64,000 bases of DNA from an uncultured Candidatus Saccharibacteria bacterium (lineage in GTDB: Bacteria > Patescibacteriota > Minisyncoccia > Phycocordibacterales > UBA9973): NCBI GenBank assembly GCA_964532495.1, contig CAZHJZ010000003.1, positions 3,658 to 67,657 on the forward strand, written 5' to 3'. The notes below the pieces were generated by a model. The model did not search any database. It saw only the letters and a program-made list of their open reading frames with translations, and was not told the origin of the DNA. The translations under genes were made by a program, and so were the position numbers. Of the stretch, positions 1 to 64,000 are shown piece after piece; positions within the stretch are counted from its first letter, which is position 1, and each line of letters begins with the position of its first letter.

Positions 1-1495
1 CTTGAATACTTCCCCGACAATAGGATGGACGTCGCGCAATTTTTCCAACTCGCTCTCGCGAGTCGATCGTGCTCCGCCCGCAGTTTTCTTGAGCTTCTTT
101 CCGTCATTTGAAACAAGCTTCATTTCATCAAACAAGATTTCTCCCAATTGTTTTGGCGAGTTTACATTAAATTCTCTTCCCGCATGCTTGAAAATAGATT
201 TCTCTAAAATTGAAAGTTCCTTGTGATATTCTTCAGAAAGTTTCTTCAGGTAGTCGAGATCAACAAGAACCCCCTGCTTTTTCATATTTTCGAGAATAGG
301 AATGAGCGGCAATTCAATGTTTGCATATACATGCCAAAGATCATTATCCTTCAAGGCTTTTTCAATCTTTTCTTGGGCTGCTTCAAAGCTTCCTGCATTT
401 TGGAAGTGCAAAATATCATCAGCCTTAATATCATTAAGGTCTGAATTCAAAAGCCACATTCCAATTGTTAACTTTTTGAGTAGTACAGGATCAGCTTCAG
501 CTTCCTCAGGGGAAATAGTTTCAACTGCGGCTTCTTTCTTTTTATTTCCCATGCTCGGTTCGCCCGCCATGACGCGCTTTGCTCGCTCGATAATGCTGCG
601 GAATTCAAGCTCTCGGAACAATTTTTCAACTTGGCTCATCTCAAAATTTTCACGGAATGTTTTTTCAGGAAATACAAAATCGATCGGCGCATCTCGTCGG
701 ATCGTCGCAAGTGTTTTTGAAAACAGCGCTTCCTCTTCCCCTTCTTCAAGAAGCTTCAAGATGCGGTCAGTAACGCCGGCAGCTTTTACTTTCTCCGGGT
801 TTTTCTTGAGAACCTTATATATATTTTCAACAGTGCCAAATGAAGTAATGAGAGTTGTGGCAGTCTTTTCGCCAATGCCGGCAATGCCGATAATATTGTC
901 AGACGGATCTCCACGAAGGCCTTTGTAGTCAGGCAGCAATTCTGGCTTGAAACCAAAACGCTGAAGCACTGCTTCTTCGTCATAGAGAATGACATCATTC
1001 AATCCCTTTTTGAGAGTGAAGACCTGGACTTTCTTCTTGTCGATGAGCTGCATCGTATCCATATCGCCGGAAGCGATAATAATCTCCACATCTTTGCGGT
1101 CTTTCATTTCTTCAACGATCGTCCCAAGAATGTCATCGGCCTCGAAGCCGGGCTTGTCATAAATAGGAATATTGAACGCTTCAAATACTTTTCGAGAAGA
1201 GATCAATTGGGCAACCAATGCTTCATCAGTTTTTGAACGTCCGGCTTTGTAAGCGTCATATGCTTCATGGCGGAAGGTCTTTTCCGGTAGATCGTAACAG
1301 GCAACAATATAGTCAGGTTTGAGGTCAGACACAATGCGAATCAGCATGGTAGAGAGGCCATACAAGGCTCCTGTAGGCTCGCCAGCAGACGAAGCGAAGT
1401 CAGGCAGCGCATGATAGGCACGATGGATAATCGCGTGGGAATCAAGCAAAATAAGGCGTTTTTTGTGCTCTGTGTCAGATTTTTTTGCGGGCATG
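1..1495 (-). CDS. polA: DNA polymerase I, N-terminal 5'-3' exonuclease domain plus start of polymerase domain (partial, runs off window)
   Basis: Reverse-strand translation from ATG near 1495 gives MPAKKSDTEHKKRLILLDSHAIIHRAYHALP...GEPTGALYG...YKAGR...GFEADDILGT...GDMDTMQL...YKGLRGDPSDNIIGIAGIGEKTA, the FEN-like 5' nuclease motifs of Pol I. The ORF has no stop before the window edge and is not in the six-frame track because it is open-ended. Confidence 0.85.
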
Positions 1496-1581
1496 GATAT
1501 ACTATAGCGCATAGAATCAATCCAACAAAAAAAGAACCTGCTCGTGAAGCAGGTTCAAAATATAAATTGACGATGTAGCAG

Positions 1582-2439
1582 CTAGTGCAATCCCTTTTCC
1601 ATTTTTGCCACAAGATGCTGCATTGGCAGCAATGGAAGTGGTTTTGTCCTAAGCATCGAATAATACGGCTGTTGATAAGGATATATTTTTCCCTGCAGAT
1701 CGATAAGTATGATAGGTTTGGCTGTCTGCTCAAAAAGCAGTCCATAAAGCGCATAATCCCGCACATCACTCTTAATCTTATCTTCCGTTACTGCGAATTG
1801 ACCCTGTATGGTTGGATGTTTAAGCAACTCTTCTGTCTTTGAATGTATGCCTGCTGTTACTTTAGCGTGCACAGACGCATACAATCCCGAAAAATCATCA
1901 AAAAAATCACTTGGATATAAAACTGGAACTTTTGTACAAGACTCTATGTATTGCTTGTTCTCTTGCCAAGATTTATTTTGCTTATTAAAAGATGCGCTCA
2001 GTGGAAGTAGAACAGTATAGTTCCATTTCACATTTTTTAAAGCAAACACCTCTTCTAAATTCTTTTTTATAGAATCATAAAGCAGGTATTGAATTCTCTT
2101 ATTTGCTAAGTGAATATCGAAACTTTCTCCAATAACAGCACCACTCGCAATTGTTACAAATTCAATCGGTTTCTCAGAAAAACAAGCTTCTGCAAGTCCC
2201 AAAAGAGTTGCGTTTGAAAATTGCCTAAACGGCAATAAGGTAAGAGATGTAAGATCATGCACGCATTGGTGTAGCTCGGCAATTTTTGAAATCGCACAGC
2301 CGTCCTGATACTGATTCTCAACAAGTTTTGCTATCGCAAGTGCCAACTTACGATGCTTCCTGCGACAACGAGTACAGGACGTGTCTTGTACTAGAGGAGT
2401 AGTTTGTTTGTAATTCCGCAGTACGTTAAAATTATCCAT
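1582..2439 (-). CDS. hypothetical protein (285 aa)
   Basis: Long ORF in the track, sharing the minus strand with polA and tsaE. No recognisable family. Cys/Arg/Lys-rich N-terminus (CTRCRRKHRK). Confidence 0.45.
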   Translation of the reverse strand: MDNFNVLRNYKQTTPLVQDTSCTRCRRKHRKLALAIAKLVENQYQDGCAISKIAELHQCVHDLTSLTLLPFRQFSNATLLGLAEACFSEKPIEFVTIASGAVIGESFDIHLANKRIQYLLYDSIKKNLEEVFALKNVKWNYTVLLPLSASFNKQNKSWQENKQYIESCTKVPVLYPSDFFDDFSGLYASVHAKVTAGIHSKTEELLKHPTIQGQFAVTEDKIKSDVRDYALYGLLFEQTAKPIILIDLQGKIYPYQQPYYSMLRTKPLPLLPMQHLVAKMEKGLH

Positions 2440-2657
2440 AGTAGTATGTATTTGTAAAAGAAAATACCGGCAATCCCGCCGGTTACAATGTTCTCGATAT
2501 GAGAGTAAAAGCTATATATTGAAACACACAAAACCGGCACGATATGTATCGTGTGCTCGCCAGCTCTTTGCTTGTGCATTCCTATATTTCATATGTACTA
2601 GCATACTAGCAAACTAGTACAGTGAAGTCAAGCTGCAAATGCAGGATTGTGGAAAAC

Positions 2658-3095
2658 CTATTTCAGAACTATCTCGCGCTTGGTTTCTGTCTTGTGGGTG
2701 AGCTTGATCAAAATATGCTTCTTCGGAAGCAACTCCCCCAGCAACTCCGGCCATTCCAAAAAGATCACGTTGCCCGCATCCCCAGCAAGGATCTCCCAAT
2801 CGATCTTAGAAGCCTCCTCCGGCTTATCTAACCGATATGCATCAATGTGATGAAACTGCTTCCAGTCTTTCTGTGCCAGCTTATAGCTCTTTCGCAGTAC
2901 GAACGTCGGGCTGATGACTTTTTCTTTAATACCCAGAAGTCTCGCAATCTCTTTTGTCAGTGTCGTCTTCCCCGCCCCCAAATCCCCCGACAACGCCACA
3001 ATGGTCGCCGCGTCTTTGTTCTTATGCTTGCTGATATATTGAATTACCAATTCAGCAATATCAGGGATTTGCGCCTCAGAGAAAACTTTTTTCAT
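2658..3095 (-). CDS. tsaE: tRNA threonylcarbamoyladenosine biosynthesis protein TsaE (P-loop ATPase)
   Basis: ALSGDLGAGKTTL Walker A motif and overall YjeE/TsaE pattern. Start chosen at internal MKKVF (residue 12 of the track ORF). Confidence 0.85.
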   Translation of the reverse strand: MKKVFSEAQIPDIAELVIQYISKHKNKDAATIVALSGDLGAGKTTLTKEIARLLGIKEKVISPTFVLRKSYKLAQKDWKQFHHIDAYRLDKPEEASKIDWEILAGDAGNVIFLEWPELLGELLPKKHILIKLTHKTETKREIVLK

Positions 3096-3351
3096 GAATT
3101 TAGAATAGCATAAAACCCACCACTGCACATTTTAGTCTCGCCTGATCGCTGAAGCTCATATTTCTCACGCGGCTCGATCCAAATTGCCTACCGTAGCCGG
3201 AAAGAACCACTTTCTCTGACCCGAGGACTGGCGGCAAAGAGCATGACGTACGTAGATACGCTCCTTGTGACGCCTCCGCAGGGTTAGAGAAAGTGGTTCT
3301 TGGAGGCATTAGGTTTTGAATGCTCGCTGATAAACTAGTTACGTACAAATA

Positions 3352-3380
3352 TAAAACCCGCTCGGCATTGAGCGGGTTTT
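3352..3380. terminator. hairpin aaaacccgctcggcattgagcgggtttt; intrinsic terminator downstream of the 3432..5798 gene
   Basis: GC stem cccgctc/gagcggg flanked by A-tract and T-tract. Lies just past the stop of the minus-strand surface protein gene. Confidence 0.6.
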
Positions 3381-3431
3381 ATAGGCATTTATCATCGTCA
3401 CATAGGCGTTAATGATAATGTGTTTGGAGGC

Positions 3432-5798
3432 TTAGTGGTTGTTATATACCGGCACGTCCATATCCTCGTAGTGAGGAGTCTGAGATGCTGTATTCATATT
3501 CTGGTTTCTCATACCATTGTTCGCGTTTGCGCGAGCATTGAATCCGTTAGGGTTCACGTATCCAACTGGCTGCTGACGGTAGTGTCGGCGGAGAAGGATA
3601 GCAAGGTAGATGAGAAGCAAGAGGATGAGGAGGAGCGCCAACCAACCGATCAAGGTTGTAGGCCAGAAACCGTTTCCGAAGAGGGCCAAACCAGCGAGTG
3701 AGTTACAGTTTGTAGTATTGCCAAGACCGTATGCGATCGCAGTTTCCTGAGAATTGTTTGCAGGGTTTGTAAACGCAATAGTAGCCTGAGCGACAACGTT
3801 GTTTCGATTTACCGCTGATCGGAGAACTACGCCAGTGATGTTCATAGAACCAGCCTGGTCCTTGATGAGCGTACCGATTGCAAGCGTGACTGAGTGGTCA
3901 GCTGCATTATAGATGCCAGGATTTGAGCTCTGGAATTCAACGTCTTTCGGCAAGAGGACCTGGAGAACGACATTGTTCAATGAGTGTCCAGAAATGTTCT
4001 TGTACGTAACATTGTAATTTACGATGTTGCCGACACAAGCGTTGATCTGTTGGTTGTCGTTAACCGCGAGAGAAACCAAGTTTGAACCAGAACCGTTGCC
4101 TGAAGTGACAGTGATCACTGTCGGAGGAATGTATACAGGAGCTGGGAGTGTTGAGAATGACTGGTCATCACCATAGAATGTACCACTTGCATTAACAGCT
4201 ACTGCACGGTAGTGATAGATAGTGTTAGAAGCAAGTCCGCTTACTGTACTCCAGAAATAATATGATGGAACTGCACCAGCATTTTCTGACGGTGTTGTAG
4301 CGCCATAAGCAGTCGTTGCTCCCCACTGGAAGTATACCTGTGTTGACTGACTACCTGACTGGGTCAAGATACCGTTGAAACGAGCACTTGTCTGAGTGAC
4401 ATTTGTTGGTGCGCCAGTGTAAACCTGTGTGCTCTGTACTGGCTGGTTAGCTGAAACAGTGATTGCCTGTACCTGGCTCTGACCGCCATTCTGACAGTAC
4501 GCAGTGAGCGAGTATGTCTGGCTGCCGTAGATTGCTCCAGTTGAAGCTGATCCAGAGAGTGACTGGTTGTAGTTGTTGTTCAAGCCAGAGATCATAACTG
4601 ATGTAGCACCAGTTGTTGACCAATAGAGTGTTGAAGAACTTCCAGAAGCGACAGTCGTAGGTGAAGCGTAGAATGAGTTAATGTAACAAGCTTGCTGCTG
4701 AGTTCCGACAGTTACTGTCTGAACCTGTGTAGTACCATTCTGACAGTTTGCAGTAAGTGTGTAAGTCTGTGATCCGTAGATCGCGCCAGTTGAGATTGAA
4801 CCAGAAGTTGCCTGGTTGTATCCGTAGCTCAATCCTGAGATCGAAACAGAGTTAGCACCCGAAGTGCTCCAAGTAAGCATTGCGCTTGATCCTGAAGTAA
4901 CCTGTGATGGTGATGCACTGAAGTTTGTGATGTAACAAGCTTGCTGCTGGTTAACGCTCACAGTTACTGTCTGAGTAACTGGTGAACCGTTTGATCCGTA
5001 TGCAGTAAGAGTATATGATGTCGTGTTCTGAAGTGTTCCAGTATTCTGTGAACCGTTCAAAGCGTTAACATATACGATGCCTCCTGAGACAATCGCTGAT
5101 GCACAGCCTGATGTGCTCCATGAAAGTGTTGAGCTTCCGTTTGCAGTGATTGATGAAGGACTTGCTGAGAAGTTAGTGATGGCACATGACTGTGGAGGAG
5201 GAGTTGAAGTCTGTCCAACTTTGTAAGTTACGACAACTACACCCTGGTGACAGAATGTGTCGCTTGCAGGACAGTTGCTTGAGTCTTCAACATTTCCGAT
5301 AGATACTCCTCCGTTAAAGAGGTCGTTACCGAGAGTGTTATAGAGCAACACTGAATTGTGTCCGTATACTTTTGTTGAGTAGTACGTAAGTGTCTGCCCC
5401 TGGGCAAGATTCACTGTTGCTGAACCGCTGATAGACGGAGCATTGTTAGCAGAAAGTGTTCCGCTGAATGTCTGGCTATTAACGACTCCAGTTGACTGAG
5501 GAGAAAGCGTAAACTTTGTTCCAGTCGCTGTGCCTGAACCTGAGTTATTGTAATAGAGCATTACCCACACATTGTCCCCTGGCTGAACGCCTGAGATGCT
5601 TGGTGAATATGCTGATGGTGCAGGGTTACATCCATTGCCGTTCTGTCCACAAACCTGGACCTGAACAAGCGGCAAGTATGGTGATCCACCTGCGCTGAAC
5701 TGCGGAGCTGCGTGTGCAACTGCGCCGAAAGCGATCGAAAGAGCAAATGCCCCAACGAAAACCGCGTATTTAATATATTTTTTCATACTGTTTATCAT
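3432..5798 (-). CDS. large cell-surface protein: signal peptide, three tandem ~95-aa Ig-like repeats, FN3-like domain, DUF11-like domain, C-terminal TM anchor
   Basis: N-terminus MINSMKKYIKYAVFVGAFALSIAFGAVAHA is signal-like. Three repeats of the pattern ACYITNFSASP..TLSWST.G...ISG...YGSQTY.LTA.C.NG. An FN3-like segment (TNVTQTSARFNG...YHYRAVAVNASGTFYG). C-terminal hydrophobic LIGWLALLLILLLLIYLAILLRR. The track ORF starts at a TTG; the true start is probably the ATG at 5798 (or 5786), downstream of the promoter. Confidence 0.8.
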   Translation of the reverse strand: MINSMKKYIKYAVFVGAFALSIAFGAVAHAAPQFSAGGSPYLPLVQVQVCGQNGNGCNPAPSAYSPSISGVQPGDNVWVMLYYNNSGSGTATGTKFTLSPQSTGVVNSQTFSGTLSANNAPSISGSATVNLAQGQTLTYYSTKVYGHNSVLLYNTLGNDLFNGGVSIGNVEDSSNCPASDTFCHQGVVVVTYKVGQTSTPPPQSCAITNFSASPSSITANGSSTLSWSTSGCASAIVSGGIVYVNALNGSQNTGTLQNTTSYTLTAYGSNGSPVTQTVTVSVNQQQACYITNFSASPSQVTSGSSAMLTWSTSGANSVSISGLSYGYNQATSGSISTGAIYGSQTYTLTANCQNGTTQVQTVTVGTQQQACYINSFYASPTTVASGSSSTLYWSTTGATSVMISGLNNNYNQSLSGSASTGAIYGSQTYSLTAYCQNGGQSQVQAITVSANQPVQSTQVYTGAPTNVTQTSARFNGILTQSGSQSTQVYFQWGATTAYGATTPSENAGAVPSYYFWSTVSGLASNTIYHYRAVAVNASGTFYGDDQSFSTLPAPVYIPPTVITVTSGNGSGSNLVSLAVNDNQQINACVGNIVNYNVTYKNISGHSLNNVVLQVLLPKDVEFQSSNPGIYNAADHSVTLAIGTLIKDQAGSMNITGVVLRSAVNRNNVVAQATIAFTNPANNSQETAIAYGLGNTTNCNSLAGLALFGNGFWPTTLIGWLALLLILLLLIYLAILLRRHYRQQPVGYVNPNGFNARANANNGMRNQNMNTASQTPHYEDMDVPVYNNH

Positions 5799-5805
5799 GT
5801 TTACT

Positions 5806-5834
5806 ATTGTATCACTTACTTGACCGTTTGTCAA
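5806..5834 (-). promoter_or_regulatory. sigma70-like promoter TTGACA-N17-(TG)aTACAAT for the surface protein gene, start codon ~7 nt downstream (leaderless-type)
   Basis: Minus strand reads TTGACAaacggtcaagtaagtgaTACAATagtaaacATG. Shares the motif TATTGACAA...GTGATACAATAG with the promoter at ~7898-7925. Confidence 0.55.
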
Positions 5835-5904
5835 TAAGCATACGTAATACTATTAATAACTATCCTTGACTCACCTCTAAGCCCTCAATCGGAATTCAGA
5901 GCTT

Positions 5905-5945
5905 GGAAATGAGCAGTACGACTTACAAAAAGTAAGCGTACTGCT
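5905..5945. terminator. hairpin gcagtacgacttac-aaaaa-gtaagcgtactgc downstream of the 5972..7801 gene
   Basis: Imperfect 13-bp stem located just after the stop of the minus-strand gene. Confidence 0.45.
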
Positions 5946-5971
5946 GTAATTGATCTACAAAAAACAAAAAT

Positions 5972-7801
5972 TTAACGAAGTGGACCACCTCCTCCACGCT
6001 GTTGCTGCATTGGCATTGTCTGCTGTTGGGCAGGCTGCCGTTGCATTTGCATTTGCTGGATTGGTTGAGGTTGAGGGTTCTGCATCACGGGACGCTGAGT
6101 TTGGGTAAAGCCCTGTTGTGTGAAGCTGTTAGTAGTTTGACCGCCATTGTTACCGTTATTTCTGAATGTATTATTTTGGTTCGCAAAATAAGAATCAGCA
6201 AATGAACGTTGGGTTTGACCAGAATTGTTGTACGGCTGAAACCCGTTGTTCGGATTTGTGTTGCCATAGTTTGGATTCTGGAAATTGCCATTAAGTGGTT
6301 GTTGAAAGTTATTCGGGTTAGGGTTGTAGCCAGTGTAACCTGGGTTATAACCGTTATTATAATCATACGGATTATACGCTGCAGCAGCGTCTGAATAATT
6401 TCTGTTCACAGACTGGGCAGCTTCAGCTTGTTGCTGTTCCAGTGTCGGTGCGTAATCACCATACCGCGCAGTTTCGATGTTGTTGGCAGAAAAGTCACTT
6501 GGGCCATTGTATGAACCTGCATCATCTACATAACTTGCTGGTTCAGGTTGCGGGCTACCAGTGTAGCTACTGCGTACTGTTTCAGCTTGAGCCTGTAAAT
6601 CTGTTGCAACCCATCCGCTTTCGTCGCTTGGATCGGCTTCTTGCTTGGCTTTGTTCTTCTTCTTTTCTTTTTTGCCTGCACCGCCAGTGTTTTCAAATCC
6701 ATCTCCTCCACCGCCGGTAATCGTAGAATCAGTCGGGGTAACAGGATCGGGATGATCTCCTCCACCTGTATCGTTGTGATTATCGGTTGCCGTCACTGGG
6801 TCACCTCCACCGCCGGTGTTGGTGCTATCTCTCGGTTCTGTGGGGCGCTCTGTCTGAGTCACCTCATAGTGATTGATAGTGATATTAATATTATTGATAT
6901 TAGTTATATTATTATTAGTAATATTAGTAATATTCGTAATATTGTTGATGGTTGTTTGATTAACTGGTACTGCTACAACCTGTTGATTGCCACACGGTAT
7001 AATGTAGCGTGGCTGGCAGCATTGTTGCGGGTAGTATTGTTGGTAGCATTGCATCGGCATTGCATAACATAACTGTGCACCAATACGCATTTCAAATATA
7101 AAATTTAAACCGTACTGCTGGGCAGCTCTTTCATATATTACTTTGGTATCATGGATGATCTCCTTTTGAGTAATATACTTAGTTATGGTGTCATGCTTTA
7201 ACTGTATTTCCTTCGGTAACGGCTTGCGAGGGTGCAAGTCTATTACCAAATTTATACAGCACTCCTTGCCTACTCCCGAATATTTCGAGATATAGATCTT
7301 GTAACCGCTTGGACCAGTAAGTTCTATCAGTTCCACTTTGTTATAAGCGGGATTATAGAAAACCTGTATCTTTGCTTTGGCAACATTGATTGCCTCTACT
7401 AGCATTTGGTTAGCAGGAAAATTTTCCTCAATAACCGGGTTACCTTTTGCAAGTATTGCTTCCATGGTATCAAGGCTTGTGATAGGGCCTGAGTGCCCCA
7501 TAATGCGCCAGTGTTGGTTATAGCTATACATCGCAGCTTCCAAATACAGTTTTCTATCTGCAACAATTTTTTGCATATAGCTAAGCTGATTTTTCATTAC
7601 GAATTGTATGTGCTCGTACCAACTGATATCAGTAGTAGGATCTTTTTTGAATGCATCCAATGTAGGAGCACTCGGGTTGCGTGCAACAATGTCATACTTT
7701 ATGTCAGTAATAACAACTTGTGCTTGTACTTCGTTTGTTTTTGTTGTGCATATGAACAGCATCGCTGCCATAAGCAATTTAGTAAAGAATTTGTTTTTCA
7801 T
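5972..7801 (-). CDS. secreted low-complexity protein with signal peptide, NITNITNIT tandem repeat, Gly/Asp-rich spacer and long Q/N-rich (prion-like) C-terminal region
   Basis: N-terminus MKNKFFTKLLMAAMLFICTTKTNEVQAQ. Repeats NITNITNITNNNITNINNINITIN are encoded by 9-nt DNA tandem repeats at ~6880-6960. C-terminal ~200 aa are dominated by N/Q/Y/G/P. Confidence 0.7.
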   Translation of the reverse strand: MKNKFFTKLLMAAMLFICTTKTNEVQAQVVITDIKYDIVARNPSAPTLDAFKKDPTTDISWYEHIQFVMKNQLSYMQKIVADRKLYLEAAMYSYNQHWRIMGHSGPITSLDTMEAILAKGNPVIEENFPANQMLVEAINVAKAKIQVFYNPAYNKVELIELTGPSGYKIYISKYSGVGKECCINLVIDLHPRKPLPKEIQLKHDTITKYITQKEIIHDTKVIYERAAQQYGLNFIFEMRIGAQLCYAMPMQCYQQYYPQQCCQPRYIIPCGNQQVVAVPVNQTTINNITNITNITNNNITNINNINITINHYEVTQTERPTEPRDSTNTGGGGDPVTATDNHNDTGGGDHPDPVTPTDSTITGGGGDGFENTGGAGKKEKKKNKAKQEADPSDESGWVATDLQAQAETVRSSYTGSPQPEPASYVDDAGSYNGPSDFSANNIETARYGDYAPTLEQQQAEAAQSVNRNYSDAAAAYNPYDYNNGYNPGYTGYNPNPNNFQQPLNGNFQNPNYGNTNPNNGFQPYNNSGQTQRSFADSYFANQNNTFRNNGNNGGQTTNSFTQQGFTQTQRPVMQNPQPQPIQQMQMQRQPAQQQTMPMQQQRGGGGPLR

Positions 7802-7897
7802 GATTGGTTAAGTTTTAGATTTTCAGAAAAATGAGCGGAATATATAGGAACAGACGGCATGCGTCTGGGATTTCATGAGAAATTGGGTATTTATGCT

Positions 7898-7925
7898 ATT
7901 GTATCACATCTGAAGGAATTGTCAA
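7898..7925 (-). promoter_or_regulatory. sigma70-like promoter TTGACA-N16-(TG)aTACAAT upstream of the 5972..7801 gene
   Basis: Minus strand reads ctaTTGACAattccttcagatgtgaTACAATagc. The near-identical flanking motif TATTGACAA / GTGATACAATAG also occurs at 5806-5834. Confidence 0.5.
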
Positions 7926-7979
7926 TAGACCTCGTACTAGGCGTTTGCCTGCCAAAAGGGGTATAATCCCTTTATATAT

Positions 7980-9689
7980 ATGCTTAAATTCGACGATGAG
8001 AAATCAGGAAGGCAGCTTGCCGACCTCCGAAAAACCGAAGAAGAAGACGTTGTCCGCATTCTCGCGGAGAATAAATACGGCATCCCCTACATCGACCTTG
8101 GCCCAATCATCGTTGAAAACGATGCTTTGCACTATGTTAGTGAAAAAGAAGCACATGACTATGGCGTTGCGCCGTTCAAAGTGCTCGCAAAGAACATCCT
8201 TATTGGCATTCGCACGCCGGAACGTCCAGAAATCCAGACATTGACCGAGGAACTGCGACTGCGCGGCATGACTCCGGAGTATTACATGGTTTCGCAAGCA
8301 AGCCTTGAAAAAGTATGGAGCCGCTACGGCGAACTTTCTCTTACCACGAGCGCCCGCGTCGGAGGAATGGATGTTTCAGGAGAAACCATTGTTGAACTTG
8401 GAAAAAATATTCACAACACTGAGGATATCAAGCAGCACATCGAAAAATTGGTACAAGAAAAAGATTCTCACAAGGTTTCTCATATCCTCGAAATCATTTT
8501 GGCTGGTGCCATCGCCATCGATGCGTCTGACGTCCACATTGAACCAGAGGAAGATTTTGTCAGATTGCGCTTGCGTCTCGACGGAGTGCTCCAAGACATC
8601 TATCATTTCAACTACGAAGTACACAAGCTCTTGAACTCTCGCCTCAAGCTCATGTCTGGAATGAAGCTTACGTCAAACGCCATCGCGCAAGACGGACGCT
8701 TCTCGATCTTCATCGGCAAAGATGAGATCTCAATGCGTGTCTCTATTGTTCCAGGAGCATACGGCGAAGGAATCGTTATGCGTATCTTGAATCCGAAATC
8801 CATCCGCGTGAACTTGGAAAACATGGGAATCGATACCAAGGTGTACGATGTCATGATGAAAGCGATCAATGCGCCAAACGGCTTGATCTTGATCACCGGT
8901 CCGACTGGTTCCGGTAAAACCACCACGCTGTATGCTTTCTTGGCGAAGATCTATTCTCAAGAATTAAAGATGATGACCATCGAAGACCCGGTGGAATATC
9001 ACCTCGAAGGAATCACGCAGACACAGGTAGAACATGAAAAAGGATATACGTTTGCTGCCGGTTTGCGAGCCGCTATGCGTCAGGACCCTGACGTTATCAT
9101 GGTGGGAGAAATCCGCGACGATGAAACTGCCATGACAGCCATCGAAGCCTCCAACACCGGACACTTGGTGTTCTCAACATTGCACACCAACTCAGCCGCC
9201 GGCGTCGTTCCCCGCCTGATCGACCTTGGAGTTAATCCAAAAATCTTGGTTTCAGCTCTCAAGCTTTCGCTCGCTCAGCGTCTCTGCCGCAAACTTTGCT
9301 TGAACTGCCGAAAAGCAGTCGAAGCTCCCGAGCAGCGACAGATAGACTTGCTCCGAACTATCATTAAAAATGCAGTCACAATCGGCAAAGATCTCAAGCC
9401 ATACGAAGTTACTCCTGACATGCCGATCACACTGTACTCCCCTGTCGGCTGCGACAAATGCAACATGACTGGGTACAAAGGACGAATCGGTATCTTTGAA
9501 GCAATCCACACAAACGAAGAAATGGAAAAGCTCATCGTCACTGTCCCATCCGAACGCGACGTAAAGCACGTTGCCGACAAGCAAGGCTTGCTCGATATGA
9601 AAGAAGACGGCGTTGTGAAAATCGTCCGCGGCATCACATCGTTTGAAGAAGTGGCGAACGTTGTCGATCTTTTCGAGACAGATAAATAA
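7980..9689 (+). CDS. pilB: type IV pilus assembly / type II secretion ATPase (PilB/GspE family)
   Basis: T2SSE_N-like N-domain; Walker A GPTGSGKTTT; Asp and His boxes; tetracysteine CLNC...CDKC motif typical of GspE/PilB. A perfect TATAAT sits ~13 nt upstream. Confidence 0.9.
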   Translation: MLKFDDEKSGRQLADLRKTEEEDVVRILAENKYGIPYIDLGPIIVENDALHYVSEKEAHDYGVAPFKVLAKNILIGIRTPERPEIQTLTEELRLRGMTPEYYMVSQASLEKVWSRYGELSLTTSARVGGMDVSGETIVELGKNIHNTEDIKQHIEKLVQEKDSHKVSHILEIILAGAIAIDASDVHIEPEEDFVRLRLRLDGVLQDIYHFNYEVHKLLNSRLKLMSGMKLTSNAIAQDGRFSIFIGKDEISMRVSIVPGAYGEGIVMRILNPKSIRVNLENMGIDTKVYDVMMKAINAPNGLILITGPTGSGKTTTLYAFLAKIYSQELKMMTIEDPVEYHLEGITQTQVEHEKGYTFAAGLRAAMRQDPDVIMVGEIRDDETAMTAIEASNTGHLVFSTLHTNSAAGVVPRLIDLGVNPKILVSALKLSLAQRLCRKLCLNCRKAVEAPEQRQIDLLRTIIKNAVTIGKDLKPYEVTPDMPITLYSPVGCDKCNMTGYKGRIGIFEAIHTNEEMEKLIVTVPSERDVKHVADKQGLLDMKEDGVVKIVRGITSFEEVANVVDLFETDK

Positions 9690-9699
9690 AATGAGATAA

Positions 9700-9735
9700 A
9701 AAAATGCCTCCGGTTTTGCCGGAGGTCTTTTTGAT
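9700..9735. terminator. bidirectional terminator hairpin gcctccgg-tttt-gccggagg between convergent pilB and guaA
   Basis: GC-rich stem flanked by A-run on one side and T-run on the other. Confidence 0.6.
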
Positions 9736-9753
9736 TTAGTTACAAAATATTTT

Positions 9754-11397
9754 TTATCCTACTTCTATCGTTGCAGGCGGTTTATCAGAGATCCGATAAT
9801 CAACGCTGCCCGCACCTTTTACGGTATTGGTAATTCTTGTTGAAACAGTTTTAAGGAATGACCACGGTAATTCTGCGAACTGCGCAGTAAATCCATTTAC
9901 GCTCCATACTGCCCATAAGCAAATCATGCGGCCAGTAGTACCACCATCGCCCTTTTGGCAAGAAACTTCCATATCAGTTACAACCGCGCCTGCTTGCCAT
10001 ACTTTTTCGTATAGCTTGTGTTTGCGCAATTCATCTATGTATATAGAATCAATTATCCGTGCAATTGCCAGCGTTTCAGCATTTACCTCGCCAATAATGC
10101 GGATAGTAAGACCTGGTCCGGGAAATGGATGGCGAACCAAGAGTTCCTCAGGAACCCCTATTTCTCTTCCCATATCGCGGGCATTATCTTTTACCATGTC
10201 ATCAAGCGGGGTAAGTTCTGGCACGCAAAACTCGTGGCCGACGTTGTGGTGCTCTTTTATTACAGCCTTCTTCACTCCAGCACTCACATACCCATGGCCG
10301 CTCTCAGAAAGATCGGTATATAGTGTTCCCTGCATAATAAATCTTGCGCCGAGGCGCTGTGCTTCTTTATTCAGAATATCGCCATACGGGCTTTTGAATG
10401 ATTTGCGCTTCTCTTTCATGGTAAATTTCCCTTTCAAAGAATCCAGAATTTGCTGCGTTGCATCTACTATATATAGCTCTATCCAACGCTCATTACCAAA
10501 AAACTTTTTCACATATGCTTCATCGTCCGGGCGATCAACGCCTTTGATGTACACTGCATATATTCTTGTTGGTAATGTACACAATTTCTTTGCCTCCTTT
10601 AAAAGATATGCGCAGATTGATGAATCGCTTCCGCCAGACAGTGCCAGCAGCACGGTTTTGCCGTCAATTTGCTTTGCTAGTTCCTCAATTTTCCGCTTAC
10701 CTACTTTCTGAGCAGGAAAACGATCCTGGGCTTTGCATATTTTGAAAATAAAATTCTCGAATATTTTAGAGCCGTATTCGGTATCGCTTACTTCGGCATG
10801 GAATTGTATTCCCACTAAATGATTATATTGAAGCGCACCTACCTCAGAATGCTCGGTTGAGCCGAGTATGCGAAGATTGTTGTCCACCTGATCCACAACT
10901 ATTTTATCTCCGTGGCTTTGTACCACGTTGAAGGTTTTTGGCAGTGAATCGAATAATATATTTTCATTAATTGGAAGTTTAGTGCTACTTTCTGCAACAG
11001 TAAACTGGTGTATGCCGAATTCGCGGTGCGTCGCAGAAACCACATTAGCTCCAACATACTTAGCTATTAGCTGGGCACCGTAACAGATTCCCAGAACAGG
11101 AATTCCTAAACCTAAAATCTTCATATCGAATGAAACCGTCCCATCACCTACTGAAGCCTGACTCCCGGAAATAAAAATTCCTTTGGGGTTAAGCTTATAT
11201 ATATCTTCTGCTGTAATCGAAGCAGGATCTATCGGCAAACAAAATACGCCAAGTTTGGCAATCTGTTGCGCGATAAGGTGATCAGTTTGGCTGCCAAGGG
11301 GAACAAGTATAAATAGCTCATCGCTACCTCTGATCTTTTGCTGTTCGGCAATTCCTTCGAGTGTTTCCTTATTTACGTCCGTAATTGTCGCTACCAT
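9754..11397 (-). CDS. guaA: GMP synthase (glutamine-hydrolysing)
   Basis: Class I glutamine amidotransferase domain (GICYGAQL with active-site Cys, HAEV His) followed by the ATP-pyrophosphatase PP-loop ALSGGSDSS and a C-terminal dimerisation domain. Start chosen at internal MVATIT. Confidence 0.9.
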   Translation of the reverse strand: MVATITDVNKETLEGIAEQQKIRGSDELFILVPLGSQTDHLIAQQIAKLGVFCLPIDPASITAEDIYKLNPKGIFISGSQASVGDGTVSFDMKILGLGIPVLGICYGAQLIAKYVGANVVSATHREFGIHQFTVAESSTKLPINENILFDSLPKTFNVVQSHGDKIVVDQVDNNLRILGSTEHSEVGALQYNHLVGIQFHAEVSDTEYGSKIFENFIFKICKAQDRFPAQKVGKRKIEELAKQIDGKTVLLALSGGSDSSICAYLLKEAKKLCTLPTRIYAVYIKGVDRPDDEAYVKKFFGNERWIELYIVDATQQILDSLKGKFTMKEKRKSFKSPYGDILNKEAQRLGARFIMQGTLYTDLSESGHGYVSAGVKKAVIKEHHNVGHEFCVPELTPLDDMVKDNARDMGREIGVPEELLVRHPFPGPGLTIRIIGEVNAETLAIARIIDSIYIDELRKHKLYEKVWQAGAVVTDMEVSCQKGDGGTTGRMICLWAVWSVNGFTAQFAELPWSFLKTVSTRITNTVKGAGSVDYRISDKPPATIEVG

Positions 11398-11486
11398 AGT
11401 CTTATATTGGTTTTTTAACGAGTGATTGAATGTCCGCACTTTACTATTCATTTTGCTATAAGTCAAAAGCTAGTTGAAATAAAAAA

Positions 11487-11520
11487 ACTCCCGTTAACCT
11501 TTCGGCTAACGGGTAGTTAT
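11487..11520. terminator. hairpin cccgttaacc-tttcgg-ctaacggg after the 11540..12169 gene
   Basis: Stem-loop with an adjacent A-run on the plus strand, which is a T-run on the transcribed minus strand. Confidence 0.5.
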
Positions 11521-11539
11521 AGAAATAACATCGTAGTTA

Positions 11540-12169
11540 CTATTCGCGTTTTTCGTAAATATGCTCATAGCAATAATCGGTAAATACCGTTGGTTCCAGA
11601 TGAATGTATGTATCTGCATCTTCGGCGGGTAGCACAGGCGGAAGCGAGCACTTTTTTACAATCTCACTGAACAATCGTCCCAAGCCAATTGAAAAGCACA
11701 GTGAACTAATGTCACCTGTTTGAGAGAGGGTGCGTTGTTTTTCGAACTCTTTTGCAACGGGCAATAAAAGTTCTGGCCCAACTTCAAGCAAGCTTAGAGC
11801 TGTGTCAGTTAAATGGAAAAAACCAGTATATATCCTGCCAGCAAACAAAATCTCAGCTTTAAACCCCATCATATACTGAAGCGTAACGAGTGCTTTTGCG
11901 ATAATGGCAAAAATAGGAAACTTTCCTCCTTCGTATTCAGGCAAAGCTGTTTCCAGTAAAACTCGCTTCACTTTTTCTTTAGGTGTTTCCGATAGAATCA
12001 TGTAGGCACATAGTGTGACGCATAATTGTTCGGGGTTTTTAAATTCATAGTATTCAAGCATCCCTGCAAGAATAATCTCGAGGTGTTTTGTTTCCTCTTT
12101 TTTAAATTGCACGATTTTTTGCATTGCAGCAACGATTGTCTCATCGTCTGGTGTCGCGTTCTGGTTCAT
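11540..12169 (-). CDS. hypothetical protein (209 aa)
   Basis: Track ORF with codon-like composition and no recognisable motif. Confidence 0.45.
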   Translation of the reverse strand: MNQNATPDDETIVAAMQKIVQFKKEETKHLEIILAGMLEYYEFKNPEQLCVTLCAYMILSETPKEKVKRVLLETALPEYEGGKFPIFAIIAKALVTLQYMMGFKAEILFAGRIYTGFFHLTDTALSLLEVGPELLLPVAKEFEKQRTLSQTGDISSLCFSIGLGRLFSEIVKKCSLPPVLPAEDADTYIHLEPTVFTDYCYEHIYEKRE

Positions 12170-12509
12170 GTTTCTGTATTTGGGTTTTTTAAAGATTTAG
12201 GTCAATTTCGAAAATAGGTATAAAAAAAGGCATTAATCTCCAAACCATCCATATGCGACTGTGCCGCGTATGCATCGCAGCCGTCAAGGAGAGTTCCAGT
12301 CGAAACCAAAACATCCTGTCAGAATACGTACAAACCCTTACGAGCTGATAGCTTAGAGATTAATACCCTCTTTCGAACCATTGTGAACGTGACCCACATC
12401 ATACATAATGCAAAAACACAGTGCTAGCCACGTCTGTGGTATACTCTGTGTATAAGCTGTTAATAATGTGATCTGAGAAGAGTATAGCATCTCTCAACTT
12501 TTTTGTCAA

Positions 12510-13535
12510 GTGCTCTTCCCAGATGATTCAGAATCTATGGATACCCCTGAAAAACAAGAACATTTTAATGATCGCCATTTAGACCAAACACTGCGTCCTG
12601 ATGTTTGGACTGATTATATTGGCCAAAACACGATAAAGGAAAACTTGCGCATACTTTTGACTGCCGCAAAGGAGCGAAACCACCCTGCGGAGCATATTCT
12701 CTTTTATGGCCCTCCAGGATTGGGCAAAACCACCCTTGCCCACCTTGTGGCTCACGAAACAGGCCGCCAGATCAAGATCACTTCGGGTCCATCTATTGAG
12801 AAAGTTGGCGACCTCGCATCAATCCTCACCAACCTTGCTCCTGGCGATATTATTTTCATCGATGAGATTCACCGCTTGAACAAAATGGTGGAAGAAGTTC
12901 TCTACCCTGCCATGGAATCCGGCGTTTTGGATATCATCATCGGCAAAGGACCATCTGCGCGAACTATTCAGCTTGAACTTCCCCCATTTACCTTGATCGC
13001 CGCCACAACTAGAATTGCGCTTCTCTCCGCTCCGCTCCGCTCGCGCTTCGGCGGCGGCGTCTTCCGCCTTGAATTTTATTCTCATGACGAAATCAAAAAA
13101 ATCATCAGCCGTTCAGCAAAAATCCTCGGCGTGAACATCGACGACGAAGGCGTCGATGAAATTGCAAAGCGAGCTCGCTTTACTCCCCGCACCGCCAACT
13201 ATTTCCTCAAGCGTGTTCGCGACTACGCCCAAGTTCACAAAAAAGATCTCGATAAAAAAACGGTATTCCTCGCACTCTCTCTCCTCGGTATCGATGAAAT
13301 GGGACTTTCAGAATCTGACAGGAATATTCTCCAGACTATTATTGAAAAATTCAACGGTGGACCTGTCGGTCTCAACACCATCGCCGCGGCGACAAGCGAA
13401 GAAGAAGCTACAATAGAAGAAGTAGTTGAACCGTATCTCATCCAGCAAGGCTTGCTCGAGCGAACTCCTCGTGGACGAACAGCGACAAAGAAAGCATATG
13501 AACATCTAGGTTTTGAAGGTTTTATAGAGAAATAA
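12510..13535 (+). CDS. ruvB: Holliday junction branch migration ATPase RuvB
   Basis: AAA+ motifs [21 protein letters not shown], sensor region and the RuvB C-terminal winged-helix pattern. An extended -10 TGGTATACT sits ~65 nt upstream. Confidence 0.9.
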
Positions 13536-13563
13536 AAAACGCTGAATATTCAGCGTTTTTTAT
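13535..13563. terminator. bidirectional terminator aaaaaacgctgaatattcagcgtttttt between convergent ruvB and the hydrolase gene
   Basis: Perfect palindromic stem flanked by A6 and T6. Confidence 0.7.
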
Positions 13564-14157
13564 TTATTTCAATAGCTCTAATACTTCTTCCAAAATCTCC
13601 GGCGTACTCTCCCCTATTTCTTCATACATAAAATGTCCTTTCTTTGAAACCACAACAAGTTTCGGATCGAGTCGTTCTTTGAATGCCTGCTTATTTTTTT
13701 CAAACGGAATAAGCGGATCGTTGTCCGAGAGCATTACCGTCAGTCGAGGCAAAAGCTCGCGAACTTTTTTGTAATTCACTTTCTTTATCAGCCATCGAGG
13801 TATGATGATTCGCGCACCGAGTCCTACCAACCAGCCGTATGGAAATGATACGTATGACCATCCGCCCGCGAAAGCTCCGACGAGCAGTGCGCCGCCCGCT
13901 TTGTTTTCCTGAGATTGCATGAGGAGCATAATCGCACGCGTACCGAGACTGTATCCGACAAAGTATGTGTCCTCGTCGATCACGCCAACTTTGTTGCGAA
14001 GATGCGACATCCACAGCCACATCGGAGGAGTGTATGTCATTGGCATTTTCAGAGCCTCTACTTGATAGCCCCGTGCCAACAGTTCCCTGGTAAGCCACGG
14101 AATCCAATCCCGCTTCGGACTTCCTGACCAGCCGTGGACAATAATGACGCGTTTCAT
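13564..14157 (-). CDS. alpha/beta-fold serine hydrolase (RBBP9/YdeN-like)
   Basis: IIVHGWSGS...GYSLG (GxSxG nucleophile elbow)...DNDPLIP...GHF pattern. Start chosen at MKRVIIVHGW. An extended -10 TGCTATACT lies 8 nt before the ATG. Confidence 0.65.
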   Translation of the reverse strand: MKRVIIVHGWSGSPKRDWIPWLTRELLARGYQVEALKMPMTYTPPMWLWMSHLRNKVGVIDEDTYFVGYSLGTRAIMLLMQSQENKAGGALLVGAFAGGWSYVSFPYGWLVGLGARIIIPRWLIKKVNYKKVRELLPRLTVMLSDNDPLIPFEKNKQAFKERLDPKLVVVSKKGHFMYEEIGESTPEILEEVLELLK

Positions 14158-14261
14158 ATTAAGAGAGTATAGCAAAAAGTCTACTTATTCATGAATAACA
14201 TAAAAAAATTACGTTCTAGATAAATCCAGAACGTAAGTGTGTACAATAAAACTAACTAGTA

Positions 14262-14801
14262 TTAGCGAACCGGATTTTTTTCCAGTTCTTGCATTATTTC
14301 TATCGGTGTAAGTCCTTTTTTGCTCCGAATGCCGAGGCAGCTTCCCCACCAAGCAAGAACAGCAACAATCGTAGTAGTTGCAACCGAGCCTATCACTATT
14401 GCTAGGATATTTTCTGGTTTGCTGTTCAATATATGGCCCGAATATGCGACAGCAAGAATAAATGTTATGCCTCCACTATAAAACACAATTGCTGCCAGCA
14501 GATTAATGGCGTTAGAAACTAACCAGAGAATTACACAAGCCACAAACCAAAAAGGGTACGTAAGGTAGTCCGTCCATTCATAGCACTCATCGGGCCCGTC
14601 AAACATAGCGGCGCCTGGGATAATCCAAACGGAAGGTATCAGTAATAATATTGTAGTAGCAAAACAGCTAATCATTAGTAAACCGGCTATCATTGATGGC
14701 CGGCCATGTTTTGCTTCTTCTACACAATAGTAGAACAAGAAACCCGTGATAAAGGCTAAACATGCAGCGAGCGTGAAGTACAGAAATTTTTGTGTTTTCA
14801 T
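14262..14801 (-). CDS. hypothetical integral membrane protein (4-5 predicted TM helices)
   Basis: Track ORF with long hydrophobic stretches. A hairpin at ~14212-14240 follows its stop. Confidence 0.5.
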   Translation of the reverse strand: MKTQKFLYFTLAACLAFITGFLFYYCVEEAKHGRPSMIAGLLMISCFATTILLLIPSVWIIPGAAMFDGPDECYEWTDYLTYPFWFVACVILWLVSNAINLLAAIVFYSGGITFILAVAYSGHILNSKPENILAIVIGSVATTTIVAVLAWWGSCLGIRSKKGLTPIEIMQELEKNPVR

Positions 14802-14963
14802 AGGACAATGTGTTGGTTTAGTTATATAAATTGAGAAAAACTTCTCCGCTTATATAACTAAACCACCCATGCGATTTGCTAGTATTATAGCATTATTTTT
14901 ACTTATGGTCAATAGATGCTTCCCCATTGAATATTAAGGGTAAATTCTGTAAGCTGTACCAAT

Positions 14964-15497
14964 ATGAGTCACTCTCAGTGGGAAAAGAAAAAAGGAAAGA
15001 AGGCCTCGCAAGGCGACACTATCAGCAAGCTCTACACGAAGCTTGTCCGCGTTATTACCCTTGAAGCCAAAAAGTCAGGCGGCAACCGCGAGAGCCCGGG
15101 CTTGAAAGTGGCTATTCAAAAAGCACGCGATGTAGATATGCCGAATGACAATATCGAGCGAGCTATCAAAAAAGCGACTGAGGCGAGCGAGCAGCTTGAG
15201 CGTATGACCTACGAAGCATACGGACCGGGCGGCGTTGGCATCATCATTGAAGCGCTATCAACAAACCGAAACAAGGCGGCGCAGGAAATCAAACACATTC
15301 TTTCTGAACATGGAACTGCATTTGCGGGTATCGGCGCGGTTACGTGGGGTTTTGCCAAAACTGACAACGAATGGGCGCCAACTATGACTATTCCCCTCTC
15401 CGACGAAGACAAAGAAAAATTGGAATTGCTTGTAGACGACCTCGAAGGCAACGATGAAGTGCAGGCCGTATTCACTAACCTGGAGGAAACGGAATGA
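14964..15497 (+). CDS. yebC: YebC/PmpR family probable transcriptional regulator (short, 177 aa)
   Basis: N-terminal SHSQWEKKKGKKASQGD...KLVRVITLEAKKSGGNRESPGLKVAIQKARDVDMPNDNIERAIKKA matches the YebC family. Its stop overlaps the ruvC start (ATGA), the conserved yebC-ruvC arrangement. Confidence 0.75.
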   Translation: MSHSQWEKKKGKKASQGDTISKLYTKLVRVITLEAKKSGGNRESPGLKVAIQKARDVDMPNDNIERAIKKATEASEQLERMTYEAYGPGGVGIIIEALSTNRNKAAQEIKHILSEHGTAFAGIGAVTWGFAKTDNEWAPTMTIPLSDEDKEKLELLVDDLEGNDEVQAVFTNLEETE

Positions 15498-15973
15498 GGA
15501 TCATGGGAATCGATCCAGGATTTGAACGCCTCGGGATCGCCATCATAGAAAAAGAAAAAGGCGGCAAGGAGAAGCTGCTTTTTTCTGAATGTTTTAAAAC
15601 GTCCAAAACACTGGAATTTTCAGAACGGCTGAAGTTGCTTGGAGACCGAGTATCTCTGCTGATACAAGAATATGAGCCAAAATGCCTCGGGATTGAAACG
15701 CTTTTTTTTGAAACAAACAAGACAACGGCTATGCGCGTTGCCGAAGTCCGCGGCGCTCTCCTGTATATCGCCACCCAAAATGATCTAAAAATTTGCGAAT
15801 ACTCTCCGCTTCAGATAAAATCAGCTGTCACTGGATATGGCAAAGCAGACAAGCGCGCAGTAATGACAATGGTGCCGAAATTGATCAAGATAGAGGGAGA
15901 AAAAAAGATGATCGATGACGAATTGGACGCGATCGCAATCGCTCTTACCGCAAGCGCTTCGGAAAAATATTAG
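15494..15973 (+). CDS. ruvC: crossover junction endodeoxyribonuclease RuvC
   Basis: MRIMGIDPGFERLGIAI (catalytic Asp), E..., ...DAIAIAL motifs of RuvC. Confidence 0.9.
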   Translation: MRIMGIDPGFERLGIAIIEKEKGGKEKLLFSECFKTSKTLEFSERLKLLGDRVSLLIQEYEPKCLGIETLFFETNKTTAMRVAEVRGALLYIATQNDLKICEYSPLQIKSAVTGYGKADKRAVMTMVPKLIKIEGEKKMIDDELDAIAIALTASASEKY

Positions 15974-15989
15974 TTTTCCACAACTTTAA

Positions 15990-16015
15990 CCCGCAATTGT
16001 GTTGCGGTGCATATC
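15990..16015 (+). terminator. hairpin ccgcaattgtgttgcgg followed by a T-rich tract, after ruvC
   Basis: 6-bp GC stem followed by tgcatatctgtattt. Confidence 0.45.
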
Positions 16016-16087
16016 TGTATTTGATACAAATGGAGCACGTTAGTAGTAGTTTGCCGGCGCAAACCTTCCGGCACAATAAAAAGAACC

Positions 16088-16282
16088 ATGGATGAAGAAG
16101 TAAAAGAACCAATAATTGATGATGTTGTCGAAGGAGCAATCCCGAACCTCGATGATGCTTTTGAAGTTGAAGACCCGATCGCAGTAGAAGATGATCTCGG
16201 CGTAGTACTGACAGAAGATCTGGAAGAGGATGAGGATTTCGACGCTGATTTCTTTACAGAAGACAAAGACGGAAATTATTAA
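16088..16282 (+). CDS. small highly acidic protein (64 aa, ~40% Asp/Glu), hypothetical
   Basis: Track ORF MDEEVKEPIIDDVVEGAIPNLDDAFEVEDPIAVEDDLGVVLTEDLEEDEDFDADFFTEDKDGNY. Uncertain whether it is expressed. Confidence 0.3.
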   Translation: MDEEVKEPIIDDVVEGAIPNLDDAFEVEDPIAVEDDLGVVLTEDLEEDEDFDADFFTEDKDGNY

Positions 16283-16320
16283 GAACAGGAAAGAGAAAAG
16301 CTCACTGAACATTAGATACC

Positions 16321-16385
16321 TAGGGCGGAGGGTGTACAAAAATTTGCGAATTTAAGAGCAAATTTTTCGTACCCCGCAGCCATCG
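16321..16385. repeat. copy A of a ~60-nt conserved hairpin element (GCGGAGrG-GTACAAA-stem-GAAyTTrAGAG-stem-TTTCGTACC)
   Basis: gggcggagggtGTACAAAaatttgcGAAtTTaAGAGcaaatttTTCGTACCccgcagc. A second copy at ~61612-61675 shows compensatory base changes in the stem. Confidence 0.5.
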
Positions 16386-16414
16386 GTCTTAATGCTTGGT
16401 GAGCTTTTTGTTTT

Positions 16415-17800
16415 CTATTTAGCGAGCACTTTTACAAAGGTGAGTTTGCCGATCTTCAGTGTAACTGTTTCTGTAACTTCAAATGCAGCGTCAATGATCT
16501 TCTCCCCTGTTTCGAGGTTGGTGACTGCGCCGCCTTCGATCAGTCGTCGGAATTCGCTCTTAGACGGAACAATGCCATTGATAACCAAGAGATCTGACAG
16601 CGGTCCTCGTCCGCTGATCTCAGGAATATCTGTTGGGATTTCTTTCTTTTGGAATTTTGTAACAAAGTCCTCCTCCGCTGCTTTTGATGCCGCTTCGCCG
16701 TGGTATTCAGCGACGATTTGGCGAGCCAATTCCATTTTGAGATTCTTCGGGTTCACTTCGCTAGAACTGAGCTGCTGTTTTATTTCTTCTAATCGTTCGT
16801 ACGGAGTGTATGTGCAGAGTTCGAAGTAGTTCAAGATCGAAGTGTCGGGAATCGAAAGGATCTTGCCGTACATGTCAGCAGGTTCGTCTGTAATGCCCAC
16901 GTAGTTATCAAGGCTCTTGGACATTTTTTCTTTGCCGTCGGTTCCTTCGAGGAGTTTGAATGAGAGTACTGCCTGAAGCGCCTGATTGTTCATCTTCATA
17001 ACATCTCGTCCCATTAGCATGTTGAATGTCTGGTCTGTTCCCCCGACTTCCATGTCGCAGCTGCCGTAAATAGTAGCGAGGACGCTTGAGTCGATACCTT
17101 GGAGAACTGGGTACATCATTTCATGCATGTACAATTCCTGTCCGCTTTCGATACGGTCTTTGAACATGTCGCGTTCGATCAATCGAGCGTGCGTGATGCG
17201 TCGAAGTGTTCCGAGCACTCGGCTAAATGTCACGCTGTGAATGATTGAAGGCTGGTTGAGATGTGTTTTCTGCATTCGGGAATTTTCGTAGATGATGGCC
17301 TTGCCTATAAAACTGTTCGGCTCAACCGGGTACGTATTTTTCTCGCCGTCTCTCTCGAATGTCATCTCGGTTTTTGAGTCCGCGCCTGGCATGATATCAG
17401 CAACATCAACATACCAATCTGAGTTTCGAATCCATGAGAAAACGCTTGGGTCGGTAGAAAGGATTTTGCTGACCTGGGTAAGGTATGTCTGCATGTTTTT
17501 TTCAACTTCGAGCTGGTCTACTTCAGGACGAACCTTGCTCTTGCCTGTGGGATCACCGATCATGGTCGTATAATCGCCGACAAGGAAAATAACCTTGCAG
17601 CCCATTTCCTGGAATTTGCGGAGTTTGCGGAGAACGACGGCATGCCCAATATGCATATCGGGACGGGTAACGTCGACACCGAATTTAATGACTATTTTTT
17701 CTGGATTAGTAAGAAGCTTTTGCTTGAATGTTCCTTCTGGATCGATAAATCCTCCCACGCCTCGGGATAGCAATTCCTCTATATCTACTGCGTTTTTCAT
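16415..17800 (-). CDS. tyrS: tyrosine--tRNA ligase
   Basis: Class I aaRS motifs HIGH (PDMHIGHAV) and KMSKS, plus a C-terminal S4-like RNA-binding domain (LVINGIVPSKSEFRRLIEGGAV). Longer than typical because of insertions. Confidence 0.85.
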   Translation of the reverse strand: MKNAVDIEELLSRGVGGFIDPEGTFKQKLLTNPEKIVIKFGVDVTRPDMHIGHAVVLRKLRKFQEMGCKVIFLVGDYTTMIGDPTGKSKVRPEVDQLEVEKNMQTYLTQVSKILSTDPSVFSWIRNSDWYVDVADIMPGADSKTEMTFERDGEKNTYPVEPNSFIGKAIIYENSRMQKTHLNQPSIIHSVTFSRVLGTLRRITHARLIERDMFKDRIESGQELYMHEMMYPVLQGIDSSVLATIYGSCDMEVGGTDQTFNMLMGRDVMKMNNQALQAVLSFKLLEGTDGKEKMSKSLDNYVGITDEPADMYGKILSIPDTSILNYFELCTYTPYERLEEIKQQLSSSEVNPKNLKMELARQIVAEYHGEAASKAAEEDFVTKFQKKEIPTDIPEISGRGPLSDLLVINGIVPSKSEFRRLIEGGAVTNLETGEKIIDAAFEVTETVTLKIGKLTFVKVLAK

Positions 17801-18027
17801 ACGACAACTTTAGCATAAAAGGCCTATTTTGTCTTTTCGAGTAGCAGCAGTAAGAAAATTACTCCTCGAGCGTCTTTATTAATAAGCGGCGCGCCTACCT
17901 TCTTGATTCGATCCGGAACCTGAGCCGCGGCATTTGTGTTTGCAAGAATACAAGAGACGGATTTGGGTTCCGGATCGAGCACGGAAAAACACGATTTACT
18001 CCTTACGCATGTGGTATGATTAAAACC

Positions 18028-20559
18028 ATGTTACTCAAGCAAAAACCAGCACAAAAACACCATAGAAAAACCATTATCCGAAATTTATTAATCGGCGCAC
18101 TTTCACTGTTCCTTTTAAGCGGAGGAATACTGATCATCTGGCTTGCAACCCTGCAAGTTCCCGATCTTCGCTCCTTTGAACAGCGCTCTATCCCAAAATC
18201 AACTCAGATATACGACCGCACTGGCAAAATCCTGCTCTATGATTTCCATGGAGACATCAAGCGAACTGAAATTCCTTCAAGCGAAATGTCGAGTTATGTC
18301 AAAAACGCCACCGTCGCTATTGAAGATGCTCAGTTTTATACCAACAAAGGATTCCGTCCGCTTTCATTTATCCGCGCGGCGTTGGTAAACATTACAACCG
18401 GTTCATACACTCAGGGAGGATCGACGATCACCCAACAGGTTGTGAAGAACGCAATTCTTACTCAAGAAAAGACCATCATCCGAAAACTCAAAGAAATCGT
18501 TCTCGCCCTCAAAGTTGACCGTTCTCTTCCAAAAGACCAGATTCTTCAGATCTATTTGAACGAAGCTCCGTATGGTGGAACTATTTATGGCGTTGAAGAA
18601 GCTGCTCAAACATACCTCGGCAAAAAGGCAGCAGACCTTACTCTTGCAGAATCTGCCTACCTTGCCGCTATTCCCCAGTCTCCAAGCCGATACAATCCAT
18701 TTGGAACACACCTTGATCTCCTTGAGGCTCGCAAGAACCTTGTCCTTACCCGCATGAAAGAACTCGGCTTTATTACTGAAGCTGAATACAATGCAGCTAA
18801 AGCAGAAGTCGTTGTGTGGAGCACTCAGAACGCTGGCGGCATCAAAGCTCCGCACTTTGTATTCTTCGTAAAAGACTATTTGGAAAACAAATATGGCGAA
18901 GAGATTCTCAATACAGGACTTAAAGTTATCACTACGCTTGATTACAGCATGCAGCAAACCGGAGAAGAAATCACACTTCGCCGCGCACTTGCTAACAAGG
19001 TTAACAATGCTTCAAACCAGGCAATGGTAGGAATCGATCCTCGCAACGGCCAGATACTTATGATGGTTGGATCACGAAACTTTTTCGACAAAGAAATTCC
19101 TGGCCAATTTAATATCGTTACGGCAAAACGCCAGCCGGGTTCATCATTTAAACCGTTTGTATACGCTCTCGCTTTCAACAAGGGATACACTCCTGAAACG
19201 GTTCTCTTTGATGTTCCGACGCAGTTCAACACTGGCTGTTCACCTACAGCTGGCACCAACAATGCAACTGGCTGTTACGCTCCGCAAAACTATGACGGTA
19301 TTTTCCGCGGACCTATCAGTATTCGTTCCGCCCTTGGACAATCTATCAACGTTCCTGCAGTCAAAACGCTTTACCTCGTCGGTATTCAAAATGCCATCAA
19401 GCTTGCAAACGACATGGGTATCACCACGCTCAAAAATGCTTCTGATTATGGTTTGACGCTTGTGCTCGGAGGCGGGGAGGTTCGCCTGCTTGATATGACT
19501 TCGGCATACGGAGTATTTGCTACTGGTGGTATCAGACACGATCCGACACCGATTATTTCTATCTCTGATTCAAAAGGAAATATTATTGAACAATCCAATC
19601 CTGACGATGCGGGAACTGAAGTGCTCCCAAAACAAACCGCATTGCAGATCAGCAGCATCCTTTCCGACAATATCGCCCGCCAGCCGGAATTTTCCGCTCA
19701 CTCGGCGCTTGTTGTCGACAATCACGATGTAGCTGTAAAAACTGGTACTACAAACAACTTCAAAGATGCTTGGATCATTGGATACACGCCGTCACTGGTA
19801 GTAGGTGCGTGGGCCGGAAACAACGACAATACGCCTATGGTTAAAAAGATTTCTGCCCTCTTGGTCGCTCCAACGTGGAATGAATTCATGACTACGATTC
19901 TCAAGAATGTTCCGAACGAACCGTTTGAGCAGCCGGCTATTGATCCAAATTATGATTCACTTAAGCCTGTAATCCGCGGATCATGGCAGGGTGGCGACAG
20001 CTACTTCATAGACACTATTACTGGAAAGCTTGCGACAGCAGAAACTCCAGAGCAGACAAAGAAAGAAATTATCAGTCCGAATGTTCACGACATCTTGTAC
20101 TGGGTAAATAAAAATGATCCAAGCGGACCAATACCTACAAACCCAGCAAATGATCCTCAGTTTAGAAACTGGGAAACAGCTGTTCAGAACTGGTGGGCAA
20201 CGCATGCCGGAAACTACCCAATCGCTCCAGCTGGTGCAAAACCAACGGAATATGACAATATACATGTTGCGGCAAATAAGCCGCGTATAACGATCCTGAG
20301 CCCTCAGAACGGCACTACAGTAAACAAAGCTGCTCCGCTTACTGTTTCAATTTCCGCTGTTGGTCCGTATCAGATTACCAAGCTCGATGTGTTTATGAAT
20401 AACACGTATGTAGGTTCTCAAACAAATGGAACCACGAGCTATACATTCATCCCCGACTCGACCGGAAATGTAAAAACAGTCAATGAGCTTCGAGTCATTG
20501 CGTACGACACGGTATTCAATTCAGGAGAAGCGACAATAACCTTTAATTCAACACCTTAG
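18028..20559 (+). CDS. mrcA: class A penicillin-binding protein (PBP1A-type glycosyltransferase/transpeptidase) with C-terminal Ig-like extension
   Basis: N-terminal TM segment; GT51 motifs (EDAQFY, QGGSTITQQ, AESAYLAAIPQSPSRYNPF); transpeptidase SxxK (GSSFKPF), SxN and KTGTT motifs. The track ORF starts at 18016. The ATG at 18028 sits 7 nt after an extended -10 TGGTATGAT, so it is the favoured leaderless start. Confidence 0.88.
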   Translation: MLLKQKPAQKHHRKTIIRNLLIGALSLFLLSGGILIIWLATLQVPDLRSFEQRSIPKSTQIYDRTGKILLYDFHGDIKRTEIPSSEMSSYVKNATVAIEDAQFYTNKGFRPLSFIRAALVNITTGSYTQGGSTITQQVVKNAILTQEKTIIRKLKEIVLALKVDRSLPKDQILQIYLNEAPYGGTIYGVEEAAQTYLGKKAADLTLAESAYLAAIPQSPSRYNPFGTHLDLLEARKNLVLTRMKELGFITEAEYNAAKAEVVVWSTQNAGGIKAPHFVFFVKDYLENKYGEEILNTGLKVITTLDYSMQQTGEEITLRRALANKVNNASNQAMVGIDPRNGQILMMVGSRNFFDKEIPGQFNIVTAKRQPGSSFKPFVYALAFNKGYTPETVLFDVPTQFNTGCSPTAGTNNATGCYAPQNYDGIFRGPISIRSALGQSINVPAVKTLYLVGIQNAIKLANDMGITTLKNASDYGLTLVLGGGEVRLLDMTSAYGVFATGGIRHDPTPIISISDSKGNIIEQSNPDDAGTEVLPKQTALQISSILSDNIARQPEFSAHSALVVDNHDVAVKTGTTNNFKDAWIIGYTPSLVVGAWAGNNDNTPMVKKISALLVAPTWNEFMTTILKNVPNEPFEQPAIDPNYDSLKPVIRGSWQGGDSYFIDTITGKLATAETPEQTKKEIISPNVHDILYWVNKNDPSGPIPTNPANDPQFRNWETAVQNWWATHAGNYPIAPAGAKPTEYDNIHVAANKPRITILSPQNGTTVNKAAPLTVSISAVGPYQITKLDVFMNNTYVGSQTNGTTSYTFIPDSTGNVKTVNELRVIAYDTVFNSGEATITFNSTP

Positions 20560-20816
20560 CGAATTTCTAAAACAATAAGACTTGTTTCTGAAGCGATCCT
20601 TTTCTGGATCGCTTCTTTTTTTAGAAACAGCTCGCTTCGCTTGATCGGATTTAATTTAAGAGTGAGTATATTCTTTTTATATACAATATCATTCTCGGTC
20701 AGTCGTATCTTTGTTTCTTCAAAAATAATAGTAGTCAGTGCTGCTCGTTCAGACAAATGCTTTTGCAGTCGAGCTCGCAGGTCGCCAAACATGTTGCCGA
20801 TGTGCTCGTTTTCCAT
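20556..20816 (-). CDS. small conserved protein downstream of dnaN, possibly DUF721/DciA-like
   Basis: 86-aa ORF immediately following dnaN, with a central hydrophobic/charged pattern (ALTTIIFEETKIRLTENDIVYKKNILTLKLNPIKRSELFLKKEAIQKRI). Synteny (dnaA-dnaN-this gene) supports the call; sequence similarity is only weak. Confidence 0.4.
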   Translation of the reverse strand: MENEHIGNMFGDLRARLQKHLSERAALTTIIFEETKIRLTENDIVYKKNILTLKLNPIKRSELFLKKEAIQKRIASETSLIVLEIR

Positions 20817-20820
20817 ATGA

Positions 20821-21918
20821 CTATCTGTTCATTGGCATAATAAGATACGTAAACGTAGTATCACCAACGCCTTTTACGAGAAGAGGTCGGTTTGAAGAAG
20901 TGCCTTCAAACATAATGCTGTCAGTAGGAATAGCGTTCAAACAATCAAGAAGGTATCGGTAGTTAATCACAACCGTGATTGGTTCCCCAGAAAGCGCAGC
21001 ATCGAGCGTTGCTTCGTTTTCTCCAACGTCACTGTTCTTTGCCGTAAGAACACAGCTCTTGTTTGCTGGATCAATAGCAATCGTTATCTGATTGAACTTA
21101 TCACTAAAAAGGGTGCTGGTCTTTACCGCGTTCATAAGATCGGATTTAAGAATAACCATTTCGCTCGTCTTTTCCTTTGGAAAGATTTTACGGTAATCAG
21201 GAAATACTCCATCAACAACGCGTGAAGTAATATAGTAACCATCAAAAGAAATAGAAAGGAGGTTTTTTGTTATGCAAAAAGAGAGTTCATTTGAAAGTCC
21301 GGAAATAAGACGCATAAGCTCAACTACGTTTTTGTAGGGCACGAGAATTGGCTGAAATCCATATAATCCTTTTATCTTTACTTTCTTTTCTGCGAGTCGG
21401 AATGAATCCGTAGCAACAAACGTAAGGTTGTCTTCTTCTGGGTAGATATAAATGCTGCCGATCTCTGGTTTGATGTCTGTCTGTGCTGCTGAGTAATACA
21501 CCGATTCAAGTCCATCAAGAAACGCGCTCGCTGAAATCTTTATTTTTTCTCCTTCAACTGTGGGGATGGTAGGAAAGTCTTCGTATGGAAATGTCTTAAT
21601 CTGAATTTTTGCCTGCTTGGTTTTTACCAATAGTGTTTCTCCAACTTGTTCAAGGGTTACTTCTTCATTTATCTTGCTATTAGAAAAGAATCCAGAAAGA
21701 ATAGCACCCGAAACCGCGACAACTCCTTCCTTCTCTACCTTTGCAGGTATTTCTATTTCAATACCGAGACTAAGGTTGGTTGCTCGAAGCTTCAACGATG
21801 ATCCTGATGCAATACAAAGAACAGATGAAAGAATCGGTAATGTAAGATTTTTACCGGTTACGCGTTCTGCGTGTATAAGTGCGTTCTTAACTTTTTCACT
21901 GGAGCAATGTATTTTCAT
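20821..21918 (-). CDS. dnaN: DNA polymerase III beta sliding clamp
   Basis: Three-domain beta-clamp pattern with N-terminus MKIHCSSEKVKNALIHAERVTGKNLTLPILSSVL, in canonical position after dnaA. Confidence 0.9.
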   Translation of the reverse strand: MKIHCSSEKVKNALIHAERVTGKNLTLPILSSVLCIASGSSLKLRATNLSLGIEIEIPAKVEKEGVVAVSGAILSGFFSNSKINEEVTLEQVGETLLVKTKQAKIQIKTFPYEDFPTIPTVEGEKIKISASAFLDGLESVYYSAAQTDIKPEIGSIYIYPEEDNLTFVATDSFRLAEKKVKIKGLYGFQPILVPYKNVVELMRLISGLSNELSFCITKNLLSISFDGYYITSRVVDGVFPDYRKIFPKEKTSEMVILKSDLMNAVKTSTLFSDKFNQITIAIDPANKSCVLTAKNSDVGENEATLDAALSGEPITVVINYRYLLDCLNAIPTDSIMFEGTSSNRPLLVKGVGDTTFTYLIMPMNR

Positions 21919-22127
21919 ATATATAAACTATTACTACTATTATACCTGTGGATTAGTGGATAACTTTTTCTAGGATTATTTTATAAGGGTATTTTATTCT
22001 TTTTACGTTTACTGAATTGTGTAGAACTTTTTGGAAAACATTTTAGTGTTCATATCTTATTTTTTTATCCACATCGATTTATTTTTTACACACAGCTATC
22101 AGATCTTTTATCCCAAGGATTTCCACA
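21919..22127. promoter_or_regulatory. AT-rich dnaA-dnaN intergenic region with DnaA boxes (candidate oriC / DNA-unwinding element)
   Basis: Perfect DnaA box TTATCCACA at ~22066-22074; GTGGATAAC (reverse box) at ~21953-21961; near-boxes tgtggatta and tttccacac. Long AT-rich runs in between. Confidence 0.6.
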
Positions 22128-23489
22128 CTATTTGAACATGATACGGAGCTGCTCTACTTCACTTACCAATACTGGATCGGTCTTCATATCATTTTTAATC
22201 TTGTCGCATGAGTGTATAACTGTCGTATGGTCCTTGCCGCCGAGTTTTTGTCCGATCAGTGGATATGAAACATTAAACTCTTCTCGGAGGATGTACATAA
22301 CCATTTGTCGCGCCTTCACGATCTCCTTGCGGCGTGTCTTCTCATAGATTGAATTCTCTTCAACGCTATAGAAGTCAGCAACAATCTTCACAACTTCCTT
22401 CGAAGAGATGTTTTTCTTTGGTTTAACGCTGTTTTTTATGAGGTTTTTGACTTCTGCAAGAGTGAGGGCGCGATTTCGAACCTGAGTTTGGATGACCAGC
22501 GTGTTTAGGTTTCCTTCAAGTTCTCGGATATTGCTCTCTACTGAAGCAGCAATGTATTCAAGAACGCCTTCCTCTACTGGAATCCCCCGCTCTTTGATCT
22601 TGGAGCGAAGCACAGCTACTCGTGATTCGTAATCTGGCTCAATAACATCAACGATCATTCCCTGTGAGAAACGAGAACGCAAGCGGTCTTCGAGTCCAGG
22701 AATAAAGTTTGGGTGCTTATCAGATGAAAATACGATCTGCTTGTTTGCTTCATAGAGAGTGTTGAACAAATGGAACAGTTCTTCCTGGCTTTTCTCCATT
22801 TTTCCAATGAATTGGATATCGTCCATGATAAGTACGTCGTATTTTCGGTACTTTTCTTTGAACACATGCGGCTTGTTGTTCTGAACAGAGCTGATGTAGT
22901 CCATAGCAAACTTTTCAAGAGTGATGTAGTGTACGCGCTTTTCTGGGTACTTAGCTTTTACTGCGTTTCCGAGAGACTGGATCAAGTGAGTTTTACCAAG
23001 ACCAGTGTTTCCGTACACAAAGAAAGGGTTGTATGCGCGTCCGGGCTTGCTAATAATGGCCTGTGAGGCTGCGTACGCGAGCTCATTGAATGGGCCAACG
23101 ATAAATGAGTCGAAGGTGTACTTCGGATTGAGGTTGTCATCGCGGTTGATGGGTGTTTCTACAAGAGGAAGCTCTTGAGGAGCGTCGGTTTTTGGCAAAG
23201 CAGCGTTTTCAGCCTGCTTCGCAACGCGCATTTCCGCTTTCATAATAGTGTATTCCACTGCGCGAATATGCTCAGCGACACTCATGAGAGATTTCAAAAT
23301 AAGCTTGTGGTATTTTTGGATCAGCCAGTCTTTGACGAATTCATTCGGTACGCCAACGAACACAACACCCTCTTCTTCTCGAATGACGGCCGTGTTTTTG
23401 AACCAAGTATTAAAATTTGCTTTTGAAACTTCTACTTCGATATCTTTCAAGCATCGAGCCCATAATTCGCGGGTGTCGGTTATTTCCAT
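22128..23489 (-). CDS. dnaA: chromosomal replication initiator DnaA
   Basis: AAA+ Walker A GNTGLGKTHL, DDIQF, sensor motifs, and a C-terminal DNA-binding domain (VSYPLIGQKLGGKDHTTVIHSCDKI). Confidence 0.95.
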   Translation of the reverse strand: MEITDTRELWARCLKDIEVEVSKANFNTWFKNTAVIREEEGVVFVGVPNEFVKDWLIQKYHKLILKSLMSVAEHIRAVEYTIMKAEMRVAKQAENAALPKTDAPQELPLVETPINRDDNLNPKYTFDSFIVGPFNELAYAASQAIISKPGRAYNPFFVYGNTGLGKTHLIQSLGNAVKAKYPEKRVHYITLEKFAMDYISSVQNNKPHVFKEKYRKYDVLIMDDIQFIGKMEKSQEELFHLFNTLYEANKQIVFSSDKHPNFIPGLEDRLRSRFSQGMIVDVIEPDYESRVAVLRSKIKERGIPVEEGVLEYIAASVESNIRELEGNLNTLVIQTQVRNRALTLAEVKNLIKNSVKPKKNISSKEVVKIVADFYSVEENSIYEKTRRKEIVKARQMVMYILREEFNVSYPLIGQKLGGKDHTTVIHSCDKIKNDMKTDPVLVSEVEQLRIMFK

Positions 23490-23499
23490 AGACGCTATT

Positions 23500-23575
23500 A
23501 TAGTACGGACCGAGTAATCCCGGTACTTTACACAACCTGTGTATATTGTGGGGAAAAGGTGGATAACTATTCCAC
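23500..23575. promoter_or_regulatory. dnaA upstream region: DnaA boxes plus TATAAT 7 nt before the dnaA ATG
   Basis: ggtGGATAAc (= TTATCCACC on the other strand) and ttccacagg at ~23550-23570. Minus strand reads ccgtacTATAATagcgtctATG. Confidence 0.5.
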
Positions 23576-23806
23576 AGGGTCAAAATGATTTTTCTGCCAA
23601 GGATGACATCGGAGGATTCTTTTGAAACCTAACCACGAACCTTTTGCCGCCCCGTATTTTGTGACAGCATCTTTTGCATACTCAGAACAGGTGGGAATAA
23701 AACCACAGTTCCCTCCCCGGGTGAGTCCAAGCTTCTTGGGAAGACCTTGATCGGGCGAAAGGTACTTTTGATAGAAGTTTATTAAGCCTATAAGTATATA
23801 TTTCAT
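23567..23806 (-). CDS. yidD: membrane protein insertion efficiency factor YidD
   Basis: 79 aa with a YidD-like (DUF37) Cys pattern, CGF...PTCSEYA. Overlaps the rnpA stop by 4 nt, the canonical rnpA-yidD arrangement. Confidence 0.8.
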   Translation of the reverse strand: MKYILIGLINFYQKYLSPDQGLPKKLGLTRGGNCGFIPTCSEYAKDAVTKYGAAKGSWLGFKRILRCHPWQKNHFDPVE

Positions 23807-24135
23807 TTTATTCTAGTGAAAAAGGCCTCAAGAGACTGCATTCTCTCTTGAGGCATAGCTAAAATTCCTTCTTTTTTGATTACGAAAGCATAGATACCGG
23901 GCATAAGAGCCTTATTTTTCAAGGCTTGTCTGAGGGAGGCATACCACTTGCGGCGGATGGAATTGCGCAAAACTGCTGATTTTGCAATGGTTTTTGGGGC
24001 AATAACGGCAAAACGAGAGCTTGTTTCGTCAGTTTTTATATGGCGAACAACAAAAAAAGGCGTTCCGGTCGGCTTACCGCCCTTCCATAGTTGGGTGATA
24101 TCTGCGCCAGAAAGCCTTTTTTGTTTTGAAAGCAT
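23803..24135 (-). CDS. rnpA: ribonuclease P protein component
   Basis: 110 aa, basic; RnpA RNR-like motif (NSIRRKWYASLRQAL). Immediately downstream of rpmH. Confidence 0.8.
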   Translation of the reverse strand: MLSKQKRLSGADITQLWKGGKPTGTPFFVVRHIKTDETSSRFAVIAPKTIAKSAVLRNSIRRKWYASLRQALKNKALMPGIYAFVIKKEGILAMPQERMQSLEAFFTRIK

Positions 24136-24147
24136 GAAGTTAGGGGG

Positions 24148-24282
24148 TTAGACGCTAAGTTTTGCTCGGCCTTTTCGGCGGCGGCGCTGGATGACCTTCT
24201 TGCCTGCAGTTGTACCTGTACGGACAAGAAAACCGTGTGTCGTTGCGCGCTTTTTCTTTTTTGGATTGTACGTAAATGACAT
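24148..24282 (-). CDS. rpmH: 50S ribosomal protein L34
   Basis: Manual reverse translation gives MSFTYNPKKKKRATTHGFLVRTGTTAGKKVIQRRRRKGRAKLSV, a 44-aa L34. Too short for the track ORF list. Coordinates +/-2. Confidence 0.85.
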   Translation of the reverse strand: MSFTYNPKKKKRATTHGFLVRTGTTAGKKVIQRRRRKGRAKLSV

Positions 24283-24383
24283 GGGAAGCATAATAGAACA
24301 TTTTTTGAGAAATTGCAACCCCTTAGTCGAGATGACACAAAAGAAGGATATATATTATTGACAAAGACCATAATTGTGTTATG

Positions 24384-24413
24384 ATGTAATCAATCAATAA
24401 CCTAAAATTTTAA
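24384..24413 (+). promoter_or_regulatory. promoter TATTGACAA-N16-TGtTATGAT for the 24422 gene
   Basis: atatatTATTGACAaagaccataattgTGtTATGATgt: consensus -35 and extended -10. Confidence 0.5.
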
Positions 24414-24421
24414 GACCAATT

Positions 24422-25321
24422 ATGAAACCAAAAGCGATCTCTCTATTCGCTGCACTTTTGTTTGCAGTATCTGTATGCGGCCAGTCGATGTATCAACATA
24501 CTATCGACACTGCCATCTTCTCTCACCTCTTCTCTGTACTCGACCAGCACCATGGCGAGTGGAGAGGCATTACAATGTTTAAGCCTGATAAATATGTAGG
24601 CCAGCCGGTTTCATTAACCGAACATGTAATTCTTCCCCAATACGGCACATTTAGTGAAGAAGCAGTGTGTTCGCCGGTAGTAGAAAAGAAAATCTTCCTA
24701 TACCAGAAAGGCGATAGCATATTAGCAACCGTTGGCACTACTTCATTCTTCAATGACTCAGCGCCAGCGCTTTACTCGTCGTCTGTGCTTTTTGTAAAAG
24801 GCCGGATTACGCTTATAACGACATGGACAACCGGCTTCCCCTTCTATAGTACAGACTGGCGTATGCACCAATGGAGCCAAGCTTCATTTACTACAAAGAC
24901 AGTGCGTAAAACCACGTTTGAACTTAAAAATAGCTTACCCAACAGTTATCAACACGAAGCGGTAAAGGCAATTGAGGCAAATATCAATATTGCCCTTTCA
25001 GCACCGCTCGATAGCTCAGAAACAGTAAGTAAGCGCTTATACGCTATATTAGATCAGGAATATGCCAAAAAAGTACCCATGCCGATTGATCCTGATGATA
25101 TAACGATTACAAGAGGGTTGCCTTTGGATTTTATCCAATTAAAAATCGACGGCCTGCACAAAACGTGGACTATGGTTCACGAAATACTGCTAAAAGAGCC
25201 ATTTTTAAAAGGAGAGAATTTTGGGTTATATAGCAACCCTGAATTTGATAAGGATAGAGATAACCTGAAAACGGAAATCACTAACCGCGAGGAAAAAATT
25301 GCCAAACTAGCCTTATTTTAA
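24422..25321 (+). CDS. secreted hypothetical protein (signal peptide, 299 aa)
   Basis: N-terminus MKPKAISLFAALLFAVSVCGQS. No recognisable domain. Confidence 0.55.
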   Translation: MKPKAISLFAALLFAVSVCGQSMYQHTIDTAIFSHLFSVLDQHHGEWRGITMFKPDKYVGQPVSLTEHVILPQYGTFSEEAVCSPVVEKKIFLYQKGDSILATVGTTSFFNDSAPALYSSSVLFVKGRITLITTWTTGFPFYSTDWRMHQWSQASFTTKTVRKTTFELKNSLPNSYQHEAVKAIEANINIALSAPLDSSETVSKRLYAILDQEYAKKVPMPIDPDDITITRGLPLDFIQLKIDGLHKTWTMVHEILLKEPFLKGENFGLYSNPEFDKDRDNLKTEITNREEKIAKLALF

Positions 25322-25426
25322 AGGCTTTACTACTAACCATGTTTCTAGTAGCGTCTGTACCAACAGGCGCTATTTTTTTATATCAAATTCCTTTGAAAAC
25401 CACCCTATTTCAGGTACAATGGCGGG

Positions 25427-26149
25427 ATGCAATACATATGGAACACATTTCTCTATCAGCCACTCTATAACCTCCTTATATTGATAACTAACATCATGCC
25501 TGGCAAGGACGTAGGTTTGGCTATCATTCTCCTTACTATATTGGTAAAGCTCGTTCTTTACCCACTTACAAAGAAATCTATCGAAAGCCAGACTGCTATG
25601 GCTCGCATGCAGCCAGAGCTTGATCGAATCAAGCGAGAGCACCCAGACAAGCAGGAACAGGCAAAGCACACGATGGCGCTCTACAAAGAGCAGAAGACAA
25701 GCCCGTTTTCTGGATGCTTGGTTATGCTTATCCAGCTTCCGATCATCTTTGCTTTGTATTATGTTTTCCTCCACGGCTTCTCAGATACATCGCTCCTCTA
25801 CTCTTTTGTAGGCAACCCGGGTACTCTCAATACTAACTTCTTGGGATTCCTAGATATCACCAAGCCGCACATCGTTCTTGCGATTCTCGCCGGTCTCTCG
25901 CAGTTCATGCAGATGAAGATCTCATTTAGCGGTACGCCGAAGTCGGCAGCCCCATCAGATGGAAAGCCAGATATGACAAAAATGATGCAGACACAGATGC
26001 AATATGTCCTTCCCCTCCTTATCATATATATCGGTACCAGACTTTCAGGGGCAGTTGCACTTTACTGGATTACCAGTAATATAGTTGGAGCAGTGCAGGA
26101 ATATCTGATCCGACGAAAACTCGGCCCGATCCATCTTTCACTCTTCTAA
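25427..26149 (+). CDS. yidC: membrane protein insertase YidC/Oxa1 (short Gram-positive-type)
   Basis: WNTFLYQPLYNLL..., conserved charged TM1, ...ALYWITSNIVGAVQEYLI C-terminal region; 5 predicted TM helices. Confidence 0.85.
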   Translation: MQYIWNTFLYQPLYNLLILITNIMPGKDVGLAIILLTILVKLVLYPLTKKSIESQTAMARMQPELDRIKREHPDKQEQAKHTMALYKEQKTSPFSGCLVMLIQLPIIFALYYVFLHGFSDTSLLYSFVGNPGTLNTNFLGFLDITKPHIVLAILAGLSQFMQMKISFSGTPKSAAPSDGKPDMTKMMQTQMQYVLPLLIIYIGTRLSGAVALYWITSNIVGAVQEYLIRRKLGPIHLSLF

Positions 26150-26160
26150 TACATACCATT

Positions 26161-26652
26161 ATGCAAACAACCCAGATCGAACAAATTGTTAAGGAATTCT
26201 TCAAAGAAACCGGACTCTATGCCGGAGAGGTTTCATTCATCCAAGACGACGATACGAAAACGATCTGGTGTGCGATTTCACTCAACGACGGACGCCTTCT
26301 CACAGGCAAGAATGGTGAAACATTGGCTGCCATCAACCACCTTGTACGAAAGATTATTGAAAAGAATCTTGGTATCAAAGAGGAAGACAAGCAGGCCGCA
26401 TGGAATATAATTGTAGATATAAACAACTTCCAAAAGAAGCGCGTAGATAGCGTTAAAGCAGTGGCTCATATGATGGCAGAGCGTGCTCGATTCTTCAAAT
26501 CAAGCATTGAAGTTGATCCGATGCCGCCGTTTGAACGCCGAATCGTTCACGAATTTCTCTCAAACATGCCTGACCTCAAAACAGAATCTACTGGTGAAGG
26601 AATGAAGCGAAGAGTAGTGATCAAATACGTAGGAAATAACTCAACAATATAA
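26161..26652 (+). CDS. jag: Jag/KhpB-like RNA-binding protein (KH + R3H domains)
   Basis: Immediately follows yidC, as in the yidC-jag operon. The C-terminal R3H-like segment reads ...FERRIVHEFLSNMPDLKTESTGEGMKRRVVIKY. Confidence 0.7.
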   Translation: MQTTQIEQIVKEFFKETGLYAGEVSFIQDDDTKTIWCAISLNDGRLLTGKNGETLAAINHLVRKIIEKNLGIKEEDKQAAWNIIVDINNFQKKRVDSVKAVAHMMAERARFFKSSIEVDPMPPFERRIVHEFLSNMPDLKTESTGEGMKRRVVIKYVGNNSTI

Positions 26653-26654
26653 AT

Positions 26655-26692
26655 AAAAAACGTCTTACAATAGTAAGACGTTTTTTATTTAT
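26655..26692. terminator. bidirectional terminator aaaaaacgtcttac-aata-gtaagacgtttttt
   Basis: 10-bp perfect stem flanked by A6/T6, between convergent jag and the 26694..28319 gene. Confidence 0.7.
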
Positions 26693-26693
26693 A

Positions 26694-28319
26694 TTATATG
26701 GCTTGTTCTACAGGTGGAGTCAGATCGTATTGCCATAATATGTTTGTATCCCTGTTCATGAAATAGAGGTATCTGTATTTGTCGTCTACCCGCAATCGCA
26801 CGCCGTCTGTGGGTTCGCCGCCTTCCGAGAGCGGGCTAAATAGCTGGCGGTTGTCGTAGTTGCCTGTAGGGTCTATGTACCAGAATGAGTCGGTAAACGA
26901 TACTGTTCCCTGATACCAGCTATCTGGATAGACTGATCCAGCCGGGATAACAGCAGGAACTGCGCAATAAAGACTAGCACTGTCATTTGCCCAGACACAT
27001 TTCTCAGGAAGGCTATAGAGACCGAGGTTTGTTGTTTTATTGGTCGACACATCTTCAAGCGTAAGCGCTGGGCCGTTCTTTGTGTTTTTGCTATACAACA
27101 AGTATTGCCCGTTCGGACTCATAAGCGTTGTGAGCGCGCTCACCGGCCCTACAACCTTTGTGAAATCTCCTTTTGTAAGATCGGTAGTGTAGGCATATCC
27201 TGTGGCGTAGGCTGTTGCTTTGATGGTAAAGACAAGCTTGGTCGGCGTAGCCCACTGAGAAAGCCATCCAAAAAATTGTGAAGAAAATACTTTTTTCTGG
27301 TTCTTGCCATCAAGATCGCTGGTAAATCCAACAAGGTTGCCGCCAGTAGGGAGCAAGTAGAAAATCTGCTTTCCATCGGGTGAAATAGTGAGGTCTGCAA
27401 TATTTTTCGGCATTGCGAACACTGAAAGTTCCGGGAGTGAATCTCCCCCAACGACTGGTTCATTGATCTTTCCGATAAGAGTGTCGATGGTCTCGTTGTC
27501 AGCTTCAAGCGATCGGAGGAATACCTGCGCTCCCTGGTCTCCGAAGAATGCTTGCTGTACGCGAGGAATTGTCGTTGCCGAAAGGCGGGTTGTCTGAAGT
27601 GAATCTGCGAAAGCATCAAAAATGTTGCTTGTTCCTTCCGCGACAAATCGGACAATTTCTTTAAGTACTGTTTCTGGGGTTTCAACCGGGAAAGTACAAA
27701 CAAAACCAGCCTGGAGTTTTTTGATTGTTACCGCGTCTACTATGCCAGTACCATTGGTGAGGTTTTGCGGTTTTAAAATATCATCAGCAAAAAGTTCCTG
27801 GAAGACAGTGATTGCTTTTGCGGTTGCTGGGCCATACAAGGTTCCTTCTTTGCCGGGAGAGCCTGCTCCAGTCGCCGCAACCTGAGTAGCTGGACACTGG
27901 TTAAGCATTTTCTGAAGCTCTGTTACGTCTGTGCCAGTATCCCCCGTCTTGATCTCTTTTGAAAAAGCATATGATGTTGTAATGGTAACTTGTTTTGGTG
28001 CTGGAATGCTGTTTGGATCAACAGGCACTCGCTTTTGCGTAGTGGTGTAGCCAATGACCGGATTAACAGAAACTTTTCGTAGTCGAGGAATTTTTTGCCC
28101 TGGCGTTACAGTTGGTCCGCCCGTTGTCTGTTGCGGCCCGCTAGTCGTATTGTTGTTATTTTGAGCAGGATTTCCTGGCCCGAATGGGAAAAGATCCTTG
28201 ATCGTTACTGGCCCGCCGCCGTTATTCTTCTGTGCGTTTCGATACAGGAAAAATCCAAGGAGAAAAAGCCCGATGAGAACAAAGATAATTATTAAAATGG
28301 TAAATGATTTTTTTGACAT
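26694..28319 (-). CDS. membrane-anchored protein with peptidoglycan-binding (PG_binding_1-like) domain and TolB-like beta-propeller repeats; last gene of the T4SS-like locus
   Basis: N-terminal TM helix (FTILIIIFVLIGLFLLGFFLY); segment GDTGTDVTELQKMLNQ....LYGPATAKAITVFQ typical of the PG-binding domain; repeated SPDGKQIFY / SPNGQYLLYS PD40-like motifs. Confidence 0.6.
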   Translation of the reverse strand: MSKKSFTILIIIFVLIGLFLLGFFLYRNAQKNNGGGPVTIKDLFPFGPGNPAQNNNNTTSGPQQTTGGPTVTPGQKIPRLRKVSVNPVIGYTTTQKRVPVDPNSIPAPKQVTITTSYAFSKEIKTGDTGTDVTELQKMLNQCPATQVAATGAGSPGKEGTLYGPATAKAITVFQELFADDILKPQNLTNGTGIVDAVTIKKLQAGFVCTFPVETPETVLKEIVRFVAEGTSNIFDAFADSLQTTRLSATTIPRVQQAFFGDQGAQVFLRSLEADNETIDTLIGKINEPVVGGDSLPELSVFAMPKNIADLTISPDGKQIFYLLPTGGNLVGFTSDLDGKNQKKVFSSQFFGWLSQWATPTKLVFTIKATAYATGYAYTTDLTKGDFTKVVGPVSALTTLMSPNGQYLLYSKNTKNGPALTLEDVSTNKTTNLGLYSLPEKCVWANDSASLYCAVPAVIPAGSVYPDSWYQGTVSFTDSFWYIDPTGNYDNRQLFSPLSEGGEPTDGVRLRVDDKYRYLYFMNRDTNILWQYDLTPPVEQAI

Positions 28320-28323
28320 AGGT

Positions 28324-29382
28324 TTACCAGTGGGCTACATGAAAATGATTGGCTTCTCGGATAAATATAACACCGTCAAATGTATACTGTCCCGCTTGTC
28401 CGACAGGACACCCGTCTCCGGATTGTCCTGCGATCCATTCATGGCATGTTCTTTTAATTCCAGGGATGCTTTTGATGTATGTTTCAAGTCCGCCTGATGT
28501 GGGATCAAGGTCTACCACTCCACTTCCGATCTCATGGGTTTGGTGGAGCCAGCATTCGCTTGCGCCAGTTAGTATGAGTTTGCAAGAAGCATCTTGGTTC
28601 TTGCAGCTAGCATTTCTAAGTTTTCTGAGCGAGTCTACATATCCGTCACCAAGCTTGTAGACACTGGTGCAGTTCTCGTCGCCCACTAATGCACAGTTTG
28701 ACTTGTTAACTTCTACGCCAACAGCGGATAATTTTACTCGAAATGCTGCGTCATTGTTGTTGATAGCCGGTATTCCTCCCCATGGCTTGCCTTTATCGAG
28801 AGCTACTCCATCAGCCGCTACTGCGTTCACACTACCTTGCTTGCAGTTGGTATTAACAGAAACATTCTGTCCGTTAATCTTGGTTGAGAGGATTCTGTAT
28901 GCGGCCGGTAAGTCGTCCTCACCCTTAACTGAAATGCCGTCGAGAGAGGGAGGGTCAATGCGCACGTCAGTGAGGTGCGGGTTGATGGTATATAAAAGTA
29001 CTACGGAAACAAGAGCGAGAATGATGCCTCCGATAGAGTGCGTGATCATTTCCCTCCCCCCCTCTTTTTTTGAAATGGCATCAGTCGTCATGTATTGAAC
29101 TCCACCGATAACAATCATGATGACACCGAGCGCCCCGATGATGCTGATAAATACTTTGATGATGAGATTGATGTAGTCTGTTGCGTTGGTTGTTGCAGGA
29201 TCATACATATCGTATGTCCCGTTTCCCAATGGAAGCGGTTCAAGCAGGCAGTATTGTCCTGAGTTGCTTTCGTTACAAGCAGCCTGAGCTTTGTGTCCCC
29301 CGGAAGATATTCCAAATACAATAAGTACAACGATGCCAAAGCTGAAGGCGATAAGAGATAGTTTTGCAAGAAAGGTACGCAT
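28324..29382 (-). CDS. VirB2/TrbC-like pilin-family protein with ~200-aa Cys-rich C-terminal extension
   Basis: Signal peptide ending ...HKAQA, then TDYINLIIKVFISIIGALGVIMIVIGGVQYMTTDAIS followed by a second hydrophobic helix (SIGGIILALVSVVLLYT). This is the two-helix TrbC/VirB2 architecture. The C-terminal half carries 10 Cys. Confidence 0.5.
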   Translation of the reverse strand: MRTFLAKLSLIAFSFGIVVLIVFGISSGGHKAQAACNESNSGQYCLLEPLPLGNGTYDMYDPATTNATDYINLIIKVFISIIGALGVIMIVIGGVQYMTTDAISKKEGGREMITHSIGGIILALVSVVLLYTINPHLTDVRIDPPSLDGISVKGEDDLPAAYRILSTKINGQNVSVNTNCKQGSVNAVAADGVALDKGKPWGGIPAINNNDAAFRVKLSAVGVEVNKSNCALVGDENCTSVYKLGDGYVDSLRKLRNASCKNQDASCKLILTGASECWLHQTHEIGSGVVDLDPTSGGLETYIKSIPGIKRTCHEWIAGQSGDGCPVGQAGQYTFDGVIFIREANHFHVAHW

Positions 29383-29385
29383 GAA

Positions 29386-30411
29386 TTACTTTAGATTAAT
29401 AGTAATATTTTTTTCCGCCTCAAGGAAAAGCTTGAGGGTATTTTCAATGGAAACTTTCAAGTTTGAGATTCCCTTGGAGGAGCCGCTTTTGAGAGTAAGG
29501 GTATTTGGGGCATTCGGCGTAGTAACGGTATCGCCGTTGATAGTCCATGTGTATCTGAGCTGAGGAGATGTCGGACTCGCCGGGGAGAAATAATACGGAA
29601 TTGCAACGAGGGTTTTTTCTACTGAAGTTATGTCGTAGGATTTGCCAAGTTCGTGGTTCCAATCAACACCCTTGATGGCATCTCGCGCATACATGAGTAT
29701 TTGCGGTTTAAATATGGGTACGGTAACCGTACCAACTCCAACAGATCCCGTGGTGTTTTCTTGGCTCGTCACCTCGATCTTTTCTTCCTCGTTCAAATAG
29801 CTTTGCTGAAAAACAAGCGCGCTTTTGTTGAATCCTGAGTATTCCGGAATAGCAGCGTCATTTCGCTTCCATCTGAAAACGAAGTTGTTGATGTTTGCTG
29901 TTGTTCCCAGGTTGTTGATCTGAGGAATAGCCACGACTCGGATATACCCTTCAGAGCTCGGCAGCGCTCGTCCTCGGTAAAATGGAGGCGTATATGAATC
30001 AGCTCCCTCCCAGATCAAATCCGCTTCTGATGGGTTGAAGAGCATTCTTTTCTGGATAGCTTCACCAGTAGAGAGGAGCATAGAGACATCGATTGTGGTT
30101 ACCTGTCCAATGTCAGCAGTTGTGAACGTAAACTGGTTTGCTCCGGTTGCTGAAAGGACAGTCTTGCCATCTTTTTTCCAAATGAAAAATGCCCGGCTGA
30201 CATCGGTGAGGTAGCTGTCTACGGTAACAGTTACGTCTTGGAATGCTCCGGGTATTTCTGGTTCTGAAGAAAACGAGACATCTTGCTGGTTGATCTGTGA
30301 GGCTTCTTGGACTGAGAGTTGCGCGTTTGTAGCCAAAGGAAAGAGACCTTCTCCAAAGAAAAGACCGACTCCGATGATTCCCAATATGAGAAATAGAGGA
30401 ATGCGCTTCAC
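29386..30411 (-). CDS. secreted/membrane-anchored hypothetical protein (341 aa), possible VirB8/TcpC-like periplasmic component
   Basis: GTG start; N-terminal TM/signal (IPLFLILGIIGVGLFF). Position between virB4 and the pilin gene. Functional assignment is inference only. Confidence 0.5.
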   Translation of the reverse strand: MKRIPLFLILGIIGVGLFFGEGLFPLATNAQLSVQEASQINQQDVSFSSEPEIPGAFQDVTVTVDSYLTDVSRAFFIWKKDGKTVLSATGANQFTFTTADIGQVTTIDVSMLLSTGEAIQKRMLFNPSEADLIWEGADSYTPPFYRGRALPSSEGYIRVVAIPQINNLGTTANINNFVFRWKRNDAAIPEYSGFNKSALVFQQSYLNEEEKIEVTSQENTTGSVGVGTVTVPIFKPQILMYARDAIKGVDWNHELGKSYDITSVEKTLVAIPYYFSPASPTSPQLRYTWTINGDTVTTPNAPNTLTLKSGSSKGISNLKVSIENTLKLFLEAEKNITINLK

Positions 30412-30425
30412 AAGTTTATTATATC

Positions 30426-30455
30426 ATGCGACCTGGCGATAGCCAGGTCGCCTCG
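30426..30455 (-). promoter_or_regulatory. hairpin gcgacctggc-tatc-gccaggtcgc abutting extended -10 TGATATAAT, GTG start 9 nt downstream
   Basis: Minus strand reads ...gcgacctggctatcgccaggtcgcATGATATAATaaacttGTG. Same module architecture as at ~33565 and ~33040. Confidence 0.5.
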
Positions 30456-30545
30456 AGCGGCGTGGTACATTAAAACTCCTATACCAGGCTCGAGCAGCCA
30501 CTAATTGTAGGAAAAACTGAAGGGAGCACCACAAAACACCCCTTC

Positions 30546-32384
30546 TTACTTCCCTTCCACTTCCTCCAAATCCTGCTTTGCTTTTCGAATCGCAAGGATC
30601 TGTGAAGGATCGGATGTGACGATCTGTTCTTCTGTGTATGATGCAATGATCTTGATAGCTACGTGCTTGAGTCCGGCAAAGAAGATACCTTCTCCGACAC
30701 CTGATTCGAGGAGGAGATACTTTTCTTCGTCTGTTAGGTGGAACACTTTTTGAAGATTGTCGATCGAACTTGGTGATTGCTTGAGCAAGATCTGGATAGA
30801 TGAGTTGGAGACAATTGGCGGGCCGTACTGGCTTTTCATGAAGTCGTCGATATTTTGAGTGATAGTCGCAAGTCCGAGATAGTATTTACGTCCGCGTTTT
30901 GCAATACCGAACAAGAATGACGCTGTGTCTTCTGACTTCATCATGATCCACGCCTCGTCCACGACAAGAAGTCGCTTTTTGAGAGTCTTGCGAACAGCAG
31001 TCCAGATGTGGTGCGTGACGATATACATGGCAACTGGCTTCAAGTCTTCTTCCATGTCTCGGATCGAAAAGACAACAAGGCGCTTGTTGATGTCCACGTT
31101 TGTTGGCTGGTTCAAGAATGTTGACCATGAACCTTTGGTAAATTTCTGAAGACGCTGAAGAATGGATTCTGATCCGTCCATTCCGGCAATAACCATTTCA
31201 AAGTCTGAAAGAAGCGGCGGCTCGGAGTTTCCGAGGTCGCTATCTACAGTAATGTCTTTCAATGCGTATGTTTCAGTAATAGCGCGGTCAACGAGGGCGT
31301 CTTCTTCTGGAGTAAGTCCTCCAAGCATGATACGGAATAGTCCAACAAGTTCGATGACGTTTCGACGGATGACATCCCCTGCTGTTTCATCAGCCGTTGG
31401 CATTGGAAGGTCGAATGGGTTGATGTGGTGATCGGATGAAAGCGAAATATTGAAGTAGCGTCCGCCAACTGCTTCAGCGAGATATTCATATTCTCGTTCA
31501 GGGTCGATAACAATAACATCAGTATCGAACATGAGCGTACGAAGAATTTCGAGTTTTGTCGTAAATGATTTTCCCGAACCGGAAGTAGCGATGGTAACAG
31601 AGTTGTAGTTTTCGAGGGAGAATCGGTCAAAGATAATAAGACCGGAATTGTGACGGTTTACTCCGTACAAAATACCCTTATCTGACGTAAGATCGAATGA
31701 AACGAATGGGAACAAGCTTGAAAGCGGCTCGGAATTGAGCTTCTGGTGGATGTTCAGCATATCGTTTCCAATTGGAATAACGCTTTTGAACCCCTCTTCT
31801 TGCTGGAAAAGCGCCGGTTTTATATAGACCAATTTGGATTCAAGGATAGACTTGATCTCGTTCTCTGTTTTGAAAAGCTCCTGTTCGTTGTCTGCGTAGA
31901 TAGTAATATACAAACCGACGTCGAACATTTTTTGCTGAGCCTGCATCAAGCTGTTACGAAGACCTTCGAGGTCGTTCACAGCAGTATCGAGCATGGGATC
32001 TCGCACGAGGCCCTTGCCTTCGCGAACATTGATCTGGCTTTGCACTTCAGCTACCTTCTTTTGGAATTCTCGAAGAATCTTTTCTGTTTCTATAGGATGT
32101 ATGAAAATTGAAACATCGAAGATCTTGTCGAGGTTGATAACCGGAGAAAACCAGTTGTCGGTAAGGAAACGAGGATATGAAATAACGAAGAATGTTCGAG
32201 CAACCTTGTCTCCGAGGTTGATGGACTTCGGTTCTATTTTGAGAGCAGATGGTGCGATAATGTCGCGGAATTCAAGCGTTGCGGCTTCGTAAATTTCCGC
32301 AGGCAGAACTGGCAAAATACCGCTTGTCGTTTGAGATGACGATGCCGCCGACTTTTTTCCAAATAATGAATCGAGGAAGCTCAT
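30546..32384 (-). CDS. virB4: VirB4-family T4SS ATPase, C-terminal ATPase part (612 aa from MSFLD...)
   Basis: Walker A ATSGSGKSFTTK and Walker B LLVVDEAWIMM; overall TraE/TrsE/PrgJ-like. The track ORF extends 55 codons further upstream in this frame, overlapping the N-part ORF. Confidence 0.85.
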   Translation of the reverse strand: MSFLDSLFGKKSAASSSQTTSGILPVLPAEIYEAATLEFRDIIAPSALKIEPKSINLGDKVARTFFVISYPRFLTDNWFSPVINLDKIFDVSIFIHPIETEKILREFQKKVAEVQSQINVREGKGLVRDPMLDTAVNDLEGLRNSLMQAQQKMFDVGLYITIYADNEQELFKTENEIKSILESKLVYIKPALFQQEEGFKSVIPIGNDMLNIHQKLNSEPLSSLFPFVSFDLTSDKGILYGVNRHNSGLIIFDRFSLENYNSVTIATSGSGKSFTTKLEILRTLMFDTDVIVIDPEREYEYLAEAVGGRYFNISLSSDHHINPFDLPMPTADETAGDVIRRNVIELVGLFRIMLGGLTPEEDALVDRAITETYALKDITVDSDLGNSEPPLLSDFEMVIAGMDGSESILQRLQKFTKGSWSTFLNQPTNVDINKRLVVFSIRDMEEDLKPVAMYIVTHHIWTAVRKTLKKRLLVVDEAWIMMKSEDTASFLFGIAKRGRKYYLGLATITQNIDDFMKSQYGPPIVSNSSIQILLKQSPSSIDNLQKVFHLTDEEKYLLLESGVGEGIFFAGLKHVAIKIIASYTEEQIVTSDPSQILAIRKAKQDLEEVEGK

Positions 32385-32385
32385 A

Positions 32386-33027
32386 TTATTGCAATTTGAT
32401 GGAACGCGAGATGTCCCCTGGATTAAAGACCTTGTAATAAAGCTCAATGGCTTCTTCCGTGCCAACTTGTACTGAACGAACACCCACACGGGTAAGTCCT
32501 TGCTGTACGACTCCGATACGCTGGTCGAGCTGGGTGCGATGTTCTTCAAAGTCGATTACCGCATTGCTTTTTTTTGTGTCACTTGAAGACCGCATGCCTC
32601 CAAAAAGGGATTTGTTGATGGTTCCGGCTCCGAGAGGAGATGAGCTATACGGAACAACGACAATAAACTGCTTTGTCATGATTGCCACTTCATCTGTAAA
32701 GCTGCGGATAAAGTTGATGTATTCTCTGGTTTGGATTTTGAGAAGCGGTTCAAGCTGTTCCTTCATGCGGTTTTCAAGCAAGAGAATGTATGGGCGGATG
32801 TCGAGCTTTCGCGACTGGATAACTATTTGCACCGAAAAGTCGAGCGAGTTCAGGAAGTTTTGAAACTGCATGATGGTTCCCTGCTGCTCATCGGCAGACT
32901 TGAGGGAGAGGTTGACTGATGAGGCGATCAAAAGAGCGCGCATACTCCCATCATTCAAAATAATGATGCCGTCGCGCACTTCCTTGATCGGAACGAATTC
33001 TTGAGTTGCTTTTGCGTTCAGTGCCAT
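32386..33027 (-). CDS. virB4: VirB4-family N-terminal domain encoded as a separate 213-aa ORF
   Basis: KATQEFVPIKEVRDGIIILNDGSMRALLIASSVNLSLKSADEQ matches the conserved N-terminus of Gram-positive-type VirB4 (PrgJ/TrsE-like). The stop is followed by one nt and then the ATG of the ATPase part (TAAtATG). Confidence 0.75.
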   Translation of the reverse strand: MALNAKATQEFVPIKEVRDGIIILNDGSMRALLIASSVNLSLKSADEQQGTIMQFQNFLNSLDFSVQIVIQSRKLDIRPYILLLENRMKEQLEPLLKIQTREYINFIRSFTDEVAIMTKQFIVVVPYSSSPLGAGTINKSLFGGMRSSSDTKKSNAVIDFEEHRTQLDQRIGVVQQGLTRVGVRSVQVGTEEAIELYYKVFNPGDISRSIKLQ

Positions 33028-33039
33028 CTGATAAATAGT

Positions 33040-33079
33040 ATACCATACCCGAATTGCCGAAAGGCAATTCGGGTATGGT
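33040..33079 (-). promoter_or_regulatory. 18-bp perfect hairpin (taccatacccgaattgcc-gaaa-ggcaattcgggtatggt) overlapping extended -10 TGGTATACT, virB4-N ATG ~9 nt downstream
   Basis: Seen directly in sequence between the PrgI-like gene and the virB4-N start. Confidence 0.55.
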
Positions 33080-33118
33080 TATATGACGTTCTAAATATCT
33101 GCGACCAAGTGAGACCAG

Positions 33119-33544
33119 TTACTGTTTGTTCTTTTTTTCCATATCAAGCACATCCAAGCTCCAGGAAAGGTCTTTCAGCTTGGAATTAGAGAGTTTTGGA
33201 ACATAATTGAAGTTTGAAAGAGAAACATCGTCTTTCTTTTCCTCGTCCTCTTTTTTCTTTGCCTTTCTGTTCTGTTTCCAGATATAGAGCTTGGCGCCAA
33301 TATAGTAATTGAAAGCCGATTCCATGATGGCGATAAACGGACGGTTATTTACTTTATAGAATGTAAGTGCAAGCGCGAGAGGAGCTATAATAAGTATGAG
33401 AGGGACAGAAAAATAGATCGGCAAGAGTTTGTAGAGCGCAAATGATGCTCCTCCTCCGCCGACCAAATAGATAAATTGCTTGAACGTGAATGGTCCAAAG
33501 ATCTTGTCTTCCACATCAATAAATTGTGGGACTTGAAATTGCAT
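33119..33544 (-). CDS. PrgI-family / VirB3-like small T4SS membrane protein
   Basis: MQFQVPQFIDVEDKIFGPFTFKQFIYLVGGGGASFALYKLLP then a second TM helix. Matches the PrgI-family N-terminal pattern (V.P.DL..V.DK.F..LT.RQ....G) with two TM segments. Sits directly upstream of virB4. Confidence 0.55.
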   Translation of the reverse strand: MQFQVPQFIDVEDKIFGPFTFKQFIYLVGGGGASFALYKLLPIYFSVPLILIIAPLALALTFYKVNNRPFIAIMESAFNYYIGAKLYIWKQNRKAKKKEDEEKKDDVSLSNFNYVPKLSNSKLKDLSWSLDVLDMEKKNKQ

Positions 33545-33564
33545 ATGTGTAGTATATCATGACT

Positions 33565-33584
33565 GACCGATAGGTCAGTCACTT
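33565..33584 (-). promoter_or_regulatory. hairpin gactgacc-tatc-ggtcagtc followed by extended -10 TGATATACT, ATG 6 nt downstream
   Basis: Minus strand reads aaaaagtgactgacctatcggtcagtcATGATATACTacacatATG (PrgI-like gene start). Confidence 0.5.
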
Positions 33585-33585
33585 T

Positions 33586-34353
33586 TTATTCTACTGGCTC
33601 TCGATATGAGTCCCCTGTCTTTGCTCCGACACTGCCTCCGCCTACGTTCTTGATCGTGCGATCTGTCTCTTTTGCTGGCATAGAGAATGTTCCGCCTAGT
33701 TTTCCTGCAAGAATGTCATCGGCAGGCTTTGCCGTCATTGGAATAGGCTGTTTGATAGCGTCTACGGACGGAGCGCCTCCCGCGTATGGAGCGCGAGGAA
33801 CAGGAATAGTTGCGCTAGCTGGCTTCTGAAAGTTCTCATTGAGAACTCGCGGAGTTGAAGGAGCTGGGTTTTCAATGCCTTTGATCATGTCTGCGCGGTT
33901 TTCAGTTGCTCCTGCGGAAGGAGTTTGAGTTGGCGCATCAGGCTGAATAGATACTCCGGACTGTGCGAAAAGGTCTTTTTCTGTTTCTGAAGAAATATCA
34001 TCGCTGCCATCTGTCGGCTTGTACAGATTCATAAGAGATGCACGGATCGGAGTAAATACCTTGTCTTTTATTTCTTGAATGAGTTCGGTAAGTTCCTCTG
34101 GCTTTTGTCCGAGTTCGTGCGCAATATCTTTTTCATACTGTGATGGAGGGGTCATTCCAAGAAGCACCATGGTAGTTTCAAGTTCAAGCGTACCCAATTT
34201 TTCATAGGTAAGCTTGTGCTTCTTCGCTATTTCGAAAAGCTGCATTTGGTAATCGCTTGAAGTGATCGTCTTTTGAATTTCTTCAGGCAAAAGGGTAAAA
34301 CGAGTCTTTAGTTCCTTTTGAAGATCTTCGAAGTTGTCTTTGTTTTTATCCAT
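33586..34353 (-). CDS. hypothetical soluble protein (255 aa) within the T4SS-like locus
   Basis: Track ORF; acidic N-terminal helical region, Pro/Ala-rich C-terminus. Confidence 0.5.
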   Translation of the reverse strand: MDKNKDNFEDLQKELKTRFTLLPEEIQKTITSSDYQMQLFEIAKKHKLTYEKLGTLELETTMVLLGMTPPSQYEKDIAHELGQKPEELTELIQEIKDKVFTPIRASLMNLYKPTDGSDDISSETEKDLFAQSGVSIQPDAPTQTPSAGATENRADMIKGIENPAPSTPRVLNENFQKPASATIPVPRAPYAGGAPSVDAIKQPIPMTAKPADDILAGKLGGTFSMPAKETDRTIKNVGGGSVGAKTGDSYREPVE

Positions 34354-34392
34354 ATAGTATTAGTTATATTGTACCACGCGATTACCTAGTAA

Positions 34393-37300
34393 TTAATGTC
34401 CTCCATGGCCATGGTCGCCGGCATCATGATGTCCTGCATCATGGCTTGCTGGAGCGCTTTCACCTAAGCCCTTAAACATGTCGAATAGTTTTGAGTTCGG
34501 AGCTTTGTACGTAGCGGTAAATTTGTGCGCATGCTGTTCTTTGTGGCTTGCCTGTTCTGCTACTTGCTCTGATTGTCCCTTAAAGTTTCCGCTCCAAGCT
34601 ACTTTTTGATCATTGAGCCCGCTTGATAATCCTCGAGCAAGTCCTTCGTTCAGAGCGTCAGCACCTTCAGTGAACATGACTCGGAACGCAGGCATTACCC
34701 CACCATCCATCGCGCCTTTGACCGCACCAACAACACTTCCAGCGATTCCTCCAGCGAGCACGCTTGCTCCACCAGTCAATCCAGCAGCAAACAATCCTGC
34801 GCCCGCACCCATTGCTCCGCCCGATGCTGCGCCGCTCGCCATTTGCTTGAAGCCGTCACGCACTGCTTGTAAGAGTTCGCGAGAAGTACGTTCGCTACCG
34901 CCACCCTCTGATTGGCTTTTAAGGAATTTGACGTAGTCTTTCTGGCGGACATTCTTTGTCTTTTCGATTTCCTTTTCGTTGTCTTTCTTTTGCTTCTCTG
35001 CTCCGCGTATACCGTTAAAGGTTTTGCCGCCGATCACTATAGGTGCCTTGTTCTTGAGCATATCGACTTGATCATTCGCCCCCTTCACACTACTATCAGC
35101 ATCTGCTTTTGCTTTTAATAAAGTCGCAGGAACTGACTTTGCTTTTGGATTTGCTTCCTTGTATGCCTTGATTGCTTCATTTGCTTCACTCTGTTTATTT
35201 TTTGCAACTTGTTGTTTGCTCTCCGCTTCTTCCAAATCTTCTTTAGGTTTCTTCAGTCCGTCATCAATATCTCCGTTATCATGTTCGAGATGGTGGATCT
35301 TCTCATCATTTTGTCCCAAGAGTTTCTTGAAGCTTTCTTCTTTTGCTGCCTTGCGGTCAACTCGTGCCTGCTGTCCTCCTGCTGTCATGTCAGTACCAAA
35401 CGACTTTGGAGCGATCAAGCCAGCACCCATATTCATATTTACGCCAGTCGCGCTTGAGAGTGCGTTTCCAAGACCAGTCTGGCGAAGATCGAAGCTTGAT
35501 TTTGAAAGCTTGTCGGCACGCTGCAATTTTGCTGCCGCATGCTGCTGTGCACGGAGGGCGTTTCTCTTTCCTTCTGCCGTATCGTCGATCGGGCCGAATT
35601 TGTTTCCATAGAGCTGGCTGAGTTTGGCGGTGTTACCAGACGCAGCATCTTTGAGATCCTGGTTCTGAAGAGTTTTCATAGCTGCTCCGCCGATGAACTT
35701 CGAGCCAAGAGCTGCTGCTCCGCCGGTTACCGCCATTGATGCCATACCTACTCCTGCTGAAACTATTCCAGCAAAGGCTGCACCAAACTGTCCAGCCATT
35801 TCTTCAGCGATTTTCTTGGCTGCCATGAGAAGTCCAATAACGATCATAGTTGGAAGCATGATCGCTACGAGGAATGATACGAAATTTCCGCCGGCGTCAG
35901 TAACCGCGCTCATTGTTGTACCAAGGAGTCCCCCATCATTTCCACCCACGAGGTAAACGACAAGATACAAGAAGAAGAAAAAGACAGGTGCATTGAAGCA
36001 GGCTTTCATGAAACCAGAAAGCCATGTGCTCCATCCGAGTTGCTTCAAATTGCTTTCAAGGCTTGGGACGATACTTGTCACGAATGCTAAAGGCGCAAAG
36101 ATCATTGAGAACCAGATTACGCCAATACGTCCCGCAAAGAAGGCCGCACACATAAAGAATATCCAAGCCAGAGCCATGTTGAGGATAAAGGCGATTAAAA
36201 GTACGAAGAATATGGTTCCAGTACCGACTGTGCCTGTCTGCTTAAGCTTAGCCAAGCTATCAGTGCTGAGGAGCTTTTGTGGCTGCACTCCGCCGACGAT
36301 AACAGCCGAGATGGACTGTTCTTTGACTCCTACTTCGCCAGTAGTTGTTGGAGGGTTTTTCTTGGCACAGTCCTCTCCTTCCTTACAGATATTCATCGCA
36401 TTATAGAAAACTCGCGAGAGAATGTTTGATGCATCGATCGTCACGCGGCAGAAGAATAAGCTGAAGTTGATCAAGAGTCCGATGAGAATAACCTGAGCAA
36501 CTATTTTTTTTGTATTTACGTGGTGAAGCGAAAGAACAAGTCCGAGCGCCGCATAGAGAAGTATGAATATGAAAAAGATATTGGCGATATCGCGAACCAA
36601 GCTCCAGCCGTTTTCAACGAATGAAGCGATGCCTGTACCGGCTGCTCCCTGTCCGTAGATCGTGCTTCCAAGGGAAACAGCGGCAAATGCGTCAAACAGT
36701 CGGCCTGTTGTCTGTGCAAGCCAGTATGATGTTGAGACAAAGATAGAGTTGAATGCTTCAGTGATGCACCCCCCGATATTAATTTTAAACCAAGGTGCAT
36801 CTCCATCCGTAGTAAAACAAGTGAGTTCCGCGCTAAAAGCGTTAGTGTTAGTAGCTGAAAAATCTGGAGTCTCAACGTAGCTGTCTTCTGCTTGCTTTGT
36901 AAGGTCTACGTTTGAGGCAGCAGCTTCTTCTGTTGTCTGCGTCATGATTTCAGTTACAGGACCGAGCGCGAGAAGGGGGCTGCCGATAGCATCTTCTTTA
37001 AGGAGAACTTGGAAATAATATCGGGTGTTTGGGGCAAGGCCAGTAATATGGATCGGCTTACTTGTGACAGGATTTTTTCCGAAGAAAGAATCTCGAGGAT
37101 TTACTTTCCAAAGGTATTGTCCGATGTTAGTGGCTGTAGTTGAGGCAAGAGTTGAGTTGAATGCCACTCCCTGTTTTGGAGCATAAGTGACAGGAGGTAG
37201 ATTTGGCTTTTCTACTACAATTGGATCAACGGCATAGCTATTAAAATTGCCTCCTACGATATCGAGCGTCGTGTTAGGAAAAGTCTTTTTTTCAGTTCCG

Positions 37301-37647
37301 ACCAAAAGAAAGACACCTTCCGTCATGCTATCTTCGTGTCTATTGTCGACAAGGATCTCGTCCCAAGCTCCCGAGCTGTCACCCATATCGAAATAGTTCT
37401 CTATAGAACCATTGTCTTGGGCTACTGCGCCAGTAAACCGTATAGTGACATCAAGCAAGACGCTCTTGTCATCCTTTCCTTTTTCAGCAAGAGTTGCAGC
37501 CGTAAGTTTTCGGAAATAGCCAGGGCCTGATGTCATTGAGAACGTGCCTTCAAAAGACGCTTCAGCTTTTTTTAGTCCGCCCCACGGAAAAAGCATACTG
37601 GCGAGTATGACGAAGGTCGCTATAAGTGCGCTTACTTTCTTCCGCAT
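34393..37647 (-). CDS. VirB6/TrbL-like polytopic membrane protein (1084 aa) with N-terminal extracellular domain and C-terminal Gly-rich and His-rich tail
   Basis: Signal peptide. After ~330 aa there are >=8 hydrophobic helices separated by short loops (IANIFFIFILLYAALGLVL, ILIGLLINFSLFF, IFFVLLIAFILNMALAWIFFMCAAFFAGRIGVIWFSMIFAPLAF, VFFFFLYLVVYLVGG, LVAIMLPTMIVIGLLMA...), the hallmark of TrbL/VirB6 proteins. Long charged C-terminal region ends in HDAGHHDAGDHGHGGH. Confidence 0.6.
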   Translation of the reverse strand: MRKKVSALIATFVILASMLFPWGGLKKAEASFEGTFSMTSGPGYFRKLTAATLAEKGKDDKSVLLDVTIRFTGAVAQDNGSIENYFDMGDSSGAWDEILVDNRHEDSMTEGVFLLVGTEKKTFPNTTLDIVGGNFNSYAVDPIVVEKPNLPPVTYAPKQGVAFNSTLASTTATNIGQYLWKVNPRDSFFGKNPVTSKPIHITGLAPNTRYYFQVLLKEDAIGSPLLALGPVTEIMTQTTEEAAASNVDLTKQAEDSYVETPDFSATNTNAFSAELTCFTTDGDAPWFKINIGGCITEAFNSIFVSTSYWLAQTTGRLFDAFAAVSLGSTIYGQGAAGTGIASFVENGWSLVRDIANIFFIFILLYAALGLVLSLHHVNTKKIVAQVILIGLLINFSLFFCRVTIDASNILSRVFYNAMNICKEGEDCAKKNPPTTTGEVGVKEQSISAVIVGGVQPQKLLSTDSLAKLKQTGTVGTGTIFFVLLIAFILNMALAWIFFMCAAFFAGRIGVIWFSMIFAPLAFVTSIVPSLESNLKQLGWSTWLSGFMKACFNAPVFFFFLYLVVYLVGGNDGGLLGTTMSAVTDAGGNFVSFLVAIMLPTMIVIGLLMAAKKIAEEMAGQFGAAFAGIVSAGVGMASMAVTGGAAALGSKFIGGAAMKTLQNQDLKDAASGNTAKLSQLYGNKFGPIDDTAEGKRNALRAQQHAAAKLQRADKLSKSSFDLRQTGLGNALSSATGVNMNMGAGLIAPKSFGTDMTAGGQQARVDRKAAKEESFKKLLGQNDEKIHHLEHDNGDIDDGLKKPKEDLEEAESKQQVAKNKQSEANEAIKAYKEANPKAKSVPATLLKAKADADSSVKGANDQVDMLKNKAPIVIGGKTFNGIRGAEKQKKDNEKEIEKTKNVRQKDYVKFLKSQSEGGGSERTSRELLQAVRDGFKQMASGAASGGAMGAGAGLFAAGLTGGASVLAGGIAGSVVGAVKGAMDGGVMPAFRVMFTEGADALNEGLARGLSSGLNDQKVAWSGNFKGQSEQVAEQASHKEQHAHKFTATYKAPNSKLFDMFKGLGESAPASHDAGHHDAGDHGHGGH

Positions 37648-37699
37648 TCTGTAAGTAAGTATACCCTAGTTGTTTGATTTTAGGAATGAGAAAACACTG

Positions 37700-37735
37700 T
37701 GGGGATAACAAAACCCCCGGAAGGAGATCCTTCCG
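37700..37735. terminator. strong terminator aaaacccccggaagg-agat-ccttccgggggttttt
   Basis: 11-bp GC-rich perfect stem flanked by A4/T5. Lies between the 956-aa gene and the VirB6-like gene, so the locus is at least two transcription units. Confidence 0.7.
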
Positions 37736-37750
37736 GGGGTTTTTATAAAG

Positions 37751-40621
37751 TTAGAACGCTCCCATCGTGTAGTCCTTTACACTTGAGTCGTAAAAGTTCT
37801 TACAATTAAGGTCGATCTTTGGTCGTCGGAACAATGAATCCCAATGACTTCGCTGTGGCAGTGTCTGAACATCGTACTTGTCGAGGATAGCCTGACAATA
37901 GAACAATCGTTCACTTGTCTGGTCAGCATTAACAACGGTATCTGAGCTATCTTCAAACGAATCAACAATATTTAGGGCTTGTCGCAATCTCTCGGTTCCC
38001 GTAGAGTTTGTGTCCCAACCCTCGCCAAGATCAGAGATCGGCGTAGTTGCCGTTACGATGGCATAGAGTATCGTCATTTGCTGATCACTCAGTGCCCCGT
38101 AAATACTTCTATCGTCTTCACTGAGGTTTCCGGAGAACCATGGATCTGCCGCAAGCGTAGTCACCATGTCCGCTCGACTAAGGTTTGATGGCAGCTGAAC
38201 CTGGTTGAAGCCGCTTGATGTGTACTGAAGATCGTCGATTGTTCCTGTGCCATACGGGCTGATATACATTTCCTTGGGCGTTCGTGGATTTGTAATAGTT
38301 GGGATACCGAACAGCGCTAATACTACTTGTCGAGCAATGTTTGTCTTATCAGCCGTATATGAAGTGATGATAAAACCGTGCTGATTGATGGCGTCAATGA
38401 TGTTTGCTGGGAGTGTTGCAGGGTTTACCTTCTCAACAATGGTTGGAGAATTACCCATCTGCTGGATGAATTTGTTGTTATATCCTCCGAATACAACATG
38501 GTAGATATTCTGGGATCGGTAGATTTCTCGCTCGTCCAAAATTGTGTTGATCATAAGGCCGATGTTGTCATACTGGGCTTTTACTTGCTCGTACGTTGCC
38601 TGAGCTTGCGAGATCGTTGCGGCGTTTGGAAGATCATCCATAAGCAATGCGTACGCTTTAAGTGCTCCCTTCATGATCTGATTGCCGGTTTCTGTTACAT
38701 AGTCAAATGGATTGAAATGGGCATTGCTTGGATCAGCGAGGATTGTCTGCCACTTTGTTGGATAGTTGAGCATGTGTGCAGGCGAGACTGTTTCGTTAGG
38801 ATGGTCAGCAAGGAATTCATCCAAGCTGTTATCTGGTTCTGGGTTATATGTTACATCCGCTGTGTGGTTTTTGAGGACATCGTCGAGTCGGCTTTTTACC
38901 GACTTCAAGCGAGCAAGTGTGGCAAGCGAAGTAGTGTAATTGTCTACGAATTCACCTTGTTTTACGCTGTATGCCACGCCATTTTGAACCATTGATGCAG
39001 CATCATTGTATGAAGGAAGGTTTGAAGTCAGCAGCTGAATTTCAATATCGTTTGGAATTGCTCCGGAGAAATTTTGAAGGTCTTCTGCGATTGCTTCAGC
39101 TTCTTTTTTGTATTTCTTGATGGATCGAGATACTGCGCGCTGGCTCCATACGTTCACTGCCGTTTGCAATCTTTCTACGATACGCTGTTTCCATCCATAT
39201 TTAGGTCCAGGAAGAGCATAGTCGAGCGTTCGAACCATGCTTGCAAAACTCTCTTGTCGGACAGTAGTACCGTCAGGGTTTTGCTGGCTTATGCCTCGCA
39301 TCAAGTCGAGCACTCTCTTGTATGCATCAACCTGCGCCTGCGCCTGTTCGATCAAAGTTAGCTTGATCTGATTGCCGCTAGCATCCGTAATGCCGATGTC
39401 TTGTCCTGTATAGAACAGTTCTTTAAGGTTGAGGTTTATGTCTGCTGCAGTTGTCCAGTTGCTAGGATCATTGCTGCTTTGTGAGTTGCTTGTAGCAGCC
39501 AATGATTGGCCATCGTATGTCCAGACAGGGCCTGGGCCTTTTGTTTTAGAAATTGCAGTAGAGAGAGCAGACAAGCCTTTGTCCAAAAGCTTTGTTGTTA
39601 ATGCGTTTACGATAGCTGAAATACTGTTTCCGAGAGCCGCGCCAAGTTCTGTTTGTGAGAATTTTGATCCCAAGGCTCGGTTGATTTGTGACTGAACCAC
39701 TGAACCCGGACTGACTGTTTTCCAAGTGATACAATCTGCTTCTGATTTTGCTCCGCCAAGGAAAAAAGTTTTGGCATTAGCTTGGCCTTGTTGTTGTTTG
39801 GTTGGAAGAGGAGGTGAATATCCGGCACCTTGCTGGCTTTGTTCCTGCGGTCCAACCTGTGGAGATGATCGGTATGCGACACAGGTTCTTTGGTTCAAGA
39901 ATCCTTGGCCATAATTGAGTTGCTGTTGAACAAGCTGCTGGCCTTTTGCAACAGTGTTTGCTGCCTTATTTGCTCCGACAAACAAAGCACCGTAGACATT
40001 GTTTGCTGGGTTTGAGTTAAATGCTTCATATCCAGCCCATCCGCCCACATTGAAATTGTTCTGGAATTTATTAGCTTCTTGTCCAAGAATATCTCCAAGC
40101 GTGTATCTCATTTTCTGTGCGATGTCTCCATTTTGGTTTCGGTAGCTCCAGATAAGAGCCTGTGAGATTTCTCGGCCATACGGGAATTTGCTTGCATTGT
40201 AACCGATCGTATCGATCAAGTTCTCGAGTTGAGCGTTTCCAATATTTTTGAAAAATGATTCAGGATTCTGAACGAACTGTGGCGATCCTTTGAATCCCCC
40301 GTTGATCCAGTTCACTGTTGCTTCAGTGAGTTTGTTGAGAAGAACTTTGGCAATTGCCTTCAAGATCATGCCGAGTAATTTTGCAATCCATTGAAGAACT
40401 GTTTTTGCAGTAGTAGTTGTGTTGGTTCCTGCATCTACGCCGATTCCGGCAGAAGCCAAAAAGTCCGCAACAGGGAAACCAGTCGCCTCCGCCTTTTGTA
40501 TTCGAGGGATAGGGGCGGTGAGCTGCAATGAGACCGGAGTCAGTACCACTCCGCCAAGTACGAATATTCCGAGGAGAGTTGCTGCGATCGTTTTGTTTTT
40601 TGCGTATTTATACATGATCAA
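37751..40621 (-). CDS. large secreted protein (956 aa), unknown function, T4SS-like locus
   Basis: N-terminal TM/signal (IAATLLGIFVLGGVVL). Polar, Asn/Gln/Thr-rich, no recognisable catalytic motif. Confidence 0.55.
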   Translation of the reverse strand: MIMYKYAKNKTIAATLLGIFVLGGVVLTPVSLQLTAPIPRIQKAEATGFPVADFLASAGIGVDAGTNTTTTAKTVLQWIAKLLGMILKAIAKVLLNKLTEATVNWINGGFKGSPQFVQNPESFFKNIGNAQLENLIDTIGYNASKFPYGREISQALIWSYRNQNGDIAQKMRYTLGDILGQEANKFQNNFNVGGWAGYEAFNSNPANNVYGALFVGANKAANTVAKGQQLVQQQLNYGQGFLNQRTCVAYRSSPQVGPQEQSQQGAGYSPPLPTKQQQGQANAKTFFLGGAKSEADCITWKTVSPGSVVQSQINRALGSKFSQTELGAALGNSISAIVNALTTKLLDKGLSALSTAISKTKGPGPVWTYDGQSLAATSNSQSSNDPSNWTTAADINLNLKELFYTGQDIGITDASGNQIKLTLIEQAQAQVDAYKRVLDLMRGISQQNPDGTTVRQESFASMVRTLDYALPGPKYGWKQRIVERLQTAVNVWSQRAVSRSIKKYKKEAEAIAEDLQNFSGAIPNDIEIQLLTSNLPSYNDAASMVQNGVAYSVKQGEFVDNYTTSLATLARLKSVKSRLDDVLKNHTADVTYNPEPDNSLDEFLADHPNETVSPAHMLNYPTKWQTILADPSNAHFNPFDYVTETGNQIMKGALKAYALLMDDLPNAATISQAQATYEQVKAQYDNIGLMINTILDEREIYRSQNIYHVVFGGYNNKFIQQMGNSPTIVEKVNPATLPANIIDAINQHGFIITSYTADKTNIARQVVLALFGIPTITNPRTPKEMYISPYGTGTIDDLQYTSSGFNQVQLPSNLSRADMVTTLAADPWFSGNLSEDDRSIYGALSDQQMTILYAIVTATTPISDLGEGWDTNSTGTERLRQALNIVDSFEDSSDTVVNADQTSERLFYCQAILDKYDVQTLPQRSHWDSLFRRPKIDLNCKNFYDSSVKDYTMGAF

Positions 40622-40633
40622 TATGAGTGCTAA

Positions 40634-41545
40634 TTAATATTGCCCAAGCTCGCTAATTGCTGCATCAGCATCGATAGGAGTTGCGACATTCCCATATGGC
40701 AATTTATTGGTAAGGTGAACCATGTATTCCAAAAGGTCTGAAATAGTTTGTGAATACTGCATTGAAGCAGAAAGGGATGAAACAGGATTATTGAATGTAT
40801 TTTTCATGAGCTGAATGCTGCCAAGCGTCTTATTCAAACGGTTCATGAGTTCAACATGTCCAAGAGCCGCTGCTTTTGGCGGCGGCAATGCTTTGAGTGC
40901 GGCAATAAGCTGTGAGTACCGAAGAATGATGGGATCAAGCTTGGCGAGCGCAGTTGGGTCATTTGCATCTAGGGCATCGCCAAGAATGACAACTGACACA
41001 TCTATGTCGAGTGGATACTTAGTATTAAAAAGAGCCTTAAGGTTTGTTGAGTATGTTTTGCGGTTTTGGTCAGTATCTGCAACAGTTTTGATATCAGCTG
41101 TAGTAAATACAGAAGCCAGAGACTGACTAGCGATCTGGTCTGTAACTTGCGTTGCGATTGCATTGCTGCCTTCTTCGGTGAGATCGCCGGATTGGCTGAT
41201 TGTCGCCGCAGTTGTGAAAAGGTCGCGAGCAAATTGCTCAGTTTCATTGATTGGCGGTTCTTCTATACTGCTACTTTCTGGTGATGCCGTAATTCCGAGA
41301 GCGGCGGTAAGGTTTTGCTTCCAGTCTTCTACCCCGTCGTTGTTGTAATCAATCTGTGCGATATCTTTTACTACAAGCGGAGCCGCTGTTGGCTGTGTAA
41401 CTTCTTCGCCCTTAACTACTCGCTGATTCACAAAGTAATTTGAAAGTTTCATCATGCCAAAAATAACCACAGCGGCACCAACGATAAAGCCGACTCTAGT
41501 TGTGAAAGTTTTACTTGGCAAATAGCTTGCAATATTTGTCGCCAT
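40634..41545 (-). CDS. membrane-anchored protein (303 aa), first gene of the T4SS-like locus
   Basis: Single N-terminal TM helix (VGFIVGAAVVIFGMM) then an extracytoplasmic domain. TATACT lies 8 nt before the ATG. Confidence 0.5.
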   Translation of the reverse strand: MATNIASYLPSKTFTTRVGFIVGAAVVIFGMMKLSNYFVNQRVVKGEEVTQPTAAPLVVKDIAQIDYNNDGVEDWKQNLTAALGITASPESSSIEEPPINETEQFARDLFTTAATISQSGDLTEEGSNAIATQVTDQIASQSLASVFTTADIKTVADTDQNRKTYSTNLKALFNTKYPLDIDVSVVILGDALDANDPTALAKLDPIILRYSQLIAALKALPPPKAAALGHVELMNRLNKTLGSIQLMKNTFNNPVSSLSASMQYSQTISDLLEYMVHLTNKLPYGNVATPIDADAAISELGQY

Positions 41546-41608
41546 ATATGCAACAAGTATAGCTTATTTTTAAAAACAAGACTAATGAAAAATAGTTTTT
41601 GTGCAGAG

Positions 41609-42406
41609 TTATGCAGAAAGAGTGAAAAAAGTTTTCCAATCTTCGATGCCGAGTTCTTCCGCGCGCGCCTGCTCCCCCTTCCCAAGTTTCGAAAGGATCT
41701 CTTTGATAGTCTCTTTTGAGTACGTTCCACCCAGGTTGTGGACGATTGTCTTTCGTTTATGGCCGAAAGCAAGCTTAATAAGGTTAAAAAAGCTTTTTTC
41801 TTGTTCGGGTGTATATATATGTGTAATGTTTGCTACATGTAAGATAGCAGAGTCTACTTTTGGAGCCGGGCTAAAATAGCGTTTTGAGACCGTTCCTTTA
41901 TAGGCTGGCTCACCAAAAAGCTTTACAGAGATTGATAAAATGCTTTCTTTGCCGTCTTTTGCCACTACTCGCTCGGCTACTTCCTTCTGAACGAGAACAG
42001 TCATGCTTTGTGGCTGGTTGTTAGATTCAAGGTAATGCCGCATCAAAAGGCCGGTAATATAGTATGGAATATTGGCTACTAGCTTCCATGTACCCTGTTG
42101 TAACTTGAGTTTTTTGAGATCAAGCTCCAATGCATCCCCATGGATAAGGCTAAATTGCTTTGAAGAGATCTCTGCTTTAAACAGGTCTTCCAGGAACGGA
42201 ATAAGCTGGTCGTCCTTCTCGACGGCAATAACATGCGCCCCGGTAGCTAAAAGTTCCTTAGTAAGGGCGCCTTTGCCCGGGCCAATCTCTAAAACAGTGT
42301 CATTTTCACCCAAAGAGGCACTCGAAACCATCTTTTTCAAAGCAGGCTTTGATTTAAGGAAGTTTTGACCGAGAGATTTCTTTGCTTTGTGATTTTGATG
42401 ATACAT
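41609..42406 (-). CDS. rsmA: 16S rRNA (adenine1518-N6/adenine1519-N6)-dimethyltransferase RsmA/KsgA
   Basis: KKSLGQNFL, SAM-binding VLEIGPGKGALT, and KsgA C-terminal region. Start set at the internal Met, 1 nt after the uvrD stop; the track ORF extends to 42439. Confidence 0.85.
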   Translation of the reverse strand: MYHQNHKAKKSLGQNFLKSKPALKKMVSSASLGENDTVLEIGPGKGALTKELLATGAHVIAVEKDDQLIPFLEDLFKAEISSKQFSLIHGDALELDLKKLKLQQGTWKLVANIPYYITGLLMRHYLESNNQPQSMTVLVQKEVAERVVAKDGKESILSISVKLFGEPAYKGTVSKRYFSPAPKVDSAILHVANITHIYTPEQEKSFFNLIKLAFGHKRKTIVHNLGGTYSKETIKEILSKLGKGEQARAEELGIEDWKTFFTLSA

Positions 42407-42407
42407 A

Positions 42408-44330
42408 TTAATCGAAGTAGATAGTTCGTATTCTAGCATTTGCGCGGACTTCGCGTTCAGTTAGAAAATCAGGGATATCATAGAGGAATTCAGACGGCGT
42501 AGCTACCTGACGCATGCCAAATAAGGCTCGAATCGTAGCGTATGTGAGGAAAAGCTTCTTTTCTGCACGGGTAACGGCAACATAGAAGAGGCGGCGTTCT
42601 TCCTCGCGGTGTTCAGCGCTTGCATGCTCTCGCGGCGCGTGCGGGAAAAGATCCTGTTCAAGGCCGGTAATGAAGACATATTTGAATTCCAGTCCTTTTG
42701 AAGCGTGCACGGTCATAAGACGGACGCTTTCTCCGTCTTTGATGCCGTCTTGGTCTGAAGCAAGTGCTGCATCGTCAAGCAATTTTTCCAATCCCTCGCC
42801 AAGCGGCATTGCGTCATACTTTGTCGCAAGCGTCGCCATTTCTTGTATGTTCTCCAAACGTTCAAGGTCGCTCGCGTCCCCTGCTTTAAGTTCGGCTTCG
42901 ATGCCGCTCAGTTTGATCACTTCGCGGATGAGCTCTGATGGTAAAAGTGTTTCGCTTAAGCCGCGTACTTTCTCTAGTACTTCATAAAATGAAGCGACTT
43001 TCTTTTCAGTTGCCGCTGGAAGTGCAGCTCGTTCGCCAGAAAAAAGTTTTGCAAGCGTTGCCTTGCCCAGTCCGCGTGCAGGGAAATTGATAATTCGTTT
43101 TATGTCAGAAAGGTTGTCAGGGTTTCGTGCAGCACGAATGTACGCAAGCATGTCTTTGATTTCTTTTCGATCGTAGAATTTTGTCCCCAAGACTTGGTAC
43201 GGAACATTTTTCCCAATGAGTGCTTCTTCGAGTACGCGCGATTGAAAGTTTGCGCGATACAAGATGGCGATTGAACCTGCAGGAGTTCCCTCTCCGATAA
43301 GCTTGTCGATTTTTTCTGCAACGAATTCCGCCTCGTCGTTCTGGTCGTACGCTTCGTATATGCCGATCAGTTCGCCATCATTGTTTTCCGTGAATAATGT
43401 TTTTTCAACACGGACAGTATTTTTTTTGATGACTGCGTTCGCTGCTGCGAGAATTGTCTTGGTTGAACGATAGTTCTGTTCAAGGAAAAAGACTTTCGTC
43501 CCAGGAAAATCCTTTTCGAAATGAAGCATGTTTTTGAGTCGTGCGCCGCGCCAGCTGTAAATATTTTGATCAGTATCTCCCACCACGCAGATGTTGTATT
43601 CGCCATTCTGATCAGGAGACGCAAGGAGTTTTGTCAGTTCATACTGCACTTCGTTCGTGTCTTGGTATTCATCGATGTGGATATATTTAAATCGAGCCTG
43701 ATAGCTTTTGCGGACCTCCAGGTTGTTCTTCAAAAGCAGGACTGTTTCAAGGAGCAGGTCGTCAAAGTCGAATGCTTTTTCTTCTCTCAGTTTTCGGTCA
43801 TACATTTCCCATACCTTTGCCACTGTTTCTTCTGTGAAACTGCTCGCTTTTGCTCGATATGCTGACACGGTCACGAAGTCCCCTTTTTCTCTGGAAATAA
43901 TATGCTTAAACTTTTTCGCATCATGAATTTTTGGATCAAGGCCGAATGAAATGATACATTCTTTGATCATGGAAACAGCGTCGCTCTCATCTAGAATTCC
44001 AAAGTGGCGGTTTCTTCCGACAAGAGCACAGTGTTCGCGGAGAATGTGCACGCCGAGCGAGTGAAACGTGGAAACATGCGGCAGTGTATCCAGGCGATCT
44101 CCTGCTAGAGCTTTCGCTACGCGGTCGCGCATTTCAGCGGCGGCTTTGTTTGTGAAAGTGATTGCAAGAATATTGTGCGGAAGAACGCCATGGTGAACAA
44201 GATTCACGATGCGTGATGTTACGGTTTTTGTTTTGCCTGCTCCCGCTCCTGCCACGATCAGTATCGGGCCGGAAAGGGTTTCAGCTGCTTTTCGTTGTGG
44301 TTCGTTGAGAGTTGCGAGGTGCGGATGCAT
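42408..44330 (-). CDS. uvrD: UvrD/PcrA-family ATP-dependent DNA helicase
   Basis: LNEPQRKAAE, Walker A AGAGAGKTKT, DEYQDTN and the remaining SF1 helicase motifs. Start set at MHPHLATLN, 7 nt after an extended -10 TGCTATGAT. Confidence 0.9.
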   Translation of the reverse strand: MHPHLATLNEPQRKAAETLSGPILIVAGAGAGKTKTVTSRIVNLVHHGVLPHNILAITFTNKAAAEMRDRVAKALAGDRLDTLPHVSTFHSLGVHILREHCALVGRNRHFGILDESDAVSMIKECIISFGLDPKIHDAKKFKHIISREKGDFVTVSAYRAKASSFTEETVAKVWEMYDRKLREEKAFDFDDLLLETVLLLKNNLEVRKSYQARFKYIHIDEYQDTNEVQYELTKLLASPDQNGEYNICVVGDTDQNIYSWRGARLKNMLHFEKDFPGTKVFFLEQNYRSTKTILAAANAVIKKNTVRVEKTLFTENNDGELIGIYEAYDQNDEAEFVAEKIDKLIGEGTPAGSIAILYRANFQSRVLEEALIGKNVPYQVLGTKFYDRKEIKDMLAYIRAARNPDNLSDIKRIINFPARGLGKATLAKLFSGERAALPAATEKKVASFYEVLEKVRGLSETLLPSELIREVIKLSGIEAELKAGDASDLERLENIQEMATLATKYDAMPLGEGLEKLLDDAALASDQDGIKDGESVRLMTVHASKGLEFKYVFITGLEQDLFPHAPREHASAEHREEERRLFYVAVTRAEKKLFLTYATIRALFGMRQVATPSEFLYDIPDFLTEREVRANARIRTIYFD

Positions 44331-44352
44331 GAGGAGTATCATAGCATAAAAT

Positions 44353-44392
44353 AATTCCCGCCTCGCGGCCGAAGGCCGCGAGGCGGGAATTT
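44353..44392. terminator. 18-bp GC-rich perfect hairpin aattcccgcctcgcggcc-gaa-ggccgcgaggcgggaatt (terminator of the 901-aa gene, abutting the uvrD promoter)
   Basis: Seen directly; flanked by A/T runs. Followed on the minus strand by TTATGCTATGATactcctcATG. Confidence 0.65.
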
Positions 44393-44416
44393 TACAACAT
44401 TCTCTAAGCTATTTTC

Positions 44417-47122
44417 TTACAATGGCTTCAAGAAATGATTTCGTACAAGCCATGCATGCTGTTCCTTGTTCATATGGAGCATGTAATCAGGATGGTGGGT
44501 ACGGACATTTTCCAAGTACTTTTCAATAGTCCAGCCTTTTTCAAATACGATGTGGTGAGCCTGCATATCAGCGATCGCTTTGTAGAGCGGTGTTGCCGCA
44601 TCATGGTGGTGGATTACATCGAGCATGAACTGGTCGTCGATATATCGTACTGGTTTGGACAAGAGGCTGAGAACACGGTCGCTCGATATCGTAGGATATG
44701 GATTGATGTGTGAGTCATAAATGTTACCGGCTGGAGGCTGAACCGGACCAGTATAGTGGCCGTTAGGATAGTCGTTCAAGCTGTACGGCTGATTGATCTG
44801 GTATCCAGCGGTTATTTGTCCTGGATTTGCTGCACTCATAATCGGCTGGGCTGTGCCATTTCCATAGAGATGTGGCGGCTGCTGCTGCCAGAAGTCTGGA
44901 ACGTATTGAGCAGGACCTTGAGGATAGCCGTAACCGCTATTCTGGAATCGTGCTTCTTGCGCAGCGAGCCGATTCATCAATCGTTCTTCGTGGCGAAGGT
45001 CGATACCATTTGGGTGATGCTTCCACCACAGCTTGGTATGCCACTTACCATGAATATCGTAGGGAGGATTCGCTTTTCCTGGGATGCTGTCCGGTGAAGG
45101 ATCGTGAGGATGGTTGTTCTGCCAATCCCAGTAGTCTTTGCCGTCCACAGTAGGAGGAGTATCAAGGTTAACTTTAGGCAATCCGTTGTCTGGATCAAGA
45201 GCTGGATCATGATCAACTACAGGATCTGGTGCGGGAGCAACATCATGTTTTGCTTGGTAATCAAAGAATCTCTCGTCGTTGTTGTGGTTGAGGACACCAG
45301 AGTGGCTTCCATCAGCACCTTGTGTCATAAGGACATCATCAGTCGCTTTTCCTGCAGCATTTCGTAGGCTGTGAGAAATAATTTTTCCTGTCCCGTCAAA
45401 TCTGATCGATGAACCCTTGAGCATATTAATACTCTCGTTTATATCGTCAGGACGGTAATCTCCGAATTTTATTGCAAGGTCGTCGGCTCGAGAGTTCATG
45501 ATCTCTTGGTATTCAGGAGGAACCTGATCCTTGGGAACGCCTTCGTACGCTTTTGAAAGCGCGCTCTTCACATGTGCCCAAGTATCGATCGCACCCTTTG
45601 AAGAGTAATCCACTTCGATAGGTTTGAATTGATAGTGGTGGGTTGGAGCTGGAGGCGTATCTGGGCCAGGTGCAGGAGGAACTACAGTTGCGTCTGGGAA
45701 CCATTTTTCAAACATGCTTCCAACTCCATGAGAAGCAAGCATACCCAACCCTACTCCTGCTCCGATGCGAACGATGAAATCGCTTCGGTGCTTCCAAGCA
45801 TCCAAACTCGCTATCTTGCGCAAGCGCTCGTTGTGAAGATCCTGGATAGCTTTGAAGTTTTCAGGAGTCATTGGCTGGCTAGAAAGTTCAGCTTGTTTGG
45901 CTGCATATTCCACATTCGCCTCTTCCATTCTTTTATCAAAATTGTAGATCTTGTCTTTTGCCATGACTGCAATACCTCCGGCGGTTGCACCAAACGCCTG
46001 TCCTGCGGCGATCGCTCCGGCTTTCATTGCAAGTGTTTTTAGGGTCAAGACTTTTCCTGCTGCGAGTGCTGCACCTGCGGCACTACCAGTAATCCACGCT
46101 CCGCTCGTTGCCGCGATAAGAACTGAAACAGGAATACCGATAGCCATGGAGAGCGCGAATTTTTCTGCTTTATTGAGTCCCTTGTACCATGTCATTACTT
46201 TTCCAAGTTTTGCACGGAGCGGAGTTGGAAGCTGTTCTTTCTTTTCTACGATCAGCTTTGTCTTTTCTGCAATTACTAATGTATTGAAAATAGTGCCGGC
46301 TTTGTATTGTGCAAGCGCAAGTTCCATTTCAGCGGGGGTCTTCCCTTCTGCAATGAGTTCTGCTTTTTTGGTTTCGAACATTTCGTTACCTCGAGCAAGG
46401 AGAGCCTTGTTGTAGACTTCCTGCTTCGCTTTGATCTTGTCCTGCGTAGCCTTGTCTTCAGCATCTTCGAACTTGATAGCGCCCCACTGTAAATTGTCTT
46501 GTATTTTATTCTTGATCTTGCCGAAGAAGCCTCTCTCTTCGCGCTTGGTCATAAATTCCTGGTGTGCCGCAAAGTAGTCGAGTCGAGCATCATCCAAAGC
46601 GACTTCGATATCGGTTTTAGGAATTTCAACTTCTGCCGGCGCAGCAACTTCAGCTGTACCTTCTGCAGATGCCAATCCCAATTTCTCGGCAGTAGCTTTT
46701 CTGCTTTCATGAATCGGAGGATCTATGTATTCTTTGTTTGCCAAGCGAGCTTCAGACTCAAGAGTAGCCGCATCTTTTTCGCCTCCTTCAAGAGTTTCAG
46801 CGAGGGCTTCTTTTGCACCTTCTTCAACCGCAGCTACTTTTACTTCAGCAGCCGTAGTGAGAACTGCCACTTTCTTTGGGTCGCCGCCGGCTTTTGTTGC
46901 TCTCTTTGCTCCTGCTTCGAGTTTGGTTTTTGCTTCTTTGGCTTTGCGTTCAATTATTTTCAGGCGAGCATTATAAACGTCTTCAAGGCTATGAGCAGCT
47001 ACCTCAGCAAGGTCGATCTTTTCCAAGTCTTCCTTGGTGCTAGTTCCACGGATCTTTTCCTTGAGATTTTTTTTCTCAGTAGCTTTTGGATCTTCGGTTT
47101 TCTTTTTTTCTGGTGATGACAT
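44417..47122 (-). CDS. large membrane protein (901 aa): charged Lys/Glu/Ala-rich N-terminal region, central TM helices, Pro-rich linker, C-terminal His/Pro/Asp-rich domain
   Basis: Track ORF. TM segments LSMAIGIPVSVLIAATSGAWITGSAAGAALAAG and IVRIGAGVGLGMLASHGVG. No recognisable family. Confidence 0.55.
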   Translation of the reverse strand: MSSPEKKKTEDPKATEKKNLKEKIRGTSTKEDLEKIDLAEVAAHSLEDVYNARLKIIERKAKEAKTKLEAGAKRATKAGGDPKKVAVLTTAAEVKVAAVEEGAKEALAETLEGGEKDAATLESEARLANKEYIDPPIHESRKATAEKLGLASAEGTAEVAAPAEVEIPKTDIEVALDDARLDYFAAHQEFMTKREERGFFGKIKNKIQDNLQWGAIKFEDAEDKATQDKIKAKQEVYNKALLARGNEMFETKKAELIAEGKTPAEMELALAQYKAGTIFNTLVIAEKTKLIVEKKEQLPTPLRAKLGKVMTWYKGLNKAEKFALSMAIGIPVSVLIAATSGAWITGSAAGAALAAGKVLTLKTLAMKAGAIAAGQAFGATAGGIAVMAKDKIYNFDKRMEEANVEYAAKQAELSSQPMTPENFKAIQDLHNERLRKIASLDAWKHRSDFIVRIGAGVGLGMLASHGVGSMFEKWFPDATVVPPAPGPDTPPAPTHHYQFKPIEVDYSSKGAIDTWAHVKSALSKAYEGVPKDQVPPEYQEIMNSRADDLAIKFGDYRPDDINESINMLKGSSIRFDGTGKIISHSLRNAAGKATDDVLMTQGADGSHSGVLNHNNDERFFDYQAKHDVAPAPDPVVDHDPALDPDNGLPKVNLDTPPTVDGKDYWDWQNNHPHDPSPDSIPGKANPPYDIHGKWHTKLWWKHHPNGIDLRHEERLMNRLAAQEARFQNSGYGYPQGPAQYVPDFWQQQPPHLYGNGTAQPIMSAANPGQITAGYQINQPYSLNDYPNGHYTGPVQPPAGNIYDSHINPYPTISSDRVLSLLSKPVRYIDDQFMLDVIHHHDAATPLYKAIADMQAHHIVFEKGWTIEKYLENVRTHHPDYMLHMNKEQHAWLVRNHFLKPL

Positions 47123-47144
47123 GCTTAGAGTATTATGCTGATAA

Positions 47145-47348
47145 CTATGATTTGAGCTCCTTTTCTAATTGCTTCACTTTTTCTTGCTTGAGCTGATCTA
47201 TATATTCGTCTATTTCTTGCTTATGCCGTTCGGTAATAGCCTCAAGCTCAGCCATGGCTTCTTTATAGATAATATCGATTTGTTCTATTGCTTCATCTTG
47301 TGCCATATGTATTGCTACAAGTATACCAAACTGTTTATCTCCCCGCAC
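47145..47348 (-). CDS. small coiled-coil protein (67 aa), hypothetical
   Basis: Tightly packed between large co-directional genes; heptad-like Glu/Lys-rich sequence. Confidence 0.35.
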   Translation of the reverse strand: MRGDKQFGILVAIHMAQDEAIEQIDIIYKEAMAELEAITERHKQEIDEYIDQLKQEKVKQLEKELKS

Positions 47349-47392
47349 TATATATATGCCCCCTCCTCTCCCGTCTTCCCGGCAAGCGTTCC

Positions 47393-47617
47393 TTATTGAA
47401 ACAAAACCCCAGGATGTATTCTCGTATCCTTGCTCTCATTTTCTGCGATCAAACGCCTCATCCACAGCTCATCTCGTTCCGCGGTAATCCTGATTGCCTC
47501 GTCACTAGATGTTTCAGCGGAAAGTGAGCGCGCTTTATTTTCGGCAAGCATTAAGGCCTGCTTGATTTCAGCAAGATTTAGGTCGGACCATGTTGTTCGT
47601 TCTGGTAGAGTGTTCAT
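47393..47617 (-). CDS. small hypothetical protein (74 aa)
   Basis: Co-directional, with a 9-nt gap to the 1096-aa gene upstream. Confidence 0.35.
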   Translation of the reverse strand: MNTLPERTTWSDLNLAEIKQALMLAENKARSLSAETSSDEAIRITAERDELWMRRLIAENESKDTRIHPGVLFQ

Positions 47618-47626
47618 TGGTTTGAT

Positions 47627-50600
47627 TTAAAATGCCGCCAACCGTCGCTCGTACTTGTCATTGATAGCATCAATCTTTTCTTGGGTCTTCTGTACCATAT
47701 CGAGGAGCTTCAATGCTCGAGGGTCGCGGCTCTTTACTGCCGGTGTATTTGCAAGTTCTTCCGCTGAGTAATCTGTTCCATCCATGTTTATGAATGCTCG
47801 TCCAGGTATTGGGTTTCCTCTCTCGTCTTCTACCTCTACTCCCCAATCCATATCTGCTGGAATGATGTCAGTGCTGTAGTAGTCATCAAGTTCTCGAGTG
47901 CGCTCTCGGATAACGCTTGCTTCCCATTGCGCGCGGACTTTTTCTTTTGTTTTGGAAATGAGCTGATTGTATTCTCGCTGGTTTCTGACTGCGCTGAATG
48001 CTGCGGCTGTTTCAGCTTTGTCAGTTCCTGAAAGTAAATTAACAATCTTATCAACAAGGACTTTATCAACTTGCGCAGGTCCTTCCGGATTTGGAATCGA
48101 TGAGCCAGCTGTTTCGGTAGAAGGTCTTCCTGTAGGCGCAGCCGGAGCAGTTGGTGCAGCAGGAGTCTTTGGAGCTTGGGCTGCTTGTTTAGCTCGCTTC
48201 ATTTCTACTAGTTCTGTATATGTAATTGGCTTAGGGGCTGCCCCTGTTCCCCCATTCAAGAGGAAATGGTAGTAGGCGTGAATATTGTAATGTTCAGTAG
48301 AAAGTTCAATAAGTTCTTTTTCAGCCGCCTCTTTGTCAGCCGGTGCTGGTGATGCCAAGATTCGTTCGATAACAACATATCGCTGTGTCAGTGCCTCAAG
48401 GGCTTTTTCTCGTTCAAGTGTTTTAGCAGTTTCAAGTACGCCAGATCCGCTTGGCGTGACTTTTGTTTCAGTCGGTGCTGGCGCTGTTGTGATTTTCGGA
48501 GCTTCAGTTGTAGATGCTGATACTGCAGGCTCGGTTTCTACTACTGTTTCTTCTGAACCAGCGGCGATAACTGCATCCCCCTCTTCTTCCTCGCTTGGTG
48601 TTCCGCCTGCGAGGTTAAGCTTGCTCTCATCAAAGAGCGTTGCAAATTCTGATTCTGGCAATCCGCGCAATTCTTCAAGACGGGCGAGTTTTGCTTCCCA
48701 GAGCTGTCCTTCCTGGGTCAGTCCGGCGATCTTATCGCGAAGCATTTTATTGCGGGTTACGATATTTCGAGCCGTGCTGTCTTTTGACTCGTTAATTTTC
48801 GCTTCGAACATCGCTCTGTTTTCCTGAGTTCGTCGGAGGAAGCCTTCCAAAATAGTTTTTGCTTCAGCAAGTTTCTGCGGGTATGTCTTTTTTTCAAGAC
48901 GAGTGAGAGCTCTAACGATGCGGCGAGTCTGCCATTCAGTTGAAGTAACCAAATTATCACCATTGTCGATATTGAGCCCAACATAGTTTAAGAGCTGGAA
49001 CTTGCTGATATGAGAACCGTCGCTGCCTCGGTTTTTATCTGGATAGTTCAAAACCATCGAGCCGCGAACGATAATAGCGTTCGGGTCTTTCTTCTGCATA
49101 CGATTGTAGAGAGGATTGAGCTTGCGGTTTGGGAATGAAATGAAATAGCCTTTTTTCTCCGGCTCAGAACGGATGAATGTATCATATCCAAGCATGTACG
49201 CTGCGTGTGCGGTAAGAGGAACTGGATTTATTTCTACTGGTTCATCTATCCCCTTTTCCTCGTCACGAACCATCTTGTATGTTGGCTCGTAGTACAATAC
49301 TTTCCCAAGTTCGTTGGAATATGTTTTGTTTCCCAAAGCTACACGGCTGTTTTCGTGCCATGCAGCGCCAACGATACTTTTGTTGACCATTTTCTGAGCT
49401 CTGCGAGTAAGATATCTGACCGTAGTTGTAGTGGGCTTTTCGCCTGAAGTCGTGCACGAGCGGGAAAGTTCTTCATCAGTAAGGGGCTCGTAAGGATTTT
49501 TCCCAGCTTTGAAAAACTCTATAAGAGTTTCAACCGAAAGAACCTTGTGTAATCCAACAAGGGTTTTTGCATAATTATTCTTGAACCAAGTAGGATCTTC
49601 TTCATGTCGAGGATATGACATGTTGTCTACATCAGTAATGAAAGAAACGAATTCTCTCATCCATGGTTCGACTTTTTCAATGCGTCCGACTTTAATAAGC
49701 GTTTCGAGTACGATTTCTGCACTTGAAGTCTTGATCCAAAGATTGTCGTAGTGATGGTTAGCTTCCAGGCGATCTGTTCCAACAGTGAGTAGTCCTTTTG
49801 AATTTCCAGCATCTACTAGAATACCTCTATCAGTGCTTGTCCCCTTTGGAATAGATTCATTCGGTCCATTTTTTGATTTGCCAAAAACACGGAGCAGGTA
49901 AATAGCCGCTTTTGCATCGAGGTCTGGCTGTTCATGAGTGACGATTGGAAGATCTGCACGATCTAAGAGTGCATTGATCTCGTTCTTCATTTCCGGAGTG
50001 ATGATCTCTTCGAGTTTCTTTGCGGTAACATTGTTAGCGCGCTTAGCTTCTCGAGATCGTTCTGCTTTTACTTGAGCCGCGAGATCGAGTTTGACCGCAT
50101 CAATTGTCTTGCCAGAAAGTTCCTGTGCTTTTTGGATGGCAGCAGCGTTGTTCGGTATAGCGTCAAGTTCTGCTTGTGGTAGTTTCTTTACCTTTATCAA
50201 GTAGGCGTACGCAGTCGAAATGTCTTCAGAAAGTTTTATTTTTTCCGCCTGTTCGCGTTCTGCTTTTTCATCAGCAGCAAGCTTTTGTATCATTTTAGCG
50301 AGCTGTGCGTCGGTCTTCCCTGCGAGTTCTGCTTCTTCGTATTCGCCAGAAGCTACCAACTGGTTGACCTTCTCTTGGCGTTCCAGAACTTTCTTTTCCT
50401 TGGCTTCTTTAGCCGCTTTTTCTTTTTCTTCAGCCTGAGCTACCAGTTCAGCAAGTTCGGCAGTGCTTTTGCCGCTGACTTCCATTCCTGGGTGAAGCAC
50501 GAGTACTTTCTTTGCGAGTTCTACGCGCTCATCGAGTTTGTCCTGGTCGTCTTTTGAAAGCTTGATGGATTCGAGATTTTTCTTTTCTTTATCAATAACA

Positions 50601-50917
50601 GGCTTCGGAACTGATCCTCCGCGTTCGACTGTTGTTTCTTGTGCGATAAGGTTCACGATCTCGCGAAGCTTTGTTTTTGCTTGGGCAACATATTTTTTTC
50701 CTTCTTCCGATGTATCAGTTTTGTATTTAAGTAAAATACCGCCGTATGCTTTTTTGCCGGCTTCAAATATTTTGCTGTCGTCTGACAGAAGGTCTGCCAA
50801 TTCACCGCTCGGAATAACCGCGTCCAATAAATCCTGAGGAATTTTTTTTATCTCATTCCTAATTCGCTGCTTATTTCCTTTAAAATCTTCTGGTTGGGTG
50901 AATTTTTCTTTAGGCAT
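47627..50917 (-). CDS. giant charged protein (1096 aa) with coiled-coil N-terminal third and a central region carrying degenerate DHH-phosphoesterase-like motifs
   Basis: Lys/Glu/Ala-rich N-terminal ~330 aa. Then IVTHEQPDLDAKAAIYLL (DHH motif I-like), ILVDAGNS (motif II-like) and EANHHYDN (DHH with Asp->Asn). C-terminal region with Pro/Ala/Thr-rich linkers. Confidence 0.6.
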   Translation of the reverse strand: MPKEKFTQPEDFKGNKQRIRNEIKKIPQDLLDAVIPSGELADLLSDDSKIFEAGKKAYGGILLKYKTDTSEEGKKYVAQAKTKLREIVNLIAQETTVERGGSVPKPVIDKEKKNLESIKLSKDDQDKLDERVELAKKVLVLHPGMEVSGKSTAELAELVAQAEEKEKAAKEAKEKKVLERQEKVNQLVASGEYEEAELAGKTDAQLAKMIQKLAADEKAEREQAEKIKLSEDISTAYAYLIKVKKLPQAELDAIPNNAAAIQKAQELSGKTIDAVKLDLAAQVKAERSREAKRANNVTAKKLEEIITPEMKNEINALLDRADLPIVTHEQPDLDAKAAIYLLRVFGKSKNGPNESIPKGTSTDRGILVDAGNSKGLLTVGTDRLEANHHYDNLWIKTSSAEIVLETLIKVGRIEKVEPWMREFVSFITDVDNMSYPRHEEDPTWFKNNYAKTLVGLHKVLSVETLIEFFKAGKNPYEPLTDEELSRSCTTSGEKPTTTTVRYLTRRAQKMVNKSIVGAAWHENSRVALGNKTYSNELGKVLYYEPTYKMVRDEEKGIDEPVEINPVPLTAHAAYMLGYDTFIRSEPEKKGYFISFPNRKLNPLYNRMQKKDPNAIIVRGSMVLNYPDKNRGSDGSHISKFQLLNYVGLNIDNGDNLVTSTEWQTRRIVRALTRLEKKTYPQKLAEAKTILEGFLRRTQENRAMFEAKINESKDSTARNIVTRNKMLRDKIAGLTQEGQLWEAKLARLEELRGLPESEFATLFDESKLNLAGGTPSEEEEGDAVIAAGSEETVVETEPAVSASTTEAPKITTAPAPTETKVTPSGSGVLETAKTLEREKALEALTQRYVVIERILASPAPADKEAAEKELIELSTEHYNIHAYYHFLLNGGTGAAPKPITYTELVEMKRAKQAAQAPKTPAAPTAPAAPTGRPSTETAGSSIPNPEGPAQVDKVLVDKIVNLLSGTDKAETAAAFSAVRNQREYNQLISKTKEKVRAQWEASVIRERTRELDDYYSTDIIPADMDWGVEVEDERGNPIPGRAFINMDGTDYSAEELANTPAVKSRDPRALKLLDMVQKTQEKIDAINDKYERRLAAF

Positions 50918-50927
50918 ATATGTGTAA

Positions 50928-52664
50928 TTAGTCTAACATATCTTCTATCTCCTTACGAAGCTTTTCGAGGTAGTCGATCACATTTTGACGTTTCTTTTCA
51001 TCTTCTGTCGCCAATTTGTTTTCAGATACTCCGAGTTTTTCATGAATCCAATTGAGAACGTATCCGGGTCCTTTTTCATTGATCATGTCAGTCGCTTCTT
51101 CCATTGTCAGTCCGAGTTCAACAAGTTCTTTTCTCAATTTTGCACCGATGCCTTTGTGCGTTTCCATTCCTTCTTTCGGTTGATAGAGATCTTTGGCTTG
51201 CACATGTTCTGTCTCGTAAGCTTGATTTTTGGGACTAAGGTTTTTGAATACATTAGTTGTGCGGAAAAGATTTTGAGGATTCATTTTTGTTCGTTTGTCC
51301 TCGTTGTACCCCTCTTTCATCAGATCTTCGGGAATGTCTGAGAAAATAGATTGGTCTTCCTCGTCTTCTTTCCATGCGGGAATATCCATTATTCCTGAAG
51401 CTTCAATCTTTTCATTCTCCGTAGGCTGGATCGCTTCCATGTCTCGAAACTCATGCCACGCATTGTCTGTATCAGCTTCAGCTTCCGGTCGATCACTGAT
51501 GTATGCAACATTTTTCCCAGTAATAGTTTCAACAACTGGAATCTTCTTTGTGATTCCAGTACTGTTAGTAATTGTTATCGTAATATTCTCGCCGATTGAA
51601 GCGATCTCTTCCACTGTCCAGAATTCTCCATTCTTGTCTTTGTACTGTTTTTCTTTAGTTAGAACAAATGGTAAGCCTTCCTCGGAGAGATTGAGTCTTT
51701 TCCATATCTTTATTTCTTCTTCTGTGGAATTTTCAGATACTTCTTCAGGTGCAATCTCGGTCGTTTGTTTTACTTCAGTAGCAGGCGTAACTCCAGCAGC
51801 TTCTTTTTCCTGACGTGAAAGTTCCATCTTGTTTCCCAAGATGCGGAGTACTTCTTTCTTGTCTTTCTTCTGCCAGTCGGTAAGGACGACCCATTCCTGT
51901 TGTTTAAGATCATTCTCTATCTCGAGCAACATTGTGTTTTCATCTTCGCCAATTTTATTGATGATCCACGTCTTGCCATTGTTGTCTTCAAGCACGTCGC
52001 CTTTTTCGAGACTGATGATTCCTTTTGTTTTCTCGTCTTCAAGATCAAGCGGTAAATCGCTTACGCCAAACGGCGGCTCAGTAGTGAATCCCAAAATATT
52101 CTTTCCATTTTGAGCAACGAGAACGCGAGTTCCATTATCATTATCAAGTTCTACAACTTTGTATTTTCTAAAAAAGTTTTTTTTGCCGTCGAAACCATCA
52201 ACGCTGAACTCTCCTGTTGAGGGATCGGTGTTGCGGATCATAAAAGCCTGTCCGAGGTTGCTGAAAATCAGAGTGCCGGGTTTCATGTCGAGCATCTCGA
52301 AAATGTTTTCTTGTTCCTCTTCTATTTGTATAGGAACTTCTTTTTTAACAAACGGTGTTCGGATTGGCGTAGGCGTTTCAATAGCCGGCTTCTTTTGTGT
52401 GGAAGAAATCGTAATATTGAGAGCCTGCAATAGCTTGGTTACTAGTTTCCCTGCTATTTGCTTGTCGGTTACGTATTGTTCTACAAGATATGTGACCTGT
52501 TCTCCAGTGTCTTTAGTGTTTGCGAGCTTTGCGAGTTTCTTGCCAATTTCTCCGCTGACGAACTCAGCCATGGCTTTGTCTCTCATCCCGCTTGAAAAAG
52601 CCTGATTGATGGCATCAAGGTAGTTCTGTCCAGCACCTTCAGCTCCCGCAGGCTTGTTCTCCAT
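50928..52664 (-). CDS. hypothetical acidic protein (578 aa)
   Basis: Track ORF, co-directional. Own promoter TTGACT-N17-TATAAT with the ATG ~5 nt downstream. Confidence 0.55.
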   Translation of the reverse strand: MENKPAGAEGAGQNYLDAINQAFSSGMRDKAMAEFVSGEIGKKLAKLANTKDTGEQVTYLVEQYVTDKQIAGKLVTKLLQALNITISSTQKKPAIETPTPIRTPFVKKEVPIQIEEEQENIFEMLDMKPGTLIFSNLGQAFMIRNTDPSTGEFSVDGFDGKKNFFRKYKVVELDNDNGTRVLVAQNGKNILGFTTEPPFGVSDLPLDLEDEKTKGIISLEKGDVLEDNNGKTWIINKIGEDENTMLLEIENDLKQQEWVVLTDWQKKDKKEVLRILGNKMELSRQEKEAAGVTPATEVKQTTEIAPEEVSENSTEEEIKIWKRLNLSEEGLPFVLTKEKQYKDKNGEFWTVEEIASIGENITITITNSTGITKKIPVVETITGKNVAYISDRPEAEADTDNAWHEFRDMEAIQPTENEKIEASGIMDIPAWKEDEEDQSIFSDIPEDLMKEGYNEDKRTKMNPQNLFRTTNVFKNLSPKNQAYETEHVQAKDLYQPKEGMETHKGIGAKLRKELVELGLTMEEATDMINEKGPGYVLNWIHEKLGVSENKLATEDEKKRQNVIDYLEKLRKEIEDMLD

Positions 52665-52701
52665 TGTTATATTATATAATACTTAATTAGAAAAGTCAAT
52701 A

Positions 52702-53010
52702 CTACTTCCCAACCTGGCTCATGACCGCTTCACTGTCTGCATGAAACTGCTCTGCCTCCTCTTGGAGGATAGTTTCAAAGTTCGGCACTTCCTTGGAGAG
52801 GAATGCTACGAGCTGCTCAGGGTTTGCCTGGCTTGTGACTAATGCTTCAAGCTGCTTCTGCTGATCTTCTGACATCTGCGGCATAACTCGGATGAGTACT
52901 CCTTCGAAGATCAAGCCTGCGATCTGTTCAACCATTTTGTCCTGTTCATCTGCTGGAAGGGACTCGAGGTGGTAAATTGTTACAAGCATGTCGCGCATTG
53001 AGATAGCCAT
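52702..53010 (-). CDS. small hypothetical protein (102 aa)
   Basis: Track ORF at the head of the co-directional block. Confidence 0.4.
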   Translation of the reverse strand: MAISMRDMLVTIYHLESLPADEQDKMVEQIAGLIFEGVLIRVMPQMSEDQQKQLEALVTSQANPEQLVAFLSKEVPNFETILQEEAEQFHADSEAVMSQVGK

Positions 53011-53399
53011 AATTGTGAATGTTCGCCGAAGCGAAGAAATTATTGATTAATTGCTTCAATAAGTATATCACAGGCGAAAAATTGGCGTTTTTGTTTTCCA
53101 CATACCTGGGGATTGTCAAGATTGACTTGGGTACCCAGCCACGCTACCCTTGATGTATTGGGCAGCTACTCTTATATTCGTCCAATACTCCTGTACTGGA
53201 AGTCGTCTAAAAAGCCTTATATTTAAAGGGTTTTAAGACATCCTGTTCCCCTGTAACGCATTCTAGCCTTATATTTCAAAGGTATATCGGCTGGGTGTTT
53301 TTAGATAGGCTTATAGACCAAAACCCACAAGACCTCGAGGTACGCGTGACTGGCACACCCCCTCAAGCGAAAAAGTCCTTATTTTCCAAGCTTTTCTTA

Positions 53400-54485
53400 A
53401 TGAAGCTTGTTTTGACGTCTCAGTTCATTCTTTCAATTGGCCTCTTCCCCGTACTAGCCCAGGCAAGCATTTTATCGATTTTTGGTCTTGGTGAGACTGC
53501 TTCAGCCCAATCAATACCCACTTCAGCAGTACTAAACTCCCAGACCGTGGCATTATTGCAGGCTACGCTCCCTATGGACAAAGCTGACGATGAAGACGGC
53601 TTGTCTGTTGTTGCTGATAATGCTCTCTCTGCTCAGACTGGTCCTCTTGGAACACAGGCAGATTCCTCAATTGATGAAGTTGTGCCTGATTCTACTGAGA
53701 TCTATACATATGTAGTGCGAAATGGTGACAACCTTCCTGCTATTTCAAAAATGCTTGGCGTTTCCGTCGGGACGATCGTATGGGCGAACGACCTCTCCGG
53801 CAAAAATGCTAAGCTCGTTCCTGGCCAAGTTTTGGCTATTCTGCCAGTTTCTGGAATCTCGTACACGGTAAAGAAGGGCGATACTGTTTCTGGTATTGCC
53901 AAGCAGTTCAAGGTTGATGCTGATGAAATCGGCAAATTCAACGGCCTTGAGCTCGATAGCAAGCTTGCTGCTGGAGACAAAATCATTGTTCCAGGCGCTG
54001 AGCTCTCTCTTCCCGCTGCTTCGACAAAATCATCCGGAACAAAGTCTAATTCCAAGCTTCCTATTGTGGCATATGGCGCTACTCGATTGCTTCCTGGTAA
54101 TGATGGCCCTGATCTTGGTGGTTACTTCCGACGTCCTGTTGACGGCTGTACGCGAACGCAAGGCGCTCACGGTAAAAATGGTGTTGATATCGGTTGCCCA
54201 GTCGGTACTCCGATCTACGCTGCAGCAAGTGGAACGGTTTTGATAGCAAAGACTACTGGATGGAATGGAGGTTTTGGTATGTATGTGGTTATTAACCATC
54301 CAAATGGAACACAAACACTCTACGGACATATGAGCAAGGTTACAGTCTCTCCGGGGCAAGCTGTTTCAAAAGGAGAGCAGATCGGATTGATGGGTTCGAC
54401 TGGACGTTCGACCGGCAGTCATGTTCACTTTGAAGTTCACGGTGCGATAAACCCAATCGCGGTGAACGCGAGATACGGACTCTAA
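53400..54485 (+). CDS. LysM-domain M23-family peptidoglycan endopeptidase
   Basis: Two LysM repeats (YVVRNGDNLPAISKMLGVSVGTIVWAN... and YTVKKGDTVSGIAKQFKVDADEIGKFN...). M23 motifs HGKNGVDIG...GSTGRSTGSHVHFEVH. Start set at MKLVLTSQFILSIGLFPVLAQA (signal peptide); the track ORF begins at GTG 53295. Confidence 0.85.
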   Translation: MKLVLTSQFILSIGLFPVLAQASILSIFGLGETASAQSIPTSAVLNSQTVALLQATLPMDKADDEDGLSVVADNALSAQTGPLGTQADSSIDEVVPDSTEIYTYVVRNGDNLPAISKMLGVSVGTIVWANDLSGKNAKLVPGQVLAILPVSGISYTVKKGDTVSGIAKQFKVDADEIGKFNGLELDSKLAAGDKIIVPGAELSLPAASTKSSGTKSNSKLPIVAYGATRLLPGNDGPDLGGYFRRPVDGCTRTQGAHGKNGVDIGCPVGTPIYAAASGTVLIAKTTGWNGGFGMYVVINHPNGTQTLYGHMSKVTVSPGQAVSKGEQIGLMGSTGRSTGSHVHFEVHGAINPIAVNARYGL

Positions 54486-54608
54486 AACATAAAAACAAAT
54501 AGCACCTTCTAAAAGGGACGCCATAAAACTTTGCTAAGTTTTTGGCTCGTTCTCGCGCCGGCGCGCTCCGAAAGCCCTTTTAGAAGGTGCTATTTGTTTT
54601 TATGTTTT
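54484..54608. repeat. 34-bp perfect inverted repeat (aaaacataaaaacaaatagcaccttctaaaaggg ... cccttttagaaggtgctatttgtttttatgtttt) with 57-nt spacer containing palindrome cgcgccggcgcg; overlaps the stop codons of both convergent genes
   Basis: Seen directly. Probably a bidirectional terminator, but unusually long and perfect. Confidence 0.6.
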
Positions 54609-56138
54609 AGGTCGGTACTGGAGCGCTTCTAACACATGTGCTACTTCGATATCTTTTTTCCCTCCAAGGTCTGCGATAGTTCGAGCGAGCTTGATTACTC
54701 TGTGATATGCACGACCAGATAGCTGCAGCTTGCGCGCACTTTCCTCTAGAATTTTTTTAACTTCTTTGTTAAGGGTAATATAGGTCGCAAGATCTTTGGC
54801 ATGCATATCGGCATTTATTTGTATGTTGCGTGGATGAGATTGTAAACGCTTGGCTGCAAGCATTCGCGCATCCTGTACTCGTTGTTGTATTGTTGCACTG
54901 CTATCGCCTTCGTCTTTTGTGTCGATCAGTTTTTGATATTCTATTGGCGCTACGCTTATCCAGATATCGATACGATCGAGAATGGGGCCTGAGAGTCTCC
55001 GGTTGTATCTTGCGAGATCAGCGTTGGTGCAGATGCATGCGCGGATTTTTGATCCTTTATATCCGCATGGGCACGGATTCATTGCAGCAACCAAAATAAA
55101 GTTCGATGGAAATTGAGCTGAGCCACGAGCACGAGAGATGGCTATCATGTTATCTTCAAGCGGCTGGCGAAGCGACTCGACCACACGCTTTTCGAATTCC
55201 GGAAATTCATCAAGAAATAATACTCCTTTATGAGCGAGCGTAATTTCTCCAGGCCGCGGTGTTGTTCCGCCGCCGATGATGGAAACATATGACGCTGTAT
55301 GATGCGGAGCACGAAGCGGCGGATGCGTAACTAATGCTCCGTCGAGATTCCCTGCGATGGAATGGATGCGCGTGACTTCAAGAATCTCTGGCAAGCTGAG
55401 CGCGGGCAAGAGTGAAATAAATGCGCGAGCGAGCATCGTCTTGCCAGTTCCCGGCGGACCCGACATTGCGATATTGTGCCCGCCGGCTGCTGCGATCTCT
55501 AGTCCACGCTTTGCCGTTTCTTGTCCGCGGATTTCTTTCATGTCAGTGGCGTGCTGTTTTGGTAAAAGCGCGATCTCTGTTTTTGGTGTTGGTTTGATGA
55601 GGTGCGGACCTGCTGTCGTAGAAGTAACATGATCGATCACTTCCCGGAGCGTTGTTGCTGCATAGACAGTCAATCCTTCTACGAGTGCTGCTTCTGGAGC
55701 ATTTACTGCTGGGACGAATAATTCTGTCATGCCGCCGTGGCGCGCTGCTTCAGCGAGCGCTAATGTTCCCTTAATAGGTAAAATGTCTCCTGAAAGCGTG
55801 AGCTCTCCGAGAAACAATTTTGCGTGAGGATCAAACTCGATTGCTTCTGCGGCAAGCAAATAGCCCAGTGCCATTGCAAGATCAAAGCACGAACCCTCTT
55901 TTTTAATATCTGCGGGCGAAAGAGAAATTACAATCTTGTGGTTTTTTGATTTTGGAGAATCGAGTCCGCTGTTCTTGATCGCAGAACTGATACGGTCTTT
56001 GGCTTCTGCTACCGCTTTGTCTGGCAGGCCAACGACGGAAAAGGAATGCAATCCGCGCGAGAGATCTACTTCGACGCTTACAAGTTTCCCCTCAAGTAAA
56101 TATGGCTGGGCGCTATTGATGCGGGCGTATGACATCAT
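54600..56138 (-). CDS. comM: YifB/ComM-family Mg-chelatase-like AAA+ ATPase (competence protein ComM)
   Basis: Lon-like N-domain; Walker A MSGPPGTGKTMLARA; Walker B VLFLDEFPEF; arginine finger and C-terminal ChlI-like domain. Confidence 0.88.
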   Translation of the reverse strand: MMSYARINSAQPYLLEGKLVSVEVDLSRGLHSFSVVGLPDKAVAEAKDRISSAIKNSGLDSPKSKNHKIVISLSPADIKKEGSCFDLAMALGYLLAAEAIEFDPHAKLFLGELTLSGDILPIKGTLALAEAARHGGMTELFVPAVNAPEAALVEGLTVYAATTLREVIDHVTSTTAGPHLIKPTPKTEIALLPKQHATDMKEIRGQETAKRGLEIAAAGGHNIAMSGPPGTGKTMLARAFISLLPALSLPEILEVTRIHSIAGNLDGALVTHPPLRAPHHTASYVSIIGGGTTPRPGEITLAHKGVLFLDEFPEFEKRVVESLRQPLEDNMIAISRARGSAQFPSNFILVAAMNPCPCGYKGSKIRACICTNADLARYNRRLSGPILDRIDIWISVAPIEYQKLIDTKDEGDSSATIQQRVQDARMLAAKRLQSHPRNIQINADMHAKDLATYITLNKEVKKILEESARKLQLSGRAYHRVIKLARTIADLGGKKDIEVAHVLEALQYRPKT

Positions 56139-56179
56139 GAAACAGTACCAAGACGAGATGAAGTAAAAATAAATAAAAA

Positions 56180-56201
56180 ATCGCCCATAGCGGGCGATTT
56201 T
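56180..56201. terminator. terminator aaaaaatcgccc-ata-gcgggcgatttttta
   Basis: 7-bp GC stem with A/T flanks, downstream of the 56213..56572 gene. Confidence 0.6.
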
Positions 56202-56212
56202 TTATTTTTAGA

Positions 56213-56572
56213 TTATTGGTTTGCGAATTCGATTTTTGTTCGAGCTGCTGGGTTCGCCTTGAGTCGATCGAGGTCGATTTCTTCTCCTGAAACTTCGCAT
56301 ATGCCGTATTTGCCTGCTGTTATCTTGTCGAGAGCGTCGTTGACATCCTTGAGTCGCTTTTCGAGCGTATTCATTGTAGCGGTGCGCTCTTCATATCCTT
56401 GGAAACGGTCAGCCATATCGTTTTCGTCCGAGTCTTCCCCAGTATCAATTGGGGGAGGAACTGCTTCCCAGTCCTTATCTGCAGGATTCATGATGCCCAA
56501 GTTTCCCAGTTCATCCATGAGGACCTTCTTTTCTGCTTCGAGCATTGATTTGAATTCTTGTGTGTCTTTCAT
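56213..56572 (-). CDS. DksA/TraR-family (YteA-like) protein
   Basis: N-terminal coiled-coil; C-terminal ...ALDKITAGKYGICEVSGEEIDLDRLKANPAARTKIE resembles the DksA/TraR zinc-finger region, though most Cys are replaced. Confidence 0.45.
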   Translation of the reverse strand: MKDTQEFKSMLEAEKKVLMDELGNLGIMNPADKDWEAVPPPIDTGEDSDENDMADRFQGYEERTATMNTLEKRLKDVNDALDKITAGKYGICEVSGEEIDLDRLKANPAARTKIEFANQ

Positions 56573-56595
56573 GTGCCTAATGGTAGCATGTTCTT

Positions 56596-57558
56596 TTAAT
56601 GGCGCAAGGTATTGCTTGTCAGGCGGTTGAGAACCTCTTCGAGGGTCTGTTCCTTGTCAGAAATGATAAGCGTTGACTTATCTTCCCCTACAAACGTATA
56701 AAAGAGTACGACATCTCCTTTTTCGTTCATAAGTGCACGAGCATCTTGGTTCTTAATCGTCTTGTCTTTAAATTGAGCGGCAAATAATCCAGCGTTGTCT
56801 CCCGTGGTTTGAATTCCGAATATAGAATAGACCTCGTCAAACATATGCTGTTCCCATTCAAGCATGCCCGCAAGCGCTGTCGTATATGAATTTGTCTTAA
56901 AGGCGATGAATAATCCGTTGCCATTATAAGCATGCACTCCAATAGTGAATGTTGAATCAAACGAACGAGCGAGCTGGGATGGAATGGTAGATTCTATTGC
57001 GGTGAAGAATTCTTGGCTAGTGAGCACATGCTGCGCATTAGTTCCTGTTTCTTGTATGAATGGAAGGATGCGCTGGATTGTATTTAGAGTAGGAGTTGCG
57101 TTCAAATACTGACGGCCTATCTCGTCTTTAATATTGTCTCGCGTTAGCCCCGTGATATTCAATGCGTTTACTGAATCAATCTTGATGACTGTCGCAAGTC
57201 CAGCAGGAGTCTGAGTAATAGGAACTACTTTTGGAATGCGGCTGTAGAATGCGTAAAACACAACTCCAAGTGCGACAGCAAGAAGTATGATACCCGCTAT
57301 GATGTAAATCATATTTTTCCTAGATGCTGGATCTACGTTTTCTACTTCACGCTCTTTGCGTTCGTTTTCCGCCATAGCGATTTTGACGAGTGAAGCTTCG
57401 CCTGATTTGATAGTGTCGGCGAGATCGCTTTGAAATGTGCGAAGGGAGTGAGGGTTTGCGTTTTTGCCAGAGAGGCCGAGCGGCGCGCGCGAAGCGCGCG
57501 CCGCTTCATCGCCGCCTACACTACCGTCTTTATTTGGCATGCCTTCAAATCCTTCCAT
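56596..57558 (-). CDS. membrane-anchored hypothetical protein (320 aa)
   Basis: Single TM helix (IIAGIILLAVALGVVFYAF) after a charged N-terminal region. 23-nt gap to the DksA-like gene. Confidence 0.5.
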   Translation of the reverse strand: MEGFEGMPNKDGSVGGDEAARASRAPLGLSGKNANPHSLRTFQSDLADTIKSGEASLVKIAMAENERKEREVENVDPASRKNMIYIIAGIILLAVALGVVFYAFYSRIPKVVPITQTPAGLATVIKIDSVNALNITGLTRDNIKDEIGRQYLNATPTLNTIQRILPFIQETGTNAQHVLTSQEFFTAIESTIPSQLARSFDSTFTIGVHAYNGNGLFIAFKTNSYTTALAGMLEWEQHMFDEVYSIFGIQTTGDNAGLFAAQFKDKTIKNQDARALMNEKGDVVLFYTFVGEDKSTLIISDKEQTLEEVLNRLTSNTLRH

Positions 57559-57601
57559 ATTCGTACATCATACTCTATTTCGCGTCTTCAGAAAACTTAT
57601 A

Positions 57602-57638
57602 AAAAATACCCCAGTATAAACCTGGGGTATTTTTTAGT
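57602..57638. terminator. bidirectional terminator aaaaaataccccag-tataaac-ctggggtattttttag after pnp
   Basis: 8-bp stem flanked by A6/T6. Confidence 0.65.
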
Positions 57639-57645
57639 TCTACTA

Positions 57646-59829
57646 TTATTGCGCGCTTGGAGCAGGAGCTTGTGGTGCAGGTGGGGTCGGAGGTGTCGGC
57701 GGCTTGATGAAGTTTGGATTTGCTTCTTTGATCGAAAGCGAGATGCGTTCCTTTTCACGATCTACCGCAGTCACCTTCACTGGAACTTTCATTCCCTCTT
57801 TGAGGAAGTCGGTAACTCGAGCAACGCGGAACGGTGCGATTTCAGAAATGTGGACGAGACCGTCAGCAAATTCTGAAATTTTGACAATTGCTCCGATTTC
57901 AAGAATCTTCACAACTGTTCCTTCGGTCACGTCACCTACATTCCATAGTTTTGTCATTTCCTGGATGATCACGAGAGCTGCATCAGCTGCTCCGTTCTTG
58001 CCAGTGACAAATACTGTTCCGTCATCTTCGATAGTGATTTCTGCGCCTGTCTTGTCTCGAATCGCTTTGATCGTCTTACCGCCTGAGCCGATGACGAGAC
58101 CGATCTGGCTGACTTCAACTTTCGTAACCAAAATCTTCGGAGCGTTTGGAGAAATGTCTGGACGAGCTTTTGGAATTTCCGCTTCAATGACATCGAGGAT
58201 TTGCATGCGAGCTTCGCGTGCTTGAGTAAGTGCTTCCTTCAATGCTTTCACTGGTACACCACCGACTTTGATATCGAGCTGAATTGCAGTGACACCGTTT
58301 CGTGTTCCAGCAACTTTGAAGTCCATGTCACCGTAGTGATCTTCAGGTCCCTGGATGTCGGTAAGGATTTTGTATTCAGATGGATTTTCAAGATTCAGGA
58401 TAAGTCCCATGGCGATACCAGCAACTGGACGCTTGATCGGTACTCCACCATCCATGAGAGCGATCGATGACGCGCAGATAGATGCTTGTGAAGTTGAACC
58501 GTTTGATGCGGTTGATTCTGAAACAACGCGGATTGTGTAAGGGAAATCCATTTTTTCTGGGATGACTGGAGTGAGCGCTTTTTCAGCGAGCATTCCATGA
58601 CCCATTTCTCGGCGATTCATTCCGCCAACGCGTCCCGTTTCACCGGCAGAATATGGAGGGAAATTGTAATGGTGCATGAAACGCTTTGTTCCGCGGACTT
58701 CCATTCCTTCGATGACGAGAGCAGTCTCAGGCCCGCCAAGAGTGAGTACTGAGAGAACATGTGTCTGTCCTCGGTAGAAGATTCCTGTTCCGTGTAACAC
58801 TGAAGATATGCCGCCAGCTTTTGCGTAGAGTCCACGAACCTGATTCATCGCGCGTCCATCAGCACGGCGATTTTCCTTCAGAGCTTTTTCGTGCACGAGA
58901 TCATCGAGGGCTGCTTCCAAATAATCTTTTGAGTGTGAAACAAGTTCTTCATTGTCTGGAAACTTTTCGGCGACGATAGTATTCCATTCGTGTTCAAGCT
59001 CAAGGAATTTTGTTTTTCCAAGTGTTGGGTCGTCTCCTTCTTTCAAAAAGATAGCGTCAGTTTTTGTTCCAACAGTTGCCTTAAAGAGATCGCTGACTTC
59101 AGCAGGCACTTCAGGTTTTGGGAATTCCAATTTCTTTTTGCCGAGCTCAGCAATGATTCCTTTCTGCCAATTTTCGATTTCAGCAATGTGCTTCATTGCG
59201 AAGTCGATGTAGTTTCCAACAGCTTCTTCTGTATCTTCGTATGCCATCGCTTCGATCATGACAACATTGCCATCTTTTCCGCAGACAGTGAGATCGAGTT
59301 CGTAATTTGTCTCGCCAGTGTTTGCAACGAATGGATCATAGACAACTTCAGTAGTTCCCTTCGCGCGACCAACATGCGCTGCACCAACTGGTCCAGCCCA
59401 TGGAATATCAGAAACTCCGAGAGCCAATGATGAAGCGTTGATTGCTAAAACACCAGGATCGCATTTACCAACTGAGAGAACAGTGACAATTACCTGTACT
59501 GCATTTTTGATATGGTGTGAGAACAACGGTCGGATAGTTCGATCGATGATGCGTGATGAAAGCACCGCTTCGTCAGATGGACGACCTTCGCGCTTGTTGT
59601 ACTGACCGCCGAGGATCAAACCAGAAGCGTAAAACTTTTCCATGTATTCGACAGTGAGGTTAAAGAACCCGCGGTTCTCTTTTCCATCCTTTGAAATCAC
59701 GACGTTCGCAAAAACAACAGTGTCTTCGCACTTGAGCATGACCGAGCCATTGGCCTGGTCTGCCAAATCAGAAAACACGGCAGTCATGACTTTGCCGCCG
59801 ACAGTAAGTGTAAATTCCTTGCTATGCAT
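57646..59829 (-). CDS. pnp: polyribonucleotide nucleotidyltransferase (PNPase) with Pro-rich C-terminal tail
   Basis: Two RNase PH domains, KH (GKTIKAIRDKTGAEITIEDDG) and S1 (VGDVTEGTVVKILEIGAIVKI) domains. Tail KPPTPPTPPAPQAPAPSAQ. Confidence 0.95.
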   Translation of the reverse strand: MHSKEFTLTVGGKVMTAVFSDLADQANGSVMLKCEDTVVFANVVISKDGKENRGFFNLTVEYMEKFYASGLILGGQYNKREGRPSDEAVLSSRIIDRTIRPLFSHHIKNAVQVIVTVLSVGKCDPGVLAINASSLALGVSDIPWAGPVGAAHVGRAKGTTEVVYDPFVANTGETNYELDLTVCGKDGNVVMIEAMAYEDTEEAVGNYIDFAMKHIAEIENWQKGIIAELGKKKLEFPKPEVPAEVSDLFKATVGTKTDAIFLKEGDDPTLGKTKFLELEHEWNTIVAEKFPDNEELVSHSKDYLEAALDDLVHEKALKENRRADGRAMNQVRGLYAKAGGISSVLHGTGIFYRGQTHVLSVLTLGGPETALVIEGMEVRGTKRFMHHYNFPPYSAGETGRVGGMNRREMGHGMLAEKALTPVIPEKMDFPYTIRVVSESTASNGSTSQASICASSIALMDGGVPIKRPVAGIAMGLILNLENPSEYKILTDIQGPEDHYGDMDFKVAGTRNGVTAIQLDIKVGGVPVKALKEALTQAREARMQILDVIEAEIPKARPDISPNAPKILVTKVEVSQIGLVIGSGGKTIKAIRDKTGAEITIEDDGTVFVTGKNGAADAALVIIQEMTKLWNVGDVTEGTVVKILEIGAIVKISEFADGLVHISEIAPFRVARVTDFLKEGMKVPVKVTAVDREKERISLSIKEANPNFIKPPTPPTPPAPQAPAPSAQ

Positions 59830-60005
59830 ATATATGTACGTGAGTCCCCAGACTTTAGTATTGAAACCGTTGTTTCACTACTACCTGTCCGGGGGCTGTA
59901 TTGCTAATTTGTAATATTCGTACTTTAGCATATCTTTTCTGGTTTGACATTATCTGCCTATATAGTACATTTACAAAAATACTTCACCCTATAAATTCTG
60001 AACAA

Positions 60006-60359
60006 ATGCAAGCACCTTCATTCAAACCGCCCAAAGGAGAATATCCTATTTTTGATTTATTATTAGAAGCAATGGGAAGAGATGACCAGGAAAGAACCCT
60101 CGGTTATATCTCCCTTTGGTATCTACACGCTTTTATTAAAGGATTAGTTATTGGCTCAGGATTAGCCTTTGACGATCCCCAACTAAAAGAACTTGTTGAA
60201 GAAGAAGTTAGCAACGCTCGCACAACTGGCAAATACAGCAAAAATGCTGCTTGCGTATACCCTTTTTCCACCCAACAAGTAACCTCAATTTTAGACACCG
60301 CCAAACAAAACAACTTACCTTTTTATAAGCCTCTACCTATACCGGAAGAGCAAAATTAG
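60006..60359 (+). CDS. hypothetical protein (117 aa)
   Basis: Internal Met of the track ORF 59901..60359, preceded by a TTGACA-N16-TACATT-like promoter. No recognisable family. Confidence 0.35.
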   Translation: MQAPSFKPPKGEYPIFDLLLEAMGRDDQERTLGYISLWYLHAFIKGLVIGSGLAFDDPQLKELVEEEVSNARTTGKYSKNAACVYPFSTQQVTSILDTAKQNNLPFYKPLPIPEEQN

Positions 60360-60485
60360 TTTGATAGCCACACTATTCCCACTCCACCGTATCGCCCTGT
60401 GCGATACCGATCTCAATAGTGCCTCTGGCTCATTCAACAAATCCCTCACTGCTTACAACAGGAGGGATTTTTTATTTGACGAAGT

Positions 60486-60983
60486 ATGCGATTTATAGTA
60501 TTGTCACAAAAAAAGCATTCTATGATAACCAGATACAGTACTACCAACTTTTTACAAACAACCGGAAATGCATATTTATGCCGGACTCCAGTTATTACTA
60601 ACGAAACTTACATACAGCTTTTCTTAACCCCCCTTTGCCTTTTTTGGCCCAGCCTTAAAAATTTCCAGAAGGACTTTGAGGAAGCCAGCAGACTTTCAAA
60701 CCCTGGAGATTATCCGAAATCATTCATTCTCGAATATAAAGGTCAACGCGGATCCCTGTTCATACTTCATGTGCCGCATGTTCCAATTGGAGAGCAGGAA
60801 AAAAGACAATTAGTAAGATACCTTACTGAGCAGCAATTGCTGCAGCTGAAAAAATTGAGCAGGTTTAAAACTGTAGTTGTAAACACAAAAGAATTTTTCC
60901 TGTGCGAATCCGATAAGGACAAATGGGAATGGTTTCAAATCTTTACTACCGTCCCCGTAAAATTCGTTCTGTGCTTAAAATAA
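60486..60983 (+). CDS. hypothetical protein (165 aa; alternative start at 60522)
   Basis: Track ORF. A terminator hairpin follows immediately. Confidence 0.35.
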   Translation: MRFIVLSQKKHSMITRYSTTNFLQTTGNAYLCRTPVITNETYIQLFLTPLCLFWPSLKNFQKDFEEASRLSNPGDYPKSFILEYKGQRGSLFILHVPHVPIGEQEKRQLVRYLTEQQLLQLKKLSRFKTVVVNTKEFFLCESDKDKWEWFQIFTTVPVKFVLCLK

Positions 60984-60993
60984 TATTGTTTAA

Positions 60994-61030
60994 CTTTTAT
61001 AAAAAACCCGAGAGCTACATAGCTTCTCGG
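60994..61030. terminator. bidirectional terminator aaaaaacccgagagct-acat-agcttctcgggtttcttttttt
   Basis: Perfect 10-bp stem with A/T flanks, between the convergent 60486..60983 and NYN genes. Confidence 0.65.
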
Positions 61031-61048
61031 GTTTCTTTTTTTGCCGGA

Positions 61049-61552
61049 CTATCTTCCCAGCAAATACTTCTTCGGATTCTCCGACATGTCGATAAAGTCG
61101 TCTACAACTTCCTTGAGTTTCATAGATGTGGATTTGCCGAATGAGATCACTTCTACTTGCGTCATTGTCTGAAGATATTGAACAAGCGGGATGAAGTCTC
61201 CGTCACCTGAAGCGAGGATGATAGCATCGAGTCGAGGCGCCATCTTGATAGCATCAACGGCCATGCCTACGTCCCAGTCTCCCTTTTTTGCTCCGCCGGC
61301 GAAGACCTGGAGGTCTTTGGTTTTTGTTTCAATGCCCATTTTAGTGAGCGCGTCGAAAAAGTTTTTCTCATCCCCTGCTTCTGAAGTAATAACATACGCG
61401 ATGGCGCGGACGAGCTTTCGTCCTGCTACTGCGTCTTTTAATATTTGCGCGAAATTCACGCGAGCCTTATATAAATTGCGGCCGCTGTGATAGAGATTTT
61501 GTGTGTCGATAAAAAGCGCGACACGCTGTTCCTTGTGTTTGATTGCTGACAT
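61049..61552 (-). CDS. NYN-domain (LabA-like, PIN-like) protein
   Basis: VALFIDTQNLYHS...DWDVGMAVDAIKMA...DAIILASGDGDFIPLVQYLQ pattern of the NYN/LabA family. Confidence 0.7.
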   Translation of the reverse strand: MSAIKHKEQRVALFIDTQNLYHSGRNLYKARVNFAQILKDAVAGRKLVRAIAYVITSEAGDEKNFFDALTKMGIETKTKDLQVFAGGAKKGDWDVGMAVDAIKMAPRLDAIILASGDGDFIPLVQYLQTMTQVEVISFGKSTSMKLKEVVDDFIDMSENPKKYLLGR

Positions 61553-61611
61553 AAAAAATAAAAATACTACTAATTAAAAATAAAACCTTCGCAAAAATAA
61601 CCACTATTCAA

Positions 61612-61675
61612 AAATTACGGTAAGCGGAGAGCGTACAAACTTTTACGAACTTGAGAGTAAAAGTTTCGTACCTTG
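61612..61675. repeat. copy B of the ~60-nt conserved hairpin element
   Basis: aagcggagagcGTACAAActtttacGAAcTTgAGAGtaaaagtTTCGTACCttgaagc. Stem positions differ from copy A in a base-pair-preserving way. Followed by two further hairpins (~61725-61775 and ~61778-61800). Confidence 0.5.
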
Positions 61676-61825
61676 AAGCTATCAAGTAACAAATATATAT
61701 TGAGCATATGATACCTGATGCCTGCGGAGGTATAAAATTTGTTCGTAAACTCACAAATTTTATACCGTCCTCCGGCGTCCCGTAACGGGAGTTTATTGGT
61801 ACTTGCCTTCATAAAGTCTAACACA

Positions 61826-61846
61826 AAATCCGCCGAAGCGGATTGT
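61826..61846 (-). terminator. rpsO terminator hairpin atccgc-cgaa-gcggat
   Basis: Stem-loop immediately after the rpsO stop, with a T-run on the minus strand. Confidence 0.55.
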
Positions 61847-61849
61847 ATG

Positions 61850-62113
61850 TTAGTCAACCTTTATTTTCTTGACGATAGCCTCGTGGCGAGCCTTGTTGGT
61901 TCGTTCGAGATATTTGAGATGTGTGCGTCGGTCTGCAACCATCTTGATCAAGCCTCGTCGTGAGTGATTGTCCTTCTTGTGCTTCTTGAGGTGAAGCGCC
62001 AGTTCTTCAATACGTGATGAGAGCATAGCTACCTGTACTTCTGGAGAACCAGTGTCGGTTGCGTGGATCTGACTTTTCTTGATAACTGACTGTTTTTTCT
62101 TTGTCTTTAACAT
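61850..62113 (-). CDS. rpsO: 30S ribosomal protein S15
   Basis: 87 aa ...IHATDTGSPEVQVAMLSSRIEELALHLKKHKKDNHSRRGLIKMVADRRTHLKYL... matches the conserved S15 sequence. Confidence 0.9.
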   Translation of the reverse strand: MLKTKKKQSVIKKSQIHATDTGSPEVQVAMLSSRIEELALHLKKHKKDNHSRRGLIKMVADRRTHLKYLERTNKARHEAIVKKIKVD

Positions 62114-62288
62114 AAGTATATATAAATTAGCTTGCGAAGGCTGTATTCATATGATAACACACTTCAAATAAAATTGCAATACCCTGCCTTTAGAGAGGTG
62201 TCAAGGAGGCTTAGTGATAAGATTGACATATGACATAAAATGTATTATAGTTTCTACCAAATATATTCATTCAGTAAACCCCATAGAA

Positions 62289-63332
62289 ATGAAAAACATA
62301 CTTTTTCTTCTTGTCGTTTTAATTAGCTCATCAGTTACTGCCCAAAAATATCAGCAAAATTTGAGCAAGTGGGATGAAAAGCGTCCTGTACGCAGCACTA
62401 CTAGACTTATAGTGCTTCACACAACTGAGGGTAATGATAAATCAGCACTTTCATGTGTGTGCAGGCAAGGAACATGCAATTATCTTGTTACTACGAATGG
62501 AACGATACATATTATTGTTCGTCATAATCGTATAGCAAAACACGCCGGCAGAAGCATGTGGGAAAATCGAACCAATGTTTCCAATTTTTCGATTGGCATA
62601 GAGGTTGTGGGTTACCACAACAAGCGCCCTACGGATCAGCAACTCGTTGCAATAAAGGCTCTGTTAACTAAGCTGCAGACTTTATATAAGTTATCCGATA
62701 AGGCAGTGGTTACTCATTCTATGATTGCATACGGTGCTCCTGATAAGTGGCATGCACGCAGCCATCGCGGCCGCAAGCGCTGCGCTATGTTATTTGCTAC
62801 ACGGGAAATACGGCAGAAACTTGGATTGTCGAATACTTTTTCGGCAGATCCCGATGTTCGTGCGGGACGCTTGGTGGATGCAGATCTTTATCTGAAAAAG
62901 ATTTTATACGGTGCCCAAGCCTACATAGAAAAAGAAGAAGAGTCTCCCCTTGTGGTAACTCCCCCGAAAGACGATACCGAAGAAGAAACATTCGAAGGTT
63001 TCCGCGAGATTGATTCAAAAGGGGTGTACTCAATAGCGGGTGATGAATATGACTCAGTCACTACCATCTACTTCTTTAAGGATGGAAGAGTGAGAACTGG
63101 TCACGACTTGCCTAACGATGAATTACGTACATTGCCCAAAGGTACGAAAGTGCTCGTGGGTTACGTTAATGGCGGCAAGATTACCAAAAGCCGTACCGCA
63201 TATAAAGTAGTTGGAAGAGCATGGGATTACCCTTCGACATATTATCGCTTCCCTGATGGCAGCGTTCATACCGGCGAAGAAGTTAATGGTAATCTCTTGC
63301 CAATAGGAACAATAGTATTGTTTAGAAAATAA
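62289..63332 (+). CDS. N-acetylmuramoyl-L-alanine amidase (amidase_2/PGRP fold) with signal peptide and C-terminal repeat domain
   Basis: MKNILFLLVVLISSSVTAQ; amidase_2 motifs (IVLHTTEG, CNYLVTTNGTIHIIV, SIGIEVVGYHN, AVVTHSMIAY); C-terminal tandem ~45-aa repeats (Y..DG.VRTG..L.....LPKGTKVLVGY / YRFPDGSVHTGEEVNGNLLPIGTIVLF). Confidence 0.8.
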   Translation: MKNILFLLVVLISSSVTAQKYQQNLSKWDEKRPVRSTTRLIVLHTTEGNDKSALSCVCRQGTCNYLVTTNGTIHIIVRHNRIAKHAGRSMWENRTNVSNFSIGIEVVGYHNKRPTDQQLVAIKALLTKLQTLYKLSDKAVVTHSMIAYGAPDKWHARSHRGRKRCAMLFATREIRQKLGLSNTFSADPDVRAGRLVDADLYLKKILYGAQAYIEKEEESPLVVTPPKDDTEEETFEGFREIDSKGVYSIAGDEYDSVTTIYFFKDGRVRTGHDLPNDELRTLPKGTKVLVGYVNGGKITKSRTAYKVVGRAWDYPSTYYRFPDGSVHTGEEVNGNLLPIGTIVLFRK

Positions 63333-63340
63333 GTATTTAT

Positions 63341-63377
63341 GAATTTAAAGCGCTCGGGTAACAACCGGGCGCTCTTT
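63341..63377 (+). terminator. hairpin gcgctcggg-taacaa-ccgggcgc + ctctttt after the amidase gene
   Basis: Stem-loop followed by a T-rich run. Confidence 0.5.
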
Positions 63378-63415
63378 TATTGTGCGACATCGAACTTCTG
63401 CGATATACTTGAACT

Positions 63416-64000: not shown

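Follow-up and report, generated by a model that had tools for sequence, protein, structure and literature searches.

A Family of Dispersed, Imperfectly Palindromic Hairpin Repeats in the Intergenic Regions of a CPR/Patescibacteria Genome

Introduction

The genomes of CPR/Patescibacteria are small, gene-dense and thought to be poor in repeats; to our knowledge, no REP-like family has been described for this group, and literature searches returned no description of the family presented here, nor of REP-like repeats in CPR/Patescibacteria. RAYT and the Y1 transposases of IS200/IS605 read REP hairpins, or the hairpins at insertion sequence ends, as folded single strands; the REPs of E. coli also act in mRNA. 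In terms of sequence, REPs are characterized by a 5′ GTAG and by conserved stem mismatches, and are read by RAYT as folded single strands (PMC8266576), and compensatory changes are frequent in the hairpins of REPINs (PMC3116915).

The window analysed here is a continuous stretch of 64 kb from an organism whose tyrS homologues carry source names (Patescibacteria group, Minisyncoccia, Paceibacterota) that place it in the CPR. It holds four copies, A, B, C and D, all intergenic, of an element that resembles REP, BIME and REPIN sequences in being extragenic, imperfectly palindromic and interspersed, in forming single-strand hairpins with conserved stem mismatches or bulges, compensatory changes and, in some copies, the REP motif at the 5′ foot, in occurring as inverted doublets (B–C), and in being species-specific and located beyond gene 3′ ends and terminators (PMC3116915, PMC8266576). 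As in REPs, the stems have conserved irregularities, here the GRA/GNA internal loop together with a bulged pyrimidine, and the copies are intergenic in four out of four cases. The reading that we favor, at roughly even chances, is that A–D are lineage-specific, non-coding, imperfectly palindromic interspersed repeats, comparable to REP/BIME/REPIN sequences and recognized as folded strands, with a function that can be proposed only conditionally.

By comparison with REPs, whose unit is about 20–60 nt, the unit here is 85–145 nt, a size that matches REPINs and MITEs. A REPIN is one long hairpin made of two inverted REPs and a spacer, with conserved ends, a less conserved middle and compensatory changes; the present copies are long hairpins with a conserved base, a variable apex and compensatory changes, but their arms are not recognizable as independent REP palindromes. 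REPs are near-identical and number tens to hundreds per genome, whereas the present copies are 45–75% identical and number four in the 64 kb of genome covered. A conserved asymmetric 3′ tail and a 10-nt apical loop conserved in A and B further distinguish the family, and GTAG is not universal: it is exact at the hairpin foot of D (3192–3195) and of X, an element from a close strain described below, and is replaced by CTAG in A and GTAA in B and absent in C. The RAYT of a REP host is usually flanked by REPs; in the window, Pfam searches of the larger ORFs found neither a transposase nor a RAYT or Y1_Tnp domain (PF01797). On inspection, no direct repeats that could be target-site duplications flank A, B, C, D or X, no clear empty-site junction is definable, and, strain variants excepted, there is no recent burst of near-identical copies, those of the window being old and diverged. 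Because of these mismatches (no transposase in the window, no duplications, low copy number, long unit), the family is filed as a member of the general class: a new, lineage-specific bacterial interspersed palindromic repeat, a claim for which the case is about evenly balanced and which stops short of a REP/RAYT system.

Other described elements share part of this description. MITEs, Correia/NEMIS, RUP, ERIC and the Rickettsia RPE are likewise non-coding elements of ~100–150 nt, rich in inverted repeats, whose transcripts fold into long hairpins, whose insertions are polymorphic among strains and which can be nested; in the window, however, neither IS-related terminal inverted repeats nor target-site duplications nor a parent IS were identified, and the divergence among copies is compensated rather than random. 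The subterminal hairpins of IS200/IS605 and the attC sites are comparable in a different respect, as they are recognized by hairpin shape and by extrahelical or mismatched bases and not by stem sequence, in a strand-specific manner, so that stem sequence varies with pairing kept. In contrast to both, no TnpA, TnpB or IntI gene is adjacent to the present copies; the R/L box consensus of attC (RYYYAAC/GTTRRRY) is absent, and the copies are solitary and dispersed rather than arranged in cassette arrays. Finally, the TIGR arrays of Tas systems, which have been reported in parasitic bacteria, Patescibacteria among them, also alternate conserved “edge” and “loop” blocks with variable blocks of about 9–10 nt, but their spacers show no mutual pairing or covariation, come in 5–15 tandem units and adjoin a Nop-domain Tas gene (PMC12045711). 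A TIGR-Tas array was rejected here: the variable blocks are fully complementary, each pair forming a single stem, and the copies are solitary. Pfam scans of the larger ORFs of the window gave no Nop-domain match.

Location and Make-Up of Copies A and B

The cores of copies A (16323–16380) and B (61622–61679), both on the + strand, are found exactly as quoted in the original prediction, and a scan of the window for the 16-nt flank motif GCGGAGRGYGTACAAA returns exact matches at these two copies only. The full unit of copy A (16317..16402, +) scores 96 bits with the covariance model described below; from the base upwards, it is composed of the head TACCTAG, the P1 helix GGC/GCC, the internal loop GGA/GCA, the P2 helix GGG/CCC, a bulged T, the GTAC/GTAC helix, an A/T-rich stem of 9 bp and a 10-nt loop, GAATTTAAGA, and it is completed by the tail ATCGGTCTTAATGCTTGGTGA. 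The full unit of copy B (61616..61703, +; 97.6 bits) follows the same plan with the head TACGGTA, P1 AGC/GCT, internal loop GGA/GAA, P2 GAG/CTT (with one G-T pair), a bulged C, GTAC/GTAC, the stem AAACTTTTAC/GTAAAAGTTT, the loop GAACTTGAGA and a degenerate tail, ATCAAGTAACAAATATAT. The 10-nt apical loop common to both reads GAAYTTRAGA.

The gene context, assigned from ORFs and Pfam, bears out the placement claimed for both copies, intergenic near the tyrS 3′ end and between the NYN gene and rpsO. Copy A occupies a 132-nt spacer between an acidic 64-aa ORF (16088–16282, +), which follows yebC and ruvC, and the convergent tyrS (16415–17800, −), whose 3′ end borders the spacer. Copy B lies in the 297-nt spacer that leads from rpsO (62113–61850, −) to the NYN-domain gene (61552–61049, −), with pnp further downstream.

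Copy A is enclosed by an outer A-tract/stem/T-tract, AAAAGCTCAC ... GTGAGCTTTTTGTTTT (16296..16414; fold −51.8 kcal/mol, z = −6.7). This outer stem is the bidirectional terminator of the 64-aa ORF and tyrS, with copy A within its loop; lying between the terminator halves AAAAGCTCAC ... GTGAGCTTTTT, copy A therefore looks like an insertion into a terminator loop. At the other locus, rpsO has its own ordinary intrinsic terminator (AATCCGC TTCG GCGGATT followed by TTGTGTT; 61827..61844, −), and copies C and B both lie between this terminator and the NYN promoter region. Copies B and D are 60–95 nt upstream of gene starts, those of NYN and TsaE.

Several of the neighboring genes deserve a comment of their own. 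The highly acidic ORF at 16088–16282 (+), 62–64 aa long and with no Pfam match, is found between ruvC and tyrS in most related genomes examined; in one of them (L035), a 105-aa gene call takes its position. The YebC/TACO1 homologue at 14964–15497 (+) is only 177 aa long, its second/third-domain model being matched over the first third only, and this short form (174–178 aa) is also present in relatives. On the far side of tyrS, the 215-nt divergent tyrS–PBP1 spacer (17801–18015) has an inverted repeat whose two 13-nt arms are separated by 45 nt (17908–17920 / 17966–17978) and gave no match to the T-box or any other Rfam family. The NYN protein (61049–61552, −; 167 aa) is 100% identical in three more distant genomes (L001–L003), in which the DNA is only ~85% and the tyrS proteins ~71% identical. 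This pattern points to purifying selection of unusual strength on the small putative RNase encoded between rpsO and pnp, not to recent transfer, and the idea of the NYN gene as a mobile cassette linked to the element was rejected. Beyond rpsO, the amidase ORF (62214–63332) has its start at ATG 62289 and encodes 347 aa with a signal peptide.

Copies C and D and the Family Signature

The element had been described as a two-copy sequence of ~60 nt, both copies being on the same strand. A covariance model was built from the family copies and the whole window scanned with filters off, a search of the kind suggested in the original prediction. Strong matches are limited to A, B and C, whose reverse-strand matches are palindromic echoes, and the next match, local and with E = 0.33, falls at 3221–3330, a region in which direct reading revealed copy D. 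Further copies of the element do exist: with C (61701–61787, −) and D (3188–3330, +) belonging to the family, the count of two was too low, and so was the length, as the conserved unit measures ~85–145 nt and reaches beyond the 60-nt core in both directions, into a head and into a 3′ tail. The shared strand holds for A, B and D, all on +; C is inverted. Additional candidates in the window, at 7882, 11501, 22284, 32589, 35211 and 20652, were dismissed as coding sequence, ordinary terminators or chance.

Read on the − strand, copy C is TTACGGGAC-GCC-GGA-GGA-C-GGTATAAAATTTGT-GAGTTTACGA-ACAAATTTTATACC-TCC-GCA-GGC-ATCAGGTATCATATGCT. In this reverse complement, the alignment with A and B extends to the asymmetric features, namely the loop (GAGTTTACGA, compared with GAAYTTRAGA), the 3′ tail and the bulged pyrimidine. 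C is thus a copy in inverted orientation, placed tail-to-tail with B, and its tail and head motifs occur on the − strand only.

Copy D (fold −66.8 kcal/mol, z = −6.8) lies between TsaE and the ordinary bidirectional terminator of a DUF11 gene (TATAAAACCCGCTC GGCATT GAGCGGGTTTTATA; 3350..3383). It consists of the head CTACCGTA, P1 GCC/GGC, the internal loop GGA/GGA, an 18-bp stem, AAGAACCACTTTCTCTGA/TTAGAGAAAGTGGTTCTT, and the tail ATTAGGTTTTGAATGCTCGCTGA; within these, the head motif CTACCGTAGCCGGA matches exactly the head of X, the element of strain L004, and AGGCATTAGGTTTTGAATGCT matches exactly the family tail motif. The 18-bp helix above the internal loop is unrelated to the other copies and encloses an inner module with its own apex. 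Alignment and fold identify this inner core (3219..3287, +; CCC-GA-GGA-CT-GGCG...CGCC-TCC-GCA-GGG) as a second P1/internal-loop/P2 module, making D a nested copy. For the adjacent TsaE gene (2658–3128, −), the mechanical ORF start is GTG 3128, while the gene on record starts at ATG 3095 and encodes 145 aa; a fixed distance between head and start codon, considered at one stage, failed once the start was corrected to 3095.

Alignment of the copies gives (Y)TAC(C/G).. for the 5′ head and AT(C/T)RRGT-N3-5-ATGCT-N3-T(G/A)A for the 3′ tail. The RNAalifold consensus consists of a P1 of 3 bp, a 3x3 internal loop, a P2 of 3 bp, a bulge, a P3 of 4 bp, a bulge, a P4 of 9 bp and a 10-nt loop. The family signature is thus a conserved base (head, P1, symmetric 5′-GRA/3′-GNA loop, P2 and tail) surmounted by an apex of any paired sequence; strain variants aside, the copies are mutually 45–75% identical.

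Folding and Covariation

The 58-nt cores of copies A and B show 74% identity. Their 11 differences in paired columns amount to five compensatory double changes and one G-C to G-U change, with none of the 19 pairs broken. In a simulation that distributed 11 random substitutions over the 38 paired columns of A, 8 of 2,000,000 trials left every one of the 19 pairs canonical (p ~4e-6); the compensated divergence between A and B is real and not a product of chance. The hairpin folds also beat those of shuffled sequences, with z = −6.7 for A with its flanks and z = −3.0 for B.

The same holds for a set of five distinct sequences, composed of A, its counterpart A′ in strain L033, B, C and X of strain L004. 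Each of the 19 core pairs is formed in 100% of the cells, 11 of them have double-sided changes, and the observed covariation score is reached by none of 500 column shuffles; the claim that pairing rather than sequence is conserved is upheld. As a control, sliding the partners by 1–3 columns lowers pairing to 33–49%. B and C, with a core identity of 47%, keep every pair. In a direct reading with D included, P1 covaries (GGC/GCC, AGC/GCT, GCC/GGC, CCC/GGG), and the internal loop keeps its flanking G..A / G..A invariant.

Wobble pairs, of which B has one and D two or three, are found on the “forward” strand only and correspond to A-C mismatches on the other strand; folding is therefore strand-specific. 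Furthermore, in A and D the forward strand gives the more stable fold, and, together with the forward-only wobbles, this argues that whatever reads the elements reads one folded strand. The same hairpins form under DNA parameters, and the folded strand may be RNA or single-stranded DNA.

None of these hairpins corresponds to a catalogued family: the comparison with Rfam (4227 models) gave no match for the whole window at gathering thresholds and, for three loci at permissive E-values, only sub-threshold matches of the hairpin type (miRNA) or driven by terminators. A hammerhead-like CUGAUGA in the reverse-strand tail was considered and rejected, as it misfits the core and reads CUGAUGG/C.

Distribution and Strain Variation

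Two samples provide contigs of the same or a close strain: SRR12404947 in Logan, with 100% identity, and 3300043411 in JGI, with about 96% identity (strain L033). In addition, five related species (L034, L035, L039, L040 and L042) have tyrS 71–79% identical and the gene order kept. In all five, the spacer between tyrS and the acidic ORF measures 32–63 nt and contains a plain bidirectional terminator only. At the site corresponding to D, L040 has the orthologous terminator only, and L035 has the orthologous terminator, a different long palindrome and no D. This L035 palindrome (11375–11514), with 26-bp perfect arms around an 88-nt G+C-rich interior that holds two GAAA-closed hairpins, lies beyond the DUF11/CLIPPER terminator and is cut by the end of the locus; its sequence is unrelated to A–D and has no Rfam match.

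Covariance model and motif scans found no copy of the family in ~86 kb of non-redundant sequence from the five related species, where ~5 copies would be expected at the density of the window, and the rpsO–NYN spacer of the more distant genomes L001–L003 has no element. In public collections, a family pattern matched 10 loci among 185,579 species-representative genomes (the source genome not being one of them), 15 loci in JGI metagenome contigs and 3 loci in IMG/VR, and a head/tail pattern matched nothing in IMG/VR. As none of these loci was confirmed by the covariance model, all are taken as chance matches; the negative from the JGI metagenomes is weak because the known positive contig, that of L033, was not returned.

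Between close strains, the picture differs from site to site. At the A site, L033 has the same copy with three differences, none in the core helices: the bulged T is a C, the 3′ internal loop has an extra A, and one position of the outer stem is changed. At the rpsO–NYN site of strain L004, whose flanking genes are 95–98% identical to the window, a single element, X, occupies the position and orientation of B, where the window has both C and B. The core of X is 97% identical to C, and its head and tail are closer to those of B and D. Point mutation is insufficient to put a C-type core in B’s place at 2–5% divergence; this needs insertion, loss or conversion between copies, and, as read from these sequences, turnover of the rpsO–NYN arrangement outpaces point mutation. 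Separately, the Logan contigs L005 and L032 (SRR12404947) both end inside copy C, at 61755–61763, with an overlap of 9 nt only; the assembly breaks at this hairpin, which is what a repeat, a palindrome or heterogeneity among strains would be expected to cause.

Proposed Mechanism and Alternative Explanations

The kind of element is familiar, and a mechanism and function can be inferred by analogy. Each copy folds as a single strand, of ssDNA or RNA, and the resulting long hairpin has a conserved base and an apical stem that is free to change provided that pairing stays. The conserved, strand-asymmetric irregularities would then be the determinants by which a putative trans-acting protein binds folded single strands, and the family would spread, or recombine, among “safe” intergenic sites, with a presumed preference for existing hairpins and for the space just past terminators. 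As a by-product, transcribed copies would place a very stable hairpin on mRNA 3′ ends, those of tyrS and the acidic ORF in the case of copy A, where it would reinforce termination and block 3′ exonucleases.

The original prediction had left open whether the element is a small RNA, a REP-like repeat or a protein-binding hairpin; of these, the evidence gathered here favors the REP-like option. It is preferred over a gene-specific regulatory RNA on account of the occurrence of copies in both orientations at unrelated intergenic sites, the inverted B–C doublet, the nested D, the position of A inside a terminator loop, the absence from orthologous sites and the rearrangement between near-identical strains. 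Orientation is indeed independent of transcription: B and D run antisense to the genes on either side, C is sense, and A sits between convergent genes. Relative to the replication origin (dnaA at 22–23.5 kb; GC skew), the four copies show no consistent pattern.

The structured RNA explanation, which may well be wrong but is the best placed of the alternatives, regards the copies as a family of forward-strand sRNAs, or of cis modules that bind a protein through the GRA/GNA loop and the tail and control the processing or stability of the neighboring transcript; an RNase, a ribosomal protein or a chaperone would be candidate partners. Strong covariation alongside conserved unpaired purines, the apical loop kept between A and B, G-U pairs on the forward strand only and the stabler forward fold of A and D are all in keeping with it, as is a terminator-like hairpin 0–60 nt past A, D and X in the forward direction, and more distantly past B. 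C, however, has no terminator after it, no promoter is shared between copies, whether upstream of the head (in A, B, C, D and X) or outward in the tail, and orientation relative to the neighboring genes is inconsistent. The neighbors are themselves functionally unrelated (tyrS, NYN/rpsO, TsaE/DUF11), and both absence at orthologous sites in five related species and rearrangement between near-identical strains are unusual for a regulatory RNA tied to a gene; the nesting of D and the lack of an Rfam match weigh in the same direction. Since the REPs of E. coli also act in mRNA, the REP-like and structured RNA readings are not exclusive.

A more speculative proposal, and one that we hold only tentatively, is that the conserved P1-GRA/GNA-P2 module with its asymmetric head and tail could be the recognition element of an undescribed hairpin-specific system of the CPR, either a mobile hairpin element that targets hairpin or terminator loops by means of an HUH/Y1-like or other enzyme, or a dispersed class of protein-binding RNA. 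A dispersed, covarying hairpin repeat with conserved irregularities would constitute evidence for a hairpin-recognizing enzyme or an RNA-binding protein in the CPR, and, if the module is an RNA motif, it would be a new and compact protein-binding fold. The A–D family would also serve as a strain-typing marker and account for the breaks in assembly seen there; its practical value stays modest as long as neither a partner protein nor mobility is demonstrated.

It is improbable that the copies are instead double-stranded DNA sites, or cruciforms, bound by a host nucleoid protein, recombinase or regulator, with the inverted half-sites CGGAGG / CCTCCG as the operator. Short conserved blocks do stand as inverted repeats at a fixed distance, and B and D precede the NYN and TsaE starts by 60–95 nt, but A lies between two gene ends, away from promoters. 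An operator would need neither a compensated stem of 20–30 bp nor a conserved mismatched internal loop, and the stems between the half-sites vary while pairing is constant.

Slightly less probable still is the view that the copies are ordinary terminators or hairpins produced by local duplication and drift, devoid of a function as a family, in which compensation reflects selection on terminator stability or template-switch correction of palindromes. Copy A, flanked by an A-tract and a T-tract and standing in place of a plain terminator, fits this view at first sight, and the plain orthologous terminators of the clade also show compensatory changes. The tracts around A, however, belong to the outer enclosing stem; B, C and D have no T-tract, and each is found beside a separate ordinary terminator; and a terminator scan lists none of A–D. 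Moreover, the internal loop, head and tail are conserved at unlinked loci 13–58 kb apart, for which drift or stability selection is insufficient.

A peptide of 23–25 aa encoded on the reverse strand of A and B (MAAGYEKFALKFANFCTPSALGI / MIASRYETFTLKFVKVCTLSAYRNF), suggested by a frame open in both, is effectively refuted by C and X, where a 1-nt length difference brings a stop after 5–6 codons, and by D, which has no counterpart; the frame moreover has no Shine-Dalgarno sequence and would need a TTG start in B, and substitutions are not concentrated at third positions (4/3/8 by codon position).

Other Features of the Window

No tRNAs are found in the window. The genes dnaN and dnaA are on the − strand (20821–24421), with a ~930-nt non-coding stretch upstream of dnaA and a cumulative GC-skew minimum around 24–28 kb; the replication origin probably lies within the window. 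A T4SS-like gene cluster is also present. Lastly, a 129-nt palindrome at 54482–54610, of a family different from that of A–D, has 36-bp perfect arms (CTAAAACATAAAAACAAATAGCACCTTCTAAAAGGG ...) around a 57-nt interior; it is located between a convergent M23/LysM peptidase gene (ending at 54485) and a ComM/Mg-chelatase-like gene (ending at 54600), and its arms span both stop codons.

Follow-up and report, generated by a model that had tools for sequence, protein, structure and literature searches.

Type IV secretion systems (T4SS) of the kind considered here have already been described (Wang 2023; Quinonero-Coronel 2025; a 2025 FEMS review; PMC10633639, PMC12102498, PMC12857230), and the novelty implied by the original prediction does not hold. 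The homologous Saccharibacteria locus, SEML1_0006-0019 of S. epibionticum ML1, is without relaxase and coupling proteins and is essential for epibiotic growth (Wang 2023, PMC10633639). A phylum-wide survey of Patescibacteria placed VirB4, TrsD, PrgI, VirB2 and VirB1 near dnaA/ksgA and found relaxases to be scarce (Quinonero-Coronel 2025, PMC12102498). One cultured member has host-penetrating tubular structures, possibly T4SS pili, and takes up host RNA (bioRxiv 10.64898/2026.06.21.733656). Further likenesses are found among conjugative systems of Firmicutes, namely the CD1110/CTn2 type (MPF-FATA; C. botulinum pCDC3875) and the staphylococcal pGO1/pSK41 type.

The locus studied here lies at positions 26694-41545 of a 64-kb stretch of DNA, referred to below as the window. 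ORF calling returned ten consecutive co-directional minus-strand genes, all intact, with the boundaries originally given. The block sits among the housekeeping genes rsmA, uvrD, yidC and jag, as had been claimed, and dnaA and dnaN are additionally nearby. The genome is of Paceibacteria/Nomurabacteria type rather than Saccharibacteria, with the T4SS block beside the replication origin. The features are as follows.

20821-21918, flank, dnaN
22128-23489, flank, dnaA
25427-26149, flank, yidC
26161-26652, flank, jag
26694-28319, minus strand, p541 (541 aa), final gene of the block and convergent with jag
28324-29382, minus strand, p352 (352 aa), pilin-hydrolase fusion
28327-28905, minus strand, C-terminal domain of p352 (aa 160-352), Hedgehog/DD-peptidase (LAS) fold
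28951-29253, minus strand, VirB2-like T4SS pilin core of p352 (aa 44-144), Y.LLEPLP motif and two-helix TM hairpin
29386-30411, minus strand, p341 (341 aa)
30546-32384, minus strand, VirB4 ATPase (612 aa)
32386-33027, minus strand, TrsD-like protein (213 aa)
33042-33079, minus strand, hairpin with a 17-bp stem between the PrgI and TrsD-like genes, with a TATACT box after it
33119-33544, minus strand, PrgI-family (VirB3-like) small membrane protein (141 aa)
33586-34353, minus strand, p255 (255 aa), absent from the original description
34393-37647, minus strand, p1084 (1084 aa)
37751-40621, minus strand, p956 (956 aa)
40634-41545, minus strand, p303 (303 aa), first gene of the block
41609-42439, flank, rsmA
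42408-44342, flank, uvrD

Like the ML1 locus and the Patescibacteria clade to which it belongs (PMC10633639, PMC12102498), the window locus is chromosomal, adjoins dnaA/ksgA and has no relaxase or coupling protein. It shares a VirB4 of 612 aa, exactly the length of SEML1_0008, with a separate TrsD-like ORF adjacent, as well as PrgI, giant polytopic VirB6-like protein(s), a PF18895 VirB2-like pilin and peptidoglycan hydrolases, one of them a protein of Hedgehog/DD-peptidase fold immediately downstream of virB4. However, ML1 carries six free-standing small pilins in an array and keeps its hydrolases as separate large genes (one for a lysozyme/CHAP protein, the other for a DD-peptidase-fold protein of 1113 aa), whereas the window locus has one pilin-core gene fused to a hydrolase. 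The window locus also has one VirB6-like giant rather than two, and a different accessory set (p303, p956, p255, p341 and p541).

Dozens of Paceibacteria species genomes have the same order: rsmA, the ten genes, then jag-yidC-dnaA. This recurrence places the block far beyond chance, and means that it is passed on by vertical descent and is no integrated conjugative element. The GC content of the block matches that of its flanks. VirB4 is 77-89% identical across 80 species and is more conserved than DnaA in the related loci (median 79% against 64%), which argues for strong purifying selection. PrgI is present in 78 of the 80 loci, with a median identity of 53%. The locus is a chromosomally fixed, vertically inherited Patescibacteria T4SS, originating from monoderm MPF-FATA conjugation machinery of the CD1110/CTn2-like type.

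Originally a single VirB4 had been assigned to 30546-33027. The ATPase is present, but the interval holds two genes: the 213-aa ORF stops with TAA at 32386-32388, and an ATG at 32384 opens the 612-aa ATPase in a different frame, a length that metagenome gene callers likewise give. In 79 of 80 related loci the TrsD-like gene stands alone as a complete ORF, 211-234 aa long. VirB4 matches NCBIfam NF045971 (CD1110 family) at 389.6 bits (cut-off 325) and Pfam P-loop_TraG at 95 bits, has intact Walker A (ATSGSGKS) and Walker B (LLVVDEAW) motifs, and on these sequence grounds is assigned to the CD1110/MPF-FATA type. Its residues 37-571 align with residues 213-757 of the pCDC3875 VirB4 (E 1e-93; 33% identity over 551 aa), while residues 4-205 of the TrsD-like protein align with residues 23-197 of the same 797-aa protein (E 7e-9), so that the two tile collinearly onto full-length clostridial VirB4. 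Judged by these alignments, the product of 32386-33027 is equivalent to a detached VirB4 N-terminal domain. In NCBIfam it matches the N-terminal region of VirB4_plasma (E 5e-9) and, far below the cut-off of 200 bits, TrsD/TraD (22 bits, E 1e-4). A separate TrsD homologous to the VirB4 N-terminus is also found in pGO1/pSK41-type systems (PMC12102498), from which the window differs in that low TrsD score and in that those systems are conjugative, with relaxase and T4CP. The PrgI-family assignment was borne out by Pfam PF12666 (41.9 bits, cut-off 27).

The PrgI-family protein and the collinear order VirB6, PrgI, VirB4 and cell-wall hydrolase are also shared with pCDC3875. In contrast to the window, pCDC3875 has a VirD4-like T4CP and a MOBP relaxase, a one-piece VirB4, a compact VirB6 of 260 aa where the window has an extended VirB6-like protein, and no pilin, its 957-aa SLT hydrolase being separate. 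The original prediction had noted the lack of a VirD4-like coupling ATPase, relaxase or VirB11, and none of these families was matched among ORFs of at least 100 aa within the window; nor was an integrase found there, and no VirB8-like component was identified. A T2SSE-family ATPase at 7980-9689 was considered as VirB11 and rejected, as it is of the PilB/GspE type (462 bits to PilB against 58 to VirB11).

The gene at 28324-29382, originally called a TrbC/VirB2-like pilin, does contain a pilin core, but the gene as a whole is a pilin-peptidase fusion. Hydropathy gives a signal-like segment followed by a two-helix hairpin, and the AF2 model places the helical hairpin at residues 67-99 and 103-133. 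The core itself scores 23.6 bits against Pfam PF18895, under the cut-off of 26.6, and is confirmed at family level: PF18895 is matched by 35 of 36 syntenic orthologues (best E 6.9e-10) and, in precomputed Pfam annotation, appears in most close homologues. It is the sole pilin-core ORF within the window. The C-terminal domain is a putative Zn peptidoglycan peptidase in a VirB1-like role. In the same slot, orthologues carry NlpC/P60, VanY, YkuD, SLT or lysozyme-like domains in place of the LAS fold. Among 68 species the domains fall into at least 14 unrelated hydrolase classes of differing bond specificity and have replaced one another at least 44 times; even species sharing 95-98% identical VirB4 bear different domains.

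A conserved N-terminal core followed, at a fixed locus, by non-homologous C-terminal enzymes that vary among close relatives recalls polymorphic toxin/effector architectures. This is a resemblance only and not membership: every recognisable p352 cassette acts on peptidoglycan, with no nucleases or deaminases among them, a T4SS pilin-like hairpin serves as carrier, and the gene that follows is the conserved p541 rather than a variable immunity gene. No report of a pilin core fused to a swappable peptidoglycan hydrolase was found in the literature searched, and the fusion of the sole pilin-like gene with a species-variable hydrolase domain is apparently the one unreported feature of the locus.

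The 1084-aa protein had been described as VirB6/TrbL-like. Its polytopic topology holds, with an N-terminal hydrophobic segment (signal or TM) and seven more between residues 354 and 640 by hydropathy, an exposed domain near the N-terminus (about 330 aa) and a C-terminal tail of low complexity (about 440 aa). For the family call, no Pfam or NCBIfam match to TrbL/VirB6 families was obtained for p1084 or among the homologues listed, and hhalign comparison of its core family with an alignment of nine CD1112 sequences gave a weak signal (Prob 35%, P 4e-4, score 39.0; 13 controls at most 33.5). It occupies the same place upstream of PrgI/VirB4 as VirB6 (CD1112) in pCDC3875, and belongs to a very large family (18,149 clusters at 50% identity). 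p1084 is probably an extended VirB6-like channel protein, on weak profile support.

The remaining proteins are lineage-specific, as had been proposed: p303, p956, p255, p341 and p541 have no matches outside Paceibacteria-type genomes. Four of them (p303, p956, p341 and p541) carry one hydrophobic segment each, at the N-terminus, and are predicted to be exported or membrane-anchored, in agreement with the topologies originally given for the 956-, 341- and 303-aa proteins. p303 (syntenic in 33 loci) has its TM segment at residues 14-32, a DxDxDG.PDWEE-like motif in the alignment and a mainly helical C-terminal part, with no match in Pfam, NCBIfam or PDB sequences. p956 (43 loci, about 27% identity) shows no consistent Pfam family across 38 orthologues and no PDB sequence match. 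p255 (57 loci) has no TM segment and is predicted to be cytoplasmic; about 110 conserved, helical residues at its N-terminus precede a low-complexity tail, and it has no Pfam or NCBIfam match and no likeness to pCDC3875 accessory proteins. The best conserved accessory protein is p341, found in 75 of 80 loci, which is beta-rich and built of three repeats, each about 105 aa long and bearing a W..[ND]G motif (mean column identity 48%; W78, W181 and W289 invariant). All 82 of its homologues are Paceibacteria-type, a few with PKD_3/BiPBP_C Ig-like Pfam matches, and no PDB sequence was matched. Of the peptidoglycan-binding beta-propeller originally proposed for p541 (syntenic in 66 loci), the peptidoglycan-binding part proved borderline in the window protein and the propeller is weakly supported: PG_binding_1 scores 22.1 bits (cut-off 23), with a clear match in 5 of 34 orthologues (best E 5.4e-11), 3 of the 34 give a weak PD40 match, and TolB-propeller reaches E 7.5e-4. 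The putative PG_binding_1-like insert is lineage-specific, and the putative beta-propeller-like domain at the C-terminus is conserved.

With VirB4 and PrgI above their cut-offs, the pilin core at family level and dnaA-side synteny, the original proposal of a chromosomal, non-conjugative, Gram-positive-type T4SS-like apparatus in a reduced-genome, Patescibacteria-like bacterium is upheld. We consider it likely that the whole explanation, a Patescibacteria T4SS with a non-conjugative, host-contact mechanism, is correct. TrsD-like/VirB4 hexamers would dock on PrgI and the VirB6-like protein, and this motor would drive assembly of an envelope-spanning channel or a short pilus-like tube; with a 25-kDa domain on each pilin subunit, a canonical packed pilus is difficult to picture. 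The pilin-borne hydrolase may cleave peptidoglycan of the cell's own wall for assembly, of the attached host's wall, or both. With no relaxase or coupling protein at hand the system would not conjugate, and more likely serves exchange with a host cell on contact, exporting proteins or taking up host material. We interpret the frequent hydrolase swaps as an adaptation to the wall of the target cell.

A self-directed envelope machine that secretes or builds surface structures of the cell itself, and whose hydrolase remodels only the producer's wall without any role towards a host, is unlikely. Cultured relatives employ the T4SS in host contact (PMC10633639; bioRxiv 10.64898/2026.06.21.733656), although VirB1-type hydrolases normally target the producer's wall, Patescibacteria possess peptidoglycan, and several of the block proteins predicted to be exported or membrane-anchored have no assigned function. 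The scale of the hydrolase exchange, even at 98% identical VirB4, is hard to square with a constant self wall and resembles diversifying, target-driven domain exchange.

DNA import is possible for T4SSs that lack a coupling protein, as in H. pylori ComB, and a ComB-like system feeding nucleotides or genes to a reduced genome, in an organism presumably without nucleotide synthesis, could draw on the pilin, VirB3/4 and VirB6-like protein of the locus. We find this quite improbable, since the block has no DNA-binding or processing component and a PilB-type T4P ATPase also lies within the window. Competence in S. epibionticum needs type IV pili and ComEC, and comEC deletion ends transformation with viability unaffected, yet the T4SS is essential (PMC12857230).

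Host-contact exchange by a fixed T4SS is also favoured over an integrated conjugative element or its decayed remnant, with relaxase, coupling protein and oriT outside the window, which is very hard to sustain and largely refuted by synteny as far as 64 kb allows: VirB4, PrgI and gene order are clearly of Firmicutes conjugative descent, inspection covered the window only, and VirD4-like/T4CP homologues lie far from virB4 in many Patescibacteria (PMC12102498), but the conserved chromosomal site, the intact ORFs, the constraint on VirB4, the lack of integrase, relaxase, T4CP and GC anomaly, and the rarity of relaxases across the phylum (109 homologues in 103 genomes; PMC12102498) all stand against it.

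The PrgI-TrsD intergenic region has an MFE of -35 kcal/mol. Its hairpin lacks conservation: in relatives the intergenic region has a median length of 20 nt, and hairpins occur in only a few lineages. Together with the TATACT box, the hairpin may act as an internal attenuator or processing site combined with a promoter.

The block comprises ten successive minus-strand ORFs (26694-41545) separated by gaps of 1-134 nt. It is flanked upstream by rsmA and uvrD and downstream by jag, yidC, rnpA, dnaA and dnaN; rsmA (ksgA) adjoins the block and dnaA is 7 kb away. All but one of the coordinates in the original prediction held, the exception being a VirB4 ATPase placed at 30546-33027, which proved to be two ORFs: a TrsD-like ORF of 213 aa (32386-33027) stops at TAA, and the virB4 ATG (32384) follows one base on in a different frame. 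A VirB4 of 612 aa was also called independently on identical metagenome contigs. The architecture proposed for the block agrees with hydropathy: p303, p341, p541 and p956 (block proteins are named here by their length in residues) have one N-terminal hydrophobic segment each, p352 has a signal-like segment followed by a two-helix hairpin, and p1084 has an N-terminal segment and approximately seven transmembrane helices within residues 354-640. p255, which had been passed over in that description, has no transmembrane segment.

The 612-aa VirB4 (30546-32384) matches the CD1110-family model NF045971 of NCBIfam (389.6 bits; cut-off 325) and Pfam P-loop_TraG (95 bits), with intact Walker A (ATSGSGKS) and Walker B (LLVVDEAW) motifs, and its nearest plasmid relatives, CD1110-family VirB4 proteins from Firmicutes and Actinobacteria, are at most 36% identical to it. 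VirB4 alone had been considered firmly assigned; the 141-aa PrgI/VirB3 protein (33119-33544) is also above its cut-off (PF12666, 41.9 bits versus 27). The C. botulinum conjugative plasmid pCDC3875, which has a T4SS of the CD1110/MPF-FATA type, encodes a one-piece VirB4 of 797 aa; residues 4-205 of the TrsD-like ORF align to its residues 23-197 (E 7e-9), and the 612-aa VirB4 to its residues 213-757 (E 1e-93). Against the NCBIfam TrsD/TraD model the TrsD-like ORF scores below the cut-off (E 1e-4). The 213-aa ORF is the N-terminal domain of VirB4 in detached form. As a separate ORF of 211-234 aa occupies the TrsD position in 79 of 80 related genomes, the split is ancestral and not a lesion. A frameshift or pseudogene is ruled out by the clean TAA-N-ATG junction together with retention of the split in those 79 species.

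Between PrgI and TrsD there is a perfect hairpin with a 17-bp stem (33042-33079, minus strand), followed by a TATACT box and then the TrsD start. Strong hairpins occur at this junction in a few relatives (loci L017 and L041), and most have a spacer of 3-30 nt, often with a TATAAT-like box; conservation of the hairpin was looked for in the relatives and was not found.

p1084 had been called VirB6/TrbL-like, and this call has weak support from topology, position and remote profile similarity and none from a family-profile match. Neither Pfam (PF04610) nor NCBIfam (CD1112 family) recognizes a TrbL/VirB6 domain in p1084, PF04610 is absent from all 120 p1084 homologues among the matches listed, and a PDB profile search gave nothing below E 0.01. 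The protein combines large hydrophilic extensions with a polytopic core, whose family comprises 18,149 clusters at 50% identity in a HMMER search. The same architecture has been described as "extended VirB6" (PMC12857230). p1084 lies just upstream of PrgI and VirB4, in the position of the 260-aa CD1112-family VirB6 of pCDC3875. When the p1084 core family was compared with a nine-sequence CD1112 alignment using hhalign, the two aligned over 135 columns that take in the invariant Arg...Pro helix (probability 35%, P 4e-4), with a score of 39.0; a reversed control scored 19.5 and 12 block-shuffled controls no higher than 33.5. Homology of p1084 to VirB6 is considered probable.

p303, p956, p255 and p341 have no relatives in Pfam, NCBIfam or PDB sequences; PDB profile searches with p341, p303 and p956 gave nothing below E 0.01, and hhalign comparison of p255, p341, p303 and p541 with all proteins of the pCDC3875 T4SS region revealed no similarity. 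The bitopic p303 and p341 are candidates for a VirB8-like component (PrgL/TcpC/TraM, NTF2-fold), for which sequence searches were negative. p341 contains three beta-rich repeats with invariant tryptophans (W78, W181 and W289). A DxDxDG(I/L)PDWEE motif (family alignment A7; p303 residues ~60-85) that resembles thrombospondin-type or EF-like calcium-binding loops is conserved in the p303 family, and the copy in the window is partly degenerate (IDYNNDGVEDW). p541 had been described as a peptidoglycan-binding propeller. Its PG_binding_1 match is borderline (22.1 bits versus a cut-off of 23) and is clear in only 5 of 34 orthologues, while the propeller derives from weak PD40/TolB matches. The PG_binding_1-like segment (residues ~110-210) is an insertion found in that minority of longer orthologues; the conserved core of the family is a transmembrane anchor with a C-terminal propeller-like domain.

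p352 (28324-29382), predicted to be a VirB2-like pilin, joins a pilin-like core to a C-terminal domain (residues 160-352). It scores just under the cut-off of Pfam PF18895 (T4SS_pilin; 23.6 bits versus 26.6), a model matched by 35 of 36 syntenic orthologues (best E 6.9e-10; TrbC by four) and precomputed for most close database homologues, and an AlphaFold model of p352 shows the expected helical hairpin. A typical VirB2/TrbC pilin has ~70-150 aa, a signal peptide and a two-helix hairpin, whereas p352 is 352 aa long and carries a folded, enzyme-like C-terminal domain of 190 aa. The prediction stands for the core, and p352 contains a pilin-like module but is not a typical pilin. It is the sole ORF with a pilin core in the window (local HMM); among 71 related loci in which such an ORF lies no more than 10 kb from virB4, it is single in 67, and the other four have two long ones.

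The C-terminal domain of p352 has the fold similarity expected of the LAS/Hedgehog-DD-peptidase fold (M15-like Zn peptidases). It has no Pfam match, and its invariant H283-x7-D291 and H346-x-H348 include a spacing one residue above the canonical zinc and catalytic motif of this fold, H-x(3-6)-D ... H-x-H. In all orthologues the front part is the same: a signal segment and a variable N-terminal extension lead to a Y.LLAPLP motif and the two-helix pilin core. Beyond this core their C-terminal domains, which we term cassettes, are unrelated. Pfam assigns those of the 36 orthologues to NlpC/P60 (five), YkuD (four), VanY/M15 (four), SLT/SLT_2 (three), Amidase_5 (two) and others. The window-type cassette shows no similarity by hhalign to VanY, NlpC/P60, YkuD, SLT or lysozyme-like cassettes, and when the C-terminal parts from 70 species and from database homologues were all compared with one another by BLAST, they fell into at least 14 unconnected clusters. 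Across the 80 loci around the best VirB4 relatives (L003-L082), the slot at 28324-29382 is filled by LAS-like, NlpC/P60, VanY, YkuD, SLT and lysozyme-like domains and by at least eight further clusters. Cassettes differ even in species pairs whose VirB4 proteins are 98.4%, 97.7% and 96.9% identical. Fitch parsimony on a VirB4 neighbor-joining tree requires at least 44 changes among 15 cassette types in 68 species, with the caveats that the tree is poorly resolved and that four loci have two paralogues. We found no description of pilin-hydrolase fusions in the literature searched, coverage of which was incomplete.

VirB4 has at least 558 relatives among species-representative genomes, and the best 80 are 77-89% identical to it. 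These belong to MAGs of Candidatus Nomurabacteria, Paceibacteria and Paceibacterota or to generically labeled Patescibacteria; with Nomurabacteria/Paceibacteria MAGs as the nearest genomes, an origin in Saccharibacteria is ruled out. Many TPA_asm MAGs titled "uncultured Candidatus Saccharibacteria bacterium" (L003, L004, L012, L017 and others) carry a T4SS block, with VirB4 ~80% identical to that of Nomurabacteria/Paceibacteria, and the labels of such records look generic or wrong. Using tblastn with all window proteins, an identical order was seen in dozens of species: rsmA, p303, p956, p1084, p255, PrgI, TrsD, VirB4, p341, p352, p541, convergent jag-yidC and dnaA-dnaN. The GC content of the block is that of its surroundings, and this match together with the shared gene order excludes a recently integrated element. 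Over the same 80 loci VirB4 has a median identity of 79%, higher than DnaA (64%), DnaN (53%), YidC (50%) and RsmA (45%), which implies that VirB4 is under very strong constraint. The T4SS locus is a vertically inherited chromosomal feature adjoining the origin.

Among all ORFs of 100 aa or more in the 64 kb, no VirD4/TcpA coupling protein, relaxase, integrase or VirB11 was found, which bears out the prediction that the window holds no coupling protein, relaxase or VirB11. An ICE remnant is a rival explanation, but Pfam gave no match in the window to a relaxase, a coupling protein or an integrase. The shared order, unaltered GC content and lack of DNA-processing genes in the window instead support the chromosomal, non-conjugative T4SS-like apparatus first proposed.

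We observe the parts list, the split motor, the collinearity with Firmicutes systems, the fixed chromosomal position, the lack of DNA-processing genes nearby and the polymorphic pilin-hydrolase fusion. As to mechanism, VirB4 and TrsD, anchored by PrgI and the VirB6-like protein, would power the building of a channel or short tube that crosses the monoderm envelope, with the exported or anchored p341, p541, p956 and p303 forming or decorating its wall-spanning part and the pilin-borne hydrolase opening peptidoglycan. A purely self-directed envelope machine and a ComB-like DNA importer are further rivals. The former would apply the hydrolases to the producer's own wall, the chemistry of which should be stable, whereas the bonds cut differ from one hydrolase class to the next and the classes replace one another rapidly; because of this we favor action of the cassette hydrolases on the wall of the target (host) cell. 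A role there fits observations on a cultured patescibacterium feeding on host RNA, in which tubular and possibly T4SS-derived structures penetrate the host (bioRxiv 10.64898/2026.06.21.733656). A canonical pilus lattice would hardly accommodate a fold-sized domain on each subunit, so p352 may sit at the tip or the base, or may undergo processing. A stronger proposal, which we hold only tentatively and think rather unlikely in its entirety, is that the Paceibacteria T4SS pilin is a carrier with a permanently attached "warhead" that cleaves peptidoglycan. The warhead would be swapped among at least 14 unrelated classes of enzyme, even at 95-98% VirB4 identity, and the pilin-like protein would sit at the tip or base of the tube and drill through the host wall, with cassette turnover tracking host wall chemistry or resistance. 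Were this true, the p352 gene would be a host-range determinant in uncultured Patescibacteria, and host range could be predicted from it at the genome level.

The interpretation of the locus as a T4SS is correct but not new, since Patescibacteria systems have already been described. In S. epibionticum, the genes SEML1_0006-0019 are essential for epibiotic growth by Tn-seq (Wang et al. 2023, PMC10633639), and it is for this species only that a requirement in host-dependent growth has been shown. That locus resembles Gram-positive conjugative T4SSs, with unusual pilins and without coupling and relaxase proteins; in strain ML1 it encodes a 612-aa VirB4, an adjacent hypothetical protein, PrgI and two giant VirB6-like proteins, with a lysozyme/CHAP protein and a Hedgehog/DD-peptidase-fold protein downstream of virB4 (PMC10633639). 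A phylum survey found a monophyletic, MPF-FATA-related VirB4 clade with TrsD as its commonest partner (Quinonero-Coronel et al. 2025, PMC12102498). PrgI/VirB3 and VirB2-like pilins were present, VirB6 and VirB8 scarce and relaxases rare; VirB1 homologues were associated with virB4 in Paceibacteria, and the T4SS locus lay near dnaA, dnaN, rnpA, ksgA and rpmH (PMC12102498). Such systems are an established new T4SS group (2025 FEMS review, PMC12857230). The window has the VirB4 type of this clade, the separate TrsD-like ORF, PrgI, a PF18895 pilin near virB4, the dnaA/ksgA site and, within 64 kb, a virB4 without relaxase or T4CP. By contrast, pCDC3875 has a 260-aa CD1112-family VirB6 and a one-piece 797-aa VirB4 in place of the 1084-aa p1084 and the split VirB4.

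The locus adds a Paceibacteria instance to what is already recognized as one of the most intriguing T4SS variants: chromosomal, relaxase-less, with pilins in a monoderm, and in Saccharibacteria essential for epibiosis. A ten-gene block fixed by the origin in dozens of species, with a VirB4 more conserved than DnaA, argues that the T4SS is central to the biology of a largely uncultured class. The pilin-hydrolase fusion, with cassettes that turn over rapidly, offers a concrete and testable way into the question of how a wall is breached, be it the bacterium's own or that of the host, and the cassette may be a sequence marker of host specificity for organisms of which hardly any host is known.

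Several further features lie in the window:

3432-5834, minus strand: 800-aa ORF with a DUF11 repeat, adjoining the PilB ATPase
5972-7801, minus strand: 609-aa ORF with no match, adjoining the PilB ATPase
7980-9689, plus strand: PilB/GspE-type type IV pilus assembly ATPase (462 bits to PilB)
18016-20559, plus strand: class A PBP with a C-terminal Big_7 domain, a further cell-wall enzyme
24422-25321, plus strand: 299-aa ORF with a weak N-terminal hydrophobic segment, between rnpA/yidD and yidC
44353-44391, minus strand: strong terminator-like hairpin (18 bp, 13 of them GC, then a T-rich tail), which parts uvrD from the upstream ORF run
44417-53010: co-directional large ORFs of 901, 1096 and 578 aa (all three without a Pfam or NCBIfam match) and a DUF5663 ORF, outside the T4SS block
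53295-54485, plus strand: protein with two LysM domains and Peptidase_M23, a further cell-wall enzyme
57646-59829, minus strand: PNPase (two RNase_PH domains, KH and S1), within 20 kb of the T4SS
61049-61552, minus strand: NYN-domain RNase, within 20 kb of the T4SS
62214-63332, plus strand: Amidase_2 (N-acetylmuramoyl-L-alanine amidase) protein, a further cell-wall enzyme

The 299-aa ORF matches no family, and tblastn found no counterpart in the loci of the 80 related species; it is apparently a strain- or species-specific gene adjoining the origin. PNPase is the key enzyme of the host-RNA-feeding metabolism recently proposed for Patescibacteria (bioRxiv 10.64898/2026.06.21.733656). The PF00437 (T2SSE) ATPase at 7980-9689 was considered as a VirB11 and rejected, being of the full-length PilB/GspE type (462 bits versus 58 for VirB11). 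This ATPase and the two large ORFs beside it may belong to a locus for type IV pili or an adhesin, the second host-contact machine known in Patescibacteria.

Follow-up and report, generated by a model that had tools for sequence, protein, structure and literature searches.

A VirB2-like hairpin joined to an orphan candidate cell-wall enzyme domain in a chromosomal T4SS operon of Paceibacteria

Results

The locus

Within the window (the whole 64-kb stretch of DNA that was analysed) a 352-aa ORF with an ATG start, here called pilin-X, lies in an operon whose gene order, p956-p1084-p255-PrgI-TraC-like-VirB4-p341-pilin-X-p541 followed by jag/yidC/dnaA, is kept in 79 species-level loci of Paceibacteria (Table 1). 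The gene is the second one downstream of VirB4, PrgI/VirB3 lying upstream of both, and is separated by 3 nt from its upstream and by 4 nt from its downstream neighbour. The operon is an oriC-proximal, chromosomal, monoderm-type (MPF-FATA-like) T4SS, of which pilin-X is a fixed component. A chance ORF is excluded by the 47 homologues found at E≤1e-3 in a word-indexed search, mostly ~350 aa long and of identical architecture, and all the peptides quoted in the first-pass annotation are present in what is a genuine gene.

The VirB4 orthologues are 611-612 aa in length, and the window copy of p213 had no Pfam match at E≤0.01. PG_binding_1 was detected in the window copy of p541 with E=1.8e-4 and 22.1 bits (cutoff 23), and in 9 of 40 p541 orthologues (best E=9e-12), six of the 40 also matching PD40. 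Pfam gave no assignment for p255, p1084, p956 and p303 and one weak match only; by position and by analogy to SEML1_0011-0013 of S. epibionticum these are candidate VirB8/VirB6-like genes. In one species (L059) p341 and the pilin hairpin are read as a single fused ORF.

Table 1. Positions in the window of the pilin-X gene, its encoded parts and the neighbouring T4SS genes
Feature	Residues	Position	Strand	Basis or remarks
p541, membrane-anchored, beta-propeller-like, peptidoglycan-binding insert		26694..28319	-	conserved downstream gene
Pilin-X ORF	1-352	28324..29382	-	
Leader/signal peptide	1-34	29281..29382	-	MRTFLAK, hydrophobic core, KAQA/AC signal-peptidase-I-type site; hydropathy and charge
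Mature N-terminal segment, predicted extracellular	35-66	29185..29280	-	Y-C-L-L-E-P-L-P motif, C36/C45 pair; alignments A1, A6
VirB2/PF18895-like two-helix hydrophobic hairpin	67-133	28984..29184	-	charged conserved loop GGVQYMTTDAISKKEGG
Linker	134-160	28903..28983	-	low-confidence/disordered; starts with conserved INPxL..(I/V)R(I/L)DPP motif (alignment A1)
Variable N-terminal sub-domain of C-terminal region	161-195	28798..28902	-	beta-hairpin and helix, contains C180
CDOM core, orphan disulfide-stabilised domain	196-352	28327..28797	-	conservation, AF2
Motif 1, candidate metal-binding/catalytic loop	272-293	28504..28569	-	T-G-(G/A)-(T/S)-E-C-W-L-H...H-x2-G-x4-D; invariant columns
Motif 2, last beta-strand		28339..28356	-	E343-x-x-H346-x-H348
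p341, signal/TM and beta-rich, weak PKD-like		29386..30411	-	invariably flanked by VirB4 and the pilin gene
VirB4-type ATPase, 612 aa from ATG 32384		30546..32384	-	P-loop_TraG E=5e-27, AAA_10, DUF87
p213, TraC-like N-terminal domain as a separate protein, ahead of VirB4		32386..33027	-	positional orthologues PF26593 TraC-like, synteny
PrgI/VirB3-like protein		33119..33544	-	PF12666 E=1.5e-10
p255, p1084, p956, p303, upstream T4SS-operon genes		33586..41545	-	synteny in 79 species

Architecture of pilin-X

The protein runs from a signal peptide through a VirB2/PF18895-like two-helix hairpin and a linker into a ~190-aa Cys-rich C-terminal domain (CDOM), so that ~220 residues follow the second hydrophobic helix. 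The leader is hydrophobic over residues 1-30 and is modelled by AF2 as a helix over 2-26, and its A-x-A site ahead of a conserved Cys is retained across homologues (alignment A1). Residues 44-60 of the mature N-terminal segment form a beta-hairpin in the AF2 model, and a Y-x-(P)L-x-P-L-P motif of this segment is also present in short stand-alone pilins at the syntenic position. Both AF2 and hydropathy place the hydrophobic helices at residues 67-99 and 103-133 with the charged loop TDAISKKEGGREM between them. Since the leader ends in an AxA site, the loop between the helices carries KK..R and the Cys residues show evidence of pairing (see below), both ends of the hairpin are predicted to lie outside the cell and the C-terminal domain to be extracellular. 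Within the linker, residues 140-154 have a pLDDT <50. The sub-domain that follows is modelled with pLDDT >95 (strands 163-169 and 172-178, helix 182-189) and is missing from about half of the family.

The hairpin matched PF18895 (T4SS_pilin) over residues 65-128 and profile positions 3-67 of 71 with E=5.6e-5 and 23.6 bits, just under the gathering score of 26.6 bits, and a Pfam scan of the window protein gave no match to PF04956 (TrbC/VirB2). When 40 family members were sampled, PF18895 was found in 35 (E≤0.01, best E=1.3e-12) and PF04956 in six, and most homologues carry a precomputed PF18895 match. No VirB2/TraA was found when PDB sequences were searched with the pilin-module profile. The first-pass annotation had described a signal peptide, a two-helix T4SS-pilin core of the PF04956/PF18895 kind and a ~200-aa Cys-rich extracellular extension. 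The leader, the core and the extension were all recovered, and homologues with the same fusion are abundant; of the two profiles, PF18895 is matched by most of the sampled members and scores slightly below its threshold here, and PF04956 is matched by the six sampled members only. The ten cysteines that it counted (36, 45, 180, 230, 238, 260, 267, 277, 313 and 325) are those of the whole protein, the C-terminal part containing eight. Extensions of >150 aa precede the hairpin in 42 of 142 family members, and fn3/PKD-like modules are present in some relatives.

Conservation of CDOM

CDOM alone matches at least 1,711 clusters at 50% identity, and the hairpin precedes it in 142 of the 150 top cluster representatives. 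In a set of 170 CDOM sequences that are otherwise only ~21-36% identical, T239, H280, H283, D291, H346 and H348 are invariant in all 170, while E276 (169), C230/C238 (169), C260 (166), C267 (165), E343 (164) and W278 are nearly so. The spacing between H280 and H283 varies across the family. The number of Cys residues is even in 163 of the 170, and C180 and C277 covary, with both present in 82, neither in 75 and a discordant state in 13. The conserved His/Asp/Glu residues together with the paired Cys pattern fit a secreted metallo-enzyme, in which H283, D291 and H346 or H348 would be the candidate metal ligands and E343 or E276 the candidate general base. Alternatively, the same His/Asp/Glu set could hold a metal with a purely structural role, as part of a binding domain.

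Comparison of CDOM with known families and folds

CDOM is an orphan domain, without sequence or Foldseek relatives in the searched libraries. It gave no match in Pfam, PHROGs, NCBIfam or PDB sequence profiles, the PDB searches being made with alignments of 23 and 52 sequences, and nothing consistent emerged when all 23 C-domains were scanned against PHROGs and NCBIfam. A word-indexed search with the CDOM-core profile (alignment A5) returned 13 matches only, all "hypothetical protein" or unnamed, and no new architectures. The first-pass annotation had looked to the structure of the C-terminal domain for a check on its proposal; the AF2 model of CDOM is confident (pLDDT 91.5, pTM 0.84), but Foldseek found it no relative in PDB (best E=0.58) or BFVD (best E=0.51). 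Matches of the full-length model to histidine kinases and the coronavirus M-protein were spurious, driven by the helical hairpin.

A relationship to the LAS/M15 peptidases was suspected from the motifs THEIGSGVVD and ANHFHV, and H283-x7-D291 followed by E343-x2-H346-x-H348 is indeed the motif order of that group. When CDOM was compared by hhalign with the VanY/M15_4 tails of sister loci, Motif 1 was placed on SPHGKGVAAD and Motif 2 on E-x-W-H of the VanY tails, in alignments that were not significant (P=0.12-0.38). A word-indexed search for an M15 alignment, with the VanY tail of the sister protein P0019 as query, found nothing. LAS/M15 structures are expected to be well represented in the PDB and BFVD Foldseek libraries. 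Since Pfam, PDB profiles, hhalign and Foldseek were all non-significant, we did not assign CDOM to LAS/M15 and retain the idea as a hypothesis only. The NodB-type H-x3-H, HExxH, metallo-beta-lactamase and amidase_2/3 patterns, compared by eye, were rejected because their spacing and order do not fit and also because the H280-H283 spacing varies. A further orphan tail, the P0025-type family, was aligned with CDOM by hhalign at P=9.5e-4 over 82 columns, with all three CDOM motifs aligned and Motif 1 placed on TEAW..H..CH..G.C.D.

Exchange of C-terminal domains in orthologous loci

The hairpin is constant in the orthologous loci and the C-terminal domain differs between species, CDOM being found in 28 loci and other tails in 45, with the hairpin alone, lacking any C-terminal extension, at the syntenic position of a few. 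Among the 45 non-CDOM tails Pfam recognised SLT (6), NlpC/P60 (5), YkuD (4), VanY (4), SLT_3 (4), Peptidase_M15_4 (1) and Phage_lysozyme2 (1); ~12 could be assigned neither to Pfam nor to any other family, and ~8 more were of the P0025 type. Every Pfam-recognised domain in this slot acts on peptidoglycan. Over the 43% of the query that it covers, the hairpin included, P0019 shares 63% identity with the window protein, but it has VanY in place of CDOM, which indicates a recent domain exchange. Tandem pairs were also seen, YkuD with SLT in locus L031 and CDOM with a weak SLT in locus L047, and these hint that CDOM fills the non-glycosidase slot.

Discussion

Since SLT, NlpC/P60, VanY/M15, YkuD and lysozyme-like domains are found in the orthologous slot, the position of CDOM points to a cell-wall enzyme. 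The explanation that we favour, with slightly more confidence than doubt, is that pilin-X is a cell-wall hydrolase of the VirB1-like kind, tethered by its hairpin and relying on an orphan domain for catalysis. After Sec export and cleavage of the leader, the VirB2-like hairpin would be lodged in the cytoplasmic membrane, its two ends facing outwards, and a flexible linker of ~25 residues would keep the disulfide-stabilised ~190-aa CDOM within the cell-wall compartment. CDOM would most likely be a metal-dependent enzyme acting on peptidoglycan, where we infer the catalysis, the metal dependence and the substrate alike. It may open or remodel the wall where the machine assembles, as VirB1-type hydrolases (PrgK, TraG-pIP501, CwlT and TcpG) do, and fusion to the T4SS's own pilin-like subunit would deliver the enzyme to the assembly spot. 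A peptidase or an amidase seems to us likelier than a glycosidase. As the target we favour the cell's own wall, at a little under even odds, over the wall of a host cell, which we consider unlikely.

The PG_binding_1 domain of the adjoining p541 in this clade provides a supporting peptidoglycan context. There is a precedent in S. epibionticum, where virB4 is closely followed by essential genes for a lysozyme/Cys-protease protein and for one that has a Hedgehog/DD-peptidase domain at its C-terminus (PMC10633639). Against the favoured explanation, CDOM resembles no enzyme family by sequence or by Foldseek in the libraries searched, and positional equivalence with peptidoglycan enzymes is guilt by association, the more so as ~20 of the 45 other tails are themselves orphans or unassigned. 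Furthermore, YkuD is classically a transpeptidase and not a hydrolase, so that the function shared by the tails may be to act on or bind peptidoglycan rather than to cut it.

A different possibility is that the hairpin is a polymerising VirB2-type pilin and that the fused enzymes, on the filament or at its tip, digest the host wall, in a manner resembling polymorphic effectors and "evolved" VgrG/PAAR. We consider this unlikely. An HMM of the family hairpin detected no second pilin-module ORF in the 64-kb window (E≤1), and conservation along the protein is highest in the hairpin with its loop (mean column identity 52%, alignment A6), far beyond what a simple anchor would need. Furthermore, the hairpin occurs alone at the same position in some species and hence has an independent function. 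The enzymes found as tails (lysozyme/SLT, NlpC/P60, M15 and YkuD) mirror the classes of antibacterial effectors that target peptidoglycan. The fast swapping of tails between close relatives is also seen in host-directed effectors and, by this analogy, would argue against a hydrolase of the cell's own wall; the T4SS of S. epibionticum is moreover essential for epibiotic growth. Against these points, no variable immunity-like gene follows pilin-X, the downstream p541 being conserved, and the long N-terminal extensions of many relatives are hard to fit into tight pilus packing. On geometric grounds a 22-kDa domain on each subunit would also be expected to crowd the surface of an F-/T-type pilus. 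To our knowledge, no pilus has been demonstrated for any Patescibacteria T4SS, and monoderm T4SSs require a hydrolase for their own wall regardless. A bolder version, to which we give slightly less credence, is that the single VirB2-like pilin forms a conjugative-type filament whose subunits each carry a swappable wall-degrading enzyme, CDOM being a previously unseen metallo-hydrolase fold. If true, such an "enzymatically armed pilus" would let an ultrasmall epibiont bore through the wall of its host.

The first-pass annotation had interpreted the extension as a disulfide-rich tip or adhesin domain built into the pilin; such a domain would be non-enzymatic and would bind a ligand on the host surface. 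The domain is indeed predicted to be extracellular, is Cys-rich with evidence of disulfide pairing, and had no enzyme-family or fold match among Pfam, PHROGs, NCBIfam, PDB and BFVD, and the fn3/PKD-like modules of some relatives would suit such a role. Adhesin surfaces are normally variable, however, and CDOM holds four His, one Asp and one Thr invariant and two Glu near-invariant across widely diverged sequences, while bona fide enzymes occupy the same slot in sister species. We therefore regard this interpretation as unsupported and improbable. Least probable of all is a metallo-enzyme with a non-peptidoglycan substrate (a nuclease, a phosphatase, or a protease of host surface proteins or T4SS substrates), which the His/Asp/Glu constellation, unspecific as to substrate, the absence of a fold assignment for CDOM and a possible role of the Patescibacteria T4SS in nutrient or DNA acquisition would allow, but which sits poorly with the exclusively peptidoglycan-directed Pfam domains of the equivalent slot and the peptidoglycan-binding domain of the neighbouring gene.

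If pilin-X is a tethered wall enzyme, the fusion may explain how the secretion machine passes the cell wall. T4SSs are widespread in Patescibacteria and adjoin the replication origin, and in the single species tested epibiotic growth requires them (PMC11665869, PMC10633639). According to the recent survey of Quinonero-Coronel et al., most Patescibacteria genomes with VirB2-like genes are without a recognisable VirB1 hydrolase, which the putative pilus would not need (PMC12102498). Our results suggest that Paceibacteria differ, in that the VirB2-like gene itself usually carries a wall-active domain: at least about 20 of the 45 non-CDOM tails are recognisable peptidoglycan enzymes, and CDOM is found in 28 further loci. 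This means that the hydrolase may be hidden inside "pilin" calls. The newly defined orphan family is large, has a clear candidate active site and lends itself to biochemical work and structure determination, and the combination of one hairpin with many enzymes is a natural experiment on which wall the T4SS acts upon, that of the cell itself or that of the host.

Compared with known systems, pilin-X shares with the VirB2/TrbC pilins (PF04956; CPR-type PF18895) a cleavable leader (AQA/A site), a pair of hydrophobic helices with a short charged loop between them, termini predicted to be outside and a T4SS operon with VirB3/PrgI and VirB4. Its profile resembles PF18895, and some members of its family also match TrbC. 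It differs in size, the mature protein being ~318 aa including a globular, enzyme-like C-terminal domain of 190 aa where small pilins have ~70-120 aa, and some relatives additionally have large N-terminal domains. Southlakia epibionticum has an essential array of PF18895 pilins (SEML1_0014-0019), whereas pilin-X is present as one gene per locus.

The motifs of CDOM are collinear with those of the LAS zinc peptidases (MEROPS M15 VanX/VanY/LdcB; Hedgehog/DD-peptidase fold). A strand ending in T-G-G-T-E stands at the place of the LAS/M15 S-G-Y-R; H-x2-G-x4-D, followed by a helix and beta-strands, corresponds to the M15 H-x2-G-x-A-x-D with an H-to-D spacing one residue longer; and the C-terminal E-x-x-H(-x-H) resembles the E-x-x-H of M15 and the H-x-H of Hedgehog/M15A. 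Sister proteins have true VanY/M15_4 domains in the slot where CDOM sits. Unlike LAS/M15, CDOM has an extra invariant H280, an extra E276 and two conserved disulfides, and no significant profile or Foldseek similarity links the two. The P0025-type tail (vTEAWPPT..H..CH..GTCvD ... HFSVY) follows the same hairpin in the slot where CDOM is otherwise found and is equally uncharacterised, but it has one His in its last motif and is without the C230/C238 and C260/C267 pairs.

With the VirB1-like hydrolases PrgK (pCF10), TraG (pIP501), CwlT (ICEBs1) and TcpG (pCW3), and with the Patescibacteria counterparts SEML1_0006/0007 downstream of virB4, pilin-X shares the vicinity of virB4. Like the former it is encoded in an operon of the MPF-FATA-like type and combines an N-terminal signal or membrane anchor with a predicted extracytoplasmic domain. 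Its anchor is a VirB2-like hairpin instead of a single TM helix or lipobox, its catalytic part would be a single domain instead of the usual glycosidase and peptidase pair, and no recognisable peptidoglycan-hydrolase domain (SLT/GH, CHAP/NlpC-P60 or M23/M15) was found in it with Pfam, NCBIfam or PHROGs. The SLT, NlpC/P60 and M15 classes used by the VirB1-like hydrolases are nevertheless the same as those carried by the positional orthologues of pilin-X.

The gene and its operon

The open reading frame at 28324..29382, referred to here as the pilin-enzyme gene, begins with ATG and encodes 352 residues, and all of the peptides that the first-pass annotation quoted were found in it. A gap of 3 nt separates it from the stop of the 341-aa gene upstream, and one of 4 nt from the start of the 541-aa gene downstream (p341 and p541; neighbours are named by length in aa). 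A word-indexed search returned 47 homologues of the protein, about 20 of them being ~350 aa with an identical layout. This is a real, conserved gene, tightly packed within a T4SS operon (26694..41545) that adjoins the replication-origin gene cluster (20821..26652).

Genes of the T4SS operon and its surroundings in the window
Feature	Coordinates	Strand	Assignment
KsgA/RsmA rRNA dimethylase	41609..42439	-	PF00398, E=4e-49; flanks the locus
p303	40634..41545	-	no assignment
p956	37751..40621	-	no assignment
p1084	34393..37647	-	no assignment
p255	33586..34353	-	no assignment
PrgI/VirB3	33119..33544	-	PF12666, E=1.5e-10
p213	32386..33027	-	orthologues recorded as TraC-like (PF26593)
VirB4	30546..32384	-	P-loop_TraG, E=5e-27
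p341	29386..30411	-	no assignment
pilin-enzyme gene	28324..29382	-	PF18895-like hairpin and Cys-rich C-terminal domain
p541	26694..28319	-	weak PG_binding_1
jag/R3H	26161..26652	+	Pfam match in window; convergent with operon
yidC	25427..26149	+	Pfam match in window; convergent with operon
dnaA	22128..23489	-	phmmer match to locus ORFs with Bac_DnaA
dnaN	20821..21918	-	assigned from position and size
847-aa ORF	18016..20559	+	at related loci the same position is taken by class A PBPs (Transgly + Transpeptidase)

A synteny scan in which each GTDB species was represented by one genome gave 79 loci, and almost all of those with enough flank share this gene order beside yidC and dnaA. Paceibacteria/Parcubacteria lineages (Nomurabacteria, Zambryskibacteria, Paceibacterota) appear in their titles, as does Flavobacteriaceae in one case (L019); many are MAGs titled "uncultured Candidatus Saccharibacteria", which we took as a generic label. 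The operon order and origin position match the MPF-FATA-like, oriC-proximal T4SS published for Patescibacteria (PMC12102498).

VirB4 appears to be split: p213 comes first, and the 612-aa VirB4 follows from an ATG (32384) that directly adjoins the p213 stop codon (32386..32388) on its 3' side, the junction reading TAATG. The mechanical VirB4 call from a TTG at 32549 is 55 codons too long. The p541 protein, whose gene invariably accompanies the pilin-enzyme gene, combines a TM helix at its N-terminus with a low-complexity linker of Gly/Pro/Asn/Thr, a PG_binding_1-like insert (E=1.8e-4 in the window copy; matched in 9 of 40 orthologues, best E 9e-12) and a TolB/PD40-like beta-propeller region in which two cysteines are invariant. 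The KsgA/RsmA gene and the 847-aa ORF are housekeeping genes on either side of the locus; if the latter is, like its counterparts, a class A PBP, the organism would produce its own peptidoglycan. An Rfam scan of 1..64000 at gathering thresholds found no RNA families, tRNA included.

Architecture of the protein

The leader (residues 1-34) has a positive start (MRTFLAK), a hydrophobic core of 18-20 residues and a KAQA/AC site, where a small-x-small pattern ahead of the conserved Cys is maintained across homologues. The mature N-terminus (residues 35-66) carries a conserved Y-C-L-L-E-P-L-P motif and the C36/C45 pair, and AF2 predicts a beta-hairpin within it. There follows the hairpin module (residues 67-133), in which helix 67-99 and helix 103-133, both long and hydrophobic, flank the loop TDAISKKEGGREM. 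It is the best-conserved region of the protein (52% mean column identity), and its loop, GG(V/I)QYMTTDA.S.KE.GK, is nearly invariant in the family alignment. The linker (residues 134-160) is modelled with low confidence, pLDDT being <50 at 140-154.

PF18895 (T4SS_pilin) aligns with residues 65-128 (model positions 3-67 of 71; E=5.6e-5) and matches 35 of 40 diverse family members (best E=1.3e-12), six of the 40 also matching TrbC/VirB2 PF04956. The pilin-like assignment made at first pass is thus supported at the family level and borderline for the window copy, which at 23.6 bits is below the 26.6-bit gathering score. Extensions of >150 aa ahead of the hairpin occur in 42 of 142 relatives (e.g. 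P0051, P0058, P0062, P0093, P0129, P0189), and some of the sampled family members carry fn3 / Pur_ac_phosph_N-like modules; if these modules sit in the extensions, the hairpin there has extracellular domains on both flanks. In one MAG (L059:8912-10366, +) p341 and the hairpin read as a single 485-aa ORF without an enzyme tail. Unless this comes from faulty assembly, it is a Rosetta-stone fusion that hints at an interaction of the two.

Since the leader would be removed and the charged loop would lie on the cytoplasmic side, leaving both hairpin ends out, we infer that the Cys-rich C-terminal domain (CDOM, residues ~160-352) is extracytoplasmic. The protein has ten cysteines in all (36, 45, 180, 230, 238, 260, 267, 277, 313 and 325); the C-terminal ~200 aa hold eight, slightly fewer than the ten first reported for that part. 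Among 170 CDOM sequences, 163 have an even Cys number, the C230/C238 and C260/C267 pairs are kept almost without exception, and C180 and C277 covary (both in 82, neither in 75, discordant in 13), patterns that agree with an extracytoplasmic location.

A conserved C-terminal domain

Folded alone by AF2, CDOM is confidently modelled as a compact alpha/beta domain (pLDDT 91.5, pTM 0.84). The 170 sequences are otherwise only ~21-36% identical, yet T239, H280, H283, D291, H346 and H348 are kept in all of them, E276, C230 and C238 each in 169, W278 in 167, C260 in 166, C267 in 165 and E343 in 164. This set looks like the signature of a candidate metal-dependent active site on a disulfide-braced scaffold. 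The motifs begin with a strand ending T-G-G-T-E; next come H280 and H283-x2-G-x4-D291 in one loop, then a helix and beta-strands, and finally a C-terminal strand with E343-x2-H346-x-H348. The M15 elements are S-G-Y-R, S-x-H-x2-G-x-A-x-D and E-x-x-H, with H-x-H in Hedgehog/M15A enzymes, so that motif order in CDOM is like that of LAS/M15 peptidases, the M15 side being taken from general knowledge of the families.

CDOM had no match in Pfam, PHROGs, NCBIfam or PDB sequence profiles. When aligned by hhalign with the VanY/M15_4 tails of sister loci the expected motifs coincided, yet P was 0.12-0.38, and Foldseek gave best E-values of 0.58 (PDB) and 0.51 (BFVD), with no LAS enzyme among the 50 best matches listed for each. 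LAS/M15 membership thus fell below significance in the Pfam, PDB profile, hhalign and Foldseek tests. The only supported distant relative is a second orphan tail family, P0025-type, weakly related to CDOM: hhalign aligned them over 82 columns with all three motifs matched (P=9.5e-4). Five comparisons involving other tail families (VanY, C3, C4, C5) gave P=0.12-0.93. CDOM and the P0025-type may form one superfamily. P0025-type tails (P0025 and loci L049, L050, L053, L061, L068, L069 and L070) are marked by vTEAWPPT..H..CH..GTCvD and HFSVY and are not recognised by Pfam.

An exhaustive profile search with CDOM only found at least 1,711 clusters at 50% identity (E<=1e-3), 878 of them at E<=1e-10. 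Homologues with the proposed fusion were found: the hairpin is directly upstream in 142 of the best 150 cluster representatives. The other eight comprise three short proteins (131-192 aa), probably fragments, and five whose N-terminal region of 117-139 aa may hold a divergent hairpin. Among these 150, CDOM is nearly exclusive to the hairpin architecture; the source databases name these proteins "hypothetical".

A constant hairpin with an exchanged tail

The slot between p341 and p541 holds a leader, a Y.(P)L.PLP motif and the hairpin at every locus, and what follows varies by species. The tail is CDOM at 28 loci. The 45 other tails of >=100 aa include, by Pfam, SLT (6), NlpC/P60 (5), YkuD (4), VanY (4), SLT_3 (4), Peptidase_M15_4 (1) and Phage_lysozyme2 (1), in addition to the P0025-type (~8) and tails without assignment (~12). 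All of the Pfam-recognised domains act on peptidoglycan. Two hairpin-enzyme genes occur in L031 (YkuD and SLT, with p541 in between), L038 (adjacent; unknown and VanY) and L047 (adjacent; CDOM and weak SLT). The exchange appears to be recent, since P0019 shares 63% identity with the window protein across the 43% of the query that it covers, hairpin included, yet ends in a VanY domain (SGYR...SPHGKGVAADI...EAWHYEY). In five species (L041, L052, L058, L063, L074) a short (~110-130 aa) pilin-like protein stands alone in the slot, with no hydrolase ORF between it and p541.

Proposed role

We lean towards the window protein being a hairpin-tethered wall enzyme of the T4SS, on the observed architecture, operon position, modular exchange with peptidoglycan enzymes and invariant His/Asp/Glu set. 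Once the protein is exported by Sec and its leader removed, the VirB2-like hairpin would insert with its two ends outside, the C-terminal domain could reach the wall on its flexible linker, and the enzyme would cleave or remodel peptidoglycan where the T4SS assembles, as a VirB1-type hydrolase does. Such a tethered enzyme would more likely act on the cell's own wall than on that of a host.

The main rival reading, though unlikely, is that the hairpin truly polymerises into a filament displaying enzymes aimed at the wall of a host. An HMM built from the family's hairpin found no second pilin-module ORF in the 64-kb window, hairpin conservation is very high, hairpin-only orthologues occur, and a constant head with a variable enzyme is an effector-like pattern; however, there is no variable immunity gene, the large N-terminal extensions count against a filament, and steric crowding would be expected on one. 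That CDOM is a non-enzymatic adhesin, close to the tip or adhesin first suggested, is improbable: its conserved His/Asp/Glu set is unlike a variable adhesin surface, and with the peptidoglycan-enzyme tails in the same slot this replaces that suggestion with a probable wall-active metallo-enzyme. An enzyme with a non-peptidoglycan substrate is more improbable still.

Relation to known systems

The monoderm T4SS hydrolases PrgK, TraG-pIP501, CwlT and TcpG are membrane-anchored and encoded beside virB4. PrgK and TraG are essential for transfer according to papers cited in PMC12102498, and the need for peptidoglycan hydrolases in monoderm T4SSs has been published. In Southlakia epibionticum the genes that directly follow virB4 are essential; one product carries a Hedgehog/DD-peptidase domain at its C-terminal end, and another is a lysozyme/Cys-protease protein. 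That Patescibacteria have VirB2-like PF18895 genes close to virB4 is likewise published (PMC12102498, PMC10633639, PMC12857230); we found no pilin-hydrolase fusion described in these three papers, and a text search of PMC12102498 returned nothing on one. From most VirB2-positive genomes having no VirB1, PMC12102498 infers that the putative pilus needs none; in most Paceibacteria loci examined here a hydrolase appears to be built into the "pilin" gene. Since CDOM has no relatives in Pfam, NCBIfam, PHROGs or the PDB, we count it as a new putative catalytic domain family on a known hydrolase theme. What is added, while not categorically new, would be a candidate T4SS wall hydrolase that combines this domain with a VirB2-like anchor.
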